Made by a program: the position numbers and the translations under genes
The notes under the pieces: model-generated
The model's input: the letters and a program-made list of their open reading frames with translations, nothing else
What the model was told of the DNA's origin: nothing
Databases searched by the model: none
Virus record (IMG/VR): IMGVR_UViG_3300049324_000053
Reading direction: 5' to 3' (one strand)
Origin: a virus
Length of the DNA: 64,000 nt
In this document: one piece after another, positions 1-64,000 of the stretch
Layout of the letters: every line of letters begins with the position of its first letter
Position numbering within the stretch: the first letter of the stretch is position 1

Positions 1-61
1 GTGGCCGGGCTCTGTGCGAGCCGGCCACCGGGCCTGGTTGGTGCGGGGCGATGCGGGTGGT

Positions 62-1159
62 TCAAGCCTTCACGGAACGGCCGAGCTGCGCCAGCCCGGT
101 CATCGCCAGTTCCAGCGCCGCGCCGGCACGATTCTGGGACACCTGCAGGATCTCGCTGTACGTGTCGGCCTGGTCCAGCAGCCGCTGATACTGGCCGGTC
201 AGTGCGGCGTACACCTTCGCCGGGATCCGCTCCCGGCCGCCGAGCTTGGCGATCTCGTCGAGCAGCCCCTGGATCTCTTTTTCGACTTCGTCCTCGAACG
301 CGGTCATGAGCATCTGACGCTGTTCGGGCAGGTCCAGCAGCGGCAGCTGATGCATGCTGCAGCCGGGGATACGGGTCAGCACCGATTGCAACGCGTCGAT
401 CAGGGCCTGATGAGTGGTGTGCACGTAGTACACGCCGGACGCGGGCTTCACGCTGATGGCTTGCATGCCCTGGCGCAGATAGGTGCGCACCACGGCACGT
501 ACCGCCTGGCCCTGCAGGAAGCTGCGCAGCTGCGTGTACCGCAGGTCGAACGCGTCGAGCGCGGCCTGCACCTGGTCACGGTCGACGGCACCCATCGGTA
601 CGGGCGCGACGGCAACGGGCCGGTTGTCGGGGCCGACCGCTTCGAGCAGCGAGTGCATCTCGGTGCGCACGTGGTGCCGGTTCGGGTCGCGGCGGCCGGT
701 CATGGGGTCGTTCGCGCCGCGGAACAGGCGCAGCGTGGCGACGCGGGCGGTGGACACGGTTGCGGAGCTGCCGGTGTCGACCAGGTCGCGCATCACGTAC
801 CGGATGATGACCTCCTCGTCGGCGTGCACCTCGACGACGCGCAGCCGGGCGTTGCCCGCGGGGTGCGCGTACGGCGGGCGGCGGTTCATCTCACCGCTGG
901 CCGCGCGGAAGCAGTCCGTCGGCTGCGGTAGCCGGGGCAGGTACTTGCCGTCGAGGCCGGCGTCGGCGAACCAGGTCGTCAGGTCGGCGTGCGACACGAT
1001 GCCGCCGTGTTCGGGGATCGAGAACCAGGTGATCGTGCCGAGGATCATCTCCGGGTGCGCGCGCAGCATGTCGAGGCCGGTGCGCGTGTAATCGGCCAAC
1101 TGTGTTTCGGGCTGTGCAGCATTCGTGCTGTTGGACGGTCGTTCCTCAGTGACGGTCAT
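62..1159 (-). CDS. DUF6744/DUF3150-like phage/ICE protein
   Basis: 365 aa; 'LGTITWFSI' N-terminus, 'GVYYV', coiled C-terminus; AGGAGG RBS; next to an AAA-VWA pair as is typical for these families. Confidence 0.55.
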   Translation of the reverse strand: MTVTEERPSNSTNAAQPETQLADYTRTGLDMLRAHPEMILGTITWFSIPEHGGIVSHADLTTWFADAGLDGKYLPRLPQPTDCFRAASGEMNRRPPYAHPAGNARLRVVEVHADEEVIIRYVMRDLVDTGSSATVSTARVATLRLFRGANDPMTGRRDPNRHHVRTEMHSLLEAVGPDNRPVAVAPVPMGAVDRDQVQAALDAFDLRYTQLRSFLQGQAVRAVVRTYLRQGMQAISVKPASGVYYVHTTHQALIDALQSVLTRIPGCSMHQLPLLDLPEQRQMLMTAFEDEVEKEIQGLLDEIAKLGGRERIPAKVYAALTGQYQRLLDQADTYSEILQVSQNRAGAALELAMTGLAQLGRSVKA

Positions 1160-1339
1160 GTGGTCCTCCTGTTGGCGCCTCGGATGAAATCTACCTCTGA
1201 ACGGTCGTTCATCGCTAGAGATTGTGTGAATCGTTCGGGTGAAATATGCGGGCTACTTGCACAGACATTGCACGGCAACTGCATGGCAGACACGGGACGT
1301 CTGCGGGAACACCGCCGAAAGACGGCAGAAAAAGGGCAC

Positions 1340-1381
1340 AAAAAAAGTGCCATGCCTGCACGAGAAGTGCAGGCATGGCAC
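1340..1381 (-). terminator. Intrinsic terminator of the Ku-lig-AAA-VWA operon
   Basis: 15-bp perfect stem GTGCCATGCCTGCAC-GAGAA-GTGCAGGCATGGCAC followed by T7 on the minus strand, just after the VWA stop. Confidence 0.85.
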
Positions 1382-1385
1382 ATGT

Positions 1386-2963
1386 TCAGACCAGCCGGTA
1401 CAGGTCTGCGATCCGTTCGATGTCGGTCAGGTCGTCGATGCGCCGTGTCTGGTCGGCCAGCGCCTTGAGCACCGGCGTCACGCTCGCCGCGATCGACACG
1501 GTGAACAGCCGGAACCCCAGGCGCGTCTTGGTCGCCGCGAACTCGGTGGCGAACGCGCTGGCGGCGTTGATGTCCCACTCGCCGTCGGTCAGCAGCACCA
1601 CGTCCGCGGCGACACCCGGCTTGCCGAGCGGCCCCTCGATCAGCGCTGCCGCCTGCATCAGCGGTGCCGGCAAGTTCGTACCACCGCCGAACGTGTGCCC
1701 GGCCCACTCCAGCAGCCCGTCAAGGTCGGCGTCGGTGCGCCCACCGGGGAACTGCCAGCATCGCTGTTGACTGAAGCTACTGAAATTGATCAGAGCGAGA
1801 TCCCGGCGGCCGGTACGCGCCGTGTCCGCAAGCCCGAGCGCTATTGCCTTCGCCCACGCCTCCCGCATCACCCCACCGAGGTGTTCTTCCATCGACCCGG
1901 ACGTGTCGACCAGCACGATCAGCGCACCCTGCCCGGCACGTTCCACCCCGGCGTAGGCCCGCGTCAGCAGCTGCCCTTCCCCGAGGCGTGCGAGGAAGTC
2001 CAGGCGGGTGTGCCGGTTGGTCAGCGCCACCAGCTCGCTGCCGAGCACATCCGGTAGCCGGTCGGACAAGTCCACCCCGATGACCTCGTCACGGCCGGTG
2101 ACCACTTTGCGGGCCCGTTCGGTGTTCGCGCGTACCCGCACCCGGCCGATCAGATCCGCGAACTGCGCGAGGCGATGCGCGGACAGCTTTGCCAGCAGCG
2201 CCGCCCGCTCGGCGACGTCCACCGTGCCGCCCGCGCCCGGGTCCACGCCCCACGCTGCGAGCAGCGCCTCATGCGCCGCCAGCTTCGCGTCAGCAGCTTT
2301 CGCCGCCGCGTTCACCGCGGCCCGCATCCGGCTGGCGGCCTGCGCCGGCAACCCCTCGCTGGCAGCGTCAGCCTCCTCGGCAGCATCCAACGCCTGCGCC
2401 AGCGCTTCGACCGCATCCTGCCCGGCCGGTTCACTGCCGTCCGCCGGCGCCGTCTCGGTGCCGTCGCCGGAGGTGTCGGTCTGCTGTTCGGCTTGCGCCA
2501 GCGCCTCGGTCAACGCCGCCGCCGCCTGCTCGGCCGCCGCCGCCTGCCGCTGCTGATGTTCGGCGGCCGTCGACAGCCGTTCGGTCAGCACCGGCGCCAG
2601 CGTCAACGCCCCGATCGCCGCGCCGTACTCGTCGTGACGAGTACGTTCCCGTAGCTCCTGCACCGCGTGCAACTCGGCCAGCTGTCCGATCGCCGCTCGG
2701 TTTACCTGATAGCCGGTGGCCATCGCCGTCGGGTCCGCCAGTTGCGGCGCACCCTGGTACAGCAGCGCCAGTAGATCCGTCACCAGCTCCGGTGCATGAT
2801 CGTGCGCTTCGGCCAGTTCATCGGTCAGCGTGGCCAGGGCCGGAAGACTGTCCCGCAGCTCGGTCAGCATCCGTGCATCGAACCCGGTCGTGACCACCGC
2901 CTGCGTCGCGGTGCGTGCCGCCCGCCGGCCGAGGAACGCCCGCGCCCGGTCCAGCAGACTCAC
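1386..2963 (-). CDS. VWA domain protein (ViaA-like)
   Basis: MIDAS VDTSGSM, GGGTN, LLTDGE; start overlaps the AAA stop. Confidence 0.9.
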   Translation of the reverse strand: MSLLDRARAFLGRRAARTATQAVVTTGFDARMLTELRDSLPALATLTDELAEAHDHAPELVTDLLALLYQGAPQLADPTAMATGYQVNRAAIGQLAELHAVQELRERTRHDEYGAAIGALTLAPVLTERLSTAAEHQQRQAAAAEQAAAALTEALAQAEQQTDTSGDGTETAPADGSEPAGQDAVEALAQALDAAEEADAASEGLPAQAASRMRAAVNAAAKAADAKLAAHEALLAAWGVDPGAGGTVDVAERAALLAKLSAHRLAQFADLIGRVRVRANTERARKVVTGRDEVIGVDLSDRLPDVLGSELVALTNRHTRLDFLARLGEGQLLTRAYAGVERAGQGALIVLVDTSGSMEEHLGGVMREAWAKAIALGLADTARTGRRDLALINFSSFSQQRCWQFPGGRTDADLDGLLEWAGHTFGGGTNLPAPLMQAAALIEGPLGKPGVAADVVLLTDGEWDINAASAFATEFAATKTRLGFRLFTVSIAASVTPVLKALADQTRRIDDLTDIERIADLYRLV

Positions 2964-4147
2964 AACGCCACCATCGTCTCGGCGGTCTTACGGGCCGCGG
3001 GCTCCTTCATCCCCAACGAGATCATCAGCACGTGTGTCTGCACCGTCATCAGCAGCTCACAAGCAGCCGTGAACCGGCTGTTCGTACGGGTAGCGGCGTC
3101 CACCTCGGCCAGAGCCTCGGTGAACTTGCGCAGCTGTGCCTGCGCATCACCGGCCCACGCGGAACGCTTCTCGCGCGCCAGACCGTCCTGTTCGGAAAGC
3201 TGCCCGTACAGCACGTCGAGTGCGTCGGCGACCTCACCGATGATGCGCAGCTGCGGGTCGCCGTGTGCGTTGACCAGCTCCCGGACCGCAGGCAGATGTG
3301 CCGGGTCATCCCACAGCACATGCACCAGTACCGACAGATCCGCGGCGGCGACCGTGTCACGTCCCGACAGGAACGCCTGCGCCTGCAGCACCCGCACACA
3401 CATCGCCCACCGGCGGTCCGACGGAACGATCCCTTTGCGAGCCAGCCCGGTGCGTAGCGTCCACAACGTCGAGATGATCGCATCGGGGATGCGCACGGCA
3501 GGCACCAGCACGTCAGCGGCGGTGTGTAGTTCGTCCAGCGTCACCGTCGTCGGTGTTGTCGTGGCGGTAGTCGCGGCGCGGGTCAGCAGCCGCGCGAACG
3601 ACCCCGGTTCGCGCACATAGTCGACCGTCAGCCGGATCGTGAACCGGTCCCACACGGCTGCCAGTTCGGTCTCCAACAGTTCGTTGCTGGCCGAGAACAT
3701 GCTGATCAGTGGCAGGTCACGCCAGCCGGCGCCGTCGTTGAACCGGCGTTCTTCCATGACCGTCAAGTACGGGTTCACACTCGCTGGTCCCGCCTTGCCG
3801 ATCTCGTCGACGAACGCGACATCCGCATCGACGAGGGTGTCGGTGGTGCGCCGCACCCATTCGCCGGTGGCTTCGAACCGGGCGATGTCGATCGGTCCGA
3901 AGCTTTCCTCGCGAGGCAGCTGCCGATCCATCAGCACATGCCAATACCGCGCGTCGACGACACGTGCCGTCAACGCGCGGACCATCGCACTTTTACCGGT
4001 GCCGGGCGGCCCCAGCAGGAACGCGTGGGAGCGTGCCAGCAGTGCCACCGTCAGCATGTGCAGCGCCTCGTCGCGTTCGATGAACTGCCCTGCCAGTTCG
4101 CTGATGATGGTTGTCAGCTTCGAGGCCGTCGTCTGCGTGGTGATCAT
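2960..4147 (-). CDS. MoxR/RavA-family AAA+ ATPase
   Basis: GPPGTGKS, FVDEIGKA, ASNE, WDRF, SDRRW; ATGA overlap with the ligase stop. Confidence 0.9.
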   Translation of the reverse strand: MITTQTTASKLTTIISELAGQFIERDEALHMLTVALLARSHAFLLGPPGTGKSAMVRALTARVVDARYWHVLMDRQLPREESFGPIDIARFEATGEWVRRTTDTLVDADVAFVDEIGKAGPASVNPYLTVMEERRFNDGAGWRDLPLISMFSASNELLETELAAVWDRFTIRLTVDYVREPGSFARLLTRAATTATTTPTTVTLDELHTAADVLVPAVRIPDAIISTLWTLRTGLARKGIVPSDRRWAMCVRVLQAQAFLSGRDTVAAADLSVLVHVLWDDPAHLPAVRELVNAHGDPQLRIIGEVADALDVLYGQLSEQDGLAREKRSAWAGDAQAQLRKFTEALAEVDAATRTNSRFTAACELLMTVQTHVLMISLGMKEPAARKTAETMVAL

Positions 4148-5091
4148 GCTGCCGCCTCGATTCGGGGAACGTCGACCAGCTGGTCGATCGTGCAATCTAC
4201 GGGCGCGATGTCGTCGCGCAACGACAAAAAAACGGGATGCCGTGGCATCCCGGATGGTTCGAGCAGCGCCGACACGCTGATCTCTGCGACCTGCAAGCGT
4301 CCACGATCAATCCCGGCACGGACCCGGATCAACTCTTGGGTTGACAGCCCGGACCCGACACGGCCGAACTCGACCACACCGGCCGGGCCGACCAGCGCCA
4401 GCTGCAGCGCACCGAACGTCGCCGCTCGGCTGCCGTTGCCTGCTGTCGCACCGACGACGACCGCCGACACCCGATGTTCAGGCTTGAGTTTCACCCACGC
4501 CCCGGATCGTCCCGGCGCCCACACCGCGCTCGGCGCTTTGGCGACCAGCCCTTCGAGGCCACGCCGGGTCACGAACCGCCATGCGGCAGGTCCGTCGTGA
4601 AACTCGCGCACCGGCCGCAGCCGGATGCCGCGCAGCTGTAGCGCTCGCAGTGTCGCCGATCGGACCCGCTGTGGGGTGCGCCGCAGGTCCGCGCCGTCCG
4701 CGACGAGCACATCGAACGCGCAGTACGCCGCAGGCCACCGCCGCGCCGCCACCGTGATCGCCGCCGTGCTGGCCTGCGCATCACGCCGATGGGTTGCCGC
4801 GAAATCGGGCTTGCCGCCGGTGAACACGACCACCTCACCGTCCAGCGTCCAGACGCCGGCCGGGAACTTACGCGCCAGTGACGCGGTGATCTCCGGGAAG
4901 CGTGCGGTGGCGTCGAGACCGCGCCGGCCGGTCAACGTCACCCGGCCATGCTCGACGTGCGCGACCATCCGCACCCCGTCGTACTTCACCGAGAACAGGT
5001 AACCGCGAGACGCAAGCACGTCGATCGCCTCGGGGATGCTCGGCGCGATTCGCCGATGGCTCTCGGCGAGCATCACCAGCGGGGCGTTCAC
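4144..5091 (-). CDS. Minimal ATP-dependent DNA ligase (adenylation + OB domains)
   Basis: Motifs KYDGVR, LDGEVV, FDVL, EGLVAK, WVKLK, GRVGSG, RHPVF. Confidence 0.93.
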   Translation of the reverse strand: MNAPLVMLAESHRRIAPSIPEAIDVLASRGYLFSVKYDGVRMVAHVEHGRVTLTGRRGLDATARFPEITASLARKFPAGVWTLDGEVVVFTGGKPDFAATHRRDAQASTAAITVAARRWPAAYCAFDVLVADGADLRRTPQRVRSATLRALQLRGIRLRPVREFHDGPAAWRFVTRRGLEGLVAKAPSAVWAPGRSGAWVKLKPEHRVSAVVVGATAGNGSRAATFGALQLALVGPAGVVEFGRVGSGLSTQELIRVRAGIDRGRLQVAEISVSALLEPSGMPRHPVFLSLRDDIAPVDCTIDQLVDVPRIEAAA

Positions 5092-5927
5092 GCCGACACC
5101 GGTGCCTTACGGGCACGTGACTTGCGCGCCGCACGCGGCTTGGGGGCGGCGGCGGCCTGCTCGGCGGCGGTCTTCTCGGCCACCGCTGCGGTCAGCCGGT
5201 CCAGCAGACTGGTCACCGTTGCGTCCGGCCCGCTCGTGTCCGGCGCGCTACCGGCAGCCACCGGCGTGATCGCGGCGAGCGCCGCATCGAGGGCCGCCGC
5301 ACGGGCGTCGATGTAGTCGGCCTCGTTGAACGGGGTGCACGCCGCGTCGGCGAACGCCTCGACCGCTGCGAGCAGTGGCGACGCCGCAGGCAGGCTCGGT
5401 GCGGCGGGAGCCGCACGCATCTGCTCCGGGCGGGCCAGTGCCGTCAGCGTCAGCACGCCGCGCGCCACTCCGAGCCGGTAGAGCCCGACCCGGGAGCGCG
5501 GTGCCCACTGGGCCAGGAATGCCAGGTCCGGGCGAGTGGCCACCAGCTGCGCGATCAGCGCGTACGCGGTGTCGGTGCTGGCGCGCGCCTTGAGGTGGTA
5601 GACGTTGCCCGCCGCGAGCAGCGTCACGTCGTCGGCGCGATGCACCGACAGCGCGATCCGCTCCTTCAGTTCCGGTGCGACCGGCGCGAGTGTGTCGGCG
5701 GGGACCAGCACCAGTGTGCCGTCCGCCAGTTCGCGAGCCGAGGCGAAACCGTGCCGGTCGGCGGCCTGGCAGGTGGGGCACGCGACGGACTGACGAACCC
5801 GGATCGGATCGTGCCCGGCGTCGCAGACGGTGTGCAAAGACTCCGGGGTGCTGACGGCGGCCTCGACGTCGATCAGTGTGCTGACGACCTCGGCCAGCTG
5901 GAGTGTGACCTTGACGCGGACCGCCAT
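5088..5927 (-). CDS. ku: Ku-like DNA end-binding protein
   Basis: Ku-like N-terminus, 'RVRQSVACPTC' Zn knuckle, basic C-terminal tail; coupled to the ligase. Confidence 0.7.
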   Translation of the reverse strand: MAVRVKVTLQLAEVVSTLIDVEAAVSTPESLHTVCDAGHDPIRVRQSVACPTCQAADRHGFASARELADGTLVLVPADTLAPVAPELKERIALSVHRADDVTLLAAGNVYHLKARASTDTAYALIAQLVATRPDLAFLAQWAPRSRVGLYRLGVARGVLTLTALARPEQMRAAPAAPSLPAASPLLAAVEAFADAACTPFNEADYIDARAAALDAALAAITPVAAGSAPDTSGPDATVTSLLDRLTAAVAEKTAAEQAAAAPKPRAARKSRARKAPVSA

Positions 5928-6035
5928 GATGACGGCCTCCCTTCGTGATGGGCGTTTAGATTAGCGCACCTGTATGTCAGAGTACGCGAGCAAGCTCCGT
6001 GACGCAGCGTGAACCGCTACGCCATCCGGGTGAAA

Positions 6036-6245
6036 TCAGGGTCGTTCAACGACCGTTGAGGGAATGCCCGTTGAGGGAATGCCGGCCTCGACTTGGGCAA
6101 GGTGCGCCGCGCCGGCCCTTTTGGCGTCCGCGTGATAGGCGATGCCCTCGTACACGATGCCGCACGAGCAGGTCACCGTGTAGGTTCCTTCGCCATGCCA
6201 GCGCAGCCCCGAGATGCTCCAGGTGTGACTGGCGGCGTCGCTCAT
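6036..6245 (-). CDS. Small hypothetical protein (CxC/H)
   Basis: Coupled in the minus-strand array. Confidence 0.55.
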   Translation of the reverse strand: MSDAASHTWSISGLRWHGEGTYTVTCSCGIVYEGIAYHADAKRAGAAHLAQVEAGIPSTGIPSTVVERP

Positions 6246-6508
6246 GCTGCCACGACCAGCGGCAGATCCGCGTGCTCCAGATACGCCGCGAACCGGCGCA
6301 CCGTGGCCTCGGCATCCTCGACGGTGTCGTCACACGTCCACGGCGCCCGCATCGGACTCGACTCGCACCAGGCGCCCGTCACCGCCGACCGCAGCCGGAA
6401 CATGAGCGCCGGCGCCGTCGGCCGCCAGGAAATCTCGTGCACCGTGCCGACCGGCACCGTCCACGACCACACCACCCGTTCACCGTCGTGACGTCGCTCG
6501 ACGAACAT
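6242..6508 (-). CDS. Hypothetical protein
   Basis: RBS; coupled in the array. Confidence 0.6.
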   Translation of the reverse strand: MFVERRHDGERVVWSWTVPVGTVHEISWRPTAPALMFRLRSAVTGAWCESSPMRAPWTCDDTVEDAEATVRRFAAYLEHADLPLVVAA

Positions 6509-6517
6509 CGCCGCTTC

Positions 6518-7216
6518 CTAGGCGATCTCGTGCAGCAGGTGCGCGATCAGCTCGTCGCGGGTGTCGAAATACCGGTCCTTGTCGTCGCCGGGCGACAGCG
6601 GGTACAGGTACGCCGGCCACTCCTGCGCGCGCATCGAACTGCACACCCACCGCAGCTGTCCTGACCGAAGGCGCCGCGTACCGAACGACACCTCCTTGCC
6701 GCCTGGAACCGCCGAACCACCCGGCAGCCCCGACATGAGCACCCAGTGCTCACGCAGCACCGGCCGCACCGTCACGTCCGCCGGGCAGATCCCCGCGGCA
6801 CGCATCGCGGCCACCACCGGACCCACCAGGTCACGCATCAGCAGGTGCTGCTCGCCGTCGAACTGCCCGAGCCCGCTCCACAGCACATCACCGAGCAGGG
6901 CGTACTGCACGAGCATCCCCGCACGCTGGCCGTCCAGTTCACCGTTCGCGCCCCGGCTGGCGTATGCCGCACTCGCTCGGCCCGGCGTGACCGGCTGGTG
7001 GTACGGGTCGGCCAGCGCCGCAGCCAGACCGCGCGCCATCGTCGCCGCAGTGATCGTCCATGTGCGCGGCGGGTTCTCCGTGTCGATCTGTAGCTGTGCG
7101 CCAGTCCCGAACGGCTGGTATGTCCACATGTCGGTCCAGGCGCACCAGCCGGACTCGACTGCCAGCGCCAGGAGATCGGCGTCGGTCAGCGCCGTTGCCG
7201 TCGTCTCGGTGCTCAT
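6518..7216 (-). CDS. Hypothetical protein
   Basis: ATGA overlap with the upstream gene. Confidence 0.65.
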   Translation of the reverse strand: MSTETTATALTDADLLALAVESGWCAWTDMWTYQPFGTGAQLQIDTENPPRTWTITAATMARGLAAALADPYHQPVTPGRASAAYASRGANGELDGQRAGMLVQYALLGDVLWSGLGQFDGEQHLLMRDLVGPVVAAMRAAGICPADVTVRPVLREHWVLMSGLPGGSAVPGGKEVSFGTRRLRSGQLRWVCSSMRAQEWPAYLYPLSPGDDKDRYFDTRDELIAHLLHEIA

Positions 7217-7449
7217 GACGCCGACTCGATACGCACGATGTGTCCCGCGCGGGTGACCACTTGCACGTCGACGTCGCGCCACTGCGAGTTGGTGATCTCG
7301 TAGTTCACTGCCGCGTCGGGCTCGGTGAGTGCCGCCGTGTTGTCGGCGAACACCACCCGGTACTGCGGGTTGCCGTTCTTAGTGTTGTTCAGGCGCACCA
7401 GCGACGCGATGCGCGCCACTGTGCGAAGTTCGGGTGCTTGCGTGCTCAT
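7213..7449 (-). CDS. Actinophage-like small protein (RLNNxxNGNP motif)
   Basis: GGGGAAG RBS; 78 aa. Confidence 0.65.
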   Translation of the reverse strand: MSTQAPELRTVARIASLVRLNNTKNGNPQYRVVFADNTAALTEPDAAVNYEITNSQWRDVDVQVVTRAGHIVRIESAS

Positions 7450-7505
7450 GTTCTTCCCCTTCCAGGGCGTTGAGGTCGGTGAGATGGTCGTCGGGTCCGG
7501 CGCGC

Positions 7506-7883
7506 TCACGCGCTCGCGGCTTCCTGTTCGGGACCGTTCGGGTGCGCCTGCCGGTAGGCGTCGATGACCGCGTTCGGCAACGGTCCCTGCGAGGAGACTT
7601 CCATGCCCTGACGGATGGCCCACGCACGCATCCGCGCCCACTGCCCGTCGCCGCGGACGCGCTGGCGCTGCCGCTGCGTTGTGGAGCGCACGATGTGCGC
7701 CGGGGCTTGCGGTTCGAGTAGTGGCCGGGCCAGCGGAACCCAGGGCGCCAGCGCACTGAACATCTCGCCGGCTTCCTCCTCCGTCAAGTCGATCTCGAAC
7801 CCGTGACCGGGACGTCCGAGCTGGTAGCGCGCCGCGGGAGACTTGCCGGACAGGTCGCTGATGATGACCAGACGTTCGGCCAT
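7506..7883 (-). CDS. lsr2: Lsr2-like nucleoid protein, variant AT-hook
   Basis: 'SDLSG', 'FEIDLTEE', 'MRAWAIRQGMEVSSQGPLPNAVIDAY'; AAAGGAG RBS. Confidence 0.85.
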   Translation of the reverse strand: MAERLVIISDLSGKSPAARYQLGRPGHGFEIDLTEEEAGEMFSALAPWVPLARPLLEPQAPAHIVRSTTQRQRQRVRGDGQWARMRAWAIRQGMEVSSQGPLPNAVIDAYRQAHPNGPEQEAASA

Positions 7884-7909
7884 GGGGGTGGCTCCTTTCG
7901 TGTTGAGGG

Positions 7910-8188
7910 TCAGTAGCCGAAGTCGAACGTGCGCCCGACCAACGTCGGATCGCTGCATGCCGTGACGATGACGTCGTACCAGCTGTCGCCTTCGATATGG
8001 CTGGTGCCGGTGAACGGGAAGATGTGACTGTAGGACCACTCGTCCTGTTCGTCTTGGCCTTCTTCCGGCGCTGGCGGTGCGGGGATTACCTCGTTCGTGA
8101 CCCGCGTGTAGACCGTGCCGCGGTCGTAGATGTTCTCGATGTCCAAGCTGATCGTGATCGTTGCTGTGACGGTGGCCGTAGCAGTCAT
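7910..8188 (-). CDS. Hypothetical acidic protein
   Basis: Coupled to the ruvB-like stop. Confidence 0.65.
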   Translation of the reverse strand: MTATATVTATITISLDIENIYDRGTVYTRVTNEVIPAPPAPEEGQDEQDEWSYSHIFPFTGTSHIEGDSWYDVIVTACSDPTLVGRTFDFGY

Positions 8189-9159
8189 CGGGGAGTCCTT
8201 TCGGCGAGCAGCGCGGTGGCGCGACGGCGACCGGTCGCGGTGAGCACCCGGCCCTGCTTGGTGAATGCGATCATCCCGGCGTCCGAGAGCAGCACCTCGG
8301 TGTCCGACAGGCCGCCGGGCTCACGCAGTATCTCCGTGAGCGCCGCCTTACCGAGCCCCTCCGGTGTGGAGCGCAGTGCGATCAGATACCGCTGCGCAAG
8401 ATCGGTCAGACCGTCCTCGGTCAGCCCCATCCAATCGAGCACCACGGTCAGGTCGTAACCGCTCTCGGCATCCCAGTTCTTGCCATCGCATCCGAGAGAC
8501 TCGTTGAGCAGGTTGTTGAAGATCGTCGCGATGCGGCGCGGGTTACGCACCGCAGCGCGGGCCACCCGTTCACACGTCGGCAGGTTCGGTGCCGGCAGGT
8601 TGGTGCCGACGAACATCGTCGTTCCGGTCAGAAGGGCGATCGTCACAGCTTCGGGCTCGGTGTACGGCAGCAGTACCGGCCGCAGCGGGAACCGATCCAA
8701 GATCGGCACCGGCAGCCGTCCGACGTCCGTCGTTGCCGCGATGACCGTGATCTTCGGCATCTCCTCGGCGCCGCACGGCCCCATCAGTACGCCGTCCTGC
8801 AGTAAATGAAGCAACCACTCCGCGTTCTGCTTGCCGCCGTTCACCAACCTGTGCACCTCGTCGATGAACAAGATCGAACCGTCCTGCATGTCGCCGATCA
8901 GGTAGCGCGCCTCGTTCAGCGTCATCTTGCCGCTGACCACCTCGCACGGCACGCCCATCTCCTCGGCGATCAGCAGTGCAAGTGTCGTCTTGCCCAGACC
9001 CGCGTGACCGCTGGCCAGCAGCGTGTGATCGAGGCGCCGTCCACGGGTCTTCGCCGCGTTGATCGCTGCACGCAGCTGCGCCTTCGCTGTCGTCTGTCCG
9101 ACGTACTCGTCCCAGCTGCTCACGTACTGGCCAGTTCCGGCCATCATTGTTGATGTCAT
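8185..9159 (-). CDS. ruvB: RuvB-like Holliday junction branch-migration ATPase
   Basis: WDEYVGQ, LDHTLL-SGHAGLGKTT, LFIDEVHRL, AATT, LDRF, C-terminal 'TKQGRVLT'. Confidence 0.88.
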   Translation of the reverse strand: MTSTMMAGTGQYVSSWDEYVGQTTAKAQLRAAINAAKTRGRRLDHTLLASGHAGLGKTTLALLIAEEMGVPCEVVSGKMTLNEARYLIGDMQDGSILFIDEVHRLVNGGKQNAEWLLHLLQDGVLMGPCGAEEMPKITVIAATTDVGRLPVPILDRFPLRPVLLPYTEPEAVTIALLTGTTMFVGTNLPAPNLPTCERVARAAVRNPRRIATIFNNLLNESLGCDGKNWDAESGYDLTVVLDWMGLTEDGLTDLAQRYLIALRSTPEGLGKAALTEILREPGGLSDTEVLLSDAGMIAFTKQGRVLTATGRRRATALLAERTPR

Positions 9160-9202
9160 TGCGGCCCTTCCAAGGGTTCGATAGGCGTCTGTGGGCTTGT
9201 CG

Positions 9203-9766
9203 TCATGACGTTGCCTGCACACCGAGCAGCGCGTCGATGCCTGCGAGGCGTTCGAGCAGTCGCGTCCGTTCGGCCAGCAGCGAGGCACGTTCGTCGTCGG
9301 CGGCGGCGCGCACCTCGGTCGCCGTGCTGTCGCCGCCCAGCAGCGATATCCGCTTGATGGCGTCGAAGCGCACCGGGGGGTGGCTGTCGATCAGCACGCC
9401 CAGCGTGCCGCGCGTGGTCTTCGTGGTCATGCCGACGACCGTGCCCTCATAGATGTTGTCCGAGGCCGTCAGCACCTGCACCGTGCGTCCTATGAGGGTC
9501 AGGATGTCGATCGGGGTCGGTGCGCCCTCGTGCACAGGCTCGGGCGGCGGCGGCGCCTCGTAGGTCAACTTCCCGCTCTTGAGGGCATCGATGGTCAGCG
9601 AGGCGTCGACGCTTTGCAGCTCGTACTTCCAGTTGCGCAACCTGATGTCGATGTTGTTCGCGTGCAGTGCGTCCTCGACGTCGGCGAATCCGTTCTGCTT
9701 GGCGAGCCGCTCCAGTAGGTGCATCTGCGGTTCGGTGACCAGCTTCGAGCCGATCTTGCCTGCCAT
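9203..9766 (-). CDS. Hypothetical protein
   Basis: 187 aa, RBS. Confidence 0.7.
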   Translation of the reverse strand: MAGKIGSKLVTEPQMHLLERLAKQNGFADVEDALHANNIDIRLRNWKYELQSVDASLTIDALKSGKLTYEAPPPPEPVHEGAPTPIDILTLIGRTVQVLTASDNIYEGTVVGMTTKTTRGTLGVLIDSHPPVRFDAIKRISLLGGDSTATEVRAAADDERASLLAERTRLLERLAGIDALLGVQATS

Positions 9767-9883
9767 GTCGTTCCTGCTCTCGTGTTGTCGGGTGCCGTTG
9801 AACGGCCGTTGAGGCGACGTTGCGTGCGTTCATGATATCGCATATTAGCGGGGAGTGCAGTAGCGTAACCGTGCTGTTACCGA

Positions 9884-9921
9884 ACGCAGGCCCGTTCAAC
9901 GCTCGTTGAGCGGGCCTGCGT
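9884..9921. terminator. Intergenic hairpin, probable terminator
   Basis: ACGCAGGCCCGTTCAAC-GCTC-GTTGAGCGGGCCTGCGT, just downstream of 9937..10230. Confidence 0.6.
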
Positions 9922-9936
9922 CGATGTTCGGGTGGT

Positions 9937-10230
9937 TCAACGCCCGTTAGGAGACCGTTTGCGCGGTACGTGCCAGCGCACCGGCAGACACGACTTGCGC
10001 GCCCGCTCGATCATCACCAGCAGTACCTGTCCGGCGCCCTCGTCCGCAGACGCTCGTTCGTCCAGCGCGTACGCCGCCGACCGCAGCACCCCGAGCATCC
10101 CGTGCCAGTCGCGGGCGTCCAGCTCATCGACCGGCACCGTCGCCATCGTGCGGACCAGTTCGACCAGTGCCTGGCCCGCCGCCGTGTGCGTCGGCGTGTG
10201 CGTGCGGGTTGCCGTTGCCGTCGGGGTCAT
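9937..10230 (-). CDS. Hypothetical protein
   Basis: Coupled array. Confidence 0.6.
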   Translation of the reverse strand: MTPTATATRTHTPTHTAAGQALVELVRTMATVPVDELDARDWHGMLGVLRSAAYALDERASADEGAGQVLLVMIERARKSCLPVRWHVPRKRSPNGR

Positions 10231-10589
10231 GACGCCACCTGAATCTCGACCAGGTCGTACGTGGTGAACCGCACCCACAGGTAGCACATGTCGTCGTGGC
10301 TGCTGTTGATGTCATCGGCGAAGCAGACCAGCAGGCCGGGGCCGGGCAATGCGTTGACGATGCCCAAAAGAGAGTCGGTGACGTCCGTCCACCAGCATTC
10401 CGCTTCGATGTCCACGTCGTTGGCGAACACACCCATGACGTGATACCAGTGGGACTGCATCGGCTGATGCATGTTGACGATCGTCGTGTGCCACGCACTC
10501 GACCCGGCGACGATGTCGCCGTGCCGCAGGTCGGGCACCCGTACCCGTGCCGTCGTGTAGTAGGTGCGTGGTTCGGTCGGCGTGGTCAT
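10227..10589 (-). CDS. Hypothetical protein
   Basis: Coupled array. Confidence 0.65.
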   Translation of the reverse strand: MTTPTEPRTYYTTARVRVPDLRHGDIVAGSSAWHTTIVNMHQPMQSHWYHVMGVFANDVDIEAECWWTDVTDSLLGIVNALPGPGLLVCFADDINSSHDDMCYLWVRFTTYDLVEIQVAS

Positions 10590-11404
10590 GACGCCACGTT
10601 CCGGATATGTGCGAGGTATTCCTGCTCGTATCGCTTGGACTCGGTTGCCGAATACCGGCCCTCGATGTTTTGCAGGGTCGAGCTGGGACGCCAGCCGCAC
10701 ATGCAGCCCTCGCCGGTGGAACTGTGGTCCGTCACCGGCCCGAAGTTCTCCTGCAACTTGGCCAACCGGCTCCGCACGAGGTTCAGCCGAGCATCTACCG
10801 ACTTGGTCACCGTGGCGATCAGGTATCGGTCACGCTCGGACGTGCCCCGATTGCCCATGCGCGGCAGATCCCAGAAGTACGACGGGGGCAGGTACCCCAG
10901 CGTCGTGTACGCCTCCACGATCTCCCACGTGAAGTCCATCCCGGCACCCGTGAGCGCCAGTCCCATCACCGAATCGACCTCGACCACGCACAGCGGCAGG
11001 TCGCGCAGCAAGTACGCCGCCCCGATCGCATCAGCGGGATGCACGTCGCCGATGTTGAGCACGTCGTCGTTGCCGCCCGGCAGCGGGTACCAGAAGTTCA
11101 TCATCGGTCCCGTGGCGCCGTACATCTGAGGCATGATCTTGCGCAGCTCGCGCAACTCGGCGCGGGTGAACACGTCCTCGTTGGGTTCGTCGTGACGGTC
11201 GATGCGGGTGCCGTCGGCGAGGAACACAGCGGCGGCCTTACGGCCCTTCGTGACCACGGTCGCTTCACGCCCACTGGCGAACGTGTAGGTGATCGTCTGC
11301 CAGCAGCGCCAGCGGTCCTCGTCCAGCCAGTCGATCTGCTTGGGTTCTGCATCTGTCGCCATGTCGGACAGTTCGTGTAGCGGGATGCGGGTGGTGCTGT
11401 TCAT
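10586..11404 (-). CDS. Hypothetical phage protein
   Basis: GGAGG RBS; 'LALTGAGMDFTWEI' motif. Confidence 0.7.
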   Translation of the reverse strand: MNSTTRIPLHELSDMATDAEPKQIDWLDEDRWRCWQTITYTFASGREATVVTKGRKAAAVFLADGTRIDRHDEPNEDVFTRAELRELRKIMPQMYGATGPMMNFWYPLPGGNDDVLNIGDVHPADAIGAAYLLRDLPLCVVEVDSVMGLALTGAGMDFTWEIVEAYTTLGYLPPSYFWDLPRMGNRGTSERDRYLIATVTKSVDARLNLVRSRLAKLQENFGPVTDHSSTGEGCMCGWRPSSTLQNIEGRYSATESKRYEQEYLAHIRNVAS

Positions 11405-11476
11405 GCGTGCCTCCAAAGGCGAACGGTGCGCGATATCGCGCACCGTTGAGGGTTGGTGATGTTGTGTTGCGGGTTG

Positions 11477-11788
11477 TCAGCTGTCGTGCGGCTGAAGTGG
11501 CCGGATGATGTAGCGGGGGTAGCCGGTCACCTCGTGGTTGGCGATCGCCCCTGGGCGCTTGTCGCATTCGCGGTAGAACTCCACCTGTGTGAACGCGTCC
11601 GCAGGGTTGTCGTAGGGGCCGACCAGGAATACCAGGTCCGGCTCTTTGCTGTTCAGGATGACGATCACCTGCGGGTAGTTCAGTTCGAGCGCCGCTTCCT
11701 TGGCCTCCTCGGTGTCCAGGAAGTCTTGAAGCTGTGAGAGGTTGCGTCTCGGTATGTCGCGGTCGATGGGGTTATTCGGATCGGTCAT
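11477..11788 (-). CDS. Hypothetical protein
   Basis: ORF in array. Confidence 0.6.
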   Translation of the reverse strand: MTDPNNPIDRDIPRRNLSQLQDFLDTEEAKEAALELNYPQVIVILNSKEPDLVFLVGPYDNPADAFTQVEFYRECDKRPGAIANHEVTGYPRYIIRPLQPHDS

Positions 11789-11845
11789 TGGGGCATCCGT
11801 CTCAGCCGAAGTGATGCTTGGTCAGTTTCTGGCACGCCCACGTGG

Positions 11846-12094
11846 TCATAGGCCGAACTTCTCGAAACGGGCGTCCATCAGTGTCTGCGCGAGATCCCGG
11901 TCGTACTGGGTGGCGTCCGGCGTACTTGCCGCCTGTGCCGTCTCGGCGCGGCGCGGCTCGTAGTCCTCGGGCTCGTATCCGGCGCCGGGGTCGATGTCCT
12001 CGACCTCGACGTCATCGCGGCGCACGCCGTCGATGTAGACGGTGATCGAGCACTCGGAATCGGGGTCACGCGAATGGATGATCTGGATCTTCAT
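11846..12094 (-). CDS. Hypothetical protein
   Basis: GAGGAGG RBS; coupled. Confidence 0.7.
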   Translation of the reverse strand: MKIQIIHSRDPDSECSITVYIDGVRRDDVEVEDIDPGAGYEPEDYEPRRAETAQAASTPDATQYDRDLAQTLMDARFEKFGL

Positions 12095-12465
12095 GCGTCC
12101 TCCTCGTCGTCGTTGTCGTCCATGGAGTCAATGATCGTGCCGATGGCTTCGGGGACCGAGGACAGCGGGACGCATTCGGTCAGCCGGTTCCACAGTTCAT
12201 CGGTCAGCGTGCGTCCGGCCCACGCCTCGGCCTGCTCGCGGGAGATCAGCTCTGTGATCGCCTCGTCGCGTGGGGTCGCCGTGATCTGCACGATGTCCAG
12301 CGCGCGCCACCCCGCTTTCAACGCGGCGGGGATCTCCCGTGCGTTGGCCGTCAGGTGACTACTGAAGTCGGCCGGTGCGTCGGCAACGTCGAGTCCGTAT
12401 TCCGTGGCCCACGTGTCGGCGTCCACCTCGAACGTCAGCATCATTTCCACGCGCATGGTGCTCAC
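12091..12465 (-). CDS. Hypothetical protein
   Basis: Coupled array. Confidence 0.7.
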   Translation of the reverse strand: MSTMRVEMMLTFEVDADTWATEYGLDVADAPADFSSHLTANAREIPAALKAGWRALDIVQITATPRDEAITELISREQAEAWAGRTLTDELWNRLTECVPLSSVPEAIGTIIDSMDDNDDEEDA

Positions 12466-12908
12466 GCCATCCCCGCGATGGTGACGGCCGAGGCGTGCAG
12501 CAAAAGGCCCAGCTCCGGCCCGGTCGGCAGTGGCAGGTACTCGGCTGCCTGACGCAACGCGTCACACTCGTCGGCGTGCTCGTCCTCGTGCTCGCACGCG
12601 TCGGTCACTGCCCCGTCCCGGTAGCCCTCCAGCGGGTAGCCGTCGAACGTCGGGGCGTCGATCTTCCAGCCGTCCGGTCCCAGGGACAGGTAGGCCGTGA
12701 CCTTCTCCTCGACGTGGTGCCGGTCGGCCGCTGCCGCCACGAACCGCACCGCCGCCTCATGCGCCTGCTCGTACAAGGGCGTCACGGTGTCCGTGCCCGT
12801 GCGCTGGCTGGCCGGTGATGCGTTGTAGGCGTCGCGCGCCTGGTTGTAGTTCGTATGCGCAGCAAGGAACTGGGCCGCGGGGTCAGGGTTGTTCATCTCT
12901 TGCGTCAT
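12462..12908 (-). CDS. Hypothetical protein
   Basis: GGAGG RBS. Confidence 0.7.
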   Translation of the reverse strand: MTQEMNNPDPAAQFLAAHTNYNQARDAYNASPASQRTGTDTVTPLYEQAHEAAVRFVAAAADRHHVEEKVTAYLSLGPDGWKIDAPTFDGYPLEGYRDGAVTDACEHEDEHADECDALRQAAEYLPLPTGPELGLLLHASAVTIAGMA

Positions 12909-12951
12909 GTTGGCCTCCGTAGGCGTTGAACGAGCGTTGAATGTGGGTCCG

Positions 12952-13230
12952 CTATGACGTTAGCCGTACGGCCGGGGCGTACATCGCGTTCAGCGCCGGG
13001 GACCATCGGCCCGTCACCTGCCAGCCGTGCGCCTTCAGGACGCGCTCGAAGGCGCCGTACGCCTGTTTGTTGGCGGTCTCGTGTGGCGGTACGGGCGTCG
13101 GGTCCAGCGCGTACTCATCGGTCAGGTTGCCCTCGTCGTCTGCGACGATCACGGCGACCTCGAAGTCGGTCCCGACGTCGGTGTCATCCAGAATGAACGC
13201 GGCGATGTAATTGCGAGCGTCGGTCGTCAT
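12952..13230 (-). CDS. Hypothetical protein
   Basis: GGAGG RBS. Confidence 0.7.
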   Translation of the reverse strand: MTTDARNYIAAFILDDTDVGTDFEVAVIVADDEGNLTDEYALDPTPVPPHETANKQAYGAFERVLKAHGWQVTGRWSPALNAMYAPAVRLTS

Positions 13231-13285
13231 GATGCGGCCTCCGTGGGCTCAGCCCGCTCTTGCTGTTGCTCGGTCAGCGCGGTGT

Positions 13286-13591
13286 TCATGGTGTGTTGCC
13301 TTTCAGGGAATCGTCGGCGCTGAGTGCGTCGCTTAGCACCACTGCCGCCAACCGCAGGACGTCTGCGGCGAACGGCCCTTCGTGTATGCGTGCTATACGT
13401 TCCAGTTCGGCCAGGCAGTCCAGGGCGGCTTCTGATGCGCGGACGGCCCCGGCGGCATATGCAGCAGCTATTTCGGCTATGGCTTCGTCCACCGGAACGA
13501 CGCCGGTCCGTTCCGCAGTACGCCAATTAGCACCTGCGGGCGTCGCGCGGGTGTCGAGATCAGGAACGGCGGTCAGCGTGATGTCGAGCAT
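13286..13591 (-). CDS. Hypothetical protein
   Basis: ORF in array. Confidence 0.55.
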   Translation of the reverse strand: MLDITLTAVPDLDTRATPAGANWRTAERTGVVPVDEAIAEIAAAYAAGAVRASEAALDCLAELERIARIHEGPFAADVLRLAAVVLSDALSADDSLKGNTP

Positions 13592-13788
13592 GTGCGTCTC
13601 GCCTTCTGAGTCGGGGAGGGGTCGGTACCGTGGTCTGCACATCTCGTGGTGGGATGTTGTACTGACGTGCTGCGCGTGGTCAACACGCGCGGCACGTCAG
13701 TCCTCCCCACCACGGGAGGGGTTGTCCGCCGGAAGGCGGGCAGGACGCTCACCCTGGCAGGTGAGCGCCCCGCTCGCACGCCGCCGCG

Positions 13789-14850
13789 TCAGGCGTGAGC
13801 GAGAACCTTGCCTAGAAGATCAAGGGCCTCGTTGTCGGCCTTGGCCTGCGCCCCGGTGATCGTGTTGATCATGTTGCGTTCCGGCCGCGTGGCGCCTCGC
13901 ACGATCTGCTCGTGGTGGCCGTACGTGTTGACAGCCTGAAGCACCCCGAACGCGGTGTTCTTCCACGGGGCCACCCGTGCATCCCGCACCCACAGGCGGG
14001 TCAGCGTGTCCTGCTTGTTCGTCGCCATCGTCAGGGCACGGCCTTCCAGCCGGGCACCGTCCTTGGTCGTCGGGACCAGGGATTCGAGGAACATCGAGAA
14101 CTGCTTGTCGGTCACGGACGTCTCGCACAATGTCTTGACCTCGGCCGCGAACTCGTCGGACTGCTGTTCGATAATGCCCAGGGCCGCCCGCGCGTCTCCC
14201 ACTTTGAAACCGGAGTTGCGCGAGTGCTTGACCTTGTACGAGGTGAACGACTCACTCCGCGCCATCTCGAACGTGTTGTCACACACCACGACCGTGAACG
14301 TCGGCTTGTAGAAGGTCGCCACCGATCCATCGAAGCTTGTGCCGGTCAGGATGTTCGGCCGGAAGGCGACGCCTTCCGGCGTACTCACGTTGTCCGGCGT
14401 CTCGACCTGGACATACGCCAGGGCGCCTCCGCGCAGAAGTCCGGCCGATCCGATCGACAGCGTGTCGCCGACAATGTTCGACAGGACACCCACAAGCCAC
14501 TCGTGATACTGATGCGGCGTGTACCCATCCTTGAACAGGCCCATGACGGCGTCCGTGTCGTCGCGGGCGATGGCCTGGCGGTCGAGCTGGACGGCCCAGC
14601 GCAGCGGCTGGCCGTCGTCGGAAAGGTGCGTCATCGTGTCGAACGTGGCGGGCAGTTCGACCGCCACGCGCCGGGGCACGGCCTGCCAGTGGAACAGGCG
14701 GCGGCGGACATCGTCGGCCGGAATGGCGCCCGCGTAGTGGTTGGACTCGTCGCCCTGGAATTCCTCGCGGTAGTGCCACGCCTGGCCGCGCTTGTCGGTA
14801 AAGCCGATCAGCTGCAACTGGTTGAGCGTGGTCAGCGTCTCACGGGACAT
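13789..14850 (-). CDS. DUF932/DUF945 phage/plasmid protein
   Basis: 'AWH', 'SAGLLRGG', 'TSFDGS', 'VVCDNT', 'KHSRNS', 'TAFGVLQAVNTY'; AGGAGG RBS. Confidence 0.88.
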   Translation of the reverse strand: MSRETLTTLNQLQLIGFTDKRGQAWHYREEFQGDESNHYAGAIPADDVRRRLFHWQAVPRRVAVELPATFDTMTHLSDDGQPLRWAVQLDRQAIARDDTDAVMGLFKDGYTPHQYHEWLVGVLSNIVGDTLSIGSAGLLRGGALAYVQVETPDNVSTPEGVAFRPNILTGTSFDGSVATFYKPTFTVVVCDNTFEMARSESFTSYKVKHSRNSGFKVGDARAALGIIEQQSDEFAAEVKTLCETSVTDKQFSMFLESLVPTTKDGARLEGRALTMATNKQDTLTRLWVRDARVAPWKNTAFGVLQAVNTYGHHEQIVRGATRPERNMINTITGAQAKADNEALDLLGKVLAHA

Positions 14851-14906
14851 GGGTATGCCTCCTGGGCATCTCGTGGTGGGGTGGTGGTGGGGATGTTGCG
14901 GCGGAG

Positions 14907-14969
14907 TGCCTACCGGGGAAGTCGAATCCCCGAACGGTCGTTGACCGTCTCGCCCGTGTGCGGGTAGGC
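14907..14969 (-). ncRNA. Miniature tRNA-like structure
   Basis: 7-bp acceptor GCCTACC/GGTAGGC+A; T-arm GGGGA-TTCGACT-TCCCC; anticodon-like stem ACGGT/ACCGT with a 5-nt loop; 63 nt. Confidence 0.5.
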
Positions 14970-14980
14970 GACCGTGTTAG

Positions 14981-15142
14981 TTATTCGTCGTTCTCGTCTT
15001 CGTCGGTGTCGAAGTCGCAGTCCAGGACCGTGACTCGCTGGCCGCTCGCGTGGCGCTGATCGGTGCAGCGGGCGCAGTACGCGTTGATGTCGCCCATGAC
15101 GTAGCGGTGGCCGTCGGCCAGACCTTCAGCCGTGATGGTCAT
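14981..15142 (-). CDS. Small hypothetical protein (CxxC)
   Basis: GGAGG RBS; coupled. Confidence 0.55.
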   Translation of the reverse strand: MTITAEGLADGHRYVMGDINAYCARCTDQRHASGQRVTVLDCDFDTDEDENDE

Positions 15143-15405
15143 ACGTCGCCTCCGTCGTCGCAGTAGCAGGTCACGGTGCCATCCGCGAACCATTCGGAGA
15201 TCACCACATCGGCCGTGGTATTCCACTTCGGGATGGTGCCATCCCGCATCAGTTCGGTGCCGTCACGTTCGGCATTCTCGCGTAGGCTCTGCTCCGCGTG
15301 AGCCCAGCATCCGAAGCCGTGGGCCTTGCCCGTGTTGTCGGTCGGTCGCAGCTTGGTCGTCGGGTGATTTTCAGGGAGAACGATCGTCGGGTGGTGGTCG
15401 GACAT
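15139..15405 (-). CDS. Hypothetical protein
   Basis: GAGGAG RBS; coupled. Confidence 0.65.
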   Translation of the reverse strand: MSDHHPTIVLPENHPTTKLRPTDNTGKAHGFGCWAHAEQSLRENAERDGTELMRDGTIPKWNTTADVVISEWFADGTVTCYCDDGGDV

Positions 15406-15599
15406 CACTCCTCCTCGAAGCCCTCGAACCACGGCCCGCGCCGGGTGGTGCGGGCAACGGCGGCGCGCTTCGTGGCCGTTGTGCTGGACGACTCGGGGTC
15501 GGAGCAATGCTTCTTGGCCTGCGCCAGGCTCAGCCCGCGCGCCACGGTTTCGGTGGCGTAGTTCTCGTTCTGGTAGAAGCGCTTGATCCGGTAGGTCAC
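15405..15599 (-). CDS. Small phage protein
   Basis: GAGG RBS + GTG. Confidence 0.65.
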   Translation of the reverse strand: MTYRIKRFYQNENYATETVARGLSLAQAKKHCSDPESSSTTATKRAAVARTTRRGPWFEGFEEE

Positions 15600-15643
15600 G
15601 GCGGTCCTCACTGTGCGTCGGTAGTGGACGTCGGTGCAGTGTC

Positions 15644-16081
15644 TCAGGAGTGGAAGGACCAGCTGCCAGGGATCGGCGCGCCGATCGGGTACAGCCACTC
15701 GTGGCGGTGCAGCTGAACCTTCCGTTCGTCGGTGCGCTGATAGGACCAGACGCGGCCCTCGTCGCTGAGGTACTCGCGGCAGCCCTCGACGGTGCAGGAA
15801 CGGTGGGTCTTGTGGAAGATGATGCCGAAGGTAAGACCGCGCGCCGAACAGATCAGCGACAGGTCCCCGTCACGGGCCACGCGGACGTTGCCCCATCCGA
15901 CGATGGACTCAGACACGCGGGCGAAGCTGTCGGCGGCGGCCACGTGGTAGTCACTGCCCTTGCCGTGGTAATAGGCGATCGCGGCGACGTGGTATGCCAT
16001 CTTCTGATACTCAGCACGGCCCTGGTCAGTCCAGACCACGGCCGAGTCGGTGTCGTTCATGCTGTCGGTTACGGAGATCAT
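15644..16081 (-). CDS. Hypothetical protein
   Basis: RBS; 145 aa. Confidence 0.7.
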   Translation of the reverse strand: MISVTDSMNDTDSAVVWTDQGRAEYQKMAYHVAAIAYYHGKGSDYHVAAADSFARVSESIVGWGNVRVARDGDLSLICSARGLTFGIIFHKTHRSCTVEGCREYLSDEGRVWSYQRTDERKVQLHRHEWLYPIGAPIPGSWSFHS

Positions 16082-16147
16082 GGTGCGGCCTTTCGTCGTG
16101 GCGCACCGGGCGCCGGGTGTCCCTTGAAGGGTTCGTGCTGGTGAGCC

Positions 16148-16429
16148 TCAGAGCATGATCGCGTCGTCCACGAGCTTCCCGGTCGAGTCGAGCGTGCAGC
16201 CGAACATCTGGGTCGTGCCGCTGGGGGTGATGGCACCACCGACGATGCCGATGGTGTTGGTCTGGGCGTCCTTCCAGCTGACCTCATCGGCGCGGAAGGC
16301 GACCATGTTGGGGATCTGCTCCTTGACCGACTCATGGCATGTTTTGCCGGTGGCGGTGGTGGATGGGTCGCACGCGGTCAGCGAGGCGGCCAGCGCGAGA
16401 AGTCCGACGATCAGAGCAGTGTTTTTCAT
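16148..16429 (-). CDS. Small lipoprotein
   Basis: MKN + hydrophobic stretch + lipobox LTAC. Confidence 0.75.
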   Translation of the reverse strand: MKNTALIVGLLALAASLTACDPSTTATGKTCHESVKEQIPNMVAFRADEVSWKDAQTNTIGIVGGAITPSGTTQMFGCTLDSTGKLVDDAIML

Positions 16430-16580
16430 AGTTGGTTCCTCGGTAGAATCCAGTCGGGGTGGTGAGCACCGTCTTCCTGGCGGTGCCAGGCGTCGGCTTG
16501 TTGTTCGTTCATAGGCTCGGGCAACCACGCGGTGCAGATGAGGCACCATGTGCCTTTGGGCAAGGTCGTCTGGTTCGTGG

Positions 16581-16958
16581 TCACGGCGTGCGGGTGCGCG
16601 GCGTGCGCGCCCGGTACACCGAGGTGCGCTCCTTGGTGTCCTTGTCGTAGAACTTCAGTTCGTAGCCGAAGGAGCGCCAGCGCCATGTGTCGTACTGCGG
16701 GCGCAGTCGGAAACGGACTGTGCATTCCGGCGCGTAGCGGCGCCACCCGGAGTGCGACTCTGGCCGGGTGTGAATCTCGGTCACCGTCACGTACGCCTGG
16801 TGGTATCCGGCACGGTCGGTGCCGTCCCCGAGGATGATGACGTCGCCGGGGCGCAGATTGCGCGGCAGACGTTCGATCCGTTCGTAGGTCACTTCGTCCA
16901 CGGTGATGGAGTCCGGCTCCGGCGGTGCTTGGTGGTACGTGTAGGTCGGGATGAACAT
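16581..16958 (-). CDS. Hypothetical protein
   Basis: GAGG RBS. Confidence 0.6.
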   Translation of the reverse strand: MFIPTYTYHQAPPEPDSITVDEVTYERIERLPRNLRPGDVIILGDGTDRAGYHQAYVTVTEIHTRPESHSGWRRYAPECTVRFRLRPQYDTWRWRSFGYELKFYDKDTKERTSVYRARTPRTRTP

Positions 16959-16987
16959 GGTCGGGCCTCTCGTCGTGTTGACGTCGG

Positions 16988-17368
16988 TCAACGGTCGTTG
17001 AAGCTGAATCTGCCGCCGTGCGCGGCGGTGCGGATGGCGTCATGCCAGGGCAGGCGCATGGTGCGCCCGGCGTCGTCGGTCACGATGGCGGCGTCGTCGT
17101 CGTCGCCGGTCACGGTCGCCGGTCGGCCGTCAAGTGTGACGGGCGTCCGGCGCAAGTGCTTGGGCATGAAGTACGGCCACCATGCGGCCGGGTGGCGCTC
17201 GACACGCACCCATCGGCCGGTGCGGGTACGAACGGTCAACGTAAAGCCGTACGCGCCGACACGGACCACCTCGGCGGCTCCGGTGGCGTGCACGATCACG
17301 TCGCCGATGCAAGGTCGTCGGGCGGCGACCTTGTACGCCGTCCGGTGACGGCTCATGGTGATCGTCAT
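16988..17368 (-). CDS. Hypothetical protein
   Basis: Coupled array. Confidence 0.6.
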   Translation of the reverse strand: MTITMSRHRTAYKVAARRPCIGDVIVHATGAAEVVRVGAYGFTLTVRTRTGRWVRVERHPAAWWPYFMPKHLRRTPVTLDGRPATVTGDDDDAAIVTDDAGRTMRLPWHDAIRTAAHGGRFSFNDR

Positions 17369-17661
17369 GTGGTTGCCGTGGCAACAATGACTCGTTCGTT
17401 GTCAACGTACCGGATGAGTACGGCGGAGAAGAAGGAATCGACCTGCATTCCGTCCCAGCCGCTTAGGTTCGGTCCGGTGGTGTGCTCGAATTCTCCCAGG
17501 TCGTACAGGCTGCCGCGAAAGCGTATGAAGCTTGCGGAGTCCTCTCCGCGCTCGATGGCCTCCCAGTTCAGGTAGTCGAATTGCTCGCGCTCGGCGGGCG
17601 TCAGATCGTGGGCGCCCAACACGTCCCGTGGGACGTTGTTGGTGACGATGGTCATGGTCAT
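17365..17661 (-). CDS. Hypothetical phage protein
   Basis: 'IVTNNVPR', 'WDG..DSFFS'; coupled. Confidence 0.7.
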   Translation of the reverse strand: MTMTIVTNNVPRDVLGAHDLTPAEREQFDYLNWEAIERGEDSASFIRFRGSLYDLGEFEHTTGPNLSGWDGMQVDSFFSAVLIRYVDNERVIVATATT

Positions 17662-18038
17662 GCGGTGACCGGCTCGTACCGGACGACGGCCCAACCCTCG
17701 GTCACGTCCTCGTTCGGGTTCTCGCCGGACTCGACGTCTGGCGTCCAATACGCGACGATGGCCGCGTAGATGCCGGGCTCGGTGAGGATGTCCCGCGCGA
17801 GGTTGCCGCCGATGGACTCGCTGTTGTGCATGATCGGGCCGCCGTAGGAGTCCTGGCGGCTGTATCCGGCCGAGAAGAACTGCCAGTGCGGCGAGTCCAG
17901 CTCTTCGTCGGACAGGGTCGGCGCGTAGACGCCGGTAGGGCCATCGGTTACGGTGCCGTCCGGGTGAACCTGGACAACGTGGTCGAATTCCATGATCGCG
18001 TTCAGCGTGTCGGTGGGCTTGCCCAAGGTGGCGGGCAT
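17658..18038 (-). CDS. Hypothetical actinophage protein
   Basis: Start motif with AAGGAG; 'GYSRQDSYGGPIMHNSE'. Confidence 0.75.
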   Translation of the reverse strand: MPATLGKPTDTLNAIMEFDHVVQVHPDGTVTDGPTGVYAPTLSDEELDSPHWQFFSAGYSRQDSYGGPIMHNSESIGGNLARDILTEPGIYAAIVAYWTPDVESGENPNEDVTEGWAVVRYEPVTA

Positions 18039-18236
18039 GGTTCTCCTTACGTCGTGGCGCAACGCGCGCCTCGTGATTGGATCTTGGTACACGCCTGTAC
18101 CACGCATCGGGCGGTTTTCTTGCTGTGACCGTGGGTGCGTGGTGGACAGGCGCGACGTGCCTAACGAGCGTGTCGCACGCTCACACGCCCGGAACATCCG
18201 GGCGCGCGCCATCGGGCATAGGCTGGTGATACGGGA

Positions 18237-18515
18237 CTAGCGGGCGTGCGGGGAGTGCGAGTGACCGTAGGCCAGTGAGTGCAGCACGCCGTACCGGGTC
18301 ACGGCGCCCTGACGACGGGCGTACAGCTTGCAGCCGTAGGCGCAATCGGTCATTGCCACCTCACCCCAGGACGTGCGAGCGTAGGGGTCGGGGTTACGCC
18401 GGGTGAGTGCCTTGAAGCTTGCCGGTATGGTTGCAGCCGCCACGGGCAGGATGACGCCTACCGGCAGATTGCGGCTGGTGACTGCATCGGCGAAGCTGTG
18501 CAACGTGGTGGGCAT
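18237..18515 (-). CDS. Hypothetical protein
   Basis: Start motif with AAGGA. Confidence 0.7.
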   Translation of the reverse strand: MPTTLHSFADAVTSRNLPVGVILPVAAATIPASFKALTRRNPDPYARTSWGEVAMTDCAYGCKLYARRQGAVTRYGVLHSLAYGHSHSPHAR

Positions 18516-18594
18516 AGTGTGATCCTTACGTCGTGGCGCGTCGTGCGCCTGTAGGTGGTGCGAACGTCGGCCGATCGACGATGTGTGGTGAAGA

Positions 18595-18996
18595 TCAGGC
18601 CGTGCAGCGCTGGTACGCGCGGGTGAAGTCTTGGGTGGCGTAGCGGTAGTACGCCTCCCGGCCGGTAGCCTTATCCGGGTGTCGCCGCACGAGCGTGCAG
18701 GCGGGGTTGCTGTCGAATCGGTGGATGGTCCAGGTGCCGATCACGTCGGCCACGGACTCACCACTGGCGACGATCATGGCGGCCTCCTCGTGCATGGCGT
18801 CCAAAACCTCGGCCAGCTCACGCTCGGTACAGATGAACAGTCCGGTGACGCCGTTGTGCAGTTGGGCGCTCTCGTTCGTCCATCCCGCGTCCAACGTGGC
18901 CGCGACAAGCGCGTTCACGGCGGACGAGGGGAAGATCGTTTCTACGGGTGTGAACCTGCTGATCTTGCGCAGGTTCATGGGTGCCGTGGTGGGCAT
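18595..18996 (-). CDS. Hypothetical protein
   Basis: Start motif with AAGGAG. Confidence 0.7.
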   Translation of the reverse strand: MPTTAPMNLRKISRFTPVETIFPSSAVNALVAATLDAGWTNESAQLHNGVTGLFICTERELAEVLDAMHEEAAMIVASGESVADVIGTWTIHRFDSNPACTLVRRHPDKATGREAYYRYATQDFTRAYQRCTA

Positions 18997-19046
18997 GGTT
19001 CTCCTTGCGTCGTGGCGCAACGTGCGCCGATTCGGTGATGCGAACG

Positions 19047-19370
19047 TCAGGCGATCGGCTGGAGCTTGATCGTCGGCCGAAGTGTGATCGTCGGGCGGGT
19101 GGGCTCGGCCGGAGGCCGAAGGATGAACAGGATTGCGGTGTACCCGTCTACGTGCCGATGGTTGATCGGGCCGTATGCGGTGGCACGCTCAATGGCGATG
19201 ATGTTTCCCTCGGGACCAAGTTCGATGCGCCGGGAGGGACCGAAGGCGCCGTCGGTCGAAGGTGCCCGAAGTGCAACCTCGGCGGTCCTCCCTGATCCAA
19301 TCGGCTTGATCTCCCATCCTTGGTTGAAGGCGGTCGTCAGAACCGCGCGCTGCGCGGTGTCCATCTTCAT
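19047..19370 (-). CDS. Hypothetical protein
   Basis: Start motif with AAGGAG. Confidence 0.7.
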   Translation of the reverse strand: MKMDTAQRAVLTTAFNQGWEIKPIGSGRTAEVALRAPSTDGAFGPSRRIELGPEGNIIAIERATAYGPINHRHVDGYTAILFILRPPAEPTRPTITLRPTIKLQPIA

Positions 19371-19407
19371 GGTTTCTCCTTGCGTCTCTCACGCGGCTTG
19401 CGCGTGA

Positions 19408-19760
19408 CCGTACAGCGTGTGCCGTACAGCGTGTCCGTTGCTCGCACCTATATAGGTGAGTTGACCATGAAGTAGCGACAAAAATCTTGAAGAGTTTTCG
19501 TCGCCGTGTGCCGTACAGCGTGTGCCGTACAGCGTGTCCGTTGCTCGCACCTATATAGGTGAGTTGACCATGAAGTAGCGACAAAAATCTTGAAGAGTTT
19601 TCGTCGCCGTGTGCGTGTGCGTGTGCCGTACAGCGTGTGCCGTACAGCGTGTGCCGTACAGCGTGTGCCGTACAGCGTGTGCCGTACAGCGTGTCCGTTG
19701 CTCGCACCTATATAGGTGAGTTGACCATGGTCTAGCGACAACAATCTTGGAAAACTTTAT
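19408..19760. repeat. Composite repeat: nine 14-mers (CCGTACAGCGTGTG) and three ~75-bp units each with palindrome CACCTATATAGGTG
   Basis: Palindromes at 19445-19458, 19548-19561, 19705-19718; first two units have a 103-bp period; 14-mers grouped 2+2+5. Confidence 0.95.
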
Positions 19761-19805
19761 GATCTAGCGTGTGTACCCGTAGTGTGCGTGCTGTACCCGG
19801 GCATG

Positions 19806-19845
19806 AGAAGAGCCCCTAGGCAAAGTGCCTAGGGGCTCTTCTTTG
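19806..19845. terminator. Strong hairpin terminator
   Basis: 17-bp perfect stem AGAAGAGCCCCTAGGCA-AAG-TGCCTAGGGGCTCTTCT just downstream of 19861..21222. Confidence 0.8.
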
Positions 19846-19860
19846 GGCCGTACGTGCGCG

Positions 19861-21222
19861 CTACCGGGCAAGCATCATGTTTTCGTTGGCAGGAACATCG
19901 GCGACCGTCCGACCGGGCAGCATGGCGAGGATATCGGCGTACTCAGCTTGCATTTTGGTGCGGACCGACGTACGTGTCTTGGGAGACGCGTACCCGTACT
20001 CACGGGTACTGATAGAGGTGATGTTCACATCCAAGATCCACTGTGCGATCGTGGGGAACTTGAGCTTGCCCTTTTCGTCGCGCGCGGTGAGTGCGACACG
20101 CGTGATCACGTCAACGTCGGCGCCTACGCCGATCACTCCAGAGTCGGACACGAAAAGGCCCTTACTCGCCTTAGCGCGCTTGAGCTTCATGCCGTTGCCA
20201 CCCATGATCGTCTTACCGTTACGATCGGTGTACGTGAGCGGACGGGGTGCCCACGCGCCGTCATGCTTGACCCCGTCGCCGTCCGTGTGCGCCTTGACCC
20301 ACACGTGCGAGACGTTCTGTGCCCGGAACGCACCTTCTCGCTTACCGTCCGCCGTAAGCGGGTTAGCGTTGGTGATCACCCGGATACCGTCACGTGCTGC
20401 CGATCCGCAGAGGATCTTTTCCGCGCGTTCCGCGTCCTCCCGCTTGCCGCTTGCGTTCGCCTTTTCGATCAGGCTTGCCACGCGCCTGGAGTAGGCACCC
20501 GTGGTGATCCAGCGGTTCAAGATCAACAGAGCTTCCTGTGCGGCGTCCTCGGCCATATCCGGGGTGATGCGTGTGCCGTTGGCGCGTGCTCCGGCCTTGA
20601 CGAACTGAGTCGCGGAATTGCGTCCGTTGGCATCGCGCGATCCCATGATGTTACGCGCGACGTATCCACGGACCAATTCGACGCGTTCCGGGGTGACTGC
20701 CCATGCGCCATAGAACTCACCGGCGCGTACCGGAGCGATAGCCCATGTGCCGGTAGTCTCTCCCGTGATCGTTTTTCCGCCGGACGCCATCACGGGGTAC
20801 CGGGTGCGCGTACCGGCCGGGGTGACGGCCTTCTTAGCCTTCTTAGCCTTCTTAGCGGCCTTGACGGTAGGCACCGTGACCACGGGTGCGCTCAGCGGCG
20901 CGTGCACGGGTGCGACCTTGACGATCGGCACGGGCACCGATCGCAACGTGATGTCCGGCACGACCATCGGCGGCGTGTCACGGATCGTGGGAACGTTGTT
21001 CAGGTCCAACGTGCCCGTGATGAACGCTAGTGCCGTGGTGACGTCCACGTGCAACGTGCCCGTGATCTCAGAGAAGATCGTGATCTCTCCGCGTTCCGTG
21101 ATCTTGACGGCCTGACCATCGGCGCCATGCACGATCACGTAGTCGAGCTTGCGCCCATCGGAGATATCCCATCCTGCCGTGGTTGCAGCGGAGAGGATGA
21201 GATCCTTGATCTTGCTTGCCAT
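19861..21222 (-). CDS. 453-aa basic hypothetical protein, first gene of the leftward array
   Basis: Start motif; Pro/Val linker and AAKKAKKAKK tract; lower GC. Confidence 0.75.
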   Translation of the reverse strand: MASKIKDLILSAATTAGWDISDGRKLDYVIVHGADGQAVKITERGEITIFSEITGTLHVDVTTALAFITGTLDLNNVPTIRDTPPMVVPDITLRSVPVPIVKVAPVHAPLSAPVVTVPTVKAAKKAKKAKKAVTPAGTRTRYPVMASGGKTITGETTGTWAIAPVRAGEFYGAWAVTPERVELVRGYVARNIMGSRDANGRNSATQFVKAGARANGTRITPDMAEDAAQEALLILNRWITTGAYSRRVASLIEKANASGKREDAERAEKILCGSAARDGIRVITNANPLTADGKREGAFRAQNVSHVWVKAHTDGDGVKHDGAWAPRPLTYTDRNGKTIMGGNGMKLKRAKASKGLFVSDSGVIGVGADVDVITRVALTARDEKGKLKFPTIAQWILDVNITSISTREYGYASPKTRTSVRTKMQAEYADILAMLPGRTVADVPANENMMLAR

Positions 21223-21874
21223 GGTGAGTCCTTACGTCTGTCACGCGTCGCGCGTGATCTCCGGCCACCGGGATAGGTGGTTCATCCTGAGTAACGGCAC
21301 TGGGTCAAGGTACATTGTCACCCGTTAGGGTGATGCGTTGCCTATGCCCGTGTGAGTAGCGCGTACGTGGTTCCTTTTCTCTCAGCGCACGCTATCACTC
21401 CACCGCCCTGCCCTGCCCGTACCTCCCCCCACCTCTCCCCCGTCTAGCCCCCTCCCCGTTACCTCCCCCGTCCCTACCCTCCCGAGCCCTACTTATCGCC
21501 GGCTGAACTTCCACGATATAAGTCAATTCGAATGCATTGGTTTCGCCGGCCAATGGCTGCATAGCCGCTATTGCTATCCGTGACCGCAATTGCGCCCCGC
21601 AATACCTATCCACGATTGCCGATAGTGCTTAGGGATAGGTCATTGTGCCTTAGTTTGCCGAATAGTTCGCCGACTAAGTCTTATCTGCTTTGATTTGATT
21701 CCGTTTACTCGGCCTTACTCGGCCACTATTGCAATGACTTAGGCTATGCGATTCTGGGGCTGCGGGAGCCTGCTGGACGACCGTTGAGTGCGCGCCGGGT
21801 CAACGGTGCCCGATGTCGGGACGCCGCCACGACACAGCGTCGAGCGGGCCGGCTGACAGCGGCCAAGTGCTGCG

Positions 21875-22120
21875 CTACGCCCGCAGGTCGTCCTTGAGTT
21901 CCTGGGTCAGACCCGCGCCGTCGAGGGCGGCGGCCGCCTCGCGTGGATGGTCCAGGGCCCAGGCCAATAACCGCAGTCCGAGAACGGTCGTGTCGGCCAG
22001 GACCACAACCTCGTCGAAGGTGATCGAGTTGTCGGCCAGGAAGGACTCGTCCAGCGGATCGCGGCCGTCCTGGAGCGCCTCGGCGGCCAGCGCCAGCAGC
22101 ACACGCCGCGGCCGGATCAC
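21875..22120 (-). CDS. Hypothetical protein
   Basis: Coupled to the Uma2 gene. Confidence 0.55.
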   Translation of the reverse strand: MIRPRRVLLALAAEALQDGRDPLDESFLADNSITFDEVVVLADTTVLGLRLLAWALDHPREAAAALDGAGLTQELKDDLRA

Positions 22121-22701
22121 GGTGCCGTCCAGCCAAGATCGTGAGTGGCGGTGCTGGGGAACTGGCTCACTGCCGCACCGAATCCGACAAATACTTCATC
22201 GGCCTCGTAGATGCCCGTCGCTGGATCCAACGCATACGTATAGACGAACGGCACGTCAGCCACGTTGGGTTCGACGCGCCAGTAGAACGGAATCCTGGCG
22301 TTGGCGTACTGCGCGAGTTTGGTTACCGCATCGGTCGTTTCGGTACCCGCTGCCACTATTTCCACGACCAGCAGCACGTCCGCCGGTCGCAACACCGCGA
22401 TGTTGCCGGCGGGTTGGAGGACCACATCGGGGAGGCGAACACTCAACGGCTCGCTCGCCAGGTGCAGTTCGCTGCCGGTGCGGGCGACCCACGCCTGGCC
22501 AGCAGCGAGCTGTAGCGCGCTTGCCGCCTGACGCACCAACCGGCCGTGCTGGGCGGTGGGCACCGGGGTCACCTGAGCCATGCCGTCGACGATCTCGATG
22601 CCGACGCGCTGCTCGTGCGACCAGCAGTCGTACTGCGCCGCGGTGACTTGCTGGCGCATCCAGCCCGGCACCACTATGTCGGACGCTTCTGCTGGGCTCA
22701 T
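22117..22701 (-). CDS. Uma2 (DUF820) family PD-(D/E)XK endonuclease-like protein
   Basis: EIVDG, PDVV, LVVEIV, D..TK...YA..RIPFYWRVE. Confidence 0.88.
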   Translation of the reverse strand: MSPAEASDIVVPGWMRQQVTAAQYDCWSHEQRVGIEIVDGMAQVTPVPTAQHGRLVRQAASALQLAAGQAWVARTGSELHLASEPLSVRLPDVVLQPAGNIAVLRPADVLLVVEIVAAGTETTDAVTKLAQYANARIPFYWRVEPNVADVPFVYTYALDPATGIYEADEVFVGFGAAVSQFPSTATHDLGWTAP

Positions 22702-22770
22702 GTCCAGCAAGCTACCAGGCGAACTTGATCGTCAAAATGCTACCGAAACCGACAGCATTTTGACGTAGGA

Positions 22771-23138
22771 GCCAGAACCGTCACGCTTCCGTGACGGTTC
22801 TGGCGGCAGGTTCTCGTCGGAAGTCCGCCCCGCGCGGCAGGTTTTCGTCGGAAGTCGGCCCGGTCGGGGCCCCGCGCGGGGCGTTCTCGTCGGAAGTCGG
22901 CTGCCGAGCACGGTGTCAGCCAGGTACCCGAGGTAACTGATCCGGTTACCTCGCGGCGCCCGCTGACACCGCGCCGCGACCAGTTCCGTCTTCTAACAGG
23001 TGCCGGAACCCTGCAGAAAACGACACGCACCGGACCCAGGGTCCAGCCGTCCATCGTTACGGCGTACGTCACGTTGGGTGACTGAACGCTCGTTTTCGTG
23101 GCGCAACCGTACCGAGAACGGTACGGTTGCGCCACGAA
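22771..23138. repeat. Non-coding block of long perfect hairpins and a phased direct-repeat triplet
   Basis: 15-bp stem 22771-22804; 9-bp stem 22929-22953; 20-bp stem 23095-23138; GTTYTCGTCGGAAGTC at 22810, 22841, 22883. Confidence 0.85.
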
Positions 23139-23241
23139 CTGGGGCCTATGATCACTGTTCGTGAGGGGTCCGGCGTGTAGATATTCTTGACACACCGTAG
23201 AAATACCTTCATCTCGGCGGGCGGCGTATGAGGTCGATACG

Positions 23242-23835
23242 GTGACGGACATGGTCAGTGATGCGCAGGATGAGGAGTTCTCGCTGTGGGTGGAGACGAC
23301 GCTCGACGAGCAGACTCGCCGGTACGTGCCGACCTTGCGTCTGGGTTCTGAGCAGATCCAGCTGACGGTGCAGCTGGCGATTGGCTGGGCTCGGGACGTT
23401 CTCGACGCTGCGCACGCCGCCGCCTACGACGCCGCGGTATTTCATCAGCTGCACAAGGTGATCGACATGCCGCTGGAACTCGTGGGGGTGGTCATCACCG
23501 ATTTGCGTGCCGACCGGCCGGGCCGGCGCACCCTGGACGTCCTGCCGCAGGTGGATTTGGTGCCGGGAGTGTCCTCACGTACGGGTGAGCCGTTCCTGCA
23601 CCTGCGTTGGCATGGTGAGGTGGTCGGTCAGTGGACAGTGGCGGACGCCCGTCAGCACGCCCTGCATCTGCTGGAGACGGTGCAGGTTGCCGACCTCGAC
23701 TCGGCCTACCTGCGCATGTTGATGGATCACGTGGATCTCGACCTGAGTCGCGCCAGTCAGGTCGTGCACGACCTCAGTAAGCATCGCCCTCCCGACGGCA
23801 GTGATGTCGGCGTCGGCGTCAAGCCGAAACGATGA
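23242..23835 (+). CDS. Hypothetical protein
   Basis: GAGG RBS; internal duplication 'A..WA..VL.AA.AA.YD' / 'A.QHA..LL.TV..A..D'. Confidence 0.7.
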   Translation: MTDMVSDAQDEEFSLWVETTLDEQTRRYVPTLRLGSEQIQLTVQLAIGWARDVLDAAHAAAYDAAVFHQLHKVIDMPLELVGVVITDLRADRPGRRTLDVLPQVDLVPGVSSRTGEPFLHLRWHGEVVGQWTVADARQHALHLLETVQVADLDSAYLRMLMDHVDLDLSRASQVVHDLSKHRPPDGSDVGVGVKPKR

Positions 23836-24254
23836 GCACGGACGACCGTTTCAAGCGTGCGCTGCACCGGGTGGAACGCGCGTGGGGTGAGGCCGGGGCC
23901 GCCATCGGCCGGTTTGACGTGGACACCGACCCGCGGGTGCGCGCGGCGTATGCCGCCGGGTTGCGCAGGGCGCTGGACATTCTGATCGAGGAGGATGCTC
24001 CGGTGAAGGAGCGGGCCGCGGCCGACCAGCTGACGCGGCGGGTGATGCACCGGATCGGGGTGGCCCAGGCCGGCGAATGGCAGTGCCCACGCGAGAGCAC
24101 ACCCACGGTGGCGTGCGTGGCCCGGCACGGTGTCCTGGCGGTGCTCGACGAGGGTTCGTGCGCCGGTTGCGGCCAGCTGCCGTCCGTGCTGCTGGCCGCC
24201 GAGAAGGCCAAGGGCCACGAGAGCGCCAAGGGCCATGGACCTGCGGAACGGTAG
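23832..24254 (+). CDS. Hypothetical protein with Cys motifs
   Basis: Coupled. Confidence 0.6.
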   Translation: MSTDDRFKRALHRVERAWGEAGAAIGRFDVDTDPRVRAAYAAGLRRALDILIEEDAPVKERAAADQLTRRVMHRIGVAQAGEWQCPRESTPTVACVARHGVLAVLDEGSCAGCGQLPSVLLAAEKAKGHESAKGHGPAER

Positions 24255-24335
24255 TGCAGGAGTCCGCGTAACGGTAGCGTTCAACGCTTGTCGATGGTTC
24301 GGGCCGCGAGTGTTGTTGGAGTGGAGGGACGTGCC

Positions 24336-24791
24336 GTGAGTGCCTTCTGGAACGCCCAGCGCACCGCGCATCAGGATCAATGCCGGGCCGCGGAGCAGGA
24401 AAGCTTCCGACTGGTCGGGCACATGGCCGCCATGCTGAACGCGCCCGTCATCAGGGCGGAGGAGCGCGGCGCCGGCAGGCAGGTCAGTCAGCGTTGGATG
24501 AGCGTGGTTGAGGCGCTCGTCTTCGAGAACAAGATGCACTACTGTCCGCATGTCCTCGGTGGCCCAGTGGCAGCGATGGTCGCGTTCTGGAAGCCGAACG
24601 AGATGGTCTGCATCGCCTGTTTCGCCCAGGCCGAGCGCCTCGACGAGGAGGCTGACCGCACCTGCGACGAATGCGGCTTCGTCGACCCGGCCGGCGTGTA
24701 CCAGCAGGTCGTCAACTTCGGGATGTTCACCATTGTCGGTGGACTCTGCGACGCCTGCCAGGCGCGGGACAAGGCGTCACTGCGTGACTGA
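24336..24791 (+). CDS. Zn-finger-like hypothetical protein
   Basis: CPH, CIAC, CDEC, CDAC. Confidence 0.65.
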   Translation: MSAFWNAQRTAHQDQCRAAEQESFRLVGHMAAMLNAPVIRAEERGAGRQVSQRWMSVVEALVFENKMHYCPHVLGGPVAAMVAFWKPNEMVCIACFAQAERLDEEADRTCDECGFVDPAGVYQQVVNFGMFTIVGGLCDACQARDKASLRD

Positions 24792-24889
24792 CCCCTGCAG
24801 AACCGGCCCGTGGCGAGTGCCAGAGGGGCCGACCGTGTTGATGTTCACCCTAGACGTGTCGATGTTCACCCTAAACAGGAGGGGGCCGG

Positions 24890-25759
24890 ATGAAGTGGTT
24901 CGGACCGCGAGTAGGACTGGAATGGGTGATGGGCCTGCCGGACGGGCGCACGCCGGCGGGCGAATCCTGCTTGTACTGCCAGGAGCAGATTGTCCACGGT
25001 GACGCCGGGGTGCATCTGTCGCATGTGCGCGCGGGTGACGACGGGCGGTGGATCCAAGAACCGGCGGTAGCGCACTTTGCGTGCCAGCTGCGCCAGATGG
25101 TCGGATCCGTCGCTCACCTGCGCCGGCGATGCTCGTGCTACGTGCCCGGCGGCAATGAGCATGATGATCCGGCGTTGAGCATGCGGGAGAACGCGCTCGC
25201 CGCGGCCGCGGTGTTCCTGCAGGACGCCCAGCTGATTGATCACGGGGAGCTGGGCCTTCGGCTGCGCCGGGCGCGGGTGGCTGCCCAGGTGCCCCGACGC
25301 GAGGCGTGCAAGATGATTGGCGTCTCGCCGTCGACGTACGCACGCATCGAGGCCGGTGAACGACCGTTGAAGGGCGACGAGCTGGTGCTGCTCGCCGACC
25401 GGTTCGGCGTTCGCGCCGATGTGATCACCGGCACCCTGTCGTCGTACGACGATGCGCACGACGATGACGATGTACACGACGATGCGGACTCTGGCATGGC
25501 GCCGGCCACAGACGACCCAGCTGCAGACGACCTGGACGAGGACGCGCCGCTGTTCCCGGCCGACTTCGGGAAGCCCGTGTCCAAAGAGGCTTCCGACGAG
25601 GCGTTCGCCCGTCTTCAGGAGAGGGGGCGTGCTGGGTACTTCGACTACCTGCTCGACTACGAGCGGGAGGAGAAGGCCCGACGTCGAGCGGCGATCGCTG
25701 AGTTGGCCAAGGACATCGACGAGGACACGCCGCCGGACGAGGTGATCCAGACTCGCTGA
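24890..25759 (+). CDS. Chimeric XRE-family HTH protein
   Basis: AGGAGG RBS; 'LRLRRARVAAQVPRREACKMIGVSPSTYARIEAGER'; N-terminal Cys/His cluster; acidic linker. Confidence 0.75.
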   Translation: MKWFGPRVGLEWVMGLPDGRTPAGESCLYCQEQIVHGDAGVHLSHVRAGDDGRWIQEPAVAHFACQLRQMVGSVAHLRRRCSCYVPGGNEHDDPALSMRENALAAAAVFLQDAQLIDHGELGLRLRRARVAAQVPRREACKMIGVSPSTYARIEAGERPLKGDELVLLADRFGVRADVITGTLSSYDDAHDDDDVHDDADSGMAPATDDPAADDLDEDAPLFPADFGKPVSKEASDEAFARLQERGRAGYFDYLLDYEREEKARRRAAIAELAKDIDEDTPPDEVIQTR

Positions 25760-25911
25760 GCGGTTCGGCTCGCGAACTGGCACAATCAGGACGGTAGGTC
25801 GGCCGGTGACAAGGGATCCAGGGGATCTCTTCCCGTAGGGAGAGCGGGATAGCCGGCCACTTTGGGGCACGTTCGAGCGACATGGCCGGGCACTTGGGGC
25901 AAGATGCCAGC

Positions 25912-26295
25912 ATGCAGACCAACGGTGCTGGCCGTAACAGCAGTAAGACGCGGGCTGCGGCCGACGTGTTCGACGACCCGAAGTTTCAGGCGTACTGCGC
26001 GCACGTGAAGGCCGATCTGGTCCCCAAGCTGCAAGGCTGCGAAGCGGCGGTACACCTGGTGCCCGTCGGCGACACGGACGTGAAGTTCGCCGTCGAACTG
26101 GGCTTCGCAATCATGCTGAACAAGCCGATCATCGCGGTTCTGCGACCAGGCGCAACGCTGCCGGACAAACTACGCCTCGTCACCGACGAGATCGTGCATA
26201 TGCCCGTTCATGGCGACAATGCATCGCTTGCAGACGAGGTGATCGCCGCCCTCACGCGGATCCGTGACGCGCGCCAGTCTCCCGCATCGTCCTGA
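25912..26295 (+). CDS. Hypothetical protein (possible nucleoside-deoxyribosyltransferase-like fold)
   Basis: 'VELGFAIMLNKPII' resembles the ELG-A-KP motif. Confidence 0.55.
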   Translation: MQTNGAGRNSSKTRAAADVFDDPKFQAYCAHVKADLVPKLQGCEAAVHLVPVGDTDVKFAVELGFAIMLNKPIIAVLRPGATLPDKLRLVTDEIVHMPVHGDNASLADEVIAALTRIRDARQSPASS

Positions 26296-26326
26296 CGGAC
26301 CTGGGCTGAGCAGCTGCGGGAGAGCA

Positions 26327-27175
26327 TCAAGGCGGCCATTGGAGCCGGATCCGGTCGGCATCGAACACTGGCCCCTCGACGCAGGAGCGGACCATCCGGG
26401 CCACTCCGTCGTCGCCGATCGCCGGCAACACGCACGTCATGCAGACCCCTATTCCACAGGCCATCGACTCCTCGACCGCCACTTGGCAAACGGCACCCGC
26501 GGCAGCTGCCTGGGCGGCGACGGCGGCCAGCATCGGCATCGGGCCGCAGGCGTACACCGTCCGAGCGCCAGTGGCTAGTGCTTGCGGCAGGGCGGCGGTG
26601 ACGCGGCCGGCGATGCCCTCCGAGCCGTCATCGGTCGTGATGTATACGCCGGTCAGCGACGTTCCGGTCGCTGCGCGGGCGGCGTCAACCCCGCACAGCC
26701 GGTCAGCGGTCGCGGCGCCGAGCGCAAGATCGACCCGGTGGCCGGCGGCGGCAAGTTTCTCGGCCAGCCAGAGCAGCGGCGCCGCACCGTACCCGCCGCC
26801 GACGAGCAGCGCATGACCCGCGGGCTTCCCGGTGCTTGTGGGCAGGGTGAATGGCTGCCCGAGTGGTCCGACGACGTCGAGAACGTCATCGGGTCGAACG
26901 TTCGCCAGCCACCGGGTGCCGCGGCCGGCGATGGCGAACACCACTTGCACGGTGCCGTGAGTGGGATCCACGCGGTGCAGCGAGAGCGCCCGGCGTAGCA
27001 GCATCGAGGTGTCCGGGCCGCCGACCGCGACCGCCACGAACTGTCCCGGACGGGCGTGCGCGGCAATGTGCGGGGCGTGCACCGTCAGCCTGTGGTACAC
27101 CCCCGCGGGCTCCAGCGAGACCACGGGGGCGGCCAGCTGGCGTGGTGGGCCAGGCAGCTCGGCGGGTACGCGCAT
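26327..27175 (-). CDS. pyrK: Dihydroorotate dehydrogenase electron transfer subunit
   Basis: PGQF, GRGT, GPLG, GGGYG, CGPMPML, EESMACGIGVCMTC...CVEGPVF. Confidence 0.92.
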   Translation of the reverse strand: MRVPAELPGPPRQLAAPVVSLEPAGVYHRLTVHAPHIAAHARPGQFVAVAVGGPDTSMLLRRALSLHRVDPTHGTVQVVFAIAGRGTRWLANVRPDDVLDVVGPLGQPFTLPTSTGKPAGHALLVGGGYGAAPLLWLAEKLAAAGHRVDLALGAATADRLCGVDAARAATGTSLTGVYITTDDGSEGIAGRVTAALPQALATGARTVYACGPMPMLAAVAAQAAAAGAVCQVAVEESMACGIGVCMTCVLPAIGDDGVARMVRSCVEGPVFDADRIRLQWPP

Positions 27176-27223
27176 CTTTGCATCCTGGCAGCGGCAACCG
27201 ACGGTCGGACGTATGGTTTGAGC

Positions 27224-27478
27224 GTGAAGGAGAAGGCGCCGGTCTGCTCAGGCAGTGGTGGGAAGCAGAGCGTCGACGGTGAGATCGCGATCGATGGCGC
27301 CTGGCGTCCGGCCTGGTCCCATGCCGACTACAAGACCTGCGTCGTGTGCGGCCAGCAGGTGCGTTTTCGGGCGCGCGGAGTCGACCGGCCGCCGTGGGCG
27401 CGGGTGCTGCCGCACCGTACCGACGGCACGCCCTGCCGATGGCCCACGGCGGCCGAGGCACAGGCCATGAAGCCGTGA
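27224..27478 (+). CDS. Small Cys-rich hypothetical protein
   Basis: -10 TATGGT 6 nt before GTG. Confidence 0.5.
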   Translation: MKEKAPVCSGSGGKQSVDGEIAIDGAWRPAWSHADYKTCVVCGQQVRFRARGVDRPPWARVLPHRTDGTPCRWPTAAEAQAMKP

Positions 27479-27619
27479 TCACCGACGGTCCGATGCTCAT
27501 GGTGGGCGAGATGCCACCCTTCTTCCGCGGCTCCGCGGCCGAGGGTGCGGAAAGCATCATGAGCGAGCCGTAACGCCCCTGGAGCCGGAGAGACCGGCGT
27601 CCCACGGGCGGGAGGCTTC

Positions 27620-28078
27620 ATGTCCCGCACCGTTCATCATGTCCCCTACGTGCACCGCCAGCCCGGCGTCCTCGGCTGGCACGTCACCGGCCTCGGCCGT
27701 GTTCAGGACCGGTACCCGGTCTGCGGCTGGCCGCATCCGCACAGCGCCGGCGCCTGTCCCGGCCGTCGTGGTCCGCGCATCAGCGCCTACAGCTGGCACA
27801 CTCTTCGCGATCTGCGCTACGCCGCCGGCCCGGTGGACCCAGGTCGGCGGCCGATGCCGCGGGAGCACACCCACCGGTTCGCCGCCTACGTGCACGGCCG
27901 CGCCGAGAACCTGCGGTCCCTGCGCGAGCACGCCCGTCACGCCACGGCCGCCGACCGGGCCGCGACCCGTACCGCGTTGACGATGGCCAGGCGTGCGGCC
28001 AACAGCGGCGGCGACGTCGACCTGGTGTTACAGGTGGCGCGGCGCAGTGCCAGCTGGTCACTGGATCGCGACTGGTGA
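27620..28078 (+). CDS. Basic hypothetical protein (MSRT-H start)
   Basis: GGAGG RBS. Confidence 0.6.
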   Translation: MSRTVHHVPYVHRQPGVLGWHVTGLGRVQDRYPVCGWPHPHSAGACPGRRGPRISAYSWHTLRDLRYAAGPVDPGRRPMPREHTHRFAAYVHGRAENLRSLREHARHATAADRAATRTALTMARRAANSGGDVDLVLQVARRSASWSLDRDW

Positions 28079-28193
28079 CGGGCCGGACGCACGACAGCCC
28101 CGCGCGGGGCGGGGCTGAGGGCACGGCGGCTGGTTCTCTGCGACGAGAACGGCTGCAGGCCCAGTATGTCATGGATCGCGGTACTGTTCAGCC

Positions 28194-28592
28194 GTGGACG
28201 AGACCGTGGAGATCCTCGCCGATTCCGATCTGATGCAGGTGTTGCGCGACAGCCAGGTCGACGTCGAGACTGGGCGGCTGGTCCCCGCCGCGGAGGTGTT
28301 GGCAGCAGTATCGTCGTGGTATTCCGGCGTGAGGCGTGTGGTGGTTCTGACGGCCAGCGTTCGTCGTCAACTCGATAGGTTGCCGCGTTCGGCGGCGATA
28401 GCAGTCCTGGAATTTGCAACCGGGCCGTTGTGTCACGAACCATATAAGCTTGGCGCGCTGTTGGCTTTGGACCTCACGGGTTATTGCGTGGCGCGGTTCG
28501 ATGGCTACTGCGTGGTTTACGCCGTAGACAGTGAGATGATCACTATCTACGGCGTCGCCGACCTCATGCATCCCTTATCGCGGAGCCAGTAG
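28194..28592 (+). CDS. Fusion of an antitoxin C-terminal segment and a degenerate RelE-family toxin
   Basis: 'ETVEILAD...DVETGR' then 'LTASVRRQLDRLP..A.AVLEF..GPL..EP..LG..L..DLTG'. Confidence 0.7.
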   Translation: MDETVEILADSDLMQVLRDSQVDVETGRLVPAAEVLAAVSSWYSGVRRVVVLTASVRRQLDRLPRSAAIAVLEFATGPLCHEPYKLGALLALDLTGYCVARFDGYCVVYAVDSEMITIYGVADLMHPLSRSQ

Positions 28593-29033
28593 CAACACCC
28601 GGTGTGCGCGAAGCCGTTGCATCGCCGCAGCGCGTACCGGTTCCCATGCCAGTCCCCCGAGCCCGCAGCCGGGCGCCGGTACGACCAGCGTCTCGTACGG
28701 GTTCACCGCGCACCAGGCAGCGGCCGCGGTGAGCAGTTCGTGCACCAGTGGCATGCGTGCCGGGTGGCGCCAGTCGTTCTTGGTCGGCGCCAGTAGCAGC
28801 CGGTGGTCGTGCACGATGATGCGGGTGTTCCCGTTCCTGAGCGCATTCCCGTAGCGGCCCGGCAGGTCCGGGTAGCGGCGCGCGGCGTCACCGGCGAGGC
28901 CCGCGCCCATCACCGCCTGCCCGTTGCGGCGCCGGCAAGTGTTCGTGGGCACGACCAGCCAGCAGCCGAGGTCGTGCAACGCCCATGCGTCGGTGCCTGC
29001 CGGCATCTGCACCAGGCCACCCGAAGTCTTCAC
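28575..29033 (-). CDS. Stand-alone macrodomain (DarG-like ADP-ribosyl hydrolase)
   Basis: PTN...VMGAGLA...RYP, PTKNDWR, PAPGCGLGGLAW. Confidence 0.85.
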   Translation of the reverse strand: MKTSGGLVQMPAGTDAWALHDLGCWLVVPTNTCRRRNGQAVMGAGLAGDAARRYPDLPGRYGNALRNGNTRIIVHDHRLLLAPTKNDWRHPARMPLVHELLTAAAAWCAVNPYETLVVPAPGCGLGGLAWEPVRAAAMQRLRAHRVLLLAPR

Positions 29034-29082
29034 CCCCAGCAGTCTGCCCGCTCTGCCCTGATCTGCTGTTGTCAAATGCCGG

Positions 29083-29520
29083 CTAACGCGTCCGCAGGGG
29101 CCGCGTTAGCCGGTATTTGACAACTTGCGTCAACGACCGTTGAGTGGAGGCGCTAGCGAGCAGGTGGAGACGACGTGCCAGGCGGTGCGCCCTGGGCTGG
29201 CGACCGGACATCGCGTGCGTCTCGCTGCCGGCGTCGGGAGCGCGGTCGTTCGCGGCGTCGTCGAGGGCGTTGTAGTACGCCGCTTGCAGCGTGTCGATCT
29301 CGTGGAAGGCCAGCGCACGGTCGAGCAGACTCATCCCGTGCCACAGGCCGCGGGCGTGATAGCGCATCTGCTGGACGTGCCGCTCGTCGTCATTGTCGAT
29401 GGCCATTTGTTCCCTTTCCTGGGTACGGCGGTAGTCGCGCAGCAGGTGGTCCTTGGTTTCACGTAGGCAGCGGTCCATCGCGGCCAGGTAGGCGTCGGTC
29501 GCATGCTGAACATCACTCAT
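29083..29520 (-). CDS. Hypothetical protein
   Basis: RBS; 145 aa. Confidence 0.6.
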   Translation of the reverse strand: MSDVQHATDAYLAAMDRCLRETKDHLLRDYRRTQEREQMAIDNDDERHVQQMRYHARGLWHGMSLLDRALAFHEIDTLQAAYYNALDDAANDRAPDAGSETHAMSGRQPRAHRLARRLHLLASASTQRSLTQVVKYRLTRPLRTR

Positions 29521-29642
29521 GGCGTGTCCCTTCGATGGTGGTCTGCTCAGAATAGGGCGATCGTCCGGTTATGGCTCTTGTCGCCGATGGCCGGGCGGAT
29601 CGTGGGCGTGCCCGGCCGTGCGCCCCGCGCTACGGCGATACG

Positions 29643-29864
29643 GTGAGCTGCGTGAATAAGCGCGCACCGTATCGGGCGTTGACCGCCGGCGAGCTGGCCG
29701 CGGAGCTGTTGGTGCACCCGGACGCGCCGGTGCATCTGGCGACACCGCACATGAACGCGATCATCGGCACGATGCACTTCGGCAACGACGACGGGTCCAT
29801 GCCGGATGCCCCGAACGGGATGACGATGTTGGGGTTCGCTCTGCCCGGTGAGGAGCAGGGATGA
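29643..29864 (+). CDS. Small hypothetical protein
   Basis: Coupled to the next gene. Confidence 0.5.
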   Translation: MSCVNKRAPYRALTAGELAAELLVHPDAPVHLATPHMNAIIGTMHFGNDDGSMPDAPNGMTMLGFALPGEEQG

Positions 29865-30400
29865 AGCAGATCAAGCTCAGCTTGCTGGTCAACGGCTTGG
29901 ACATCTCGACGGTGATCACGTTGAACACGATGAAGCTGACTGCGGCGTTCGAGCTGCTCGACTCCCAGCGGGGGCACACCCCGCTGTGCCTGGCTGTCCT
30001 TTCCGGGCCCACCGTGGCGGACGTGCGACGGCGTGTCCCCCTGGTGCTCGCGGATCTGCTCGCTCACGCGCCCTACGCCGAGGTGCTCGGTGTGTACGAC
30101 GAGCTGGTCACGGTGGACGCCGTCGCCCGTCGTTGCAGCGTCGGGCGCTACATGGTGACCGACTGGGCCCAGCGGTCGTGGTTTCCCGCGCCGCGCCAGT
30201 GGGCGGAAATCGGCGACGGCCTGGTGCCGTTGTACCTGTGGCGTGAGGTCGTCGGCTGGCTACGCAGCAGCCATATCCCGGGGCTGGACGAGGACGGCTG
30301 CGTGGACCCCGAGGAGGGTATCGGCTATCCCACCGACTACGACATCTGCGTGATCAACGGTGCGGTGCATGCCGCGCGACGGCTGCTGGAGCCGTCATGA
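29861..30400 (+). CDS. HicB-like/AlpA-type HTH protein, paralogue of 31061..31624
   Basis: 'ELVTVDAVARRCSVGR..V..W....FPAP...LYLWREVVGWL'. Confidence 0.65.
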   Translation: MKQIKLSLLVNGLDISTVITLNTMKLTAAFELLDSQRGHTPLCLAVLSGPTVADVRRRVPLVLADLLAHAPYAEVLGVYDELVTVDAVARRCSVGRYMVTDWAQRSWFPAPRQWAEIGDGLVPLYLWREVVGWLRSSHIPGLDEDGCVDPEEGIGYPTDYDICVINGAVHAARRLLEPS

Positions 30401-30951
30401 CCGAGCCGGTGATGCCGGAGTCGGAGTTCGTGACCTGGACGACGACCGAGAAGCCGCATGGCGACTGGACAACGTACGGCTACTTTTTGGCCGGCGCCCG
30501 CGGCGCGGTGGAGTTCATGGTGTATCGACGACCGTTGCCGCGTGAGGATGGTGAGTTCCTGCTGAGTCTGTGGCCGAACATCGTCGACGGTGTCGGGCTG
30601 ATGGCGTCGCGGCATCATGAGGCGTTACGTGCCCGGCCGCAGCTGATGGACAAGCTGCCGTGGCTGTACTACTTGGACGGTCAGGTCGTGGAGTGCCTGG
30701 GTGAACGGGTGGGGTGGCATTCCCCTCGCCCGTGGTACACGGGCGCTGATGATGATACCGAGGGTTTACAGTGTGCGGCGTTGCGTGGAGCATGGGCCGG
30801 CAAGCGTTGCTATTTCCAAGGCCGTCCCGATGCCGGGATGTGGGTGTTCGAAGCGTTGCTGGCGGGCCTGCCGACGTTCTGGCAGGCATTGCAACACGAG
30901 TATCAGCACGCCTTCTGTCAGGAACCGAGCAGTCATCGACGTTGTCCATAG
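30397..30951 (+). CDS. Hypothetical protein
   Basis: Coupled. Confidence 0.65.
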   Translation: MTEPVMPESEFVTWTTTEKPHGDWTTYGYFLAGARGAVEFMVYRRPLPREDGEFLLSLWPNIVDGVGLMASRHHEALRARPQLMDKLPWLYYLDGQVVECLGERVGWHSPRPWYTGADDDTEGLQCAALRGAWAGKRCYFQGRPDAGMWVFEALLAGLPTFWQALQHEYQHAFCQEPSSHRRCP

Positions 30952-30958
30952 GCGGGAA

Positions 30959-31002
30959 GCGAACCCCGGTCCCCGCCCATCCGGACGGGGACCGGGGTTC
31001 GC
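30959..31002. terminator. Hairpin between convergent genes
   Basis: GCGAACCCCGGTCCCC...GGGGACCGGGGTTCGC. Confidence 0.7.
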
Positions 31003-31060
31003 GTTCATGTTAGGCCGCCGGCAGCGTGTTCATGGGATCCCTATGGCCGTCGTTTTATGT

Positions 31061-31624
31061 TCAGGCGGCCAGTTGCGGAAGCTGTTGCACGATTGTGCGC
31101 GCGAAGCTCCATCCGTCACGATGCGCCTGGTCACAGTTACGATGTTCGGCGTATCGGGCCAGCTGTAGCAGTGCGTTCGCGATGCGCAGTTGGTCGTGGA
31201 CGGCTGTGGGCTGCTGCTCGTCGTTTCCGGCGGGCAGGCCGTGCGTCTGCAACCAGCTGCGGACGGAAGCCCAGGGGTACACCCGTACGCCGGTGCTGAC
31301 CGACCGTGGGAAGCCGCCAGGCCCTCGGTCCCCGTGAGCGAGCTGGTCGATGCTCTGTACTGTGCGCCCGATGCGGTCAGCGATCTGCTTGATGGTGACG
31401 TAGTCGTCGTCTCCGTCGCTGATCTCCGTGACCTCGAATCCGGCCTTTCGGACCTGGGCGACCGCTGACCAGACGGCATCCAGCAGGGTGGGGGCTTCAC
31501 GGGTCATGTGCAGCCGGTCGTTCCCGGGGGTGCTGTCGTCCAGCCCGGCTTCGAAGATGCGGTCGAAATCCGCATCTTCGGTGGGTTCCCGATCGAGGAT
31601 GAGGTCGAACTTCCATTTGGGCAT
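31061..31624 (-). CDS. Putative antitoxin (HicB-like + HTH)
   Basis: 'REAPTLLDAVWSAVAQV', 'YVTIKQIADRIGRTVQSI', 'GPGGFP', 'YPWASVRSWL'; AAAGGAG RBS. Confidence 0.7.
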   Translation of the reverse strand: MPKWKFDLILDREPTEDADFDRIFEAGLDDSTPGNDRLHMTREAPTLLDAVWSAVAQVRKAGFEVTEISDGDDDYVTIKQIADRIGRTVQSIDQLAHGDRGPGGFPRSVSTGVRVYPWASVRSWLQTHGLPAGNDEQQPTAVHDQLRIANALLQLARYAEHRNCDQAHRDGWSFARTIVQQLPQLAA

Positions 31625-31718
31625 TACATTCTCCTTTCTGTTGAGAGCATACCAGAAGTGTTTATACTTTGCAACGCCTGAAGCGGGGCGGCCCGCTGGC
31701 TGCGGGCCGCCGGTAGCT

Positions 31719-31949
31719 TCAGTCGCTCCCTCCTGGATGTTCCACGTGGCGTTGCAGGAAGCGCCGGAGATCCTTGGCGTGGTCTACCTGGTCACGTGGT
31801 GTGGACCAGATAGATTGATGCTCTCCGCACTGGCAGAGCAAATATCCCCACCGATAGCTCCTCGGGGATACGATGACTTCGAATCCCAACTGCCGAGCTT
31901 CTTTCAGGACCTTGGCTACCTCCTTCTTGCTATGCCGCTCATTCGGCAT
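31719..31949 (-). CDS. Putative HicA-like toxin
   Basis: 'RHSKKEV...A...GF', 'WGYLLC.C', 'SIWSTPR...HAK'. Confidence 0.6.
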   Translation of the reverse strand: MPNERHSKKEVAKVLKEARQLGFEVIVSPRSYRWGYLLCQCGEHQSIWSTPRDQVDHAKDLRRFLQRHVEHPGGSD

Positions 31950-31955
31950 GTTTAA

Positions 31956-31985
31956 ATGATACCACAATGCGTTGAAGCATGTCAA
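31956..31985 (-). promoter_or_regulatory. Consensus sigma70/SigA promoter, leaderless transcript
   Basis: TTGACA-18 bp-(TGG)TATCAT-6 nt-ATG. Confidence 0.85.
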
Positions 31986-32020
31986 CAGTGCACGGCTTGA
32001 TCCCGGGGTATCATGCCGCT

Positions 32021-32296
32021 ATGTCCCAGGATGCGATGCCGGCGCGGATGCGGCTGGCGTATGTGCTCGACAACGTGGGTCTGGCGGCGATGGCCGTGCG
32101 CGCCCGCGCCGGCGTCTATGACGACCTGCTGTCCGACTCCCCCACGCCGACGGTGGATCTGGTGACCGAGCTGCGGGCCGTGGGCCGTAAGGATCTGGCC
32201 GAGCGGGCGATCGCCGGCGAGTGGCTGCCGACGCACGAGGAGGCGGCGGCGTGGGCGCGCTGTTACCCGCCGCAGGACGTCATCCGCACGTTGTGA
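32021..32296 (+). CDS. Hypothetical protein
   Basis: TATCAT 6 nt before ATG. Confidence 0.65.
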   Translation: MSQDAMPARMRLAYVLDNVGLAAMAVRARAGVYDDLLSDSPTPTVDLVTELRAVGRKDLAERAIAGEWLPTHEEAAAWARCYPPQDVIRTL

Positions 32297-32335
32297 CGCT
32301 GTGGGCATGCTACGTCTGCGCATAGGGTTTATCGT

Positions 32336-32509
32336 ATGGAAAGCTTGTGGCCGGTATTATCGCTGATAGCCGGTATTGTCATGCTTTGTGCGTTGTGGCA
32401 GGTGAGCCGGCGGCGGGAGCGTGCGGCGGCTGTGCTGATCGAGGAACTGTCGGAGCTTGTCCAGGCGCTGACCCAACAGCTGTCGCAGTTCAATAGTAAC
32501 TCACGGTAA
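32336..32509 (+). CDS. 57-aa membrane peptide (not in ORF track)
   Basis: MESLWPVLSLIAGIVMLCALWQV...; TAGGGT 7 nt before ATG. Confidence 0.55.
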   Translation: MESLWPVLSLIAGIVMLCALWQVSRRRERAAAVLIEELSELVQALTQQLSQFNSNSR

Positions 32510-32618
32510 CTACCGATAAGGCAAAGGTATCGGTAGTACCGAATTCTGTCCTGTGACGTATGTCGACGTAAGGGTAGGGGCTAGGGGAATGCTATTCCGT
32601 TCAATGGAATAGTGCGGT

Positions 32619-32888
32619 TCAATGTATGCCCAGCCTGGTCGGCCGGCGTGGATCGTGCTGTGCCTGCCGGCGCGCATAGGCGGCCAGCTCGCGTTGGGCT
32701 CGCTCCAGCGTCACCTGGCCGACCTCGTTTTGCCCGTGGTGGTAAGCCTCGGCGGACGCCAGGAACAGGTGCATGCAGGAAGCCAACTGCTGTTCACGTT
32801 GGGCGTACGCCCGCACCGTTCCGACCAGCACCCAGGTCGGCAATGTCACGGCTGCCACCACGCAGAGAACCAGCACCATTGTCAACAT
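32619..32888 (-). CDS. Small membrane protein
   Basis: N-terminal hydrophobic helix. Confidence 0.55.
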   Translation of the reverse strand: MLTMVLVLCVVAAVTLPTWVLVGTVRAYAQREQQLASCMHLFLASAEAYHHGQNEVGQVTLERAQRELAAYARRQAQHDPRRPTRLGIH

Positions 32889-32904
32889 ATGGGGAGTCTA
32901 GAGT

Positions 32905-33090
32905 TCAATGCCCGTCCGGAGTACCGGTCAGTAGCAGGCAGCCGATGAAGAACATCACCAGCAACTGCGCGGCGCACAGTCCGGTGAACCACCAGCTGCG
33001 GTACACCGCCCGCACCTGACCGCCTCGACTGCCCAGGCCGAGCGCGGCCATGTCGAATATCGTGCACACCACGAGCACTCCCGTGATCAT
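32905..33090 (-). CDS. Small two-TM protein
   Basis: Two hydrophobic stretches. Confidence 0.5.
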   Translation of the reverse strand: MITGVLVVCTIFDMAALGLGSRGGQVRAVYRSWWFTGLCAAQLLVMFFIGCLLLTGTPDGH

Positions 33091-33325
33091 CTCAGCGTCC
33101 CATCGCGGCGCCGGCGAGCTAGGAGCGGCGCATCACAGTAGGTATCGGGGCGATCTACCCTGAACAGGTGAAGAACACCATACGGGGCGGCCGGCATCGG
33201 GATCGGATGAACATCCCCGTGATGCTGTCGTGCAACCACAACATCACCGTGCGCCGCGCGATCCTCGGCAAGCTGGAACGCTGCCCGGCGTGCGGCGTGG
33301 ATCGCACTGTCGTGCGGCGCTGCTG

Positions 33326-33523
33326 GTGAGCGCGCCACTGGATATGGGGGTCGACGAGCTGCGGCGCTTGGCCCGGTTCCTGGAGTTGTTGACCGAGGCG
33401 ACCCGCGAGACACAGGTGCGGGTCGACCGGTTCGACGTCCTGATTCCCGATGCGGATCTGGCATTGACCATTCGGTTCGACCCTGCGCCGTGCGAGTACC
33501 GGGTCGACGATCGGCGCAGTTGA
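33326..33523 (+). CDS. Small hypothetical protein
   Basis: Plausible composition. Confidence 0.45.
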   Translation: MSAPLDMGVDELRRLARFLELLTEATRETQVRVDRFDVLIPDADLALTIRFDPAPCEYRVDDRRS

Positions 33524-33645
33524 CGCGATGTTGGGGCCGCATGGTCAACCGGCAAGGTCGAGCAGTACCCGCAATCCACGGTCGATGGCTTGCAGCTCGT
33601 CGTAGCTCACGACGCCGACGTGTGCTCCGAGGCGCTGCGGGTCGC

Positions 33646-34197
33646 TCAAGACGGCAGCGTGAGGTCGGTGCGGCAGCGACGGGTGACGGCGTCGACCATC
33701 TCGGCGATCGCCACTTTGTCCAGCGGGGTCAGTTCCTTCAGCAGCCGCAGGTAAGCGGTCTCGTTCGCGGCGACGCCCGCAGCGACGAACACTCCCAAGC
33801 CCTGGCCGCGAGCTTGTTCGGGAGTCCAGTACGCCGGCGCCGAGTCGGCGAACCGGCTCTCGACCAGCGCCTCACCGTCCTTGGTCATGACCGGGCCCAG
33901 TTGCAGCCCGTCGGCGGCGGCCAGCAGACCGGTGCGTCCGGCGCGTAGCCGTTGGATGAAGCTGCCGACGACTTCGGGCGGGAAGTCGTGCTCGCGCAGA
34001 TGCTCCCAGATGGCCAGCTCGTATTCCGCGGCGCCGGCGGCGGTGAACCAGGCGTTCAGCCAGCGACGAGCGCGGCGTTGGCTGAATTGGAAGCGGCGTG
34101 GTGGTGAGCCGTCACCCTGGTTGTAGACCAGGACGACGTCGCTGCTGGTGATGTCTTCGTTGAAGATGGTGCCGATATCGACTGACGCTGTTGTCAT
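33646..34197 (-). CDS. Hypothetical protein
   Basis: 183 aa. Confidence 0.65.
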   Translation of the reverse strand: MTTASVDIGTIFNEDITSSDVVLVYNQGDGSPPRRFQFSQRRARRWLNAWFTAAGAAEYELAIWEHLREHDFPPEVVGSFIQRLRAGRTGLLAAADGLQLGPVMTKDGEALVESRFADSAPAYWTPEQARGQGLGVFVAAGVAANETAYLRLLKELTPLDKVAIAEMVDAVTRRCRTDLTLPS

Positions 34198-34212
34198 GCG
34201 TTATTTCTACCG

Positions 34213-34740
34213 CTACCTGTGGGGTTGTGCTGGACGGCTGGCGGCCGAACGTGGCGCGGCTGCCTTTTTACGTTGTTCGTGCCGTAGCTGTGTCTTGGCG
34301 CGCCAGACGGGGTCGACGCGGGCTCGCTCGTACCAGGCGCGATGGCTGCAGGCGCGTGAGCAGTAGCGCGTCGGGCGCGGCGCGAGGAACGACTGGCCGC
34401 ATTGCATGCAGGTGCAGGTGCGTGGCGGGTCTGTGTGGTGCCGTGCTTGCCGATGTTGCATTTGGCAGGTCGAGTTGCAGTACTCGCGGGGGCGTCCCCG
34501 TTGCGCCTGCAGCTCGGGCAGCGCCTGCTGGCAGGTCTTGCAGTGGGTCGGGCGGGCCCGCGGGAAGTGGATCCGGCGCATGGACTCGGTGGATTTGGGG
34601 CTGCGGCCGAGCGTCTCAGCGATCACCGTGGCCTTGATCCCGGCGGCGGTCAGTTCGCCGAGCGTTTTGAGTTCGGTGGGGCTCCATCGGGACCACGGCT
34701 TCGGTTTCGGCGCCCCGCCGTGGGAAACCTGCATCCTCAT
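34213..34740 (-). CDS. HTH + double Zn-ribbon DNA-binding protein
   Basis: 'WSPTE...IAETLGRS', CKTC..YCNSTC, CMQC..YCSRAC. Confidence 0.7.
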   Translation of the reverse strand: MRMQVSHGGAPKPKPWSRWSPTELKTLGELTAAGIKATVIAETLGRSPKSTESMRRIHFPRARPTHCKTCQQALPELQAQRGRPREYCNSTCQMQHRQARHHTDPPRTCTCMQCGQSFLAPRPTRYCSRACSHRAWYERARVDPVWRAKTQLRHEQRKKAAAPRSAASRPAQPHR

Positions 34741-34779
34741 ATCATGCCATTAGGGGCGGACCGGGAGGAATGTGGTTCG

Positions 34780-35265
34780 TTACCGTTCGCGGTCGCGGCG
34801 AACCGTCGGTGACATCTTCGCCCGCTCCAGCAACTGCGTCAGGGCAGGGTCGTTGTCGTACTCGGCCTGTGCGTCGTCGTCGCTGAACGACCGGCGGCGC
34901 GCGGTGGTTCGCCGCTCGGCCAGTTCTTCGGCGCTCATGCTCGCGGCCAGCTGCGCGTATCCCTTGGACAGTTCGGCTTCGGTGCGCCGGTCAAGCTCGA
35001 TCATCGCGTTGACCTCGTCGGGATACATGATCCAGTACGCCAGTGCGACACCGATCAGGCCCACCGGGACGCCGGTGTCGGTTTCCAGCATCCGCAGTCG
35101 TTCCGCCTCGGACAGTTCGGGCTCTGCGACGAGGCTGCTTTGCATTGCTCGGACGATCTCCCAGACGTCCGGCCCCTGGACAAGGGTGGCACGCCGGCCC
35201 ATCGGACCATCCTGGAAGGTGATACCCGGGTAGATGGTCGTGCGCCTGACTTCTTCGGCGTTCAT
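34780..35265 (-). CDS. Orphan DUF433-like antitoxin, N-terminally truncated
   Basis: 'PGITFQDGPMGRRATL..GPDVWEIV', 'ALAY...YPDEV..IE'. Confidence 0.6.
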   Translation of the reverse strand: MNAEEVRRTTIYPGITFQDGPMGRRATLVQGPDVWEIVRAMQSSLVAEPELSEAERLRMLETDTGVPVGLIGVALAYWIMYPDEVNAMIELDRRTEAELSKGYAQLAASMSAEELAERRTTARRRSFSDDDAQAEYDNDPALTQLLERAKMSPTVRRDRER

Positions 35266-35331
35266 GGCGACGAATCTACCCGGCGGCATGTATTCGATGG
35301 CGTGTCGTCGGGGACCTGGCATGCTTTGTAG

Positions 35332-36057
35332 ATGCCTGTGCATATACCGCCCGATGATCCGTTGCTGACGCTGCCCGACACTGTCGTCGAGCAGATGCAT
35401 CTGGCCGCTCACGAGGCGTTGCCGGTAGCCACCGGTGGCTTGCTGCTCGGTCACCGGGACGGCGGGCGCATCACGGTGACACGCGCCGCGGTGACTGCCG
35501 ACCCGTATGCTGCCGCGGACCGCTGGCACTGCTCCATCGAGGCCAGGGAAGCGGTATTGAAGCAGGTGCGTGATCATGGCATCAGGAGCCGGTGGGCCGA
35601 TGAAGGGGGCCGGTGGGCCAGCGAAGTGGGCATCTGGGTCTCGTCACCCGTCGTCGAGCGGCTCAGCTTGGACGACGCCGATTCGATTCTTGGGTTGTCC
35701 CAGTTGCATTCCGGCTCGGTAGCGCTGCTGTTCTACCGGTTGGACGCCACCATCGACTGTGTGATCGCCCGTCGGGGACGGCTTATTGCCGGCAGGGGCG
35801 CCATGCCGGGCCGTGTGCATTCGTTGGCGCTGTCAGTGCTGGCCGAACCGTTCTGGACCAGCTATGAGCAGCAGCGGCGGACATTGTCTGCTCCTGCACC
35901 TTTTCGCTGGAACGAGGACTCGATGCAGGTGGATGCGGAACTCGACTCTTCACCCGAGGCGACCTACGACGGAATCTGCCCCCGCTGCAATGACCTTGCG
36001 CAGTGGCAGACGCATGAAGGTTCCGACCCGGACATCAACTGCCCCACCTGTGGCTGA
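35332..36057 (+). CDS. Degenerate JAB/MPN domain + C-terminal Zn ribbon
   Basis: 'PVATGGLLLG', 'VGIWVSSP...SLDD'; CPRC/CPTC. Confidence 0.6.
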   Translation: MPVHIPPDDPLLTLPDTVVEQMHLAAHEALPVATGGLLLGHRDGGRITVTRAAVTADPYAAADRWHCSIEAREAVLKQVRDHGIRSRWADEGGRWASEVGIWVSSPVVERLSLDDADSILGLSQLHSGSVALLFYRLDATIDCVIARRGRLIAGRGAMPGRVHSLALSVLAEPFWTSYEQQRRTLSAPAPFRWNEDSMQVDAELDSSPEATYDGICPRCNDLAQWQTHEGSDPDINCPTCG

Positions 36058-36450
36058 TCAACGTCGCTCTGCGCGCGACTGGTCGAACTCGTGCAGCTGC
36101 ACCGGGATGCCGGCGGCTTTCGCCCGGTCGATCGTGTCGCTGGTGCCGCGGCTGGCGCCGATACGAAACGCCAGGCACAGGTCCGCACCGTCGGCAACCA
36201 TCTGCGCGTTGCGCAGCGGACCCGCGGCCTTGCCGTGACGTTCCCAGTCGGCCGGGCGCCGGACCTCAGTGACCCCGTCAGGGTTCAGGTGGCACCAGAT
36301 GGCCGCGTAGGCATCCGCGCCGGTCGGGCAGGCGCCGTGCACGATGACCAGGTCGGCGCGCCGGTGCAGCTGGTCGAGCTTGTGGTACACCAGGTCCGGG
36401 TCCGGCCAGTTGCGTGATCCGGTGACCAGTACCCGCAGCGTCGGCCTCAC
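36058..36450 (-). CDS. SLOG-family (YspA/DUF2493-like) protein
   Basis: VLVTGSRNW, IVHGACPTGAD, ADWERHGKAAGPLRNAQMV, SRGT. Confidence 0.88.
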   Translation of the reverse strand: MRPTLRVLVTGSRNWPDPDLVYHKLDQLHRRADLVIVHGACPTGADAYAAIWCHLNPDGVTEVRRPADWERHGKAAGPLRNAQMVADGADLCLAFRIGASRGTSDTIDRAKAAGIPVQLHEFDQSRAERR

Positions 36451-36641
36451 CGTTGGCTGCCTTCCAGTGCGTCGAGGTGGGAACGGACGATCGCTTGCAC
36501 GCGGCCGCGGCGCGCCTGGGCAAGCTCGTCGTGCGCCGCGGCGACGTCGGCGAGCGCCTCGTCGAGCGCCTTCGCGTCGTCCGCCAGGGCGGCGTACACG
36601 GCGCGTTCATGTGCTTCGTGCAGTGCGGCCGCCGGGGTCAT
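36447..36641 (-). CDS. Small coiled-coil protein
   Basis: Coupled on both sides. Confidence 0.55.
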   Translation of the reverse strand: MTPAAALHEAHERAVYAALADDAKALDEALADVAAAHDELAQARRGRVQAIVRSHLDALEGSQR

Positions 36642-37198
36642 GACTGACCTTGGCTGTTGCCGAGGTCATGGATGGGGGTGGTGTCGTCGATCTGCGGATC
36701 CTTGCTCGCGCACAGGTAGCACACCAGGATCATCATCGGGTTGGCCTTCAACGCTCGTTGAATGCGGGGACCGACCCAGCACGGCTCGTTGCATCGCGTG
36801 CAGGGCATGACCACCGATCCGGGGTACTTGTTCGGGAGTGTCTGACCGGACTCCTTGACGATGCGTAACAGTTCGGCGTTGGGGGTGATGGGGCGTGCTG
36901 CGGCCAGCAGTGTCTGCGGTGGACCGTCATCATGGCAGGTGCACCGGTTCAGCCAGAATCGCTGCACATCATGCCCGCCGGTGATCAAAGCGGCGGTGAC
37001 GTACTGGTTGATTTGCTCCTTCTCCTCGGGGACGGTTGCAGCTGCGGCCATGAGGGCGTCGAGCGCGGCCTGGTTCATGCCGGTCACCGCGGCGATGACT
37101 TTGCCGGCCAGGTCGTCGGAGGGTTCAGGCGTCGCGCCACACATGTCCACAGGCAGGCAGTCTAGGGTGTTTGGCTCATCATGGGCGGGTGACGTCAT
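36638..37198 (-). CDS. Hypothetical Cys-rich protein
   Basis: CTRC, CYLC. Confidence 0.6.
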   Translation of the reverse strand: MTSPAHDEPNTLDCLPVDMCGATPEPSDDLAGKVIAAVTGMNQAALDALMAAAATVPEEKEQINQYVTAALITGGHDVQRFWLNRCTCHDDGPPQTLLAAARPITPNAELLRIVKESGQTLPNKYPGSVVMPCTRCNEPCWVGPRIQRALKANPMMILVCYLCASKDPQIDDTTPIHDLGNSQGQS

Positions 37199-37494
37199 CG
37201 TCGTTCGACGAGTCCGAGCCGCCCGAACCGTTGTCCGTGCCGCAGTCGCCGGTGGCGATGCTGGAGGCGCGGTTGCGGCGTGAGGGCGTTCAGCTGGCGG
37301 CGCTGCGCGAGCAGATGGTTGCGGCCAAGGCCAGTGCGTATGCTGCGGCGCGTCTTGCGTGGCCGCAGTTGACCGAGCAGCGGATCGCGGCGTTGCTCGG
37401 GGTGGACCGGATGACGGTGCGCCGGGCTTTGGGCAAGATGCCGTCGCGGGCACGCGGGTCCATGCCGGATATGTCGCCTACGGTGGAAGAGTGA
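37189..37494 (+). CDS. Small HTH protein
   Basis: 'TEQRIAALLGVDRMTVRRALGK'. Confidence 0.7.
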   Translation: MTSSSFDESEPPEPLSVPQSPVAMLEARLRREGVQLAALREQMVAAKASAYAAARLAWPQLTEQRIAALLGVDRMTVRRALGKMPSRARGSMPDMSPTVEE

Positions 37495-37886
37495 CAGCCG
37501 ACCGTCCCTCGAACGGCTGCTACGACATCCACGGCCGACTGCTGTCCGACGTCGATGCCGTGCGCCTGATGCTGGAACCGGCCGCCTCGCACGTGCTGGC
37601 GCAAGACGCCCTGCGTGCACCCGAGGGCACCTACTGGCAGGTGCTGACCGTGTACGTCGGCGTCGACCACCGCGACAACCCGGCCGACCCGCCATTGATC
37701 TTCGAGACGCTTGTCGTCACCGAGGGCATCGTGGAACATGCGCTGCTGTGGCCGTGCCTTGGCGACGCGCTGACCGGTCATCACCGTGCGGTGAGCTTGC
37801 TGCGGACCGGGCGCCTCGACCAGGTGCCTCTCGTGTCCTTGTGGCAGCTGCCCTACGGCTGGCATTCGGACACGCTGTCGGGCTGA
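37491..37886 (+). CDS. Hypothetical phage protein
   Basis: 'TVYVGVDH...PLIFETLV...A..GH'. Confidence 0.65.
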   Translation: MTADRPSNGCYDIHGRLLSDVDAVRLMLEPAASHVLAQDALRAPEGTYWQVLTVYVGVDHRDNPADPPLIFETLVVTEGIVEHALLWPCLGDALTGHHRAVSLLRTGRLDQVPLVSLWQLPYGWHSDTLSG

Positions 37887-37950
37887 CGGTGGACGGCGCC
37901 GGCGATCCCCTGACCCTGGATCAACTCGCCGGCGCCGCGATCGCACGGTA

Positions 37951-38691
37951 TCAGGTGTCCTGCGGGTAGCTGCCGATGCTTGTCATGGTATCGGTGCCGT
38001 CCGGCAGGGTGTGGATCTCGAAGTCACCGAACACCGCCGGTGCGTGCGCTTTCAACAGGCGGCCAAGCTGCACGGCCAGCGTCCGGATCTCCACGTCGGC
38101 GGCCGCGGACCCGCGCATCGCCAGCACGTGACGCCACGCCCGGTAGTTGCCGGTCACCACCATTCGGGTCTCGGCCGCGTTCGGCAGTACCGCACGCGCC
38201 GCCTGACGCGCCGCCTTACGCCGGGCGGTGCCCGCCGGCAGATCCTGCAGATGATCGTCGAGGTTGATCAGCAGTTGTTCGTAAGCGGCCTGCGCGGTGT
38301 GCGCGGCGTGCCGGAAGATGCCGCGCAGCATCGGGTCGCCGGCGATGACGTCGGGCATGATGAACGCCACGTCCCGGCTGTCGACATACCGTTGCGACAG
38401 CTGCGAGAAGTTCAGATGCCGGTGGCGCACCAGTTCGTGTGAGCAGGACCGTGAAATGCCCGTCACGTAGAAGCTGACCGACGCGTGTTCCAGGACCGAC
38501 AGATGCCCGACGTCCAGCAGATGTGCGATGTAGCCGGCGTTGGTGGCGGTCGCCGGATTCGGCTTGTTCCACGACTGGTAGCAGGCGCGGCCGGCGAACT
38601 CCACCAGCGCCGGGCCGTCGTCGGCGTCGGTGGCCCAGGGCACGTCGGCCGGTGGGGCGAAGATGGTGGCGGCGATGAGCTGGACGTGCAT
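37951..38691 (-). CDS. thyX: FAD-dependent thymidylate synthase
   Basis: [47 protein letters not shown]. Confidence 0.97.
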
Positions 38692-38730
38692 ACCCGCAGT
38701 ATCTCGTCCGCATCTGGGCAACAAGGGCGC

Positions 38731-39012
38731 ATGGGACTGCGCGGCGTGAGTGTCGAGAAATTCGGGCCCGGCGTGGAGATCACCGGCCGTACCGACGATG
38801 GCCGCAGCTGGCTGCTGCACACCGGCGACGTGCCCGGTGGTATCGCCTTGGAGGTTGTTCATGATCTGGACCCTGATGCCGACGAGGACGAGATCGACGC
38901 CCCCGACTGCCAGGTGCTCTACGCCGTCGACCTGCCGGCCGAGGCATGGGTCGCGCTGGTCAACACCGCGCTGTACGTGCCGCCGCCGGGCGCCGCGACG
39001 CTGCCGCTTTAG
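38731..39012 (+). CDS. Hypothetical protein
   Basis: RBS. Confidence 0.55.
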
Positions 39013-39248
39013 TCGGCTGCTTCGTACGTCGCGCAGAACACCTCGGCCGCGCACGGGTACAGCTCCCCGCCCGCGCCGCGCATCAGGTAGTCGCCGGCGC
39101 GTCCGGTCATCCGTCCTTCGAGGGTGTCGACAGCGAACGTCGTCGACATCTTTATCGCCTGCGTGAGGGTGGTCTTGCGGTAGGAGGTGAACACCAGGGC
39201 GCTGGGATCCGCGACGACGTCGTCGATGTAGAGCGTCGTCGGCTTCAT
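39009..39248 (-). CDS. PGDYG-like small phage protein
   Basis: 'TLEG.M....GDY...G..GELYPC...F..TYE'. Confidence 0.75.
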
Positions 39249-39436
39249 GACGTCACGACCGCGTCGGCCAGTAGTTCCGGGTCGAACCCGAATTCGATGC
39301 CCGGCGCCAGCCAGGTGGGCCCGGTCAGGTACGGCCGCCAGGTGACCGGGGTCAAGGCGTCGCACCGGTCGCATGCAGCGGTGCGCGTGCTGACCAGCCA
39401 CTGCCCGCCGCAGAAATGCCGCAGAGCCTCTGTCAT
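39245..39436 (-). CDS. Small Zn-ribbon protein
   Basis: Coupled; HFCGG, CDRC. Confidence 0.5.
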
Positions 39437-39558
39437 GGGTACACAGTAGGCGCATGACGAACGGATCCGGGCGATCGACATAGCGATGCCCGGGGGATCC
39501 GGCCGAGACCGAATACGCACCCGGGCGCACGACGCCAGCGTACCCGTACGCTGCGGCC

Positions 39559-39732
39559 ATGGCATACGTGCAGGTGGATGACAAGCTGCTGCATCAGGTG
39601 GCCGAGGCGTTCGGCACGACCAGCGACCAGGAAGCCGTCGAGGGTGCGCTGTTGCATGTGCTGGCCTGGAACGAAGGCCAGCAGGAGGCGTTCGCGGCGT
39701 TCACGGCGTACCAGGCCCGCAATCAGCCGTGA
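39559..39732 (+). CDS. Orphan VapB-like RHH antitoxin (57 aa, not in ORF track)
   Basis: MAYVQVDDKLLHQVAEAFGTTSDQEAVEGAL; TACGCT 6 nt before ATG. Confidence 0.6.
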   Translation: MAYVQVDDKLLHQVAEAFGTTSDQEAVEGALLHVLAWNEGQQEAFAAFTAYQARNQP

Positions 39733-40106
39733 TCGCTCGGGCGGGCGCCGGTGCCGTCCCAGTACACCGCGTGGCCTTCGGTGACCAGGGTGTCCGACAG
39801 GTTCGTGCCGTCGGGCAGCACGACCTCGGCCATCCAAGCGCCAGTTCGGTCCGTTGGGGCGCCGTATTTATAGCCACGTAGTGTCGTGACGTTGACGGTG
39901 GCCGTGCCGAGCAGAGCCACGACCCGGTCGCGGGCGACTTTACCGGCCACCGACGACAGTGCGGGCGCGTTGATCCGGTTGACACGGACGCGCACCGGGA
40001 AGATGACCTTGCCTTCGAAGCCGATGTCCCGAATGACCTCGATGTCCAATGTGTCCCCATCGAGGACGCGCACTACCCGCGTGTTCGGCCACACCCAATC
40101 GGTCAT
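39723..40106 (-). CDS. Thermonuclease (SNase) family protein
   Basis: VVRVLDGDT, VRVNRINAP, KYG, LVTEGHA. Confidence 0.85.
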   Translation of the reverse strand: MTDWVWPNTRVVRVLDGDTLDIEVIRDIGFEGKVIFPVRVRVNRINAPALSSVAGKVARDRVVALLGTATVNVTTLRGYKYGAPTDRTGAWMAEVVLPDGTNLSDTLVTEGHAVYWDGTGARPSDHG

Positions 40107-40115
40107 AGTCCGACA

Positions 40116-40409
40116 TTACGGCGACTTCCGCAGCCGTTCGGTGGTCACGTCGACCGCGACCCGAAACAACCGGCTGATGACCACCGGCAGCACCCCGGCC
40201 ATCGACACCTGGTAGAGCCCGTCAGTTTCCAGCAGCCGGTCCCAGCACGGATCCAGCTCTTTGGTGTCTCCGAGCTTGATACCGCTGAACTGCTCGATCG
40301 GCGCCGGCGGATCAGCTGCGGTGCGCCCCACCGTCAGGCAGAACATGCAGGTGAACCCATGAGGCGGCTGACCGTGACAGTTGGTGCATTCCTGTGCTGT
40401 GTACCGCAT
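40116..40409 (-). CDS. Hypothetical protein with Cys motifs
   Basis: CTNC, CMFC. Confidence 0.5.
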   Translation of the reverse strand: MRYTAQECTNCHGQPPHGFTCMFCLTVGRTAADPPAPIEQFSGIKLGDTKELDPCWDRLLETDGLYQVSMAGVLPVVISRLFRVAVDVTTERLRKSP

Positions 40410-40420
40410 GGCGGGTGATC

Positions 40421-40624
40421 CTATGCCTGGCTGAGTGCTTCGGCGATCTCCTGCTCGGTCTCACCGTAGATCACAGCGACGGTCATCGACGGCAGCCCCA
40501 TCGTGACGATTTCCGTGGCGGGGATGTGGATGGGTCGGCCGGCCATGAGGTGCTCGACGTTCTGGCGTGACAACCCCAGGATCAGCAGCGGCGCATTGCC
40601 CGCCCGGCCGGTCGCTTTGATCAT
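40421..40624 (-). CDS. Small hypothetical protein
   Basis: 'LILGLSRQN..L..GRPI'; leaderless -10. Confidence 0.6.
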   Translation of the reverse strand: MIKATGRAGNAPLLILGLSRQNVEHLMAGRPIHIPATEIVTMGLPSMTVAVIYGETEQEIAEALSQA

Positions 40625-40713
40625 GGTGGCAGCGTAGTGGGGTTGTTTGTCGTCGCACAAGACGTGCCGATGGGCTGGAATGTCGCCTTCTGAACTCCGG
40701 CGGCAAACGGTCG

Positions 40714-41484
40714 TTAGGCGCCGGTAGGCGTGCTGGCGCGATGCGCGGTCCGCAGGGCGCGAGCAGCCTGGTCCAGCTCAAGACGGGTCGTGTCCAGCAA
40801 CGGCCAGCGCTCGTGATCGACGCATTCCAGCAGCCGTTCGCACGCGGCCGACGCCTGGCGTGCGCTCGCCTCCACCGCGGGCACCTCGTGGACCAGGTCG
40901 GCCAACGCGTGCGCCAATTCGTCGGCCGCGGTCCGTACCCGGGTGACGTACACCTCCCGCTGATCGGCGCGGTTGGTACTGGCCAGCTGGCCGGCGAGCC
41001 AGTCGGCGTTCACGCCGACCAGGTACGCCCAGAACGACACCCGCTCGGCTGTCGTCAGCCGCGGATACTGCTCGGGTAACGCCTCGTCACGCCGGTCGAA
41101 GTGCTCGACCGCGAGCGCCTGCCCAGGGTCGACGAGGCGGCAGTGGGCTTTACGGTCGTAGAAGGCGGCCTTGTAGAACACCGCCACCCGCTGCAGGCCG
41201 CGTGAATCGTACAGGTGCGACCACATTTGATGTTCGTGAGCCTGCCGGTACCAGCCGGCGGGCAGCGTGACGTGCCGGAACAGGTCGTCGTCGGCGACCG
41301 GCGGGCCGGGAACGAACCCGAGCGCTTCCAGCTGCGACCAGGGGCCGTCGACGGGCAGCAGACCGCTGGCAACCAGCTGATCCTGTCCGGCCTGCTCCAT
41401 GTCGGTGATGTAGTTGTTGATGTCGTCCGCCACAGCGGCGTGCAGATGGTCGTAGGGGGTACGGTTCGCCGTGTTCTCGATCAA
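40714..41484 (-). CDS. Hypothetical protein
   Basis: AAGGGA RBS + TTG; 'DDLFRHVTLPAGW...HQMWS...R..VFYKAAFYDR'. Confidence 0.7.
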   Translation of the reverse strand: MIENTANRTPYDHLHAAVADDINNYITDMEQAGQDQLVASGLLPVDGPWSQLEALGFVPGPPVADDDLFRHVTLPAGWYRQAHEHQMWSHLYDSRGLQRVAVFYKAAFYDRKAHCRLVDPGQALAVEHFDRRDEALPEQYPRLTTAERVSFWAYLVGVNADWLAGQLASTNRADQREVYVTRVRTAADELAHALADLVHEVPAVEASARQASAACERLLECVDHERWPLLDTTRLELDQAARALRTAHRASTPTGA

Positions 41485-41958
41485 TGTTCGGTCCCTTCTC
41501 GCTGCGAGTAGGGGCGCCGGCCCGCACGTAGTACCCGCACCCCGGTGTGCGGGCCGGCGCAGCCGGCGCACGCCCGCACACCATGACGCACGCATTCTCC
41601 TGAACGGATCCGTCGTGCCGCCAGGGCCAGCACGGCGGCGTTCAGCGACTGGGTTGCCACCAGGGGGGCCGTTGCTTGCCTGCTGGCGGCCAGGCGGCAA
41701 GCGGCGCGTAGTTGCAGGTCGGACAGGGCCAGCTCGGCGTCGGTCGAAAGCCATACCCGCCGAGGTCGTCGGGAAAGACGCATGCGTTCCACCCTCATGC
41801 GCTCCACCCTCGCGCCGGTGACGTCCCATACCGGACATCTGGCGAACCAGGCGCGTCGTGTGCCCGCCGGGTGTCGCGCAGATTCTGACCGGTCGGCGTC
41901 GATGTATCCAGTGCCAGGATCGTCAGCGCCCCGCGGGTGTGCCTTGGAAGGAATACCG

Positions 41959-42111
41959 ATGGTGCTCATTCTGATCTTCCTGCTGGCGGCGCTGGTGCTG
42001 CTCGGGCTCGGTTTCACTGCGCACGTGCTGTGGGTCATCGCGGTGGTGGCGTTGGCTGTTGCCGCGGGACTGTGGACCTACGACCATCTGCGTGCTCGAC
42101 GGGGCACCTAG
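41959..42111 (+). CDS. Small hydrophobic membrane protein
   Basis: AAGGA RBS; two TM helices. Confidence 0.7.
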   Translation: MVLILIFLLAALVLLGLGFTAHVLWVIAVVALAVAAGLWTYDHLRARRGT

Positions 42112-42394
42112 CTGTGAGCCTGCGCCGGCGCTGGCATCGTGCTACCCCGGTAGAACTGCACACGATGCTGCGTCTGCTGCTCGCGGAGCCTGCTTTCTTG
42201 CCGTCGATCGACGAACAGCCTCCGGTTCGCTGCCTGGCTTGTGACGCCGTTCGGTATGTCAGTCCGATGGTGCTGGACAGCATCTGGTGTGGGCAGCGGT
42301 GGTTGGCATTGTGCGCCCGCTGTCAGCGTTCACTGTGGCGTGGGACGACGACACGCGGGACGACGACACACCGCGTTACTTCCCTGACGTGATC

Positions 42395-42874
42395 ATGTCC
42401 GGCTGCGATCGTGATCCTGTGACCCGGCCCGCGGAGTTGACCCGCGACGAGATCGCTCTCGTGCGCGTCGAGGCGTGGGTCGATGCCGACGGCTGGAGCC
42501 AGCATCCACGGCTGCTGTGGCTGGACGCTAGCCGCGATCATGCACATGAGATTCGGCTGTCCCCGGCATGGTGGGCCACAGACCCCGAGGTCACGCTGGC
42601 CATCGTCGTCAATGTGCTGAGGCGCCGGCAGAACCTGGTTCCTGCCGCGGATGCTTGGGTGCTGGTGTTCGAGGCGACCCGGGTGATGTGTGACGAGGAC
42701 GGCCGGGAGCATTCCGACCGGGTGCGGATGGCGGACATGGCGACTGCGGACGGCCGGCTGGTGCGCATCGTGCGCCCGCAGGCGCTGGCCGCGTTCGAGG
42801 ATGCGGTCACCTTGGTGGTGTTCGATGCGGCCGAGCCGCGGGCGCGGCTGCTGCTGGCGCTCGCGCAGCGTTAG
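42395..42874 (+). CDS. Hypothetical protein
   Basis: Plausible ORF. Confidence 0.55.
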   Translation: MSGCDRDPVTRPAELTRDEIALVRVEAWVDADGWSQHPRLLWLDASRDHAHEIRLSPAWWATDPEVTLAIVVNVLRRRQNLVPAADAWVLVFEATRVMCDEDGREHSDRVRMADMATADGRLVRIVRPQALAAFEDAVTLVVFDAAEPRARLLLALAQR

Positions 42875-43215
42875 GTCGCCGGTCTGGGCATGACGAATCC
42901 GCTTGCAGCGGGTTCGGGACAGTCCTCGCACTCAAGTGCCTGGCCGGCTTCAAGCCAGACCTCCAGGTCGCAGCGATGGTGGGTGCAGATCGGGCTGTAC
43001 CGCAGATGGATGTTGTCGCAGCAGCGCACGAGAAAGCCGGCGGCCGGTTCGTCGCAGGCGTGGGCACCGTCGTTGTCGTTGATCGGCACGATGCACGGCG
43101 GTCCGACGCGTAGCAGGATTGCCCACAGCGCCTCGGGCATCCGGTCGGTTTCGGTCAGCAGGCGAACGAACGCCGGTCCGTGATCTTGATTGTCCACCAC
43201 GTGAATTGTCATCAT
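42871..43215 (-). CDS. Cys-rich hypothetical protein
   Basis: Multiple Cys pairs. Confidence 0.5.
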   Translation of the reverse strand: MMTIHVVDNQDHGPAFVRLLTETDRMPEALWAILLRVGPPCIVPINDNDGAHACDEPAAGFLVRCCDNIHLRYSPICTHHRCDLEVWLEAGQALECEDCPEPAASGFVMPRPAT

Positions 43216-43587
43216 TTCAGCGTGACACCGGTGTGGGCAGCTGTGTTGATGCCGCGCGTGAGGTTCGCGGTGATGATGCAACCTGTCCGTGGAACGACTG
43301 TCGAGGACAGGTTGATTTTCTCTTCATCGTGCACATGTCATCCACATGGTCTGTGTTAAAGAACTGCTGAGAACACTTGGCTACACTGCAGGCGCCATGC
43401 AAACGTCATGCATGTCGACAGCAGAGCACCTACCTTCTGACCTGCGGTTTACCATGGCTTCATCTTGCAGGCGATACGTGGATCATCAGCGTGATGACAC
43501 GCCGGGACTGTGTATCCGGCACCCGGTGCATCTGGGCGTGGTATGCGATAAGCTCAACGCCCGACCCTCATGCAAGCAGGTGCCCGC

Positions 43588-44499
43588 ATGCCGACCACTC
43601 CACCCGACGACGCCCTGCGTCCCGTCCTGGACCGTGTCATCGCCCTGACCAACGGCAAAGGCGGTGTCGGCAAGACGTCCACCACCGCCGCCCTCGCCGT
43701 TCAGCTCGCCGAAGCCGGCCTACACGTCCTGGCCGTCGACCTCGACCCGCAAGGCGACCTTGCCGACGACCTGGGCTACATCGCGCGCAGCGACCTCGGC
43801 GAGAACCTGATGTCCGCCGTCCTGACCGGCCGGCCGCTGACCCCGCTGACCGGCGTACGCCCCGGCCTGGACGTCGTGCCCGGCGGTGCGCATCTCGAAG
43901 ACCTCGCCGACGCCCTCGCCGCGATGAACCGCCGGCGTGACACCCGGCTGGCGTTCGCGCGCAGCCTCGCCGCCACCCTCGCCGCCACCCATTACGACTT
44001 CGTGCTCGTCGACACCCCCGGCAAAGGCCCGGTCCTGCAGATGCAGGCCCTCGGCGCCGCCCGCTGGGTGCTCATCCCGTTCCGCTCGGACACCAGCAGC
44101 ATGAAGAACCTCGCCGAGGTCGCCCGCCGGTTCGAGGAGGTTGCCGACGTCAACCCCACCATCGCGGTGCTCGGCGTGTTCCTGCACGGCGTCACCGCCG
44201 GCGCGACCGCCGTCCGCCGCGACGTCTACGCCAGGATCCGGGAGTTGCTGGGCAACGGGGTGCCGATCTTGTCGTCCTGGGTGCGGTACGCCGAAGCCGC
44301 CGCCGTCGACGTGCGCGCCCGCGGCCAGGTCCCCGGGGAACTCGAACGGCTGCCCGCCGCCGGACCCTGGTACGCCCGGCTGCGTGACCCCGCACTGCCC
44401 ACCGGACCGGCCGCGAGCAGTGCCACCCTCGCCGGCGACTACCAGCACCTCGCCGAGGAGATTTTCACCCGCCTGAGCGCCGAGGAGACCACGTCTTGA
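43588..44499 (+). CDS. parA: ParA family partition ATPase
   Basis: NGKGGVGKTS, VDLDPQG, VLVDTP. Confidence 0.95.
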   Translation: MPTTPPDDALRPVLDRVIALTNGKGGVGKTSTTAALAVQLAEAGLHVLAVDLDPQGDLADDLGYIARSDLGENLMSAVLTGRPLTPLTGVRPGLDVVPGGAHLEDLADALAAMNRRRDTRLAFARSLAATLAATHYDFVLVDTPGKGPVLQMQALGAARWVLIPFRSDTSSMKNLAEVARRFEEVADVNPTIAVLGVFLHGVTAGATAVRRDVYARIRELLGNGVPILSSWVRYAEAAAVDVRARGQVPGELERLPAAGPWYARLRDPALPTGPAASSATLAGDYQHLAEEIFTRLSAEETTS

Positions 44500-44987
44500 G
44501 CAGCGACGACCCGCGGCCGCCGCACCCCGCTTTCGCCGCGCTCGACCCGGCGGCCCGCTCCCAGAAACTTGCCGCGCTCGCCCTCGCCCGGCCGCCGGCC
44601 GCCCCGGTGCAGGCGGTCCCCGCCTCGATCCAGCAGCCAGGCACCGCGACGCAGCTGCTGCAGGTATCGCTGTGGATCACGGCTGGTCAGCATCGGCGTA
44701 TCAGCAACGACCCTCGCGCGAACGGCGACGTCGTTCTGGACATCATCGAACAGCTGTCCGGACAGCTGGCGGACATCTTCGCGCCCCGCGACGGGGAACA
44801 CTTCACCGGTCCCCGCCGCGGGCTGGTGCGCGGCCCGTTCAGCCAGCTGTACATCCAGCTGACCCGGGAGGACCGCGACACCCTCAACCTGCTCGCCGCG
44901 CGCTACGTGCCGATGCCGTCCGGGCGCGGCAACCGGTCAGCGTTCGTGCGTGCCGTGCTCGCCGCGGCGTTTACGCGCAGCAGCTGA
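44496..44987 (+). CDS. Putative ParA partner (C-terminal RHH, type Ib centromere-binding-like)
   Basis: Coupled to parA; 'LYIQLTREDRDTLNLLA...NRSAFVRAVL'. Confidence 0.65.
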   Translation: MSSDDPRPPHPAFAALDPAARSQKLAALALARPPAAPVQAVPASIQQPGTATQLLQVSLWITAGQHRRISNDPRANGDVVLDIIEQLSGQLADIFAPRDGEHFTGPRRGLVRGPFSQLYIQLTREDRDTLNLLAARYVPMPSGRGNRSAFVRAVLAAAFTRSS

Positions 44988-45049
44988 CAGCAGGCCGTCA
45001 ATCATTGATTCGGTAGGTCGTCGCAGGGCCTTGGTTATAGCATCACGGC

Positions 45050-45574
45050 ATGGGCAAGCCGAAACCGAATCCGGACCGTGCACTAGTTCCGGTCGTCGTG
45101 GCCAACAGGCTCGGCGTTCGCGTGAGCGTACTTGCAGGCTGGATGCGTGCAGTTGGCGCCGACGGTGATGGACCATTGCGTGAGGCGGACGTGATCAAGT
45201 GGCGCGCTGACCCGAGTTCGGCGCCTGAGTGGTTTCGTACGAACATGCAGTCGTTCTATGCCGATCGCGAATTGCGGCGGCAGGCCAGAGCTGAACGTGA
45301 CGCACGGTTGGCGGCGGAGTATCGGGATGCCGTATCCGCGGCCTACGAGGTCGTTTGCGAGCTTCTGCGGACGCGGGACCGGAAGTTGTGGCAGGGTCGA
45401 TGGCTCGAACGGCATCCGGCGCATGAACAAGCATTCCTGGAGATCGTGGTGCGCGCGATGAAGGACAGCGGCCTGGCCTTCGACGGCGAACCGGATTTTA
45501 CCTACCTCGGTATCGAGGAACGCGAAGCGCTGCGCGTGTGCGGCTACGACGTTCCGGAGCCTGCGCTGTTGTGA
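45050..45574 (+). CDS. Hypothetical protein (N-terminal HTH-like)
   Basis: TAGCAT 6 nt before ATG. Confidence 0.65.
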   Translation: MGKPKPNPDRALVPVVVANRLGVRVSVLAGWMRAVGADGDGPLREADVIKWRADPSSAPEWFRTNMQSFYADRELRRQARAERDARLAAEYRDAVSAAYEVVCELLRTRDRKLWQGRWLERHPAHEQAFLEIVVRAMKDSGLAFDGEPDFTYLGIEEREALRVCGYDVPEPALL

Positions 45575-45810
45575 CGTGAGGCCGCACGTAGCACGCCGTC
45601 GGCCCACTGCTTGCCCTGCGCCCGCTGTTCCGGTGTCAGTGGGTCGAGGTCTTCTTCTATCAGGGCGATCGCGCGGCTCATCTGCACGATCTTGTCCCGG
45701 CGTTCCAGTTCGGCCGCCAACGCCGCGGTGGTCAACGCCGAGATGTCCAGGTGCGCGGCACGCGCCGCGGCCAGCAGTTCGTCCGGCAGACTGATGCGTA
45801 CTCGGGCCAT
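45544..45810 (-). CDS. CcdA-family RHH antitoxin-like protein (orphan)
   Basis: MARVRISLPDELLAAARAAHLDISAL..AAL..EL. Confidence 0.8.
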   Translation of the reverse strand: MARVRISLPDELLAAARAAHLDISALTTAALAAELERRDKIVQMSRAIALIEEDLDPLTPEQRAQGKQWADGVLRAASRHNSAGSGTS

Positions 45811-45843
45811 GAGCGTCAGTCTGCCGGACGGGGTGCGTGGATG

Positions 45844-46731
45844 TCAGCTGGTCGTCGGGTCCATGAACCGGGCGTACTCGCCCTGGAAGACGACGGGGAT
45901 GGTGCCGGTTTTCCCGTTGGGGTTCTTGGCCACGATCAGCTCCGCTTCCGTGATCTGCGGGTCGTCCGGGTGTCCTTGTTCCCGGTGGAGCAGGATGACG
46001 ATGTCGGCCTGTCGTTCGCTGGCATTGGACTCGTATAGGTCGGCCATTGTCGGGCGCTTTTCCGTCGCCGGTTCCTGGGGGTGTTCCAGTTGCGTGGTCG
46101 CCACGATCGTTACGTTCAGCTCCATCGCCAGCAGTTTGAGCGCCCGGCTGATGTCGGCGATCTCCAGATGGCGCGACTCGGAGTCCGGCGAGTCAAGCAG
46201 CTCCAGCCGGTCGATCACGATCAGAGCCAGTCCCGGATCGAAGTTCAGGCGGCAGGCTATCGCCCGGATCTGGGCGACAGTCGGGAATGGCGACCCGTCG
46301 ACGAAAAGCGGCGTGGTTTTCAGTTTCTCCAGCACCGGCGTGAGTCGTGCCCAGCCTTCGTCGCTGACGCATCTGTTACGTAGCTGCACCACCGGGACGC
46401 CGGCCTCAGCTGCAAGCAGCCGTTGTACGACGGCTGCATGGCTCATCTCTGGTGTAGCGAACAGTGTCGACACTTGATGCTTCATCGTGGTGTTGCGGGC
46501 GAAGCTCAGCGCGAGAGCTGATTTGCCGGCGGAAGCCCGCGAGCCTATGACAACGAGCTGGCCGGGGCGCAGTCCTCCGTCGGTGAGTTCGTCGAGCGCT
46601 GCGATCCCGGTCGGCAGGACAGCCGGCCGCGTACGGTCGGTTCGTTCTGCCGCCAGTCTGATCATGGTCTCTTGTAGTGCGGTGCTGATGTGGATGGGGT
46701 CTTTGCCGGGCGAAGCCTCGCTGGTCTCCAT
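45844..46731 (-). CDS. Truncated DnaB C-terminal domain paralogue (Walker A intact, Arg finger lost)
   Basis: PTGIAALDELT, GSRASAGKS, PEMS, IDRLELL, DLYESNASERQAD, KNPNG. Confidence 0.85.
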   Translation of the reverse strand: METSEASPGKDPIHISTALQETMIRLAAERTDRTRPAVLPTGIAALDELTDGGLRPGQLVVIGSRASAGKSALALSFARNTTMKHQVSTLFATPEMSHAAVVQRLLAAEAGVPVVQLRNRCVSDEGWARLTPVLEKLKTTPLFVDGSPFPTVAQIRAIACRLNFDPGLALIVIDRLELLDSPDSESRHLEIADISRALKLLAMELNVTIVATTQLEHPQEPATEKRPTMADLYESNASERQADIVILLHREQGHPDDPQITEAELIVAKNPNGKTGTIPVVFQGEYARFMDPTTS

Positions 46732-46779
46732 GGTCGTGACACGTTTCCTTCTTCGTGGTCGTTCGACGCGTACTGGTTG

Positions 46780-47835
46780 TTATCGGCCTTCGGAGGCGTG
46801 CTCCGTCGGCAGCTGGATGAATCGGCTGTAGTCATCCTGATAGAGCAGCGGCACGACACCGACAGGGCCGTTGCGGTGCTTCTCCAGGATCAGATCGACC
46901 TCGCCTGCCTGAAAGCCCTGTGGGTCGTAGGCCGCATCCCGGTGCAGCATGAGGACCATGTCGGCATCCTGCTCAAGGGTTCCGGACTCGCGCAGGTCCG
47001 ACAGCATCGGCCGGTCGCCCTTGCGCCGCTTGAGGTTGCGGTTGATCTGGGAGACGACGACCAGCGGCACATCCAGTTCTTTCGCCAGGTGTTTTAGTGA
47101 CCGGTGGGTGAGGGCGACGTCCTGATGGTGCTGGTCGGTGCGCTGAGCGTGCCGTAGCAGCTGCAGGTAGTCCACGATGACCAGCGACAGGCCGCGCTGT
47201 TGCTGCAGCCGTAGGGCTTTACTTCGCAGCTTGGCGACGGACAGGTAGGACGAGTCGTCGATGAGTAGTGGAACCGATTCCAGGGCGTCAAGATGACGGG
47301 TGAGGCGGATCCATTCCTCGTCGGACAGGTTGGGCTTCTTGTGGCGCATCTCCGGCAGGGGAATGCTTGCTTCGGCGGCCAGCACTCGTGTGGTGATCTC
47401 CGATTGGCTCGTTTCCAAGCTGAACAGTGCCGTCGTCTGGCCCTGCGCGATGGCAGCATGGCGGGCGAAGTCCAATGCCAGGGAGAACTTCGGAATGGTT
47501 CGTGGTCCTGCTATCACGATCAGCTGTTGCGCCCGTAGGCCGCCGCCGGTCAACCAGTCCAGCCCAGGGATGCCGGTCATCACCTGATCTGTCCGCTTGA
47601 CACCGTTCTGCTGGGCCCTGATCGCCTCTAACGTGGCTTGTACGCTTTCTCCGGCATGCACAAGGTTGCGCGTTGCGTGCGTTGCGGCGGTTGTCGAATA
47701 CATCACCGTCTGCCCGGGGGCAGCCGAGTCGTCCTCGTCGGTGGCGCGGGTGTAGCCGTACTGAGCCAGGTCCAGGCCGGCGGCCCGAGCCGCGCGCAGC
47801 AGTTCGGTCGGAAGCGTGATCCTCATCGGGCGCAT
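46780..47835 (-). CDS. CcdA-like N-terminus fused to a DnaB C-terminal domain (Walker A broken)
   Basis: MRPMRITLPTELLRAARAAGLDL; AGPRTIPKFS; DYLQLL, SQINR, DLRESGTLEQDAD, KHRNGP. Confidence 0.88.
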   Translation of the reverse strand: MRPMRITLPTELLRAARAAGLDLAQYGYTRATDEDDSAAPGQTVMYSTTAATHATRNLVHAGESVQATLEAIRAQQNGVKRTDQVMTGIPGLDWLTGGGLRAQQLIVIAGPRTIPKFSLALDFARHAAIAQGQTTALFSLETSQSEITTRVLAAEASIPLPEMRHKKPNLSDEEWIRLTRHLDALESVPLLIDDSSYLSVAKLRSKALRLQQQRGLSLVIVDYLQLLRHAQRTDQHHQDVALTHRSLKHLAKELDVPLVVVSQINRNLKRRKGDRPMLSDLRESGTLEQDADMVLMLHRDAAYDPQGFQAGEVDLILEKHRNGPVGVVPLLYQDDYSRFIQLPTEHASEGR

Positions 47836-47857
47836 GAGCGAAGTATGCCGATCGTTG

Positions 47858-49210
47858 TCAGTGGGCTGCTAGGTCCATGAACCGGCTGTAATGGCCCTGG
47901 AACGCGACGGAGATGACGCCGGTGGGTCCGTTGCGGTGTTTGGCCACGATCAGGTCGGCCTCACCTGCGCGGGGGCTTTCCGGCTCGTACATGTCCTCGC
48001 GATGCATCAGGATGATCACGTCGGCGTCCTGTTCGATGGCACCTGACTCACGCAGGTCCGACAGCATCGGCTTCTTGTCCGCCCGCGACTCCGGGTTGCG
48101 GTTCAGCTGCGAGAGCGCCACGACTGGTACATGCAGTTCCTTGGCCAGCAGCTTCAGCGACCGGCTCATCTCGGCGACCTCCTGCTGGCGTGATTCGGTG
48201 CGTTTGGTTGAGTTCAGCAGCTGCAGGTAGTCCACCACGATCAGCGCCAGATCGTTCTTCTGCCGCAGCCGGCGGGTCTTGGCCCGGATTTCGGTGATGG
48301 TCAGGTACGGCGAGTCGTCGACGAACAGCGGCGCCGCGGTCAGGTTCCCGTATTGCAAAGCGAGTCTGTCCCAGTCCTCGTCTTGCATCTTGCCGGCACG
48401 CAGTCGCTGCAGCTGGACGCGCGCCTCCGCGGACAGCAACCGGGTGGTGATCTCTGAACGGCTCATCTCCAGGCTGAACAGTGCAGCAGCTTTCCCGTGA
48501 CGCAGCGTGGAGTTGCGTACGAAGTCCAGCCCGAGGGTGGATTTGCCGACTGCGGGACGCGCCGCGATGATGATCAGTTGCCCGGGGTGCAAGCCATTGG
48601 TGAGGTTGTCCAGGTCCGTGAAGCCTGTGGGCACCCCATGGGCCTTGCCGTCTTCCTTTTGGCGTGCCTCGATCTCCTCGATGGTGGGCTGGATCAGATC
48701 ACTGAGACGGACGACGTCCTGGTTCATCTGCTGCTCGGCGACGTCGAACACCGCCGCCTGCGCCGCGTCCACCATGTGATCAATGTCTGGTGATGGTGCG
48801 TAGCCGAGCTGCACGATGCGGGTGCCGGCCTCGATGACGCGCCGTGCGATGGCCTTCTCGGACACGATCTGGGCGTAGTACCCGGCGTTCGCCGCGGTCG
48901 GTACCGAGTTGATCAGCGTGTGCAGGTAGGGCAGGTCGCCGGCGCGGACGAGCTGGTCCTGGCGTACCAGCTCTGCTCCCACGGTGACGACGTCGGTGGG
49001 GATGTTGTCGGTGAACAACCGCACGATCGTGTCGAACACGATCGCGTGCCGTGGCAGGTAGAAATCGGCGCCGCGCAGCACCTCGACGACGTCGGCGATG
49101 GCGTCGGTGCTCAGCAGCATTCCGCCCAGAACGCCCTGTTCAGCGGCCTCGTCGTGCGGCGGGGTCCGGTCGAACGTGCGGTTCGCGCCGTTCATGTTCC
49201 CGTCGGTCAT
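47858..49210 (-). CDS. dnaB: Replicative DNA helicase, full length
   Basis: PPHDEAAEQGVLG, AARPAVGKS, SLEMS, DYLQL, SQLNR, DLRESGAIEQDAD, KHRNGP. Confidence 0.97.
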   Translation of the reverse strand: MTDGNMNGANRTFDRTPPHDEAAEQGVLGGMLLSTDAIADVVEVLRGADFYLPRHAIVFDTIVRLFTDNIPTDVVTVGAELVRQDQLVRAGDLPYLHTLINSVPTAANAGYYAQIVSEKAIARRVIEAGTRIVQLGYAPSPDIDHMVDAAQAAVFDVAEQQMNQDVVRLSDLIQPTIEEIEARQKEDGKAHGVPTGFTDLDNLTNGLHPGQLIIIAARPAVGKSTLGLDFVRNSTLRHGKAAALFSLEMSRSEITTRLLSAEARVQLQRLRAGKMQDEDWDRLALQYGNLTAAPLFVDDSPYLTITEIRAKTRRLRQKNDLALIVVDYLQLLNSTKRTESRQQEVAEMSRSLKLLAKELHVPVVALSQLNRNPESRADKKPMLSDLRESGAIEQDADVIILMHREDMYEPESPRAGEADLIVAKHRNGPTGVISVAFQGHYSRFMDLAAH

Positions 49211-49796
49211 CCATGCTCCCTTGCTGGTGCCAGGAGCGACAGCCTACGGGCCGCGAAGGAAGCACCGGGAGCAGACGGGGCGGGCGTCATTGTCCAGCCA
49301 AGGCTCGCCGTCGGACGTATCGGCAGGGTCTCCGCATGTCGCGCAGCGGTCCGCCGGAGGGCTCGGATCCGGGGGGGTGCTCATGGCTTCGAGTGTGCCG
49401 TACCGGCGTGTCCACGGTGGGGGTACTGCGCGACGGCGGCAGGATGCGCTAGGGTCGTCGATCAGGCCACCTGGCCTGAGAAATAAATGAAGACCCAGCA
49501 TCGACGCCAATCTGCGCTGGGCCTTCATACGAACTTCGAGCTGAGAGCACTCTACATGCCATCTTCTGGGCTGTGCAACTCGCCGGGCGCATCGCGCCGC
49601 GAGTCCTCATCTCGTTCACCTGCCGTCGCGGGCGTTAACGATGTCGTAACCGACATGGCGCCTACCGCAGGTGCATTGATCATGACAATAGAAGAAGCCC
49701 CCGCAGCTTCGCCGGCCAGTGGGGGCTTCTTCTTCCAACCGAACCCACGAGACACACGAAGGACCGAAAATCTGACCGTGTGTCACGAAGGACCGA

Positions 49797-51608
49797 ATGA
49801 GCATCAGCTTAGCTTCTACGCAGCCCCCTGACCATCACTATGGTGTGGCGTCCGTCACTGAACAAGTGCGATGGTTCGCCACTGATCTGAACATTCGGAA
49901 CGCGGCTCGTGACGCATTGTGCGGACATGGTCGCATCGGGTCATTCGCTGACTGTGTCCTGGAACGGATGCGTCTGCTCGTCGACTGGCGTGAACCGCTG
50001 GCCATGGTGCCCGGCGCGCCGTCGGGCACCGACCCCACCGGCGGGCACAGCATCCATTCACGCGCTCAGCTGCTCGGCGTGCGTCATGAGCATCTGGCCC
50101 GGGTCGAAGCGCTGCTCGTCGCACACCAGCTGGCCCTGTACGACACCGACGGCAGCCTGCGGATCGCGGCCTGGAAGCTCGCCGGCCGCCAGTCGGCCAA
50201 CAAGCACCGTTACGGCCATGTGCGGACCACGCAGTCGACCTACGACAAGTGGTGGCAGGCGCTGCTGGACGCCGGCCTGCCATCCTTCGTGCGGTATCTG
50301 GTCTTCGGTGCGCTCGCCGCCCTGGAACGTGATCCGGCGTTGACCGGCGACGACGGTGAACTGCTGTGCGATGTGATCTCCACGGCCGAGCAGCTACGGA
50401 TACCGCGCAGCACCTGGGCGCGCTGGCTGGTGCTGCTCGTCAAGCATGGGGTGCTGATGCGGATGGGGCGCGGCCGGTACCGGCTGGTGTTCGACGCGGC
50501 GGTGCGCCGGCGGCCGGCCTTCCTGCTGGTCACGACGCCATCGGTGTCGTCGCTCGTCGAGGCGGCCGACGACGAGGCGGCCGACCCAGCTGGCGAGACG
50601 GCTGACGAACCGGCCGACGACCCGGCCGGCGACCCGGACCGAACGCTCGTTGAGGCGCCGCGAACTCTCACCGGCGGAACACGATCAAGCTTCCAGGGGG
50701 GTGACGAGAGCGTTTGGGCTCTCACCGGCGCAGAATCGCACCGCTCTGACCTGCGGGTTCGCGGCCCTGTAGAAGCAAAAGAATCTTTAAAGGAAGAAGC
50801 TAAAGCTGCACAGCTACGAGCAAGCTCAGGCTTCTTCCTCGATCACTTCAAAGAGCCGGCCGGGCGGCGGGTGCGGGCGCTGCTGGAGATCCTCATGAGC
50901 GTTCGTCTCGACCTGGCGCCAAGGATGACCGATTCGTTCCCGTTGCGCCGGGCGCTGGGCGACGTCATCGCCGCCGGTGACGAGCTGAACTACCCCGACT
51001 GGCGGGTCTGCCGCGACGTCAAGGAGCACTGGATTTACTCCGCGGACACCGTCGGTGGCGTGGTCTACGCCATGAAGGCGCTGGCCAAGGACTACCAGCA
51101 GCTACGCGACCGCAAGCAGGCCGCGGCGGCACGCCGCCGGCTGCTCGATGCCGACCAGGTGCCTTCAGCTTCGCCGAAGCCGACCGCCGAGCAGCTGGCG
51201 GCCGCCGATGCCGCGCTGGCCGCCAAGGCGGACGCCAACGAGGCCGCTGTTGGCGCTCAACAGGCCCAGGCTGCGCGAGAACGGGCTGCTCAGGCGCAGG
51301 CGTTGGCTGCGCGGGAGGCAGATCCGAATTCGTCGTTCAACATGATCAGGGCTGCCGGCGCCGCGGCGAGGCGGCAGGACGAGCGTCGTACGGCGGTGTT
51401 CGCTGCGCTGCGCGCCGCCGAGCAGAACCAACTGGCGAGGCGACTGGTGCCGGGCGAGTCGCGGGGCCCGGCGTGGAAGCCGTTGCCGGAGAGGGTGGCG
51501 AGGTTGGTGCTGGCCGAACTGGACAAGCGTTGCGGTGCGGATGCGCCGGCCGCGCGGTTGATCGCGTGCGCCAGGACGGTGCTCGGTGGGGAGAGTGCGG
51601 TCGCATAA
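49797..51608 (+). CDS. Putative replication initiator (wHTH)
   Basis: 603 aa; 'TAEQLRIPRSTWARWLVLLVKHGVL'; divergent from dnaB; internal A-rich tract. Confidence 0.55.
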   Translation: MSISLASTQPPDHHYGVASVTEQVRWFATDLNIRNAARDALCGHGRIGSFADCVLERMRLLVDWREPLAMVPGAPSGTDPTGGHSIHSRAQLLGVRHEHLARVEALLVAHQLALYDTDGSLRIAAWKLAGRQSANKHRYGHVRTTQSTYDKWWQALLDAGLPSFVRYLVFGALAALERDPALTGDDGELLCDVISTAEQLRIPRSTWARWLVLLVKHGVLMRMGRGRYRLVFDAAVRRRPAFLLVTTPSVSSLVEAADDEAADPAGETADEPADDPAGDPDRTLVEAPRTLTGGTRSSFQGGDESVWALTGAESHRSDLRVRGPVEAKESLKEEAKAAQLRASSGFFLDHFKEPAGRRVRALLEILMSVRLDLAPRMTDSFPLRRALGDVIAAGDELNYPDWRVCRDVKEHWIYSADTVGGVVYAMKALAKDYQQLRDRKQAAAARRRLLDADQVPSASPKPTAEQLAAADAALAAKADANEAAVGAQQAQAARERAAQAQALAAREADPNSSFNMIRAAGAAARRQDERRTAVFAALRAAEQNQLARRLVPGESRGPAWKPLPERVARLVLAELDKRCGADAPAARLIACARTVLGGESAVA

Positions 51609-52136
51609 CAGGCCGAAGGTCCCCACAAATTCCATCATTTCCGACTACTCAGGATCATCGGTGACTTGCCGATACAGACGCGAAAGAACAGACACAGCGT
51701 CATGAATGGGAAGGTCATACGGTGGAAGAGATTCCGCGGTGCACGTTGGCCGCGATCTACGTTGTCCTGCGCACCGTGGTTGATGAGCCTTCGACCGAGC
51801 GGCGGGGGTTGCTGGTCGAGCGGGTCATGGCGATGCTGCCACCGGCGCTGAAGGCGCGGGTGATTCGGGTGGCGACGCAACGGGTGCAGTCCGGGCGCCT
51901 GATTCATGTGCCGGCGCAAGGTCCCGGCGGATGTGCCGATGAGGGTTGCCACTGATGCGGCGGCTGGGCCCCGCTCCGGCCCGGCAGGGGGTTGCGGGCC
52001 GGAGCGTGTGACTGGCAACTTCGAGGCCAGACCCTAGCATTTTTCGCGTATCGTGCGCAACGGGTTCGGCATGTTGCGCATTGTGTCTGTAACGCTGCGG
52101 TATGTTGCGACTGCCCCCGAGTGGAAGCCGCCGCCC

Positions 52137-52886
52137 ATGCCAGAGCAGACGAACGACGTCGTTGACGTCAACTACCGACTCGACGCCGTCAACCGCGCCA
52201 TGGGCCTGGTCGCACGTGCACCGCACCCCGAACTGACCGACCTGCTCGCCTACGCGGACAGCATCTACCGGTGGCTGTCCCTACGATCCCGGCGTGCCGA
52301 CGGCCAGTCCGACGAAGGGATCCGGCTGCAGGCGTACGACCGCAGCCAGCAGTTCAACAGCCGCTGGTCGTACCTGTCCACGAACCTGCCCTACCTGCTC
52401 GACGCCGCGGAAACGATCTACAAGTACCTCGTCTCCGGGCCCATCGACGAGGTTCCCGTCCAGCTCAACGTGTACGTCAGCGACCCGTACGAGCAAGGCA
52501 CCTCCACCCCCATCTCGAAAGGAACGATCATCGTGGCCGTACAGATGCGCGACACCCAGCAGGTCCGCGTCAGCGTCGAAGCTGTCGACTCCAAAGGCAA
52601 TCAGGTCGAAAGCGGCAACCTGACCTGGACCAGCGACAACGAGACCGTCGCCACCATCACCGTCGACCCGGACAACGCGATGGCCGCCATCATCGTCGCC
52701 GGCAGCCCCGGCGCCGCGGTCGTCACTGTGTCCGACGGCAACCTGTCCGGACAGGAACTGATCACCGTGACCGCCGGCGCCGCGGCAAGCTTCAGCCTGT
52801 CCGAGGGCCCCATCACCGAGCAGCCCGCCGCGGCAACGCCGCCCGCCGCGGCGGCACCCGGCGACGGCGGTGTGACCAACAACTGA
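52137..52886 (+). CDS. Protein with duplicated N-terminal helical repeat + C-terminal Ig-like (Big2) domain
   Basis: 'VDSKGNQV...LTWTSDNETVATI...G.AVVTVS'. Confidence 0.7.
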   Translation: MPEQTNDVVDVNYRLDAVNRAMGLVARAPHPELTDLLAYADSIYRWLSLRSRRADGQSDEGIRLQAYDRSQQFNSRWSYLSTNLPYLLDAAETIYKYLVSGPIDEVPVQLNVYVSDPYEQGTSTPISKGTIIVAVQMRDTQQVRVSVEAVDSKGNQVESGNLTWTSDNETVATITVDPDNAMAAIIVAGSPGAAVVTVSDGNLSGQELITVTAGAAASFSLSEGPITEQPAAATPPAAAAPGDGGVTNN

Positions 52887-53054
52887 GCGCGAGCGCGCAC
52901 CTCGCTGCGCGCTCGGTTCGGACTCGACACGCCGCCTGGGGGGATGGGCGTGGAGAATTCCGGGTAACCGCAAGACCCCCTTTGACGTGGCGCAGCCGTG
53001 GCGATGGCACCCGCCCGCGGCTGCGTCACACCCCCCGGCACGAAGGACGACATC

Positions 53055-53447
53055 ATGCGCCGCATCATCGAGCAGCTCACCGACGACCTGACCGACGCAC
53101 CCGCCGACGAGACCGTGCGCTTCGCGCTCGACGGCACGAGCTACCTCATCGACCTGACCGCCGACAACGCCAAGACGATGCGGGAAGCGTTCGCGGCGTA
53201 TGTCGAGGTAGCTCGCCGGGACAGTGCACCGGCCACCGGCGGCCGCGCGGCGGCCCGCGGCGGCGGCCGGCGGGTCACCGCGGCCGCGCAACGTGCCGCG
53301 CGCAGCGCGTATCTGCAGTCGGTGCGGGCCTGGGCCCGGGACCACGGTTACACGATGTCGGAGTTCGGGCGGGTACCGGAGTCGGTGCTTGCCGCGTACG
53401 GCGAAGCGACCGGCGTGCACAGCCCCGACGATCTGACCGACGTCTGA
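53055..53447 (+). CDS. lsr2: Lsr2 family protein
   Basis: DDL, ETVRFALDGTSYLIDLT..NA, VRAWARDHGYTMSEFGRVP..V.AAY. Confidence 0.92.
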   Translation: MRRIIEQLTDDLTDAPADETVRFALDGTSYLIDLTADNAKTMREAFAAYVEVARRDSAPATGGRAAARGGGRRVTAAAQRAARSAYLQSVRAWARDHGYTMSEFGRVPESVLAAYGEATGVHSPDDLTDV

Positions 53448-53453
53448 CCGGCG

Positions 53454-53735
53454 ATGTCCGGTGTGACGCAGGTGCGGTGGTTGCGGCCGGCGGACGGGCA
53501 GGTGTTCCACGCGTTCGTCGGCCCGGCGCCGGGCCGTTCGGAATGCGCGGAGCCGTTCAACGACCGTTGGGAGCCCCCCGATGTGGGAACGGTCTGGATG
53601 CCGCTGTGCCCGCGCTGCCTGACCGCACGGCTGTCGGCACCGCTGCCGCTGCTGCCGGACGTGGCGCTCGGACCCCCGGTCGCCACGGTGGCCGCCGACA
53701 TGCCACGTCAGCCGACCCCGGGGCCTGGTACCTGA
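53454..53735 (+). CDS. Zn-finger-like hypothetical protein
   Basis: H...C...CPRC. Confidence 0.5.
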   Translation: MSGVTQVRWLRPADGQVFHAFVGPAPGRSECAEPFNDRWEPPDVGTVWMPLCPRCLTARLSAPLPLLPDVALGPPVATVAADMPRQPTPGPGT

Positions 53736-53812
53736 TCCGATCTGATCCGATCTGCCGACGGTCCCGCCGATAGCACCAGCAACGACACACCCGGCGACAG
53801 TAGGGCGGCGCG

Positions 53813-53992
53813 ATGAGCAGCAAGGAACCCGATCGCGTTCTCGGTGACGGGGCGAAGGGCGACCTGGAACATCCTGAGCGGACAGCACCCGCAGCCGACC
53901 CGGCCGCGGCCGTCAACACCGACCAGGACAAGACCGTCGACACCGCAGCCGACGCGGCCAGCAAGAACGACTCTCACGCTGACAAGGAGTAG
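53813..53992 (+). CDS. 59-aa acidic disordered peptide (not in ORF track)
   Basis: Its 3' end supplies the AAGGAG RBS for the next gene. Confidence 0.5.
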   Translation: MSSKEPDRVLGDGAKGDLEHPERTAPAADPAAAVNTDQDKTVDTAADAASKNDSHADKE

Positions 53993-53994
53993 TC

Positions 53995-54345
53995 ATGCCT
54001 ACCAGCCCCCTTAGTGGCGACCCGGGCAAGGGCGTCGCCAAGAACGCTCCCGAGGTCACCAGCGAGACCAAGCCGGCCCCGCAACAGCAGGAAGCCGCGC
54101 CGGCCCTGTCGCACGGTGAGGAGCCCGGCTGGGTCACCTCCCGCCGGGAAGCGGAACACAAGTCGATGAACGACCCCGCCGGTCAGACGCCGCTGCAGAT
54201 GCGCGCCGGCAACCACGACCCGGCTGTCGACCCCGCCACCGACGACAACGGCCCGACCCGCACCATCAAGCCCGACGGCATGGAGCCCGGCGCGCTGCCC
54301 GACGACGAGCCGCCGATCGTCGGCGGCACTCTGCCGCCGGTCTGA
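53995..54345 (+). CDS. Acidic disordered protein
   Basis: AAGGAG RBS. Confidence 0.65.
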   Translation: MPTSPLSGDPGKGVAKNAPEVTSETKPAPQQQEAAPALSHGEEPGWVTSRREAEHKSMNDPAGQTPLQMRAGNHDPAVDPATDDNGPTRTIKPDGMEPGALPDDEPPIVGGTLPPV

Positions 54346-54622
54346 CCCCCAACTCGTCCGGCTCACTGGGCGTCGGCCGGACGGGCGGCGCGGCACTGCT
54401 GCCTGTGGGCCGGTGCCGCGCCGCAGTACAAGGACAGGTGGTAGCGATGCGTCGCGAGACCGCGACCTGGGACGTCGACCTTCCGCATGCGTTCCGGCCG
54501 ACTCGGCGCGCCGACACGTGCTGGTGCGGCCGCAGCCCGGCTGACGACCTGCACGACGAGGTGCCGGCCGGCCCGGAACGTGCCGCGCAGGTTGTCGTCA
54601 CCGAGAAGGGCACCTAGAGCTG

Positions 54623-54880
54623 ATGCTGGAACGGCGTGCCTGCGACTGCACCGTCGACGAGTCCGGTGCATCGGCGCGCACTCTCGGCCATGAGGTGCCC
54701 GGCATATACGACGGGGTGCTGTTCTGGCAGTGCAGCGCCTGCCGTGACTGCTGGCCCCGGTTCGACGCCGGCGACGACCCCCGGTTGCATGCTGCTGCGG
54801 TGCGCTATCTGGAGGCGCACCCGGGCGGGGTGTTCACCGGGGGCATGTTCGGCGAGCATCGCCCGTTTGGGCATGACTGA
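54623..54880 (+). CDS. Small hypothetical protein
   Basis: 'YDGVLFWQCSAC...W.RF'. Confidence 0.55.
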   Translation: MLERRACDCTVDESGASARTLGHEVPGIYDGVLFWQCSACRDCWPRFDAGDDPRLHAAAVRYLEAHPGGVFTGGMFGEHRPFGHD

Positions 54881-55005
54881 TTGTTGTCGTTCTGTTACTG
54901 ATTGTGGTCTATGGTTCGGCCCGTTATTACTGTTGAGCGGAAGACGAATGTCGCGTCGTCGGTGTCTTGCCGTGTCCCGGCATAGTGTTCGTTAATGTGC
55001 TCGGC

Positions 55006-55437
55006 GTGACCTATGTGCGTGTAACGTCCGCCCTGGCCCTCGTAGGCGCTTTGACCGTGAGTACGCTGCTCACCGGGTGCAACACCGACGCCAAGCAGCC
55101 CAGCTCCATAGCCACCAGCGCGCCCACGTCGGCCGCCGGCACCGGCACCGGTCACGTCGAGGACGTCACCATCATCAGCTGTGACATCGACCCGACGATC
55201 CAATTTCCGGCTATCAAGTACACCGTGACCAACCACAGCTCGAAGCGGTCGAACTACATCATCGAGATCGTCGTCACGAACGCCGCGGGACAGCAGGTCG
55301 GCACCGCGCCGGGCGCGGTCAACGGTCTGGAACCTGGCCAGTCGACCGCCCCGCAGGACACCTCTACTGCCGCGGTCGCCGCCGGCCCCATCAAGTGCAA
55401 GGTGTCCAGCGTCAGCCGGTATGCGGCGGCCGGCTAG
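55006..55437 (+). CDS. FxLYD-like lipoprotein
   Basis: Lipobox LTGC; 'VTNHSSKRSNY.I....NAAGQQVG....VNGLEPGQS'. Confidence 0.75.
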   Translation: MTYVRVTSALALVGALTVSTLLTGCNTDAKQPSSIATSAPTSAAGTGTGHVEDVTIISCDIDPTIQFPAIKYTVTNHSSKRSNYIIEIVVTNAAGQQVGTAPGAVNGLEPGQSTAPQDTSTAAVAAGPIKCKVSSVSRYAAAG

Positions 55438-55787
55438 TACAGCGCCTCGTTGCCGCAGTCCGGGCAGTCCGGGCTGTATCGCTTGTGCCGGCGGCCGCCG
55501 CGGTAGTACGACGCGCACGAACGGCGTTCCGTACCGATCTCCTTGATCCACCCGATCGGTTCCTCGCCGCCGTCCGCATCGAACGCGCCGGCGGCGAGCA
55601 CCACGGCCGGCAGGCTGTCGTGATAGCACCAGCCGCGCGCATAGAAGCCCGGCGCGTCCTTGCAGGTGAGGGTGACGCGCAGATTGCCACCCATCATGAC
55701 CATGACGTCGATGAAGTAGTACTCGGTTTCGCGCACCCGCCAGCCGCCTTCGATGCGCTGCGGGTTCTCAATCGAGACATTGCTCAT
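55434..55787 (-). CDS. Hypothetical protein
   Basis: 'RGWCY...EPIGWIK'. Confidence 0.65.
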   Translation of the reverse strand: MSNVSIENPQRIEGGWRVRETEYYFIDVMVMMGGNLRVTLTCKDAPGFYARGWCYHDSLPAVVLAAGAFDADGGEEPIGWIKEIGTERRSCASYYRGGRRHKRYSPDCPDCGNEALY

Positions 55788-55798
55788 CTCGTGAGGGT

Positions 55799-56002
55799 AT
55801 GGACAACTGGCGCCGGTATGGTGACGGCATGCAGGCTGAGTCGCAGTGGGATGCCGTAGCGGACGTGCGGGCGATGCGCGACGAGGACATTCGGATCTCG
55901 GACGAGAAGATGGAAGAGCAGCGGCGTGACGGCGCGGAAGGTCCGGAGATCAACGAGGTGGGCCGGGCCCTGCTGCGTGAACTCGGGCTGACGGTCCGAT
56001 GA
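55799..56002 (+). CDS. Small hypothetical protein
   Basis: GAGGG RBS; coupled. Confidence 0.55.
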   Translation: MDNWRRYGDGMQAESQWDAVADVRAMRDEDIRISDEKMEEQRRDGAEGPEINEVGRALLRELGLTVR

Positions 56003-56493
56003 GCATCGACGACACTCCGCCGTCAGCGGGCACTCCACTGGTCGTCTGTGCGGTGTGCGCCCGAGTGCTGTCCTATGACGGGACTGCTGGCGGGTACGCC
56101 CACAGTTTCCAGGACCGGGACACCGACCATCCGGCCGTGGCGACCTATGCCCGTGATCTGCCGACGCACCACGCGCGATGCGACTTTTGTAACGCGGACG
56201 TCGCCCATGATGCGGTCTGGACCGTGCCGGCCCGGGATTTTTGTCACCCGCAGATCCTTGGAGCGCCGCCGGAGGTGTCGGTCGGCGACTGGGCCGCATG
56301 CATCGGCTGTGTCGAGCTGGTCCGCTCGAACCGCTGGGATCAGCTGGTGGAACGGGTCGTGCGTCTGAGCCCGTCCCTGTCGAACGTTGCCTCCTTGCAG
56401 CAGCGCGCCTGGCTGGTGGCGTTGTACCGTAAGCTGGCCGAGCACATGACCGGCGAGCCCTACCGGGGGCCGACGCGACGCATCCAAGCGTGA
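55999..56493 (+). CDS. Cys-rich hypothetical protein
   Basis: CAVC, CDFC, WAACIGC. Confidence 0.7.
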   Translation: MSIDDTPPSAGTPLVVCAVCARVLSYDGTAGGYAHSFQDRDTDHPAVATYARDLPTHHARCDFCNADVAHDAVWTVPARDFCHPQILGAPPEVSVGDWAACIGCVELVRSNRWDQLVERVVRLSPSLSNVASLQQRAWLVALYRKLAEHMTGEPYRGPTRRIQA

Positions 56494-56556
56494 GCGAACT
56501 GTTGATCTGACGTCACGCTGCGCGACGGCGTTCGTGTTATCGCCTATGATGGGTTC

Positions 56557-57078
56557 ATGCCGACGCAGCCCGTTCCCACGCAGGATCGCCCTCGCCGCGG
56601 CTCCCGCGCCGGCACCGTGTCGGCCAGCGGCGAGTACAACCGGGCGCGGATCTTGGCGTATCTGGCGGACTGTGAGGCGCAGCGTAAGAATCCCACGATC
56701 TTGGAGATCGGCGCCGCGCTGGGGTTGGCGTTCGGCACGGTGCGCCGGCATCTGCTGACGATGGAGGCCGATGGCCGCATCGAGCGGGCCGGGCAGGTGG
56801 GGCAGGCGCGGGTGTGGCGTTTGACAACCTCGACGCCGGGACCGGTCGAGTCGCTGCGCGAGGTGTTCTGCGCTCGGCTGGCCGCTGCACGGATCACGGC
56901 GGGGTTGAGCGTCGAGCAGGCGGCCATGGCGGCAGGAGTGGCGCCGGAGTGGTTGCGACTGCTGGAGAACGGTGAGGCGCTCCCTGTGACCGGCATGCTG
57001 CTCGATCAGCTGGCGTCGGCGTATGGGACGTCCCTGGCGGCGTGGTTGTTCGAGCCGTTATTGGCTCCGATCGGCTGA
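56557..57078 (+). CDS. LexA-type wHTH fused to an XRE HTH
   Basis: 'ILAYL.....NPTILEIGAALGLAFGTVRRHLLTMEADGRIER' + 'RLAAARITAGLSVEQAA..AGV...LRLLENG'. Confidence 0.8.
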   Translation: MPTQPVPTQDRPRRGSRAGTVSASGEYNRARILAYLADCEAQRKNPTILEIGAALGLAFGTVRRHLLTMEADGRIERAGQVGQARVWRLTTSTPGPVESLREVFCARLAAARITAGLSVEQAAMAAGVAPEWLRLLENGEALPVTGMLLDQLASAYGTSLAAWLFEPLLAPIG

Positions 57079-57321
57079 CGCCGGCGATGTCCGCGACCGT
57101 GGTGGCGTATCTGGTCAGTTGCTGTGATTGTGCATGTCGCTGGGACACGGCGAACGCGCTTGTGGTCGGGGCGACGCATGCGGTGCGTTACCGGCATCAT
57201 GTCCGCGGCCAAGTTACTCGCGAGTACGAGTGGTCGCCTCCCCCGGCCCGAGACGACGATTCGTCCCAGCCGACGCTGTTCTGACCGTTTCCTCGCCGTC
57301 CGATGTGTTGGTGACGCAGCG

Positions 57322-57861
57322 TCAACCGCTCAGGGTGCGTCGCGGGGGGCGGACCGCCTGCCGGTGATCGCGTAATCCGCTGGTCGCCACGTCCCAGGCG
57401 CTGCGCAGATGCCGGGCCTGATCGCCGCCTTTGCCGCCGGCCGGTGGGCGGATGGGCCGCGGGTACACGGCGGCCGGCCCGGAGCCGTTCGCGCCGGGGC
57501 GCACCGTGACCAGCGGGCAGGGCCACTGTTCGGCGCCGATCGCGCCGAGGGTGATGGCGGTGGCAAGGATGCCGGACGGGTCGATGAACGCGAGCTTGCC
57601 GTGATGGTGGCTGTTGGGCCGGGTGACGCCCTCGACGGTGACCAGCGGCCAGGTGCCGGCCGGCGCTTCGGCCAGCAGGGTGTGCACGGTGGTGGTGACC
57701 TCGTGCAGATAGTGGGGGTCGACGTCGAGCAGTTGTCCGCCGCGGCGCACGACAACCATCGCCATCGCCAGGGTCATCGTGCCGGGCGCGGGGCCGATGG
57801 CGGCCACGATGCCGGTCTCGCGGCCGCCGGGGTCGACGCCGATGACGTAATGGATGGGCAT
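57322..57861 (-). CDS. RuvC-like Holliday junction resolvase
   Basis: VIGVDPGGRETG, VTVEG, 'HLRSAWDVA'. Confidence 0.65.
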   Translation of the reverse strand: MPIHYVIGVDPGGRETGIVAAIGPAPGTMTLAMAMVVVRRGGQLLDVDPHYLHEVTTTVHTLLAEAPAGTWPLVTVEGVTRPNSHHHGKLAFIDPSGILATAITLGAIGAEQWPCPLVTVRPGANGSGPAAVYPRPIRPPAGGKGGDQARHLRSAWDVATSGLRDHRQAVRPPRRTLSG

Positions 57862-58037
57862 GGGGTCTCTTCCCGGTTGCTCAACGTAAGTGCTGCGTAA
57901 CGGTCAGTTCCAAATCTGGGAACAGTTTCCGGCCGATTCGGTCACTGCCGGTGGCGACCCCGTCGGGGCGCCTGTTCCAGATTTCGGAACAGTTCCTGAC
58001 ATACTGTTCACGTGGTCTTACCCAGTGTGATGGTGTC

Positions 58038-58655
58038 ATGACGTCGGTCCAGCCGCTGACGGTCCGCTCCGTCGTCGGCTATCAGCTGCCCGTCCAGCAC
58101 CAGGACGAGGTCAGCTGGTACAACGCCACCCGCGACGCCTACACCGCCGAGACCCGCTTTTCCGAACGCACCGACCTCGCCGACCTCGACCGCCTCCTGG
58201 TTCTGGAACTGTCGATCTACCGGTTGAGCAACCATCTCGCGTCCGGCTACGACTACGAAGGCGAAGAAGTCGACGGCGAACGCCTGCGCCGCCAGCTGCG
58301 TGAGATGTCCGACGCGGTCACCAAACTGAAAACCGCGATGGGCCTGACGAAAAGCGCCCGCGACGCCGCCGCGAACGACGGCGACTTCGCCACCTGGCTG
58401 GCCACCTTGCAGCAACGCGCCCGCCTGTTCGGCATCCACCGCGAAAACCAGCTCACCCGCGCCCTGGTGCTCATGAACGAACTCGCCGGCATCGTCGGCG
58501 CCTACGACCGTGCCGACATCGAGGAGCGCCGGCGCATCGGGTTCGAAACCGAAGCCGACGTTGTGGACTGGATCCGCACCGTCATGGTCCCCGAATATCA
58601 CGAGATCGACGCCCACTTCCAGCAGAACGTGCAGCAATACTGGACCCGAGATTAG
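58038..58655 (+). CDS. Hypothetical protein upstream of terminase (possible small subunit)
   Basis: Helical; 'LKTAMGLT..AR' is reminiscent of TerS; positional inference. Confidence 0.5.
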   Translation: MTSVQPLTVRSVVGYQLPVQHQDEVSWYNATRDAYTAETRFSERTDLADLDRLLVLELSIYRLSNHLASGYDYEGEEVDGERLRRQLREMSDAVTKLKTAMGLTKSARDAAANDGDFATWLATLQQRARLFGIHRENQLTRALVLMNELAGIVGAYDRADIEERRRIGFETEADVVDWIRTVMVPEYHEIDAHFQQNVQQYWTRD

Positions 58656-58665
58656 GACGGTCTTC

Positions 58666-59202
58666 GTGGGACGCGCCGACTTCGACAACGCCAAAAAGCT
58701 GTACCCCAGTGTCAACATGGGCGAAGCCGAATGGTTCGCCTATTTTCAGACCCCCGCCGGCGAACAAGCCATCGGCTACATCATGCGCGACATCTACGAC
58801 GAGGTGCTCGCCCTGGAAGAACGCGACACCGGCCGCGTGCCCATGGGCCGGCGCGCCGCCCGCCCCGCCGTGCCGCTGTCCACCGTGTACGCCAAAGTGT
58901 TCCCCCCCGCTTACAGCAACGAACCGTTCCCCGTGGCGCTGCGCACCCTGATGAACGGTCGTTCGATCCGCGCGTTCGCCGCGAAAGTTCCCATGGCGCA
59001 CGTCCCGCTGCACCGGCTGCTGGCCGGTGCCGACACCCCGGACCTGCGGCTCATGGAAGCCATCGCCGCCGCCGCCCGCGTCAAGCCAACCTACTTTTTG
59101 GAATACCGCGCCCAGTTCGTCGCCCTCATGGTGCAGCAAGCATTTCTCGCTCGCCCGCATCTGTCGATCCGTGCCATCCATGACCTGAAAGTGACCGCCT
59201 GA
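58666..59202 (+). CDS. XRE-like HTH protein coupled to terminase
   Basis: 'SIRAFAAKV.M....LHRLLAG...P....MEAIA......PTYF.EYR'. Confidence 0.65.
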   Translation: MGRADFDNAKKLYPSVNMGEAEWFAYFQTPAGEQAIGYIMRDIYDEVLALEERDTGRVPMGRRAARPAVPLSTVYAKVFPPAYSNEPFPVALRTLMNGRSIRAFAAKVPMAHVPLHRLLAGADTPDLRLMEAIAAAARVKPTYFLEYRAQFVALMVQQAFLARPHLSIRAIHDLKVTA

Positions 59203-61943
59203 TGACCGCCAAGGCGATCGTTGCGCCCAACGAAGAAGAGTCCTATCTGGTGGCGCTGCTCGACTCGATCGACGGCATCGACCTGGCCGAGGCATTCTGG
59301 TCGGACCCGTCCACCGCGACCGGCTGCTTTCGCGTCTGGGACTTTCAGTGGAAGTGGTTCACCTGCACCGACACTTTGCAGGCTGATCAATGCGGGCGTG
59401 GTGTCGGCAAATGTCTCGCCCCCGACACCCGCCTGACCCTCGCCGACGGTCGTCGTATTCGGGTTGCCGACCTTGCCGCCGCGACCGACCCCACCGCGAT
59501 CCTGGCCACCGTCGCCCGCGCCGACGACGCCGTGCACGGGTTCGAACTACGACCCGGCACTGTGTACGTTTCCGGACATAAGGCGTGCCTGCGGATCCGC
59601 ACCGTCAGTGGCCGGATCCTGACCGTCAGCACCGACCATCCGGTGTTCACGAGTACCGGCTGGCGCAAGGCCGGCGAACTGGCCGGCGACGACTCGCTCG
59701 CGATCGCCGCCTACCAGCCGGTGTTCGGCCGCAAGGTGCTGCCCCGCTATCTGGTGCGGCTGCTGGCACACGTTATCGCCACCGGCGGCGTCGGTGACCG
59801 ACCCCGCGACGTGTGGTACTCCTCGGCCGACGCCGGTACCGACACCAGCTACTACGACGACCTGGACGCCACCCTTGGCGCTGCCAAACTCGTCGCCCGG
59901 CCCGTCTCTCGCCGCGACCGCATGATCAAAATTGTGGGGGAACGGTGCGGCCCCGGCAACGGCATCGGCCCGTTCATGGCCCAGGCCGGCATGACCGGTG
60001 CCCGCGCCGGCACCATGCGCATCCCCGACCTGGTCTTCGCCCTGCCCGCCCGGCAGCTGGCCCTGTTCCTCGGCCGGCTACTGCAACCCCCCCACGGTGT
60101 TGCCGTGCGCGCCGGCACCGTGCGCTATCAGTGCGCCAACCCGGCGATGGCCGCCGACCTCGCGCATCTGCTCACCCGGTTCGGTGTCACCAGCCGGATC
60201 CGCAGCAAACTGCTGCCGTCCATGCGGGGCCGCACCCGCACCGACGCCCGCATCCAGGTCGTCACCATCGACGACCCTGCAAGTCTCGTGCGGTTCGCCG
60301 CCGTCGTCGGCCCCCACGTGCTCGGCGGCACCCGCACCGCCCTCGACGCCCTGGTCGCCGGCCTGGACCCGGCCGCGTTCACCGCGGCCGCTGCCCCGCC
60401 GGTCGTGGTGTTCGACTCGGTCGCCGACATCACCGACGCCGGCGAACAGGATGTCTATGACGTGACGATGTCCGGCGAACCACAGCTGTTCGCCGACGAC
60501 GTGCTCGTGCACAACTCCACGAAAATCATCATGCGCGGGTTCGCGCATCCTTTCCACGCCCCCGGCGAGCACATGTTCATCACCGCCCCCGAGCTGAACC
60601 ATCTGGGACCGCTGACCGACGGGCTGCAGAACCGGTTCGAAGGCACCCGTATCGGCGCCGAGATGATGACCAAAGGCCGTGGTGGGGGCATCACCAAGCA
60701 GCCGCACTGGCAGGCCCAGTTCCTCAACGGCGCGAAGATCATCACCCGGCTACCGAACCGGGACGGCCGCGGCGTCAAAAGCCAGCATGCCAGCAAACTG
60801 CACCTCGACGAGGCGCAGGACTATCCCGCCGCCGGCTGGAACGAAGTCCAGCCCACCTTCAAACGTGGCGTGCCCGGCGCGCAATGGCATGTGCATGGCG
60901 TTCCCCGCGGTGTGCGGGACAACTTCTACGCCATCACCAGCGACGAGTCCAAGTTCACCGTGCACCGGTATTTTGCCTGCCACCGCCCGGACTGGTCGGA
61001 CAACGAACGGGCCGAGGCCATCCGCAACTACGGTGGTTCGCCGCGGGATCCTGATTACAAGCGCAACATTTTCGGCGACCATGGTGATGCGACGAACCCG
61101 CTGTTTGTGTTGTCTCGGTTCATTGCCGTCTGCGACCTGGACCCTGGCAGTGACTACAACACCGCCGTCTACGCCGCCCGGTCCCTCAGCGACGAACTGC
61201 TCGCCGACCACGACCTCGACGCCCTGCTCGACCTGCCCGCCATCCACCGCATCGGCTATAGTCGCGCACCCCGCGGCTACAGCGCTTACTACGGCGGCAT
61301 GGACGTCGGCATGACGAATCACCCATCCGAGGTGTTGATCTTCGGCCAGCGCACCGGCACCGAGCTGATGGAGCTGCTGCTGCGCGTGCATATGGAGCGT
61401 GTCGACACCGAGCGTCAGGTGATGGTCGTGCAGCGGCTGTTCGACTTCTACGGCAGCAAGCTGATCGCGTTCGCCCTGGACAGGACCGGTATCGGTCACT
61501 CCGTGTGGGACCTGTTGGACAAGTCCTACGTCGGGGATCGGGTGTACGGGTACCACTTCAGTTCGAAGGTCCCGGTTGGTATCCGGGAAGCGGCCGAGGG
61601 CGAGGATCCGCACGACCTCGACGCGCTCATCGAGATGCGCGACCTGGTCGAACACGCCTCCGACGTGCTGCGCGTGGACTGGGTCGACGCCGGCCGGCTG
61701 CAGCTGCCCGCTGATGACGAGCTGCTCGGTGAATGGCAGGGGCAGACGTACAAGGTGGAGAAATCCGGCGGAAACCTCTACGGCAAAAGGGTGTATTCCA
61801 AGGGAAAGATGCACACCTTAGACGCAGGCAAGATGGCGGCCGCGGCAAAGACATTGCCGCCCATTCAGGATGCCATCGACCGGGCCCGTGCGGTGCACGA
61901 CGTCGACCCGGTGTTCGACGAGTTCCTCGGATCGTCCTGGTGA
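59202..61943 (+). CDS. Terminase large subunit with intein
   Basis: Walker A GRGVGK|S split by an intein; Walker B LHLDEAQD; nuclease GMDVG, LDRTGIG, HTLDA. Confidence 0.85.
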   Translation: MTAKAIVAPNEEESYLVALLDSIDGIDLAEAFWSDPSTATGCFRVWDFQWKWFTCTDTLQADQCGRGVGKCLAPDTRLTLADGRRIRVADLAAATDPTAILATVARADDAVHGFELRPGTVYVSGHKACLRIRTVSGRILTVSTDHPVFTSTGWRKAGELAGDDSLAIAAYQPVFGRKVLPRYLVRLLAHVIATGGVGDRPRDVWYSSADAGTDTSYYDDLDATLGAAKLVARPVSRRDRMIKIVGERCGPGNGIGPFMAQAGMTGARAGTMRIPDLVFALPARQLALFLGRLLQPPHGVAVRAGTVRYQCANPAMAADLAHLLTRFGVTSRIRSKLLPSMRGRTRTDARIQVVTIDDPASLVRFAAVVGPHVLGGTRTALDALVAGLDPAAFTAAAAPPVVVFDSVADITDAGEQDVYDVTMSGEPQLFADDVLVHNSTKIIMRGFAHPFHAPGEHMFITAPELNHLGPLTDGLQNRFEGTRIGAEMMTKGRGGGITKQPHWQAQFLNGAKIITRLPNRDGRGVKSQHASKLHLDEAQDYPAAGWNEVQPTFKRGVPGAQWHVHGVPRGVRDNFYAITSDESKFTVHRYFACHRPDWSDNERAEAIRNYGGSPRDPDYKRNIFGDHGDATNPLFVLSRFIAVCDLDPGSDYNTAVYAARSLSDELLADHDLDALLDLPAIHRIGYSRAPRGYSAYYGGMDVGMTNHPSEVLIFGQRTGTELMELLLRVHMERVDTERQVMVVQRLFDFYGSKLIAFALDRTGIGHSVWDLLDKSYVGDRVYGYHFSSKVPVGIREAAEGEDPHDLDALIEMRDLVEHASDVLRVDWVDAGRLQLPADDELLGEWQGQTYKVEKSGGNLYGKRVYSKGKMHTLDAGKMAAAAKTLPPIQDAIDRARAVHDVDPVFDEFLGSSW
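59412..60515 (+). mobile_element. Intein (368 aa) with degenerate LAGLIDADG homing endonuclease
   Basis: CLAPDT start, 'STDHPVF' block B, 'VYDVTM...LFADDVLVHN|S' end. Confidence 0.93.
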
Positions 61944-62243
61944 CTACTCGTCGTCCACGCTGGGAGGCCGGTACCCCTTGACGTCTTCGTGTAGAACGTC
62001 GAGACCGTTCGGCTGGCCCAGGATCTTCATCGTCTTGAGCAGCGCGTCGTAATCCTCGTGCGGCATCATCACAGCGATGGGCGTCACGTCGTCCATGATT
62101 GAGATGTGCAGCCGGCCGATGATGACGCCGTCCATGATGGTGTCGAAGTCTGTGGCGAGCGTCTCCCGCAGGATCGGCACGAGTGGCATCTTTCGTGCCG
62201 GATGTGCCTCGGGCTCAGGTGTGGGCTGTGTTTCGTCGCTCAC
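61944..62243 (-). CDS. Phd/YefM-like antitoxin (orphan)
   Basis: 'PIAVMMPHEDYDALLKTMKILGQP'. Confidence 0.6.
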   Translation of the reverse strand: MSDETQPTPEPEAHPARKMPLVPILRETLATDFDTIMDGVIIGRLHISIMDDVTPIAVMMPHEDYDALLKTMKILGQPNGLDVLHEDVKGYRPPSVDDE

Positions 62244-62638
62244 TGGACCCCCAGAACTGTGTGGCCGCGGGCGGTGGCTGCGGCCGCCAGGCGATGATCG
62301 AAGGTGGCTATCGAGCCACGGGTGACGTCGGCGGCGAGCAGCACGCAGCAGTCGGGCATCCGCAGCCCGGTCTCTACACGCAGCAGCGCGAGCAGCGTGG
62401 GACTTTCCTGCGGGAACGGGATGGTCTGCAACCCCAGTTTGTGCAGCGCCAGGAGTGTTTGGCCCAGGCGCCCTTCGCGGGCGGGCACGACGAGGGCTTC
62501 GGCCATGTTCAGTGGATTGGTGCACAGTGGCTCGCCTGCCACGTCCCGTAGAAGCTGTCGCGCCTGAGCGTGGTGAGCGTCGTCAGGGTTGAGGTGAGCG
62601 ATGATGACGGCCGCGTCGAGGACGATCAAGCGGGCCAT
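62240..62638 (-). CDS. vapC: VapC PIN-domain toxin
   Basis: IVLDAAVIIA, NMAE, LRMPDCCVL, IATFDHRL. Confidence 0.92.
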   Translation of the reverse strand: MARLIVLDAAVIIAHLNPDDAHHAQARQLLRDVAGEPLCTNPLNMAEALVVPAREGRLGQTLLALHKLGLQTIPFPQESPTLLALLRVETGLRMPDCCVLLAADVTRGSIATFDHRLAAAATARGHTVLGVQ

Positions 62639-62895
62639 TCCTCATGTAGCTGCTGCAGGTCCCCAGGGTTGAAAACGCCCTGCAGGATGCCGGCAGTGCT
62701 TTCGATGGCGGCGAGTTGTTCGCGCCGGCGTCGTTTGCTGTCGTCGCACAAGCTCTGGTGACCGGCTTCGATGAGCCGTAGCAGGAGCTTGGTGCAGCTA
62801 CCGCCGTCTTCGGGCCATTGGCGTGCGGCGTCGGCGAGGGCTTCGGCTACCAGGTCGTTTTGTGTGATCATGTAGCGAGGCTTGGTGGTCGGCAT
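62626..62895 (-). CDS. Cognate VapB-type antitoxin
   Basis: MPTTKPRYMIT...AEAL..AA..WP...LLLRLIEAG...EEWP; overlaps vapC. Confidence 0.85.
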   Translation of the reverse strand: MPTTKPRYMITQNDLVAEALADAARQWPEDGGSCTKLLLRLIEAGHQSLCDDSKRRRREQLAAIESTAGILQGVFNPGDLQQLHEEWPA

Positions 62896-62938
62896 GTCTT
62901 AAGAGTAGCACCGAAGTGCTTGGTGTTGCACGTGGGTG

Positions 62939-63331
62939 TTACTGTGTGTGCATGACCAAGACCGTGCGGATCCGCGTGCTGCGCAGTACCGCTGACCGGC
63001 TGCGCGATCTGGCCGACGCCCAGCACACCACCATCGACGCGGTGCTGCGCGCGGCGCTGGACGCGTTGCAGCGCAAGCGGGAACGTGAGCGGCTTGCCGC
63101 CGAGCCGGAGCCGGCCGAATAGGACTTAGGTGTAGGTCGGGTGCGTTTGATGGCCGCGATCCGTTCGCGCTCACGCTGCTCGTCGTCGTCACGCAACACC
63201 CGGTGCCCGGCTTCGATCAGCCGCAGCAGCAGCTCACGGCGAGTGTCTTCGGGCCAGTACTCCATGGCTTCGTCGATCGCTTCGGCGATCGCGTCCGTTT
63301 CCGTGATCCAGAAGCGGCGTCGGATCGGCAT
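62939..63331 (-). CDS. Paralogue of the VapB antitoxin with replaced C-terminus
   Basis: 'FWITETDAIAEAIDEA..YWPE...LLLRLIEAGH'; tail runs antisense across 62952..63122. Confidence 0.6.
   Translation of the reverse strand: MPIRRRFWITETDAIAEAIDEAMEYWPEDTRRELLLRLIEAGHRVLRDDDEQRERERIAAIKRTRPTPKSYSAGSGSAASRSRSRLRCNASSAARSTASMVVCWASARSRSRSAVLRSTRIRTVLVMHTQ
62952..63122 (+). CDS. Small RHH protein (antitoxin-like)
   Basis: MTKTVRIRVLRSTADRLRDLA....TTID.VL..AL. Confidence 0.7.
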   Translation: MTKTVRIRVLRSTADRLRDLADAQHTTIDAVLRAALDALQRKRERERLAAEPEPAE

Positions 63332-63355
63332 GCTTGAAACTCTAGACTGCTCGCC

Positions 63356-63544
63356 ATGGAGGACACGGATAATTCGTTCGTCGACATCACTGCCTACGTT
63401 GACGAGCTGCTCGCCGACGAGAAGCTACGTCCGGAGATCGACAGGATCTACGAAAGCATGCTGGCGGCCGACCGTGTGCATGCACTGCTGCGGGCGGCTT
63501 CCGGTGCCGGCAAGGCTGCCGATGAGCCCGATGAGAGGCTGTGA
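63356..63544 (+). CDS. Small helical protein (possible antitoxin fragment)
   Basis: TAGACT 7 nt before ATG. Confidence 0.55.
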   Translation: MEDTDNSFVDITAYVDELLADEKLRPEIDRIYESMLAADRVHALLRAASGAGKAADEPDERL

Positions 63545-63596
63545 ACGACCGTTGAGCGACCCGAACGAGGCCCCGAACGAGGCCCCGGACGCGGCC

Positions 63597-63968
63597 ATGA
63601 AGCTGCCCAGTCTGCCGTACCTGCGGATCCCGTGCGAGGAATGCCCATGGCTGGCTGATGCGGTGCCGGGCCGCTTCCCGCAGGAACGTTGGCTCGCGCT
63701 ACGGGGCACCTGCGACACCGGTTCCGGCAGCGCCCCGATGGACGCGCCGATGTTCGCCTGCCACAAGACCCGGCCGGGCGCCGAGTATGTGTGCGCCGGC
63801 TGGCTGGCACGTGAAGGCGCCGGCCATGTCGGGGTTCGTATCGCGGTGCTGCGGGGACGACTGCCCGCCGAGGCCCTGTCCCCGAGTGAAGGATGGCCCC
63901 CGCTGCATGCGGATCTGTTCGCGGCCGCCGAACATGACCTCGGTGTGTCGATGGAGGCGGACGGCTGA
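63597..63968 (+). CDS. DUF6283-like Cys-rich protein
   Basis: PCEECPW, FACH, CAGWL. Confidence 0.75.
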   Translation: MKLPSLPYLRIPCEECPWLADAVPGRFPQERWLALRGTCDTGSGSAPMDAPMFACHKTRPGAEYVCAGWLAREGAGHVGVRIAVLRGRLPAEALSPSEGWPPLHADLFAAAEHDLGVSMEADG

Positions 63969-64000
63969 TGCGCTTCTACGTGTACCTCGGTGCTCGCCAG

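Follow-up and report, generated by a model that had tools for sequence, protein, structure and literature searches.

An exact, dispersed AACG-NN-CGTT dyad in a clade of uncultured actinobacterial phages and a candidate LexA-domain reader

The 64-kb stretch of DNA analysed here (the window) belongs to a large, uncultured actinobacterial phage of high GC content and carries the dyad AACG-NN-CGTT in great excess over chance. The dyads have an exact core and a fixed spacing, are specific to one phage clade, lie preferentially close to promoters and keep conserved positions across genomes. A protein family with a LexA-type fold is present at a syntenic position near terL. We tentatively read the dyads as operators of one phage regulator, for which this LexA-domain family is the likeliest reader, and put this reading at a little less than an even chance.

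The window contains a Ku/ligase/RuvB/MoxR/vWA/DUF6744 gene cluster. It is phage and not plasmid DNA, since its terminase bears an intein and its terL has relatives in IMG/VR. These two observations overrule a plasmid origin, which had been considered because the best matches of DnaB are actinobacterial plasmids. Cultured phages show no DNA or close protein similarity to the window.

The dyad and its sites in the window

The core AACGNNCGTT has 17 exact matches in the window, compared with 0.76 +/- 0.89 in 100 dinucleotide-preserving shuffles (largest 4). The chance expectation for AACG-NN-CGTT is 0.8-1.2, which makes the excess about 20-fold. The core is thus far commoner in the window than in shuffled sequence, and the roughly 0.5 copy that an earlier note on this DNA had expected by chance was of the right order. 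That note described the motif as T(C/G)AACG-N2-CGTT(G/C)A in at least 16 copies. All 16 listed positions are real and the core even has a 17th, but the full 14-mer T-S-AACG-NN-CGTT-S-A occurs at only 10 sites (0.02 expected), the other 7 of the 17 having the core only.

The spacing is specific. The AACG/CGTT dyad occurs 17 times at N2 and 0-2 times at each of N0, N1 and N3-N8, and it is the strongest 4-mer dyad of the window by a wide margin (Poisson p 2e-14). One-mismatch variants of the core are not in excess in the window, with 20 at N2 and 21-39 at other spacers. The 'near match' once reported at 21774 is a plain member of this unenriched class (GACG). The base at -1 is G in nine sites, C in seven and A in one. 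Left/right asymmetry is weak (an extra CGTT block on one side only, 5 to 0) and tracks the plus strand, not gene direction. GATTTCACCCG, a second word common to the surroundings of sites 1200 and 6048, is not enriched, and a scan of the genome contigs with a 17-letter extended motif gave matches at chance level only. The 17 sites, to which no strand is assigned, are as follows.

1200..1209: TGAACGGTCGTTCA, flanked by the vWA terminator (1347-1381) and the start of DUF6744; a strong SD-ATG follows after ~40 bp
6048..6057: TCAACGACCGTTGA, with an extra CGTT block at left, ~120 bp upstream of the Ku-ligase-MoxR-vWA operon
9801..9810: the promoter-distal one of three clustered sites; the ATG of 9203-9766, in an operon with a RuvB-like gene, lies 35 bp further on
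9898..9907: middle site of the cluster, within a longer palindrome with 16-bp arms, the 9939 site being 41 bp away
9939..9948: last of the three clustered sites, covering the stop codon of 9937-10230
12929..12938: between two genes, 21 bp before the ATG of 12462-12908
14933..14942: 83 bp upstream of a DUF932 gene
16990..16999: stop/start junction of 16988-17368 and 16581-16991
23085..23094: divergent region, 148 bp upstream of 23242-23835
25359..25368: inside the XRE-HTH gene 24926-25759
29132..29141: near the 3' end of 29083-29520 (minus strand), the next gene starting ~100 bp downstream of the site
36750..36759: inside 36638-37150 (minus strand)
40706..40715: absent from the earlier list; over the stop of 40714-41484 (minus strand), 46 bp upstream of 40421-40660
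50642..50651: inside a 547-aa gene of no assigned function, beside the dnaB triplet
53559..53568: inside 53454-53735, directly after an Lsr2-like gene
58954..58963: inside a 178-aa gene immediately before terL, whose start lies 248 bp on
63544..63553: in or before 63474-63968 (uncertain gene call)

Although called genes take up 83% of the window, eight of the 17 sites lie outside them (p = 0.004). Three more fall on stop codons or gene junctions. This distribution agrees with an earlier description of copies upstream of genes. The closest sites are 41 and 97 bp apart.

Relatives and conserved positions

Five to seven relatives in IMG/VR carry the exact core. It occurs 43 times in the 86 kb of G005, 46 times in the 53 kb of G012, 16 times in the 30 kb of G013, 15 times in the 23 kb of G016 and 8 times in the 21 kb of G015, each against 0.3-1.3 expected; L360 and L361 are two further carriers. 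Density is 0.4-0.9 sites per kb in these relatives and 0.3-0.9 with the window included. In a TerL tree the motif-bearing genomes form one clade (support 98/95), with which the window shares the exact core, the 2-bp spacer, S at +/-1, density, TerL and gene content. The outer flanks differ, with T at -2 in the window and TG at -4/-3 in other members of the clade.

Outside the clade the motif is sparse. The sister phages G007-G011 have 1-6 sites each in 67-149 kb, and 34 terL loci have about none. G007 has instead an excess of the related GACG-N2-CGTC. Three genomes that had been taken for carriers (G002, G003 and G014) were rejected, the actual motif there being ACGGCCGT. As a stand-in for the host we used a 4.6-Mb actinobacterial metagenome-assembled genome (Jatrophihabitantaceae). 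It has 45 sites, or 0.01 per kb, 27-fold less dense than the window. Motif excess is therefore not a general property of actinobacterial DNA. Separately, P0005, a 145-kb JGI contig, is a 91%-identical relative of the window. An exact 40-mer from the window is absent from IMG/VR, and metagenome scans for the remainder of the phage or for P0005 gave no match.

Pooled over six genomes, 52 of 145 sites lie no more than 150 bp upstream of the nearest start, compared with 19% of random positions (p 1e-6). Their main range is 60-150 bp before start codons, and sites are depleted just inside genes. G012 is an exception, its sites lying mostly within genes without upstream bias. Particular places are also conserved. 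A site stands just upstream of terL in all five motif-bearing genomes that cover that region, and one stands between vWA and DUF6744 in three of three genomes, where window site 1200 has counterparts at the same position in G005 (75780) and G012 (14911). At G005 49680, at G013 22709 and in L360 and L361, a SigA-like promoter follows at a set distance (site, 25-27 nt, TTGCGC, N18, TAnnnT), and window site 9898 has a similar arrangement. This was seen at a handful of sites only and was rejected as a general rule; a promoter scan of window positions 1-20 kb found none.

The exact 8-bp core could instead be the target of a sequence-specific enzyme (a methyltransferase, a nickase or another DNA-modifying enzyme) or a mark of 'self'. 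Its all-or-none character fits such a target, as the 145 perfect sites in six genomes come with no excess of one-mismatch variants, which is unusually strict for a transcription-factor regulon. About 70% of the sites in G005 and G012 are moreover inside genes, with all three frames used. Yet no methyltransferase or nuclease domain was seen among the ~70 window proteins scanned, and enzyme targets are usually avoided rather than accumulated. The enrichment upstream of starts, the positions kept relative to operons and the 18-bp extended palindromes, which differ from lineage to lineage as operators do, also argue for operators, and we consider an enzyme target unlikely.

The three-site cluster at 9.80-9.95 kb bears on another alternative, in which a replication initiator reads the sites, the cluster is all or part of the origin and the single sites are secondary or titrating. 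At least 22 unrelated IMG/VR contigs have a DUF1376(+DnaT) gene in which the same core forms arrays phased at 11 bp, the classic layout of an in-gene origin, and a third CGTT block stands in this 11-bp register at five window sites. The cumulative GC-skew minimum of the window, at ~11.0 kb, is near the cluster but shallow. Neither the window nor ~800 kb of DNA from related phages yielded a relative of DUF1376, and hhalign showed DUF1376 and LexA-like profiles to be unrelated. A true array is absent, with at most 1.5-2.5 units, and the sites are spread across the entire window and conserved ahead of terL and DUF6744. An initiator as the reader has, in our estimate, a small chance.

The SOS box and candidate readers

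All 17 window sites contain AAC-N4-GTT. The Gram-positive and actinobacterial LexA box is GAAC-N4-GTTC, usually CGAAC-N4-GTTCG. For Streptomyces the LexA consensus is tCGAAC-N4-GNNCGa (PMC9380542). The earlier suggestion of a variant SOS-like operator holds for the architecture of the dyad but not for the box itself, since the full GAAC-N4-GTTC is found at only 2 of the 17 sites (1199 and 58953).

Host LexA might nonetheless bind the sites as true SOS operators that tie phage genes to DNA damage. Beyond the common architecture, canonical half- or full boxes occur among the sites, at 1199 and 58953 in the window and at several places in G005, where a G at -1 makes the site a perfect CGAAC-N4-GTTCG box. 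In the relative G010 there are boxes of the canonical CGAAC-N4-GTTCG form, three of which are clustered within 130 bp. Against this, the window sites have C at the outer base as often as G, and T-S in place of the CG of CGAAC. LexA does not require the inner G..C that is invariant here, and the stand-in genome shows no excess of the motif. We regard direct reading by host LexA as quite improbable.

The best candidate for a phage-encoded reader is the following.

56557..57078, plus strand: 173-aa protein with a winged helix (residues ~28-90) and an XRE helix-turn-helix (~100-165); predicted to bind the sites

The earlier note had named this protein as a candidate binder. Its winged-helix N-terminal and XRE C-terminal halves are indeed present, and it may be the binder. 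Wherever a motif-bearing relative includes the terL region, it has a syntenic counterpart, a stand-alone LexA_DNA_bind protein of 74-92 aa, and throughout the clade the family sits 2-5 kb upstream of terL. LexA_DNA_bind scores above the Pfam cut-off in G005 (61 bits; 92 aa), G013, G016 and G015. For a family profile that includes the window protein, the top matches in the PDB are nine sequences of LexA repressors (E 1.5e-9 to 3.7e-8). In G005, G013, L360 and L361, a pair of sites 40-52 bp apart stands at the head of the operon that contains the gene of this family.

Several observations count against the candidate. No site lies within 1.8 kb of 56557-57078, the nearest being 58954 and the nearest upstream 53559, ~3 kb off. 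The winged-helix half resembles the family weakly (33% identity; LexA_DNA_bind 16.6 bits, below cut-off) and on its own scores best against an IclR-type regulator. LexA combines a winged helix with a C-terminal S24 self-cleaving dimerisation domain; 56557-57078 has only its winged-helix and XRE domains and no Peptidase_S24, and a stand-alone LexA domain likewise lacks LexA's dimerisation domain. Divergent family members also occur in motif-free relatives (G009 and several terL loci), and G007, with its GACG-N2-CGTC excess, has no detectable member. Co-occurrence of gene and motif is not independent evidence, because the motif-bearing genomes form one clade. Ku and an Lsr2-like gene go together with the motif just as well. 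Phylogenetic profiling for the reader has little power for the same reason; no genes beyond Ku, one Lsr2-like gene and one for an Ig-like protein separated motif-bearing from motif-free genomes.

Some other clade-specific protein might read the sites, such as an Lsr2-like protein (52998-53447 or 7506-7883), a Ku-associated module, the XRE protein 24926-25759 or one encoded outside the window, where about half of the phage genome lies; or the sites might be recombination joints of gene cassettes. Of the motif-bearing genomes, the three in which the cluster occurs all encode Ku, which four sister genomes lack. Lsr2-like genes occur in the window and in G005 but not in G007, G009 or G010, though Lsr2 was not found in G012 either. 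Neither Ku, which binds DNA ends, nor Lsr2, which binds AT-rich DNA, does so at a fixed dyad spacing. This counts against both as readers, and their co-occurrence with the motif is confounded by common descent within one TerL clade. Cluster O phages also pair Ku with a dispersed dyad and have site-flanked indels (PMC4351075). Taken together, this group of explanations seems to us improbable. The 9203-9766 protein was considered as an autoregulated reader, given its three upstream sites, and was rejected (no Pfam match, no relatives and no DNA-binding fold in its Atlas model).

The earlier note also raised a parS-like site read by the ParA partner. The window does encode a ParA ATPase and a small partner (43588-44987), and dispersed partition or operator sites are known from RK2 KorB and N15. 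However, the 372 bp upstream of parA (43215-43588) are free of sites, the closest ones lying 3 and 6 kb from the par genes. The partner (44496-44987, 163 aa) looks by eye like a ribbon-helix-helix protein and has no Pfam match and no ParB or KorB domain, and the motif-bearing relatives G005 and G012 have no ParA match. Centromere-like or KorB-like sites of this system are very improbable.

The reading that we favour is that one phage-encoded dimeric DNA-binding regulator would bind the AACG-NN-CGTT dyads as operators scattered over the non-structural part of the phage, mainly ahead of transcription units. The controlled units would include DUF6744, Ku-ligase-MoxR-vWA, 9203-9766/RuvB-like, DUF932 and terL. 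The motif has the Gram-positive and actinobacterial SOS-box architecture (AAC-N4-GTT) with its own inner G..C and changed outer bases, and because of these two features the regulon would be private, SOS-box-like and poorly read by canonical host LexA. The reader would be the small LexA-DNA-binding-domain protein 2-5 kb upstream of terL, fused to XRE in the window (56557-57078), and its binding may repress or activate.

A broader version is possible but, on balance, doubtful. The clade may have taken a LexA DNA-binding domain, stand-alone or fused to XRE, and re-tuned the SOS box to a private operator that, at 0.3-0.9 copies per kb, controls nearly all early and middle units and terL in insulation from host LexA, while sister phages use one-letter variants (GACG-N2-CGTC) or canonical LexA boxes. 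If so, the variants across sister lineages would be a natural series of operator-reader co-evolution. Should the LexA-domain reading be true, a phage would have copied the DNA-binding module of a host regulator, shifted its specificity and built a genome-wide control circuit from it.

Comparison with known dispersed repeats

Like the SOS box, the window motif is a dyad of 14 bp, with the same spacing of AAC-N4-GTT. The candidate family has the LexA winged-helix domain, and some sites precede genes of DNA-repair type (Ku, ligase, RuvB-like). The motif differs in that the outer G of GAAC is free here (C or G) and the preceding CG is replaced, in that the inner G..C is invariant here and free in LexA boxes, and in its density of 0.3-0.9 sites per kb as opposed to a few boxes. 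The DUF1376 arrays, laid out like the in-gene origin iterons of lambda O type, have the identical 8-bp core and S at +/-1, and their 11-bp register is echoed at five window sites. They are tight tandems within one replication gene, whereas the window sites are dispersed singles and so fall outside that class.

KorB of RK2 (IncP), a ParB-family protein tied to partition, reads OB, a near-invariant palindrome that is spread over a mobile element of ~60 kb and works at many promoters. The window differs in having no detected ParB/KorB domain and no site near par genes. The stoperators of Cluster A phages (L5 gp71) are short sites repeated 20-35 times per genome and read by one phage regulator. 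They are asymmetric, 13-14 bp long and co-oriented with transcription, and lie at gene junctions and inside transcription units. The stoperator idea of the earlier note survives as an analogy only, as the window sites are symmetric, show no orientation relative to transcription and in many cases precede promoter-like elements instead of lying within transcripts.

Cluster O mycobacteriophages carry 17-bp dyad repeats with the sequence TGTTCGG-N3-CCGAACA (Cresawn et al. 2015, PMC4351075). These are an analogue of the window motif, which is not a member of that class. Both have invariant inverted arms with a free spacer and tens of copies per genome, and host genomes lack both. In the non-structural arm both favour the 5' ends of genes and short gaps between genes, with some intragenic copies, and the phages carry Ku. 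They differ in sequence, in arm length (7 in Cluster O, 4-6 here) and in spacer (3 and 2), and Cluster O phages are 70-kb prolate siphoviruses whereas those described here are uncultured phages of ~130-145 kb. Here, moreover, one can name a candidate reader of LexA type and a connection to the architecture of the SOS box. Dispersed exact dyads in phages were already known from Cluster O repeats and stoperators, mostly without a reader or function. The present case has a named candidate family, the relation to the SOS box, the conserved positions and the sister phages that lack or vary the motif, and the role of phage-wide palindromes thus becomes testable with a few proteins and oligonucleotides.

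A split palindrome with a fixed spacer

The motif under study is a split palindrome with the core AACG-N2-CGTT. The earlier note had placed it far above chance, and shuffling agrees. The 64-kb window contains 17 copies of AACGNNCGTT, versus a mean of 0.76 in dinucleotide-preserving shuffles (100 shuffles, none above 4) and 1.2 expected from the frequencies of both half-sites. All 16 sites first listed are correct, and a 17th was added at 40706. A near match reported at 21774 is background, because one-mismatch cores are not enriched in the window and five related genomes (107 versus about 98 at other spacers; perfect sites, 145).

The excess is limited to the 2-bp spacer, with 17 window sites there and 0 to 2 at neighbouring spacers. 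The motif ranks first of all window 4-mer dyads at spacers 0 to 8 (p 2e-14), and the half-sites alone show no enrichment in the window. The full 14-mer T-S-AACG-NN-CGTT-S-A (S, C or G) is found at 10 sites, with 0.02 expected. The two central bases are free (GT 5, AC 5, CT 4, others 3), the ±1 positions are C or G with A/T almost absent, and the ±2 positions are T/A. At five sites a third CGTT block flanks the dyad on one side (CGTT-S-AACG-NN-CGTT), giving an 11-bp register. The motif is a genuine feature that is under selection, and it is likely a regulatory protein-binding site. Such a strict, all-or-none core would also suit the target of an enzyme instead of an operator.

The same core occurs elsewhere. 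At least 22 unrelated IMG/VR contigs (GC 0.43–0.69) carry AACG-NN-CGTT-S tandem arrays with an 11-bp period (L165:2641-2739, L180:2454-2556, L163:9975-10029, L183:3774-3828 and about 18 more loci). These sit within the open reading frame for a DUF1376 (+DnaT domain) protein, often as two clusters 170–187 bp apart, and translate as N-x-R-S-T repeats. They probably serve that initiator family as an origin of replication inside the gene. Because the arrays lie inside DUF1376(+DnaT) replication genes, another protein type would read the same core there. A search for a DUF1376 gene in the window found none.

Gene content and site positions

The window is confirmed by sequence comparison as part of a large actinobacterial phage genome, given its terminase and the 34 IMG/VR relatives of that protein, several on 137–149-kb contigs. 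It covers about half of the phage genome, and megablast against phage and plasmid collections gave no match. Genes were taken from a GC3-based gene map and family scans.

Window genes
Leftward block: DUF6744, vWA, MoxR, ATP-dependent ligase, Ku-like, two small genes (one Lsr2-like), RuvB-like ATPase, DUF932
5088-5927 (-): Ku
7506-7883 (-) and 52998-53447 (+): two Lsr2-like genes, dimerisation and DNA-binding domains
43588-44987 (+): ParA, then a 163-aa partner, C-terminus ribbon-helix-helix by eye
56557-57078 (+): 173-aa candidate reader
59202-61943 (+): terminase large subunit (terL), 913 aa, interrupted by an intein with a LAGLIDADG-like domain
Others: ThyX, three tandem DnaB genes, two XRE-type proteins

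The RGR motif is altered in both Lsr2-like proteins, to GRV in one and GPL in the other.

Called genes make up 83% of the window, yet eight of the 17 sites fall outside them (p 0.004), and several precede transcription units, as the earlier note had described. Three more overlap a stop codon or the junction of a stop and a start.

Sites preceding genes (gene orientation)
Before DUF6744: past a strong terminator (1347-1381), about 40 bp ahead of the SD-ATG
Before the Ku-ligase-MoxR-vWA operon
Before 12462-12908, DUF932, 16581-16991, 40421-40660 and 23242-23835
9939, 9898 and 9801: before 9203-9766, first gene of the RuvB-like operon

Sites 9898 and 9801 flank a promoter-like TTAC-N16-TAATAT, read by eye. 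Two tandem copies of a 15-bp direct repeat, CCGTTGAGGGAATGC, occupy 6053-6083 ahead of the Ku operon, the first copy overlapping site 6048.

When 145 sites from six genomes were pooled, 36% lay no more than 150 bp ahead of the nearest start codon versus 19% of random positions (p 1e-6), mostly at -60 to -150. The first 150 bp of genes hold 9% of pooled sites versus 19% of random positions. The exception is G012, a related phage whose sites lack the upstream-of-start bias. Two positions are conserved: in 5/5 genomes covering terL a site sits shortly ahead of that gene, using varying codons of the preceding gene or the spacer, and the vWA-DUF6744 gap holds one in 3/3 genomes having both genes.

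An origin-related reading of the three-site cluster is kept alive by the cumulative GC skew, which has its minimum near that cluster, at ~11.0 kb, and its maximum at ~58.0 kb. The sign change at 8–11 kb is independent of gene orientation, because all genes from 62 to 22710 lie on the minus strand.

Motif-bearing relatives form one clade

Relatives were sought in IMG/VR by paired sites 4–34 bp apart, by an 18-mer of the first match and by protein profile.

Motif-bearing genomes (expected sites per contig, 0.1–1.3)
G005: 86 kb, 43 sites, consensus TGC-S-AACG-NN-CGTT-S-GCA
G012: 53 kb, 46 sites
G013: 30 kb, 16 sites
G016: 23 kb, 15 sites
G015: 21 kb, 8 sites
L360 and L361: further motif-bearing contigs

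All are akin to the window phage: G005 and G012 have the DUF6744/vWA/MoxR/ligase/Ku/RuvB cluster in common with it, and G005, G013, G015 and G016 the terL module. TerL in G015 (890 aa) is similar in length to that of the window and is intein-free in the other three. In G005 the sites crowd the non-structural arms, with few in the block of tail genes.

Four sister phages at equal TerL identity (40–46%) are motif-poor, with 3 (G007), 1 (G008), 2 (G009) and 6 (G010) sites in 137–149-kb genomes that are 88–100% complete. The 34 IMG/VR terL loci have about zero sites. The TerL tree groups the motif-bearing genomes in a single clade (support 98/95); the window is on a long branch, and its placement therefore needs care. 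All four sisters lack Ku, which G005 and G012 have, yet retain DUF6744, vWA and RuvB-like genes; MoxR is missing in G009. G005 has one Lsr2-like homologue, and G007, G009 and G010 have none.

In a 4.6-Mb Jatrophihabitantaceae genome, taken as a stand-in for the host chromosome, 45 sites amount to 0.01 per kb versus 0.27 per kb in the window.

Two sisters show a related pattern. GACG-N2-CGTC occurs 33 times in G007 (L294-L301; 9 expected) and 49 times in G008 (L302-L309; 15 expected), in excess at the 2-bp spacer only, and favours T and A at -4/+4, like the sites of G005 and G012. It may be a one-letter variant from the same operator family. Separately, the unrelated phages G002 (L277-L279), G003 (L280-L285) and G014 (L356-L358), of GC 0.56–0.60, carry an 8-bp palindrome, ACGGCCGT, 93, 226 and 111 times (2–5 expected), a signal distinct from the AACG motif and much stronger.

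Candidate readers and known systems

The Gram-positive/actinobacterial SOS box is CGAAC-N4-GTTCG. In Streptomyces it is given as tCGAAC-N4-GNNCGa (PMC9380542). Every site here contains AAC-N4-GTT at SOS-box spacing, and in G005 those with G at -1 match the canonical box perfectly. The likeness to a LexA box proposed earlier thus stands. Host LexA itself is a weak candidate, since the window has only two full GAAC-N4-GTTC boxes.

In the lower-GC G010 (L310-L316), canonical CGAAC-N4-GTTCG boxes lie at 134791-134930, three inside 130 bp, and at 7652, 12500 and 129604. One is the Bacillus consensus, and a LexA_DNA_bind gene of G010's own was not detected.

The ParA partner, with the sites as parS-like elements, had also been suggested. 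Its operon has no nearby site, Pfam and PHROG searches with the partner gave no match, and motif-bearing G005 and G012 lack a ParA match. This reading is not supported. The 372-bp AT-richer stretch upstream of parA (43215-43588) has short palindromes of its own, such as CATGCAAACGTCATGCATG, and may be the real centromere or operator.

Taken by itself, the protein at 56557-57078 resembles an IclR-type winged helix, and its C-terminal half matches ClgR and 434-type XRE domains; the earlier description as winged-helix plus XRE was therefore correct. It is weakly similar in the gene-content comparison to small proteins of G005, G013, G015 and G016, encoded at the same place, 2–5 kb upstream of the conserved 205-aa/178-aa/terL module. 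These score above the Pfam cut-off for LexA_DNA_bind (61, 25.3, 28.7 and 25.6 bits, respectively); 56557-57078 scores 16.6 bits, under it. When a family profile including its N-terminal half is compared with the PDB, nine LexA repressor sequences rank best (E 1.5e-9 to 3.7e-8), with the match covering the DNA-binding domain. By hhalign, DUF1376 and this family are unrelated. Twin sites 40–52 bp apart head the winged-helix-gene operon in G005, G013, L360 and L361; for the G013 group, a promoter-like TTGCGC-N18-TAGCCT begins 26 nt after the proximal one. The window also has a 41-bp twin at a similar distance from a promoter-like element, but ahead of 9203-9766, not of 56557-57078.

The motif fits this LexA-type winged-helix family, and a phage protein of this type would bind the dispersed sites as an operator network. 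We hold this whole statement tentatively, at somewhat under an even chance. Some motif-free relatives too encode divergent family members, no member could be detected in G007, and about half of the phage genome lies outside the window. Ku and Lsr2-like genes co-occur with the motif equally well, and co-occurrence proves little because the motif-bearing genomes are one clade. Unlike LexA, the candidate's domain lacks the dimerisation part.

In function the window sites would resemble Cluster A stoperators and the KorB network, but they lack the features that define those systems. Among described cases the nearest is an invariant 17-bp dyad in Cluster O mycobacteriophages, present in 34 copies, biased to intergenic positions in the non-structural arm and absent from hosts (PMC4351075). 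What this analysis adds is the grouping of the motif-bearing phages in a clade, the bias of sites towards promoter-proximal places, their conserved positions and a LexA-domain candidate reader.

What the first reader, a model, noticed from the sequence alone, without database searches (positions are those of the whole stretch)
45544..47835. CcdA-like RHH leader fused to dnaB copy 2, with a free paralogue closing the cluster
Seen: copy 2 starts MRPMRITLPTELLRAARAAGLDL, nearly matching the stand-alone 88-aa gene MARVRISLPDELLAAARAAHLDI just after copy 3. Both starts have a -10-like hexamer 6-7 nt upstream (CATACT, CAGACT). Inference: an antitoxin promoter plus its first ~25 codons was captured to express the two truncated helicases independently of dnaB. 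The shared beta-strand/helix could let the free RHH protein heterodimerise with the fusion or autoregulate it, giving a TA-like module with a dead helicase as the effector.
Basis: partly seen in the sequence, partly recalled or inferred. Interest (0 to 1): 0.75.

Follow-up and report, generated by a model that had tools for sequence, protein, structure and literature searches.

The report
Duplication-junction chimera: antitoxin start on helicase copy
An old partial tandem duplication on an actinobacterial plasmid-like element ran from the middle of its dnaB helicase gene into the small antitoxin-type gene behind it, so the second helicase copy starts with that gene's start region and first ~23 codons; this is a natural, long-kept case of a known way of making fusion genes, and nothing yet shows it is a toxin-antitoxin device.

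Summary
Copy 2 (47835-46780, minus strand) begins with 23 codons that match the start of the 88-aa gene (45810-45544) at 15 of 23 residues. A profile built only from outside relatives of the 88-aa protein hits just these two of 945 ORFs in the window.

The likeness does not stop at the ATG. It runs upstream through the spacer and stop codon into the 3' ends of dnaB and copy 3. The repeated unit is therefore [dnaB codon ~133 ... stop ... spacer ... RHH codon ~23], and the "fusion" is the in-frame junction of a tandem duplication. This is the same topology as the nusG'-'sigH chimeras of S. aureus.

- The leader holds only the strand and first helix of the RHH fold, followed by ~40 residues predicted disordered.
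- Relatives of the 88-aa protein are VapB-type antitoxins paired with PIN toxins, never with DnaB. They carry TANNNT exactly 6 nt before the ATG, which supports a leaderless promoter.
- Copy 3 has no leader.
- Both short copies have been kept open by selection.
- Heterodimerisation and toxicity could not be tested because the complex predictor was closed.
- An internal Met45 start for copy 2 remains possible (~30%).

Other first-stage notes flagged this same stretch. No look-alike was found on other DNA.

The parts
47858..49210 (-). dnaB, full-length replicative helicase (450 aa): the upstream parent of the duplication.
   Evidence: PF00772 and PF03796. About 64% identical to actinobacterial DnaBs. 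Only 4 of 105 near-invariant CTD columns are changed.
47836..47857 (-). 22-nt spacer after the dnaB stop, with the -10-like CATACT (47847-47842) 6 nt before the copy 2 ATG. It is homologous to the spacer before the 88-aa gene.
   Evidence: spacer-only alignment P about 0.006. No Shine-Dalgarno sequence.
47767..47835 (-). RHH-derived leader of copy 2 (codons 1-23: strand plus helix 1). There is a second in-frame ATG at codon 4 (47826).
   Evidence: 15/24 identical to the 88-aa protein. Outside-family HMM E 4.3e-4. GC3 0.87. AF2 helix 10-18, pLDDT about 63.
47656..47766 (-). DnaB-derived tether of copy 2 (codons 24-60, equivalent to DnaB ~133-169), predicted disordered. It holds Met45 (47703-47701), a possible alternative start.
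   Evidence: Codons 19-45 against dnaB codons 128-154: 46/81 nt identical, null 27 +/- 3.9. BLASTP alignment starts at residue 19 against 128. pLDDT below 50.
46780..47835 (-). Copy 2 as a whole (351 aa): leader, tether, linker helix (61-76) and RecA-type CTD. Walker A is degenerate (PRTIPKF). Walker B, H3, H4 and the Arg finger are intact.
   Evidence: PF03796 at 252 bits, no PF00772.. A public gene call starts at ATG 47826 (348 aa) or at 47835 (351 aa).
45844..46731 (-). Copy 3 (295 aa): linker helix plus CTD, with no RHH leader and a GAAGGA Shine-Dalgarno-like start. Walker A is intact. The Arg finger is lost (R to P) and H3 and H4 are degenerate.
45811..45843 (-). 33-nt spacer after the copy 3 stop, with the -10-like CAGACT (45823-45818) 7 nt before the 88-aa ATG.
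45780..45830 (.). 18-nt inverted repeat (45780-45797 and 45813-45830, 17/18 complementary). The 88-aa gene's ATG sits in the 15-nt spacer. It is a candidate operator or a hairpin in read-through RNA.
   Evidence: I2. As RNA, -38.4 kcal/mol, z -5.7, 0 of 200 shuffles. There is no counterpart at copy 2.
45544..45810 (-). 88-aa RHH protein, the downstream parent of the duplication. It is a VapB/CcdA-type antitoxin homologue with no toxin gene beside it.
   Evidence: PF07362 at 24.0 bits. 87 outside representatives. AF2 pLDDT 92.9, helices 10-18, 23-54 and 60-86. Relatives are followed by PIN genes. The window holds no homologue of those PINs.
45050..45574 (+). Convergent 174-aa gene overlapping the 3' end of the 88-aa gene by 31 nt. 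It occupies the place where relatives have the PIN toxin.
   Evidence: called in a public assembly. No family.

Best explanation
The ancestor had dnaB followed by a small leaderless RHH (VapB/CcdA-type) gene. An illegitimate tandem duplication copied the stretch from about dnaB codon 133 to about RHH codon 23.

This leaves an intact dnaB, an intact RHH gene, and between them an in-frame chimera. The chimera consists of the RHH spacer, the -10-like hexamer, the ATG and 23 RHH codons, joined to DnaB residues ~133-450 (tether, linker helix, RecA core). A second duplication inside the chimera then produced copy 3, which has its own Shine-Dalgarno-type start.

The leader therefore serves mainly as a ready-made start. 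It provides a probable leaderless promoter and an initiation codon that can express copy 2 independently of dnaB. It is not a working RHH domain.

Both N-terminal-domain-less copies were kept by selection. They probably act as partly inactivated subunits that assemble with each other or with DnaB through the retained linker helix. The 88-aa protein is an orphan antitoxin-type regulator.

Status of each step:
- Shown: the origin, the extent of the homology, and selection on the copies.
- Inferred: promoter use, translation from ATG1, and assembly of the copies.
For: Continuous homology:
- DNA likeness between dnaB-end/spacer/leader and copy3-end/spacer/88-aa-start runs without a break at about 70%, against 60-68% in the CTD bodies.
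- Copy 2 residue 19 onward aligns to DnaB residue 128 onward. The 81 nt after the leader are 57% identical to dnaB codons 128-154, P < 1e-4.
- The outside-family HMM recognises the leader.

Relationships of the copies:
- In the tree, both copies sit with the local dnaB on very long branches: 3.4 and 4.2 against 0.3.
- They share a one-residue insertion and a Met that no DnaB has.

Selection on the copies:
- Under neutral change at the observed 39-40% divergence, 6-7 in-frame stops are expected per copy, and only 0.1-0.2% of simulations stay open.
- All three gap events per copy are in frame.
- Codon identity runs pos2 > pos1 > pos3, and dN/dS is 0.43-0.63.

Start signals:
- Five relatives have TANNNT-N6-ATG. 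This is the leaderless geometry mapped in mycobacteria (PMC3898074), where TA genes are predominantly leaderless (PMC8485053, abstract).
- GC3 of codons 1-44 is 0.87-0.90.

[quoted passage not shown] Both parents stay intact, and the chimera is driven by the downstream gene's promoter and start (PMC3486894).
Against: - There are no expression data. Both hexamers lack the first T of TANNNT, and a sigma-70 consensus scan found nothing.
- The leader itself shows little purifying selection (dN/dS about 0.74 over 23 codons).
- Met45 of copy 2 aligns with the start of copy 3, so a shorter product without the leader is possible.
- No remnant of the leader was found at the copy 2/copy 3 junction, so the order of the two duplications is inferred only from shared derived characters.
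- The locus is known from a single element. Every contig found is identical, so there are no intermediates and no population data.
Confidence: 0.7

Rival explanations
1. The leader's strand and helix pair with the free 88-aa RHH protein, or the 88-aa protein represses copy 2. A crippled helicase then acts as the toxic effector and the RHH protein as its antidote, forming a TA-like module.
For: - The 88-aa gene follows the truncated copies in one operon-like run.
- It belongs to a genuine antitoxin family with an intact C-terminal region.
- It has no PIN partner in the window.
- Leader helix 10-18 is predicted in the same place as helix 1 of the 88-aa protein.
- An NTD-less DnaB that keeps its linker helix could in principle poison a hexamer.
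Against: - The leader lacks helix 2 and the invariant Ser, so half of the RHH core is missing.
- Relatives pair with PIN, and none of seven contexts examined holds a DnaB-like gene.
- The operator-like palindrome at the 88-aa start is not present at copy 2.
- Copy 3 has no leader.
- The adjacency is explained by the duplication itself.
Confidence: 0.07
2. The origin is the same, but the leader and tether are an untranslated relic. Copy 2 is really made from Met45 (about 307 aa), the position homologous to copy 3's start, from dnaB read-through or an internal promoter.
For: - Met45 aligns with Met1 of copy 3.
- Residues 20-60 are predicted disordered.
- Leader dN/dS is about 0.74.
- An open frame of 44 codons is not significant in 65% GC DNA (my estimate, P about 0.3).
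Against: - GC by codon position over codons 1-44 is 0.71-0.74 / 0.57 / 0.87-0.90. This is a clear coding pattern, stronger than in codons 45-84 (GC3 0.65).
- No frameshift against dnaB over codons 19-45.
- No Shine-Dalgarno sequence before Met45.
- Two public gene callers chose ATG1 or ATG4.
Confidence: 0.25
3. Copies 2 and 3 are decaying pseudogenes, and the chimera is a meaningless scar.
For: - Branches more than ten times longer than dnaB's.
- 35 and 39 of 105 near-invariant DnaB columns changed, including Walker A in copy 2 and the Arg finger in copy 3.
- Lower GC3 than dnaB.
- No orthologues anywhere.
Against: - Stop-free frames are expected in only 0.1-0.2% of neutral simulations for each copy, and all indels are in frame.
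- Core fold residues, the linker helix and many motifs are retained.
- The AF2 CTD has pLDDT above 90.
Confidence: 0.07

Closest known systems
Short-junction tandem-duplication chimeras nusG'-'sigH and rplK'-'sigH of Staphylococcus aureus (PMC3486894)
   Same: A duplication whose right end lies inside the downstream gene gives: intact upstream gene, then an in-frame chimera (5' part of the downstream gene plus 3' part of the upstream gene), then the intact downstream gene. The chimera uses the downstream gene's promoter and start codon.
   Different: The S. aureus cases are recent, unstable laboratory events with exact junction repeats. This one is ancient (about 40% nucleotide divergence), fixed and kept by selection. 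It truncates the upstream gene by about 130 codons and was followed by a second duplication. Its junction microhomology can no longer be read.
VapB-type RHH antitoxins of VapBC modules (Pfam CcdA PF07362-like N-terminus)
   Same: The 88-aa protein matches the family over its full length, and AF2 predicts helices 10-18 and 23-54 (plus 60-86) after an N-terminal stretch that carries no paired strand in the monomer model. The leader matches the family's first about 23 positions.
   Different: No PIN gene lies beside the 88-aa gene. The leader has no helix 2 and no C-terminal toxin-binding part.
N-terminal-domain-less DnaB-like 'RecA core' helicases of mycobacteriophages, and the truncated Wildcat gp80 (PMC4523182)
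   Same: A DnaB-type RecA core without the N-terminal collar. That paper shows such a truncated protein can still unwind DNA.
   Different: Those proteins form an old phage clade with intact motifs. Copies 2 and 3 are local offshoots of the neighbouring dnaB, each with a different catalytic lesion.
T7 gene 4 long and short forms (from my own knowledge, not checked here)
   Same: A full-length form and an N-terminally shortened form of one DnaB-family helicase are made side by side and can mix in one ring.
   Different: In T7 the two forms come from one gene through an internal start. Here they come from separate, diverged paralogues.

Membership tests
RHH domain (applied to the copy 2 leader) | Complete strand-helix-helix unit able to form the intertwined dimer | tested here: not met
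   The profile match covers only positions 6-28. Homology ends at residue ~23, and DnaB-derived sequence follows. AF2 gives helix 10-18 and then disorder over 20-60.
RHH domain (applied to the copy 2 leader) | Family-invariant Ser at the start of helix 2 | tested here: not met
   Ser24 is invariant in 41 family members. Copy 2 has Ala at that place.
VapB/CcdA-type antitoxin (applied to the 88-aa protein) | Family profile match above the curated threshold, plus full-length relatives | tested here: met
   PF07362 at 24.0 against 22.4 bits. 87 outside representatives aligned over residues 1 to about 80. AF2 pLDDT 92.9.
VapB/CcdA-type antitoxin (applied to the 88-aa protein) | Cognate toxin gene directly downstream | tested here: not met
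   Relatives have a PIN gene with a 4-nt overlap. Here a convergent 174-aa gene lies in that place. The window has no homologue of those PINs. The rest of the 145-kb element and the host were not available.
Type II toxin-antitoxin module (copy 2/3 as toxin, 88-aa protein as antitoxin) | The pair co-occurs in other genomes | tested here: not met
   None of seven contexts of relatives contains a DnaB-like gene. Copies 2 and 3 have no orthologues.
Type II toxin-antitoxin module (copy 2/3 as toxin, 88-aa protein as antitoxin) | Direct binding, and toxicity relieved by the antitoxin | not testable with these tools
   Complex predictor closed. Needs bench tests.
DnaB-family replicative helicase (applied to copy 2) | N-terminal collar domain PF00772 | tested here: not met
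   Only PF03796 is found. The alignment starts at DnaB residue 128.
DnaB-family replicative helicase (applied to copy 2) | Motifs H1 (Walker A), H1a, H2, H3, H4 and the trans Arg finger (PMC1950529; bioRxiv 10.1101/2024.11.09.622779) | tested here: not met
   Walker A G-K-S reads P-K-F. Of the H1a block (F-S-L-E-M) F, S, L and the Glu are kept and the Met is Thr; Walker B, H3, H4 and K-H-R-N-G are intact.
Tandem-duplication junction chimera | Both parent genes intact on either side. The repeat unit is continuous through the stop codon and spacer. The chimera is in frame. | tested here: met
Tandem-duplication junction chimera | Short direct repeat (microhomology) at the junction | tested here: inconclusive
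   GCCGGC (Ala-Gly) occurs in dnaB at codons 128-129 and in the leader at codons 19-20, and the RHH family consensus also has Ala-Gly there. The sequences are too diverged to place the break within about 5 codons.

The most novel reading that the evidence does not exclude
The half-RHH leader on its flexible 40-residue tether is a functional handle. It pairs with the free 88-aa RHH protein by strand and helix swapping. The antitoxin-type protein then either holds the P-loop-dead helicase copy inactive or brings it to a DNA site such as the 18-bp palindrome. Together with copy 3 (P-loop intact, Arg finger lost), this would form a helicase-derived ring regulated by an antitoxin-type protein, acting on the element's own DnaB.
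Probability: 0.06. Interest if true: 0.75.

Novelty: new member of a known kind. Interest (0 to 1): 0.35.

Why it matters
This is a clear natural example of one partial tandem duplication creating a new expressed gene in bacteria. The downstream gene donates its promoter, start codon and first codons to a truncated copy of the upstream gene.

The process has been watched in the laboratory as an unstable event (S. aureus sigH). Here the product has survived long enough to diverge by about 40% at the DNA level while staying open.

It also explains how an N-terminal-domain-less DnaB paralogue obtained a start of its own. It removes the need to invoke a new toxin-antitoxin type for the resemblance.

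The more interesting open question is what the two selected, differently crippled helicase copies do. That question lies beside this finding rather than in it.

Tried and rejected
No binding statement is made.
- The whole genome is not held, so a PIN partner elsewhere could not be sought.
- Word-indexed searches found no relatives of copy 2, copy 3 or the 88-aa protein beyond ordinary DnaBs or the protein itself. Only the exhaustive HMMER search found the RHH family. A 23-residue leader is too short for that search to reveal other RHH::DnaB chimeras.
- Plasmid and phage DNA searches found only single dnaB genes. The 'two places' in Nocardiopsis plasmids are a repeated record, not a tandem dnaB.
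- The minus-strand 174-aa ORF after the 88-aa gene was tested as a hidden PIN. It has no family and is a mirror ORF of the plus-strand gene.
- I looked for leader remnants at the copy 2/copy 3 junction. Scores were no better than shuffles.
- The sigma-70 consensus scan found no promoter.
- The 88-aa model and profile were compared with solved structures. Only weak RHH-type rows appeared, none significant.
- The independent contig L011 is 100% identical, so no polymorphism-based test of selection was possible.
- I tested whether the conserved-site losses in copies 2 and 3 avoid each other overall. They do not (14 shared, about 13 expected). The complementarity is confined to the ATP-site motifs.
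Full report
**Setting.** The window is 62-70% GC. Around the finding it carries plasmid-type maintenance genes: a ParA ATPase (43570-44499) followed by a 163-aa gene, and then a minus-strand run of dnaB, two shorter DnaB_C-only genes and an 88-aa gene. Further out lie a large terminase with an intein, a vapBC pair, ThyX, an ATP-dependent ligase and MoxR/VWA genes. DNA searches hit only the single dnaB genes of Streptomyces, Kitasatospora and Pseudonocardia plasmids at 66-70% identity. No whole genome is held. The same locus occurs, 100% identical, on an independent 5.7-kb assembly.

**Observation.**
- Copy 2 and the 88-aa protein share 15 of their first 24 residues. That alone is weak (E 0.62).
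- An HMM built from 40 outside relatives of the 88-aa protein picks out exactly two of the window's 945 ORFs. These are the 88-aa gene (1.4e-25) and the first 23 residues of copy 2 (4.3e-4).

**What the likeness is.**
- At the DNA level the similarity does not begin at the ATG. It runs upstream through the spacer and the stop codon into the last codons of dnaB and of copy 3.
- Identity is about 70% there, against 60-68% along the helicase bodies. There is no step at either boundary, so the whole stretch is one old repeat unit.
- Downstream, the RHH likeness stops at about codon 23, and from residue 19 copy 2 aligns with DnaB from residue 128. The 81 nt after the leader are 57% identical to dnaB codons 128-154, against a null of 33%.
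- The arrangement is therefore: intact dnaB, then [RHH spacer + ATG + 23 codons :: DnaB ~133-450], then further downstream the intact RHH gene.
- This is exactly what a tandem duplication leaves when its left end lies in dnaB and its right end lies in the RHH gene.
- The same topology, with the downstream gene's promoter and start driving the chimera, was shown experimentally for nusG'-'sigH and rplK'-'sigH in S. aureus (PMC3486894).

**Copy 3.**
- Copy 3 has no leader. Its start follows a GAAGGA motif, and the copy 2/copy 3 junction holds no recognisable remnant.
- Copies 2 and 3 share a one-residue insertion that no DnaB has, and a Met (Met45 and Met1) at the same alignment column.
- Both sit next to the local dnaB in a tree, on branches more than ten times longer.
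- I infer a second duplication inside the chimera.

**Are the copies alive?**
- At the observed 39-40% nucleotide divergence, neutral change would give 6-7 in-frame stops per copy. Only 0.1-0.2% of simulations stay open, and all indels are in frame.
- Codon-position identities (2 > 1 > 3) and dN/dS of 0.43-0.63 agree.
- AlphaFold2 folds the copy 2 core with pLDDT above 90 and a linker helix at 61-76.
- Selection has therefore kept both copies.
- Their lesions differ. Copy 2 has lost the Walker A Gly and Ser but keeps Walker B, H3, H4 and the Arg finger. Copy 3 keeps G-K-S but has lost the Arg finger and much of H3 and H4.
- DnaB sites are composite: the P-loop comes from one subunit and the Arg finger from the next (bioRxiv 10.1101/2024.11.09.622779). 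Only a copy 3/copy 2 interface could therefore be complete. That is inference.

**The leader as protein.**
- The 88-aa protein is modelled confidently (pLDDT 92.9) with helices at 10-18, 23-54 and 60-86.
- The leader covers only the strand and helix 1. The family-invariant Ser24 is Ala, and residues 20-60 of copy 2 are predicted disordered.
- It is not a complete RHH domain.

**The leader as start.**
- Five independent relatives have TANNNT exactly 6 nt before their ATG.
- This is the geometry of leaderless genes in mycobacteria (PMC3898074), where TA genes are predominantly leaderless (PMC8485053, abstract).
- The window's CATACT and CAGACT sit at the homologous place but lack the first T.
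- GC3 of codons 1-44 is 0.87-0.90, which favours translation from ATG1 or ATG4.
- Met45 remains an alternative start.

**The 88-aa family.**
- The family has 87 outside representatives.
- In three contexts a Pfam-confirmed PIN gene follows, and a fourth has an uncalled PIN-like ORF in that place.
- One representative appears to be an RHH joined to a PIN-like C-terminal part, read by eye from its sequence.
- One relative, on two contigs, is solitary.
- None lies beside a DnaB-like gene.
- In the window the toxin's place is taken by a convergent gene, and no related PIN exists.
- An 18-bp palindrome brackets the 88-aa ATG (-38.4 kcal/mol as RNA, z -5.7). It is absent at copy 2.

**Verdict.** The 'captured start' idea is right in substance, but it is explained by an ordinary mechanism. 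The TA-like reading has no support so far and several points against it.

Noticed in passing
45780-45830: An 18-nt inverted repeat (17/18) brackets the ATG of the 88-aa gene. One arm carries the -10-like hexamer and the other encodes residues RISLPDE. As RNA it folds at -38.4 kcal/mol (z -5.7). There is no counterpart at the copy 2 start. It is a candidate RHH operator, or a hairpin formed only in read-through transcripts.
   Followed up: partly
L003:3975-4003, L004:2824-2852, L005:1246-1274, L007:2475-2503, L009:71-99: Relatives of the 88-aa gene that share only 40-45% protein identity all have TANNNT exactly 6 nt before the ATG. They also carry a 7-mer (TGCGYAT-like) repeated at an 11-bp period across the -10 and the start codon. 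This is a conserved leaderless promoter plus operator layout.
   Followed up: partly
45844-47835: The two short DnaB copies have different ATP-site lesions (copy 2: Walker A; copy 3: Arg finger, H3, H4). Only a copy 3 P-loop/copy 2 Arg-finger interface could be complete. Over all 105 conserved columns the losses overlap as expected by chance (14 against about 13).
   Followed up: partly
47701-47703 and 46729-46731: Met45 of copy 2 and Met1 of copy 3 fall in the same alignment column, where DnaBs have no Met. This is either a shared derived start or an internal start also used in copy 2.
   Followed up: partly
45544-45574: The 88-aa gene and the plus-strand 174-aa gene converge and overlap by 31 nt. 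The 174-aa gene has an equally long mirror ORF on the minus strand (45083-45607) with the same GC-by-position pattern. Neither has any family.
   Followed up: partly
59202-61943: A 913-aa ORF that an earlier first-stage note of this scan (e1-5883789) calls the large terminase. The only family match obtained here is a sub-threshold intein-splicing domain over residues 128-438 (28.7 bits against a 35.8-bit cut-off). The terminase identity itself was not tested here. The element may be a phage-plasmid.
   Followed up: no
62240-62895: A vapC-like (PIN) gene with an upstream 89-aa antitoxin-like gene. This PIN is not related to the PINs that partner the 88-aa protein's relatives (tblastn found no hit).
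   Followed up: partly
49797-51608: A 603-aa protein divergent from dnaB across a 586-nt spacer has no Pfam or PHROG family. It is a candidate initiator of the replicon.
   Followed up: no
62-9288: The left part of the window holds DUF6744, VWA, MoxR-type AAA+, ATP-dependent DNA ligase and RuvB-like AAA genes. DUF932 lies at 13789-14850.
   Followed up: no

Follow-up and report, generated by a model that had tools for sequence, protein, structure and literature searches.

A full-length dnaB and two truncated, half-degenerate paralogues on an actinobacterial plasmid-like element: candidate DnaB-derived accessory subunits

Introduction

What might a plasmid-like element do with two shortened copies of a replicative helicase, each of which appears to lack a different half of the ATP site? 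The question is raised by a trio of dnaB genes on an actinobacterial, plasmid-like element represented by a window of 64 kb (the whole stretch of DNA analyzed). To our knowledge, every bacterial DnaB helicase described so far is a homohexamer, and its loader is an unrelated protein (DnaC/DnaI, DciA, or phage lambda P). DnaB ATP sites are composite, with the P-loop acting in cis and a K/R finger in trans, and hand-over-hand translocation requires a circulating breach (10.1101/2024.11.09.622779); residue roles were assigned here after the same work. An earlier note on this DNA had recognized defects in opposite halves of the site in the two short copies, and considered only an arrangement in which they share one live hybrid site.

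Organization of the Locus

The arrangement described in the earlier note, an intact dnaB followed by two paralogues without the N-terminal domain, is borne out by the ORFs and by Pfam, and each of the three minus-strand frames is open over the coordinates in Table 1.

Table 1. Features of the dnaB array and its surroundings (positions are those of the window).
Feature	Position	Strand	Basis or remark
Copy 1, full-length dnaB, 450 aa	47858..49210	-	PF00772 + PF03796; motifs all intact
Copy 2, DnaB paralogue without N-domain, 351 aa	46780..47835	-	DnaB_C only; P-loop destroyed
Copy 2 codons 1-24, RHH-gene-derived (duplication junction)	47764..47835	-	DNA alignment
Copy 2 degenerate Walker A, AGPRTIPKFS	47482..47511	-	Re-translation and alignment to solved DnaB
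Copy 2 intact beta-hairpin Lys/Arg finger, KHRNG	46867..46881	-	Re-translation and alignment to solved DnaB
Copy 3, DnaB paralogue without N-domain, 295 aa	45844..46731	-	DnaB_C only; P-loop kept, finger broken
Copy 3 intact Walker A, GSRASAGKS	46519..46545	-	Re-translation and alignment to solved DnaB
Copy 3 degenerate H4 / DNA-binding loop, DLYESNASERQAD	46003..46041	-	Re-translation and invariant-column count
Copy 3 broken finger, KNPNG	45913..45927	-	Re-translation and alignment to solved DnaB
Ribbon-helix-helix (RHH) gene, 88 aa, CcdA-like N-terminus, last gene of the array	45544..45810	-	PF07362
Region upstream of dnaB, 586 bp, common to divergent 603-aa gene	49211..49796	.	Repeats inside
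parA partition ATPase, convergent with the dnaB array	43570..44499	+	Domain search

Gaps within the dnaB array measure 22-48 nt, the RHH gene starts 33 nt past the end of copy 3, and a ribosome-binding-like motif (GAAGGAA) lies upstream of copy 3. Because of these short gaps, and because no minus-strand terminator-like sites were found between the four genes of the array, the short copies are probably co-expressed with the full helicase. Two repeats lie in the region upstream of dnaB, a perfect inverted one of 13 nt (49690-49733) and a direct one of 14 nt (49755-49797). The presence of parA can be taken to mark the region as a replicon maintenance module. PLSDB has no near-identical plasmid; for the divergent 603-aa neighbor no plasmid relative was found, and its single metagenomic relative is 43% identical over half the length.

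Copy 1 has the features of a regular canonical DnaB. It matches DnaB_C (PF03796) at E 9e-104, carries the PF00772 N-terminal domain at residues 17-118, and scores 530.8 against TIGR00665, above the curated cut-off of 385.25 bits; the Walker A GK[ST] and the beta-hairpin Lys/Arg finger are both present. Its nearest relatives are chromosomal dnaB genes (66% identity), and in an unbiased count over columns at least 95% invariant across 78 actinobacterial DnaBs it keeps 110 of 114 family-invariant residues.

Degeneration of the ATP Site in the Short Copies

Re-translation reproduced the motif readings of both short copies that the earlier note had reported (Table 1), and the linker helix that it described is kept in each, as judged from the alignment and from helices in the AF2 models (residues 61-76 of copy 2 and 15-34 of copy 3). 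The N-domain loss that it claimed stands insofar as PF00772 is absent from both, but copy 2 retains a hairpin remnant of that domain, its alignment to Bst DnaB beginning at about residue 110, and its first 24 residues are RHH-derived.

Copy 2 (DnaB_C, E 5e-75; TIGR00665 score 294.9, under the cut-off) has lost the P-loop. Its K116 aligns on K216 of Geobacillus DnaB (2r6a/4esv) with G changed to P before it and T to F after it, and P-K-F thus replaces G-K-[ST]. The KHR of the K-x-R finger is kept, and the catalytic Glu, Walker B, H3, and H4 have likewise stayed intact. It keeps 77 of the 114 invariant residues, and its losses are enriched in the P-loop (6/8, p=0.014). The C-terminal domain is modeled by AF2 at pLDDT above 90, residues 1-80 being of low confidence. 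As read from these motifs, copy 2 should be unable to bind nucleotide in cis.

In copy 3 (DnaB_C, E 1e-65; TIGR00665 score 236.8, again under the cut-off; AF2 mean pLDDT 85) the GKS P-loop, the catalytic Glu, and the Walker B Asp are kept, Walker B reading DRLEL. The Pro of KNP aligns on finger residue R420 of Geobacillus DnaB (2r6a/4esv), and the H3 and H4 DNA-contact residues are degenerate. Copy 3 keeps 71/114 invariant residues; its losses in H3, H4, and the finger (9/22, p=0.46) show no statistical enrichment, though key residues are struck. It is predicted to be unable to supply a finger in trans or to grip DNA normally.

A homo-oligomer of either short copy would therefore lack a working ATP site, as copy 2 has no P-loop and copy 3 no trans finger. 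Both match solved DnaBs (E 1e-46 to 1e-59) but fall outside the DnaB replicative helicases, scoring under the TIGR00665 cut-off, lacking PF00772, and not holding Walker A and finger in one protein. Their Pfam and NCBIfam matches are confined to DnaB_C, AAA_25, and KaiC-type RecA folds, on which ground membership in the DnaC/DnaI AAA+, DciA (DUF721), or lambda P families was rejected; a loader-like action is unaffected by this. Both also match phrog_243 (E 2e-36 and 7e-34). A stand-alone RecA-core DnaB-like helicase was rejected as a description of either, since each lacks one catalytic half and both adjoin a full dnaB.

Origin by Tandem Duplication

Alignment and phylogeny together make a firm case that the short copies originated in place, through tandem segmental duplication. 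The DNA spanning the copy 1 3' end, the spacer, and the copy 2 5' end shares 80% column identity with that spanning the copy 3 3' end, the spacer, and the RHH 5' end, and at the protein level 15 of the first 24 residues of copy 2 are identical to the RHH protein, with several synonymous differences. This homology of the copy 2 start and its upstream spacer to the RHH 5' end, missed in the earlier note, identifies a duplication junction. The alternative that residues 1-24 of copy 2 are a mere DnaB hairpin was rejected, as the match to copy 1 falls far short of the DNA alignment with the RHH start. In the tree the three copies form one clade (support 99), in which the end branches measure 1.53 and 1.64 versus 0.27, and under a mixture model each short copy, placed alone, attaches nearest to copy 1.

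A chromosomal-type dnaB would thus have been captured by an actinobacterial plasmid-like element and then duplicated twice in place; the first duplication would have run from mid-dnaB into the start of the RHH gene and yielded a chimeric copy without the N-domain, and the second the other short copy. The RHH protein passes PF07362 (CcdA; E 4.9e-5, 24 bits versus a cut-off of 22.4) over residues 3-39, corresponding to the N-terminal RHH only, and no CcdB-like toxin was found among the neighbors of its gene; the 88-aa protein seems more likely to be a small RHH regulator than the antitoxin of a type II toxin-antitoxin pair. A Nocardiopsis plasmid with two dnaB matches was rejected as a case of gene duplication, since the two matches reflect a concatemeric assembly.

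Selection on the Short Copies

Tandem duplication can leave by-products, and the short copies might be no more than this: open, translated, without a role, and drifting to loss. We consider this unlikely, while acknowledging what speaks for it. Both are singletons, no orthologue of copy 2 or copy 3 having been found in 5.8 billion or 1.84 billion proteins, and they evolve many times faster than copy 1, with very long branches and a third of otherwise invariant residues replaced. Pairwise omega is 0.46-0.68, values that are biased by GC3 skew under both NG86 and LWL85. About 5-8% of neutral simulations stay stop-free in this GC-rich composition, and related short paralogues on other plasmids are sometimes broken (see below).

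Owing to the bias in omega, the argument for selection rests on simulations. At the observed third-position divergence, neutral simulation gave a mean identity of 13-17% and a maximum of 28%, and none of 200 runs attained 44%, against an observed 44-45%. Conserved positions are preferentially retained (62-68% at invariant versus 15-19% at variable columns), all indels among the copies are in frame in the alignment, and a coding-type GC1/2/3 pattern persists (GC3 0.77-0.85 vs GC2 0.40-0.46); the RHH-derived N-terminus of copy 2 likewise keeps its 15/24 residues despite synonymous changes. These results argue strongly that both short copies have been kept as proteins under purifying selection that is relaxed but real.

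The reciprocity of the defects is a separate matter, for it is known from one locus, and on such a sample the complementarity does not appear statistically compelling. By our own estimate, a single random loss in each copy, among seven key catalytic residues, would give a cis/trans split in ~40% of cases. Candidate parallels among other short proteins fell away. P0004 (330 aa), which looked like a short relative, belongs to the chromosome, being a dnaB that is found in an S18-L9 context and was probably mis-called. P0288 and P0249, rejected as orthologues, are short DnaB_C proteins that stand alone, not beside dnaB, on contigs resembling mobile elements, and their motifs are mostly intact.

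Possible Roles

Since neither short copy can be an ATPase alone, we tentatively favor the reading that copies 2 and 3 are DnaB-derived accessory subunits, not autonomous, that work with copy 1; it may well be wrong, and loader, gate, and inhibitor may all be considered as roles. The linker helix and C-terminal-domain surfaces that the short copies retain would let them dock both with each other and with copy 1. In the geometry that we prefer, copy 3 would sit on the P-loop face of copy 2, and the two defects would then create one permanently nucleotide-dead interface between them, leaving the outward faces (the copy 2 finger and the copy 3 P-loop) still able to make live sites with DnaB. The outcome would be a fixed seam in the plasmid helicase, serving as a built-in gate, an assembly or loading adaptor, or a translocation brake. 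Such a copy 2-then-copy 3 order would place both defects in one interface, which fits the usual joint decay of neighboring subunits. A more specific version, in which the half-dead pair is an adaptor inserted in the plasmid DnaB ring and its permanently nucleotide-free interface a gate for DnaC- and DciA-free assembly or loading, is improbable as it stands; were it true, the unrelated short dead paralogues of Streptomycetaceae plasmids described below would have hit on the same device independently.

Several observations sit uneasily with an accessory role. The losses of copy 3 show no statistical bias toward trans or DNA-binding elements, omega values of 0.5-0.7 are high, and the branches are extremely long. 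ATPase-dead subunits, moreover, generally poison ring helicases, as doping results with T7 gp4 and DnaB have shown, and co-expression could therefore harm rather than help.

The arrangement of the earlier note, in which the copy 3 P-loop and the copy 2 finger form one live hybrid site with dead outward faces and the dimer caps an open DnaB spiral as a loader or ring-breaker, much as clamp-loader end subunits do, draws on the same motif data. Its only competent site would lie inside the dimer, giving an ATP-switchable module, and the neighboring ORFs tested, which are some of those in the window, yielded neither a DciA (DUF721) nor a DnaC-like gene. It nevertheless needs two interfaces each killed by a single defect, where one doubly dead interface would be the more parsimonious solution; a Streptomyces canus plasmid, on which a short dead paralogue accompanies a DUF721 (DciA)-dnaB operon, further argues that such proteins are not simply loader substitutes. 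We regard this arrangement as rather unlikely.

Poisoning could also be the purpose, with the short copies acting as dominant-negative inhibitors of the DnaB of the host chromosome or of rival replicons and copy 1 being resistant; the benefit would lie in replication take-over, incompatibility, or competition. ATPase-dead subunits that lack the N-domain and keep the linker helix would be expected to join a DnaB ring and poison it, and the element's DnaB, whose identity to the nearest chromosomal relatives is only 66%, would leave room for specificity. The copies, however, derive from copy 1 and share its operon-like array, their closest structural match being their own helicase, and PADLOC found no match to an anti-defense or defense family at the locus, a result on which a known defense system was also rejected. 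Poisoning is accordingly judged improbable.

Least probable, and to our minds very much so, is that copies 2 and 3 build an alternating heterohexamer of their own, like the alpha3beta3 of F1-ATPase, with three live sites, each pairing a copy 3 P-loop with a copy 2 finger, and three dead ones, and that they work as a motor independent of copy 1. The motif pattern does correspond exactly to an alternating ring in which catalytic interfaces take turns with non-catalytic ones, and DnaB-type cores without the N-domain can be active helicases, as illustrated by work on RecA-core-only DnaB-like proteins of mycobacteriophages (Wildcat gp80), according to which a truncated core can still unwind DNA (PMC4523182). 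Against this, the degenerate H3 and H4 of copy 3 would leave a grip on DNA to no more than alternate subunits, fixed dead sites would stop the breach from circulating as hand-over-hand translocation requires, and a precedent in the DnaB family was not found.

Comparison With Known Systems

With canonical, homohexameric DnaB (TIGR00665; Geobacillus 2r6a/4esv, Vibrio cholerae, E. coli) copies 2 and 3 have in common the linker helix and the RecA-like C-terminal domain; they differ in having no N-terminal collar/primase-binding domain and in each lacking one half of the composite ATP site. Proteins of the Wildcat gp80 and phrog_243 type share the DnaB-type core without an N-terminal domain, but they stand alone, are active or presumed so, and do not accompany a full-length dnaB as degenerate partners.

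That no such system had been described, as the earlier note supposed, holds in that a literature search found no paper describing one, but it overlooked the recurrence of degenerate short DnaB_C paralogues beside dnaB on Streptomycetaceae plasmids, already annotated generically as 'DnaB-like helicase C-terminal domain-containing protein'. Two unrelated families of these short, ATPase-dead (P-loop-dead) paralogues, mostly directly downstream of dnaB, were recognized: family A (NZ_CP108537, NZ_CP099469, NZ_CP108656) and family B (NZ_CP109406, NZ_CP108736, NZ_CP108710, NZ_CP108842, NZ_OX419521). A literature search found no functional study of either. Like the short copies they have no N-domain and neighbor a plasmid dnaB, and family B conserves only the K-x-R finger (KDRSGP), the element also kept in copy 2. 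They differ in occurring singly at each locus rather than as a pair and in being far more degenerate, the catalytic Glu, H3, and H4 being lost too. At 21-29% identity they are no closer to copies 2 and 3 than to any DnaB and form separate families, and tblastn with family A or B queries retrieved no relatives of copies 2 and 3. One family A copy is frameshifted and one family B copy is broken C-terminally; such paralogues therefore also get lost. Omega between family B orthologues is 0.27-0.37, and this purifying selection indicates that DnaB-derived pseudo-ATPases beside a plasmid dnaB can be maintained. Short dead DnaB_C paralogues in this position go back to at least three independent origins in actinomycete plasmids, with at least one family conserved, a recurrence that suggests a real, unstudied layer of plasmid replication control for which Streptomyces plasmids offer a tractable system.

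Specialization of duplicated ring or filament ATPase subunits is familiar from the alpha and beta subunits of F1/V1-ATPase, Mcm2-7 with its Mcm2/5 gate, clamp loaders, and Rad51-paralogue complexes. The principle is the same, in that some interfaces are catalytic and others dead, serving as gate, cap, or seam. Those complexes, however, are all of ancient origin and conserved, their stoichiometry has been defined biochemically, and their folds and families differ except for the RecA-like F1/V1 and Rad51, whereas the dnaB trio is young, belongs to the DnaB family, and is known from the sequence of one locus. Should the short copies prove to be mere duplication debris, the locus would still be a clean example of chimeric gene formation via tandem duplication. 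If the proposed role is correct, helicase-derived, half-dead partners would constitute a bacterial counterpart of Mcm2-7 and of the alpha/beta subunits of F1-ATPase, with specialization caught at an early stage that can still be read because the duplication junction is preserved.

Organization of the dnaB Array and Its Genetic Context

The full-length dnaB gene (copy 1) is followed by two short paralogues in tandem (copies 2 and 3) and by a gene for a small ribbon-helix-helix (RHH) protein, with intergenic gaps of 22, 48, and 33 nt. No terminator-like sites were found on the minus strand between the four ORFs, and the arrangement is consistent with co-transcription of the short copies with the complete DnaB and the RHH protein. 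Pfam places the DnaB N-terminal domain in copy 1 only and DnaB_C in all three copies. Copy 1 passes the curated TIGR00665 cut-off of 385.25 bits (530.8 bits), and copies 2 and 3 both fall below it (294.9 and 236.8 bits, respectively). AF2 models of the short copies contain a confident C-terminal domain preceded by a helix at the position of the linker.

The window has a GC content of 62-71% and encodes Lsr2, ParA, ThyX, an ATP-dependent ligase, a MoxR-VWA pair, a RuvB-like ATPase, and DUF932; it contains no tRNA genes, and no phage structural matches were obtained among the window ORFs tested. The locus sits on a 145-kb contig, and the element is read as a large plasmid, or plasmid-like element, of actinobacteria; the Lsr2-type protein that it encodes indicates an actinobacterial host. 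The 603-aa protein encoded divergently upstream of dnaB matched no family and has one distant relative, a metagenomic protein; its position makes it a candidate initiator of the element's replication. The repeats between the two genes are candidate operator or origin elements and are possibly the target of the RHH protein. Elsewhere in the window, an N-terminal extension of ThyX (about 140 residues) gave no match, and the extein of a 913-aa ORF had no family match in Pfam or NCBIfam.

Features of the window and comparison plasmid loci
Feature	Location	Strand	Description
VWA protein, MoxR-type AAA+ ATPase (bpMoxR), ATP-dependent DNA ligase	1386-5091	-	consecutive genes
ThyX	37951-39054	-	flavin-dependent thymidylate synthase
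RHH gene	45544-45810	-	88 aa; RHH protein, CcdA-type N-terminus
Copy 3, dnaB paralogue	45844-46731	-	295 aa
Copy 2, dnaB paralogue	46780-47835	-	351 aa
Copy 1, dnaB	47858-49210	-	450 aa
Inverted repeat	within 49690-49797		13 nt, perfect, AGAAGAAGCCCCC; 18-nt spacer; between dnaB and 603-aa gene
Second inverted repeat	within 49690-49797		11 nt, 91% complementary; between dnaB and 603-aa gene
Direct repeat	within 49690-49797		14 nt, exact, 29 nt apart; between dnaB and 603-aa gene
603-aa protein	49797-51608	+	Ala/Arg-rich towards C-terminus
Lsr2-type nucleoid-associated protein	52998-53447	+	dimerisation and DNA-binding domains
913-aa ORF	59202-61943	+	intein with LAGLIDADG-type insert, residues about 70-440
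Family A paralogues	L001, L012, L013		three plasmids
Family B paralogues	L002, L008, L009, L010, L011		loci examined

Active-Site Defects of the Short Copies

The ATP site of DnaB is composite, with the P-loop supplied in cis and the K/R finger in trans, and an earlier note had proposed that the two short copies carry reciprocal defects in these elements. The motifs that it quoted were all found where it had placed them. In an alignment with Geobacillus DnaB, the P-loop lysine of copy 2 is still present, preceded by Pro and followed by Phe; copy 2 is intact at the catalytic Glu, Walker B, H3, H4, and the finger. In copy 3, the P-loop has the regular form GxxxxGKS, and both the catalytic Glu and the Walker B Asp are present. 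Missing from copy 3 are the finger Arg (Pro occupies the position of R420), the H3 Asn-Arg, the H4 Arg and Gly, two EQDAD-motif residues, and, in DYLQL, the Tyr and Gln. Neither copy 2 nor copy 3 can form a competent ATP site as a homo-oligomer.

Over the 114 columns common to all three copies that are ≥95% invariant in 78 actinobacterial DnaBs, copy 1 retains 110 residues, copy 2 retains 77, and copy 3 retains 71. The losses of copy 2 are concentrated in the P-loop segment (6/8, p = 0.014); those of copy 3, taken as a group, are not enriched above its general loss rate of 38% (p = 0.46). We estimate that a cis/trans split would arise by chance in about 40% of cases, given a random loss per copy of one residue from a set of seven that are key to catalysis. 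The proposed reciprocity is thus real at the key residues but statistically not strong.

Selection on the Short Copies

Base composition by codon position in all three copies is that of coding sequence in a GC-rich genome (GC3 0.77-0.85, GC2 0.40-0.46), and the indels among them are all in frame. Compared in pairs, the proteins share 44, 45, and 36% amino-acid identity, third-position identity is only 0.41-0.52, and omega between copies (NG86, LWL85) is 0.46-0.68. In 200 neutral simulations using local base composition and driven to the observed third-position divergence, 13-17% amino-acid identity was kept (maximum 28%) against the observed 44-45%, and only 6-8% of runs stayed free of stop codons; the stop-free share was about 5% in a separate set driven to 45-60% amino-acid identity. 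The short copies retain 62-68% of family-invariant positions versus 15-19% of variable ones. Because identity far exceeds that of the neutral runs and invariant positions are preferentially retained, these comparisons indicate that copies 2 and 3 are under purifying selection as proteins, far more relaxed than that on a working DnaB. The relaxation leaves some room for the rival explanation that the short copies are duplication debris, against which the excess of retained identity weighs.

Origin by Tandem Duplication

In a tree with 78 relatives, copies 1, 2, and 3 formed one clade (99*), in which the short copies had end branches of 1.53 and 1.64, compared with 0.27 for copy 1. Under a site-heterogeneous model, with one long branch included at a time, each short copy was nearest to copy 1, with support that was not strong. 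Copy 1 is closest to ordinary chromosomal dnaB genes (66% identity), which lie in an S6-SSB-S18-L9-dnaB context and have no short copy downstream.

The junctions within the array are themselves related: the last 45 nt of copy 1, the spacer, and the first 70 nt of copy 2 share 80% column identity with the last 45 nt of copy 3, the spacer, and the first 70 nt of the RHH gene. The DNA similarity between copy 2 and the RHH gene ends after codon 24, and 15 of 24 residues at the copy 2 N-terminus are identical to those of the RHH protein. As the 5' end of a gene whose 88-aa product is an RHH protein matches that of copy 2, the latter starts with an RHH-derived segment, which comprises the RHH beta-strand and half of the first RHH helix; the DnaB part of the fusion begins at the N-domain hairpin. 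Such a chimera is the product expected of a tandem duplication with breakpoints in dnaB and just inside the RHH gene, and a second duplication would have yielded copy 3. Several of the 15 identical codons differ synonymously in the DNA alignment (e.g., AGG vs. CGC), which suggests that the RHH-derived N-terminus is translated and constrained.

Relatives and Plasmid Parallels

A word-indexed search of 5.8 billion proteins found no orthologues of copies 2 and 3, matching the window's own proteins and then ordinary DnaBs at ≤50% identity, and an exhaustive phmmer scan of 1.84 billion representatives found no orthologue of copy 3. The sole other contig bearing the locus is identical to the window, and no plasmid similar to this element was found. 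The phmmer scan also returned a 573-aa metagenomic protein (P0240) with two tandem DnaB_C domains in a KaiC-like arrangement, the first with GKT and the second with GE instead of GK and without the finger Arg; it represents a fused counterpart of an intact and dead DnaB core pair.

Genes annotated as 'DnaB-like helicase C-terminal domain-containing protein' occur on Streptomycetaceae plasmids, in most cases directly 3' of a full dnaB. They form two families, neither of which is related to the other or to the copies in the window (19-29% identity). In family A no catalytic motif remains, the losses including the P-loop lysine, H3, H4, and the finger; a frameshift splits one of its copies (L012:3486-4312). 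Family B, detected on seven plasmids by tblastn and examined in five, has a conserved non-P-loop SRSREAQ, Asp at the position of the catalytic Glu, and degeneration of both H3 and H4; the KDRSGP finger, the one catalytic element that the family conserves, is strictly conserved in four of the five members, and omega between orthologues is 0.27-0.37. On the Streptomyces canus plasmid NZ_CP108710 (L009:1379-4445) the operon order is DUF6083, DUF721 (DciA loader family), dnaB, and a short P-loop-dead DnaB_C paralogue, such that a single plasmid combines a loader, a helicase, and a helicase-derived pseudo-ATPase of its own. Since DUF721 (DciA) is also present in this operon, the short paralogue is not simply a stand-in for the usual loader. 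DnaB-derived pseudo-ATPases have therefore originated repeatedly beside plasmid dnaB genes and can be maintained, which raises the prior that the pair formed by copies 2 and 3 is functional. In another comparison record, the 26.9-kb Nocardiopsis changdeensis 'plasmid' NZ_CP074135.1 (L016), one gene order (MazF-family toxin, ParA, DUF2637, and others) recurs and the protein accessions are identical; the record resembles a concatemeric assembly of a replicon of roughly 13.5 kb.

Proposed Assembly and Role

Copies 2 and 3 are selected, linker-helix-bearing DnaB cores that are not capable of working alone. The interpretation in the earlier note is thus supported in part: the copies are functional and non-autonomous, and we infer that they associate with one another, with copy 1, or with both. 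In the 'cap' proposed there, copy 2 would follow copy 3 and its finger would act on the copy 3 P-loop, giving one live site and leaving both outer faces dead. If copy 3 instead follows copy 2, the dead P-loop and dead finger would share one interface and both outer faces would be able to form live sites with DnaB. By analogy, we tentatively favor this second arrangement, because a finger facing an already dead site escapes selection; in F1-ATPase-type rings, non-catalytic interfaces are thought to have arisen via a finger freed from selection at a dead site. A further rival assembly, a separate alternating heterohexamer, would combine copies 2 and 3 apart from copy 1.

A fixed dead seam in the ring would favor its opening or assembly and would hinder hand-over-hand translocation, which in DnaB requires a circulating breach (10.1101/2024.11.09.622779). 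For these reasons, a role in loading/assembly or throttling seems likelier than one as translocating subunits. Cores unable to work alone might otherwise serve as a poison against host or rival DnaB.

Full-text literature searches found no description of DnaB-derived short partner proteins, the nearest being the stand-alone RecA-core DnaB-like helicases of mycobacteriophages (PMC4523182). Paralogous dead subunits are a known evolutionary theme in ring ATPases, for which no description from the DnaB family was found; the evidence for copies 2 and 3 comes from one locus, and analogous paralogues recur on Streptomyces plasmids.
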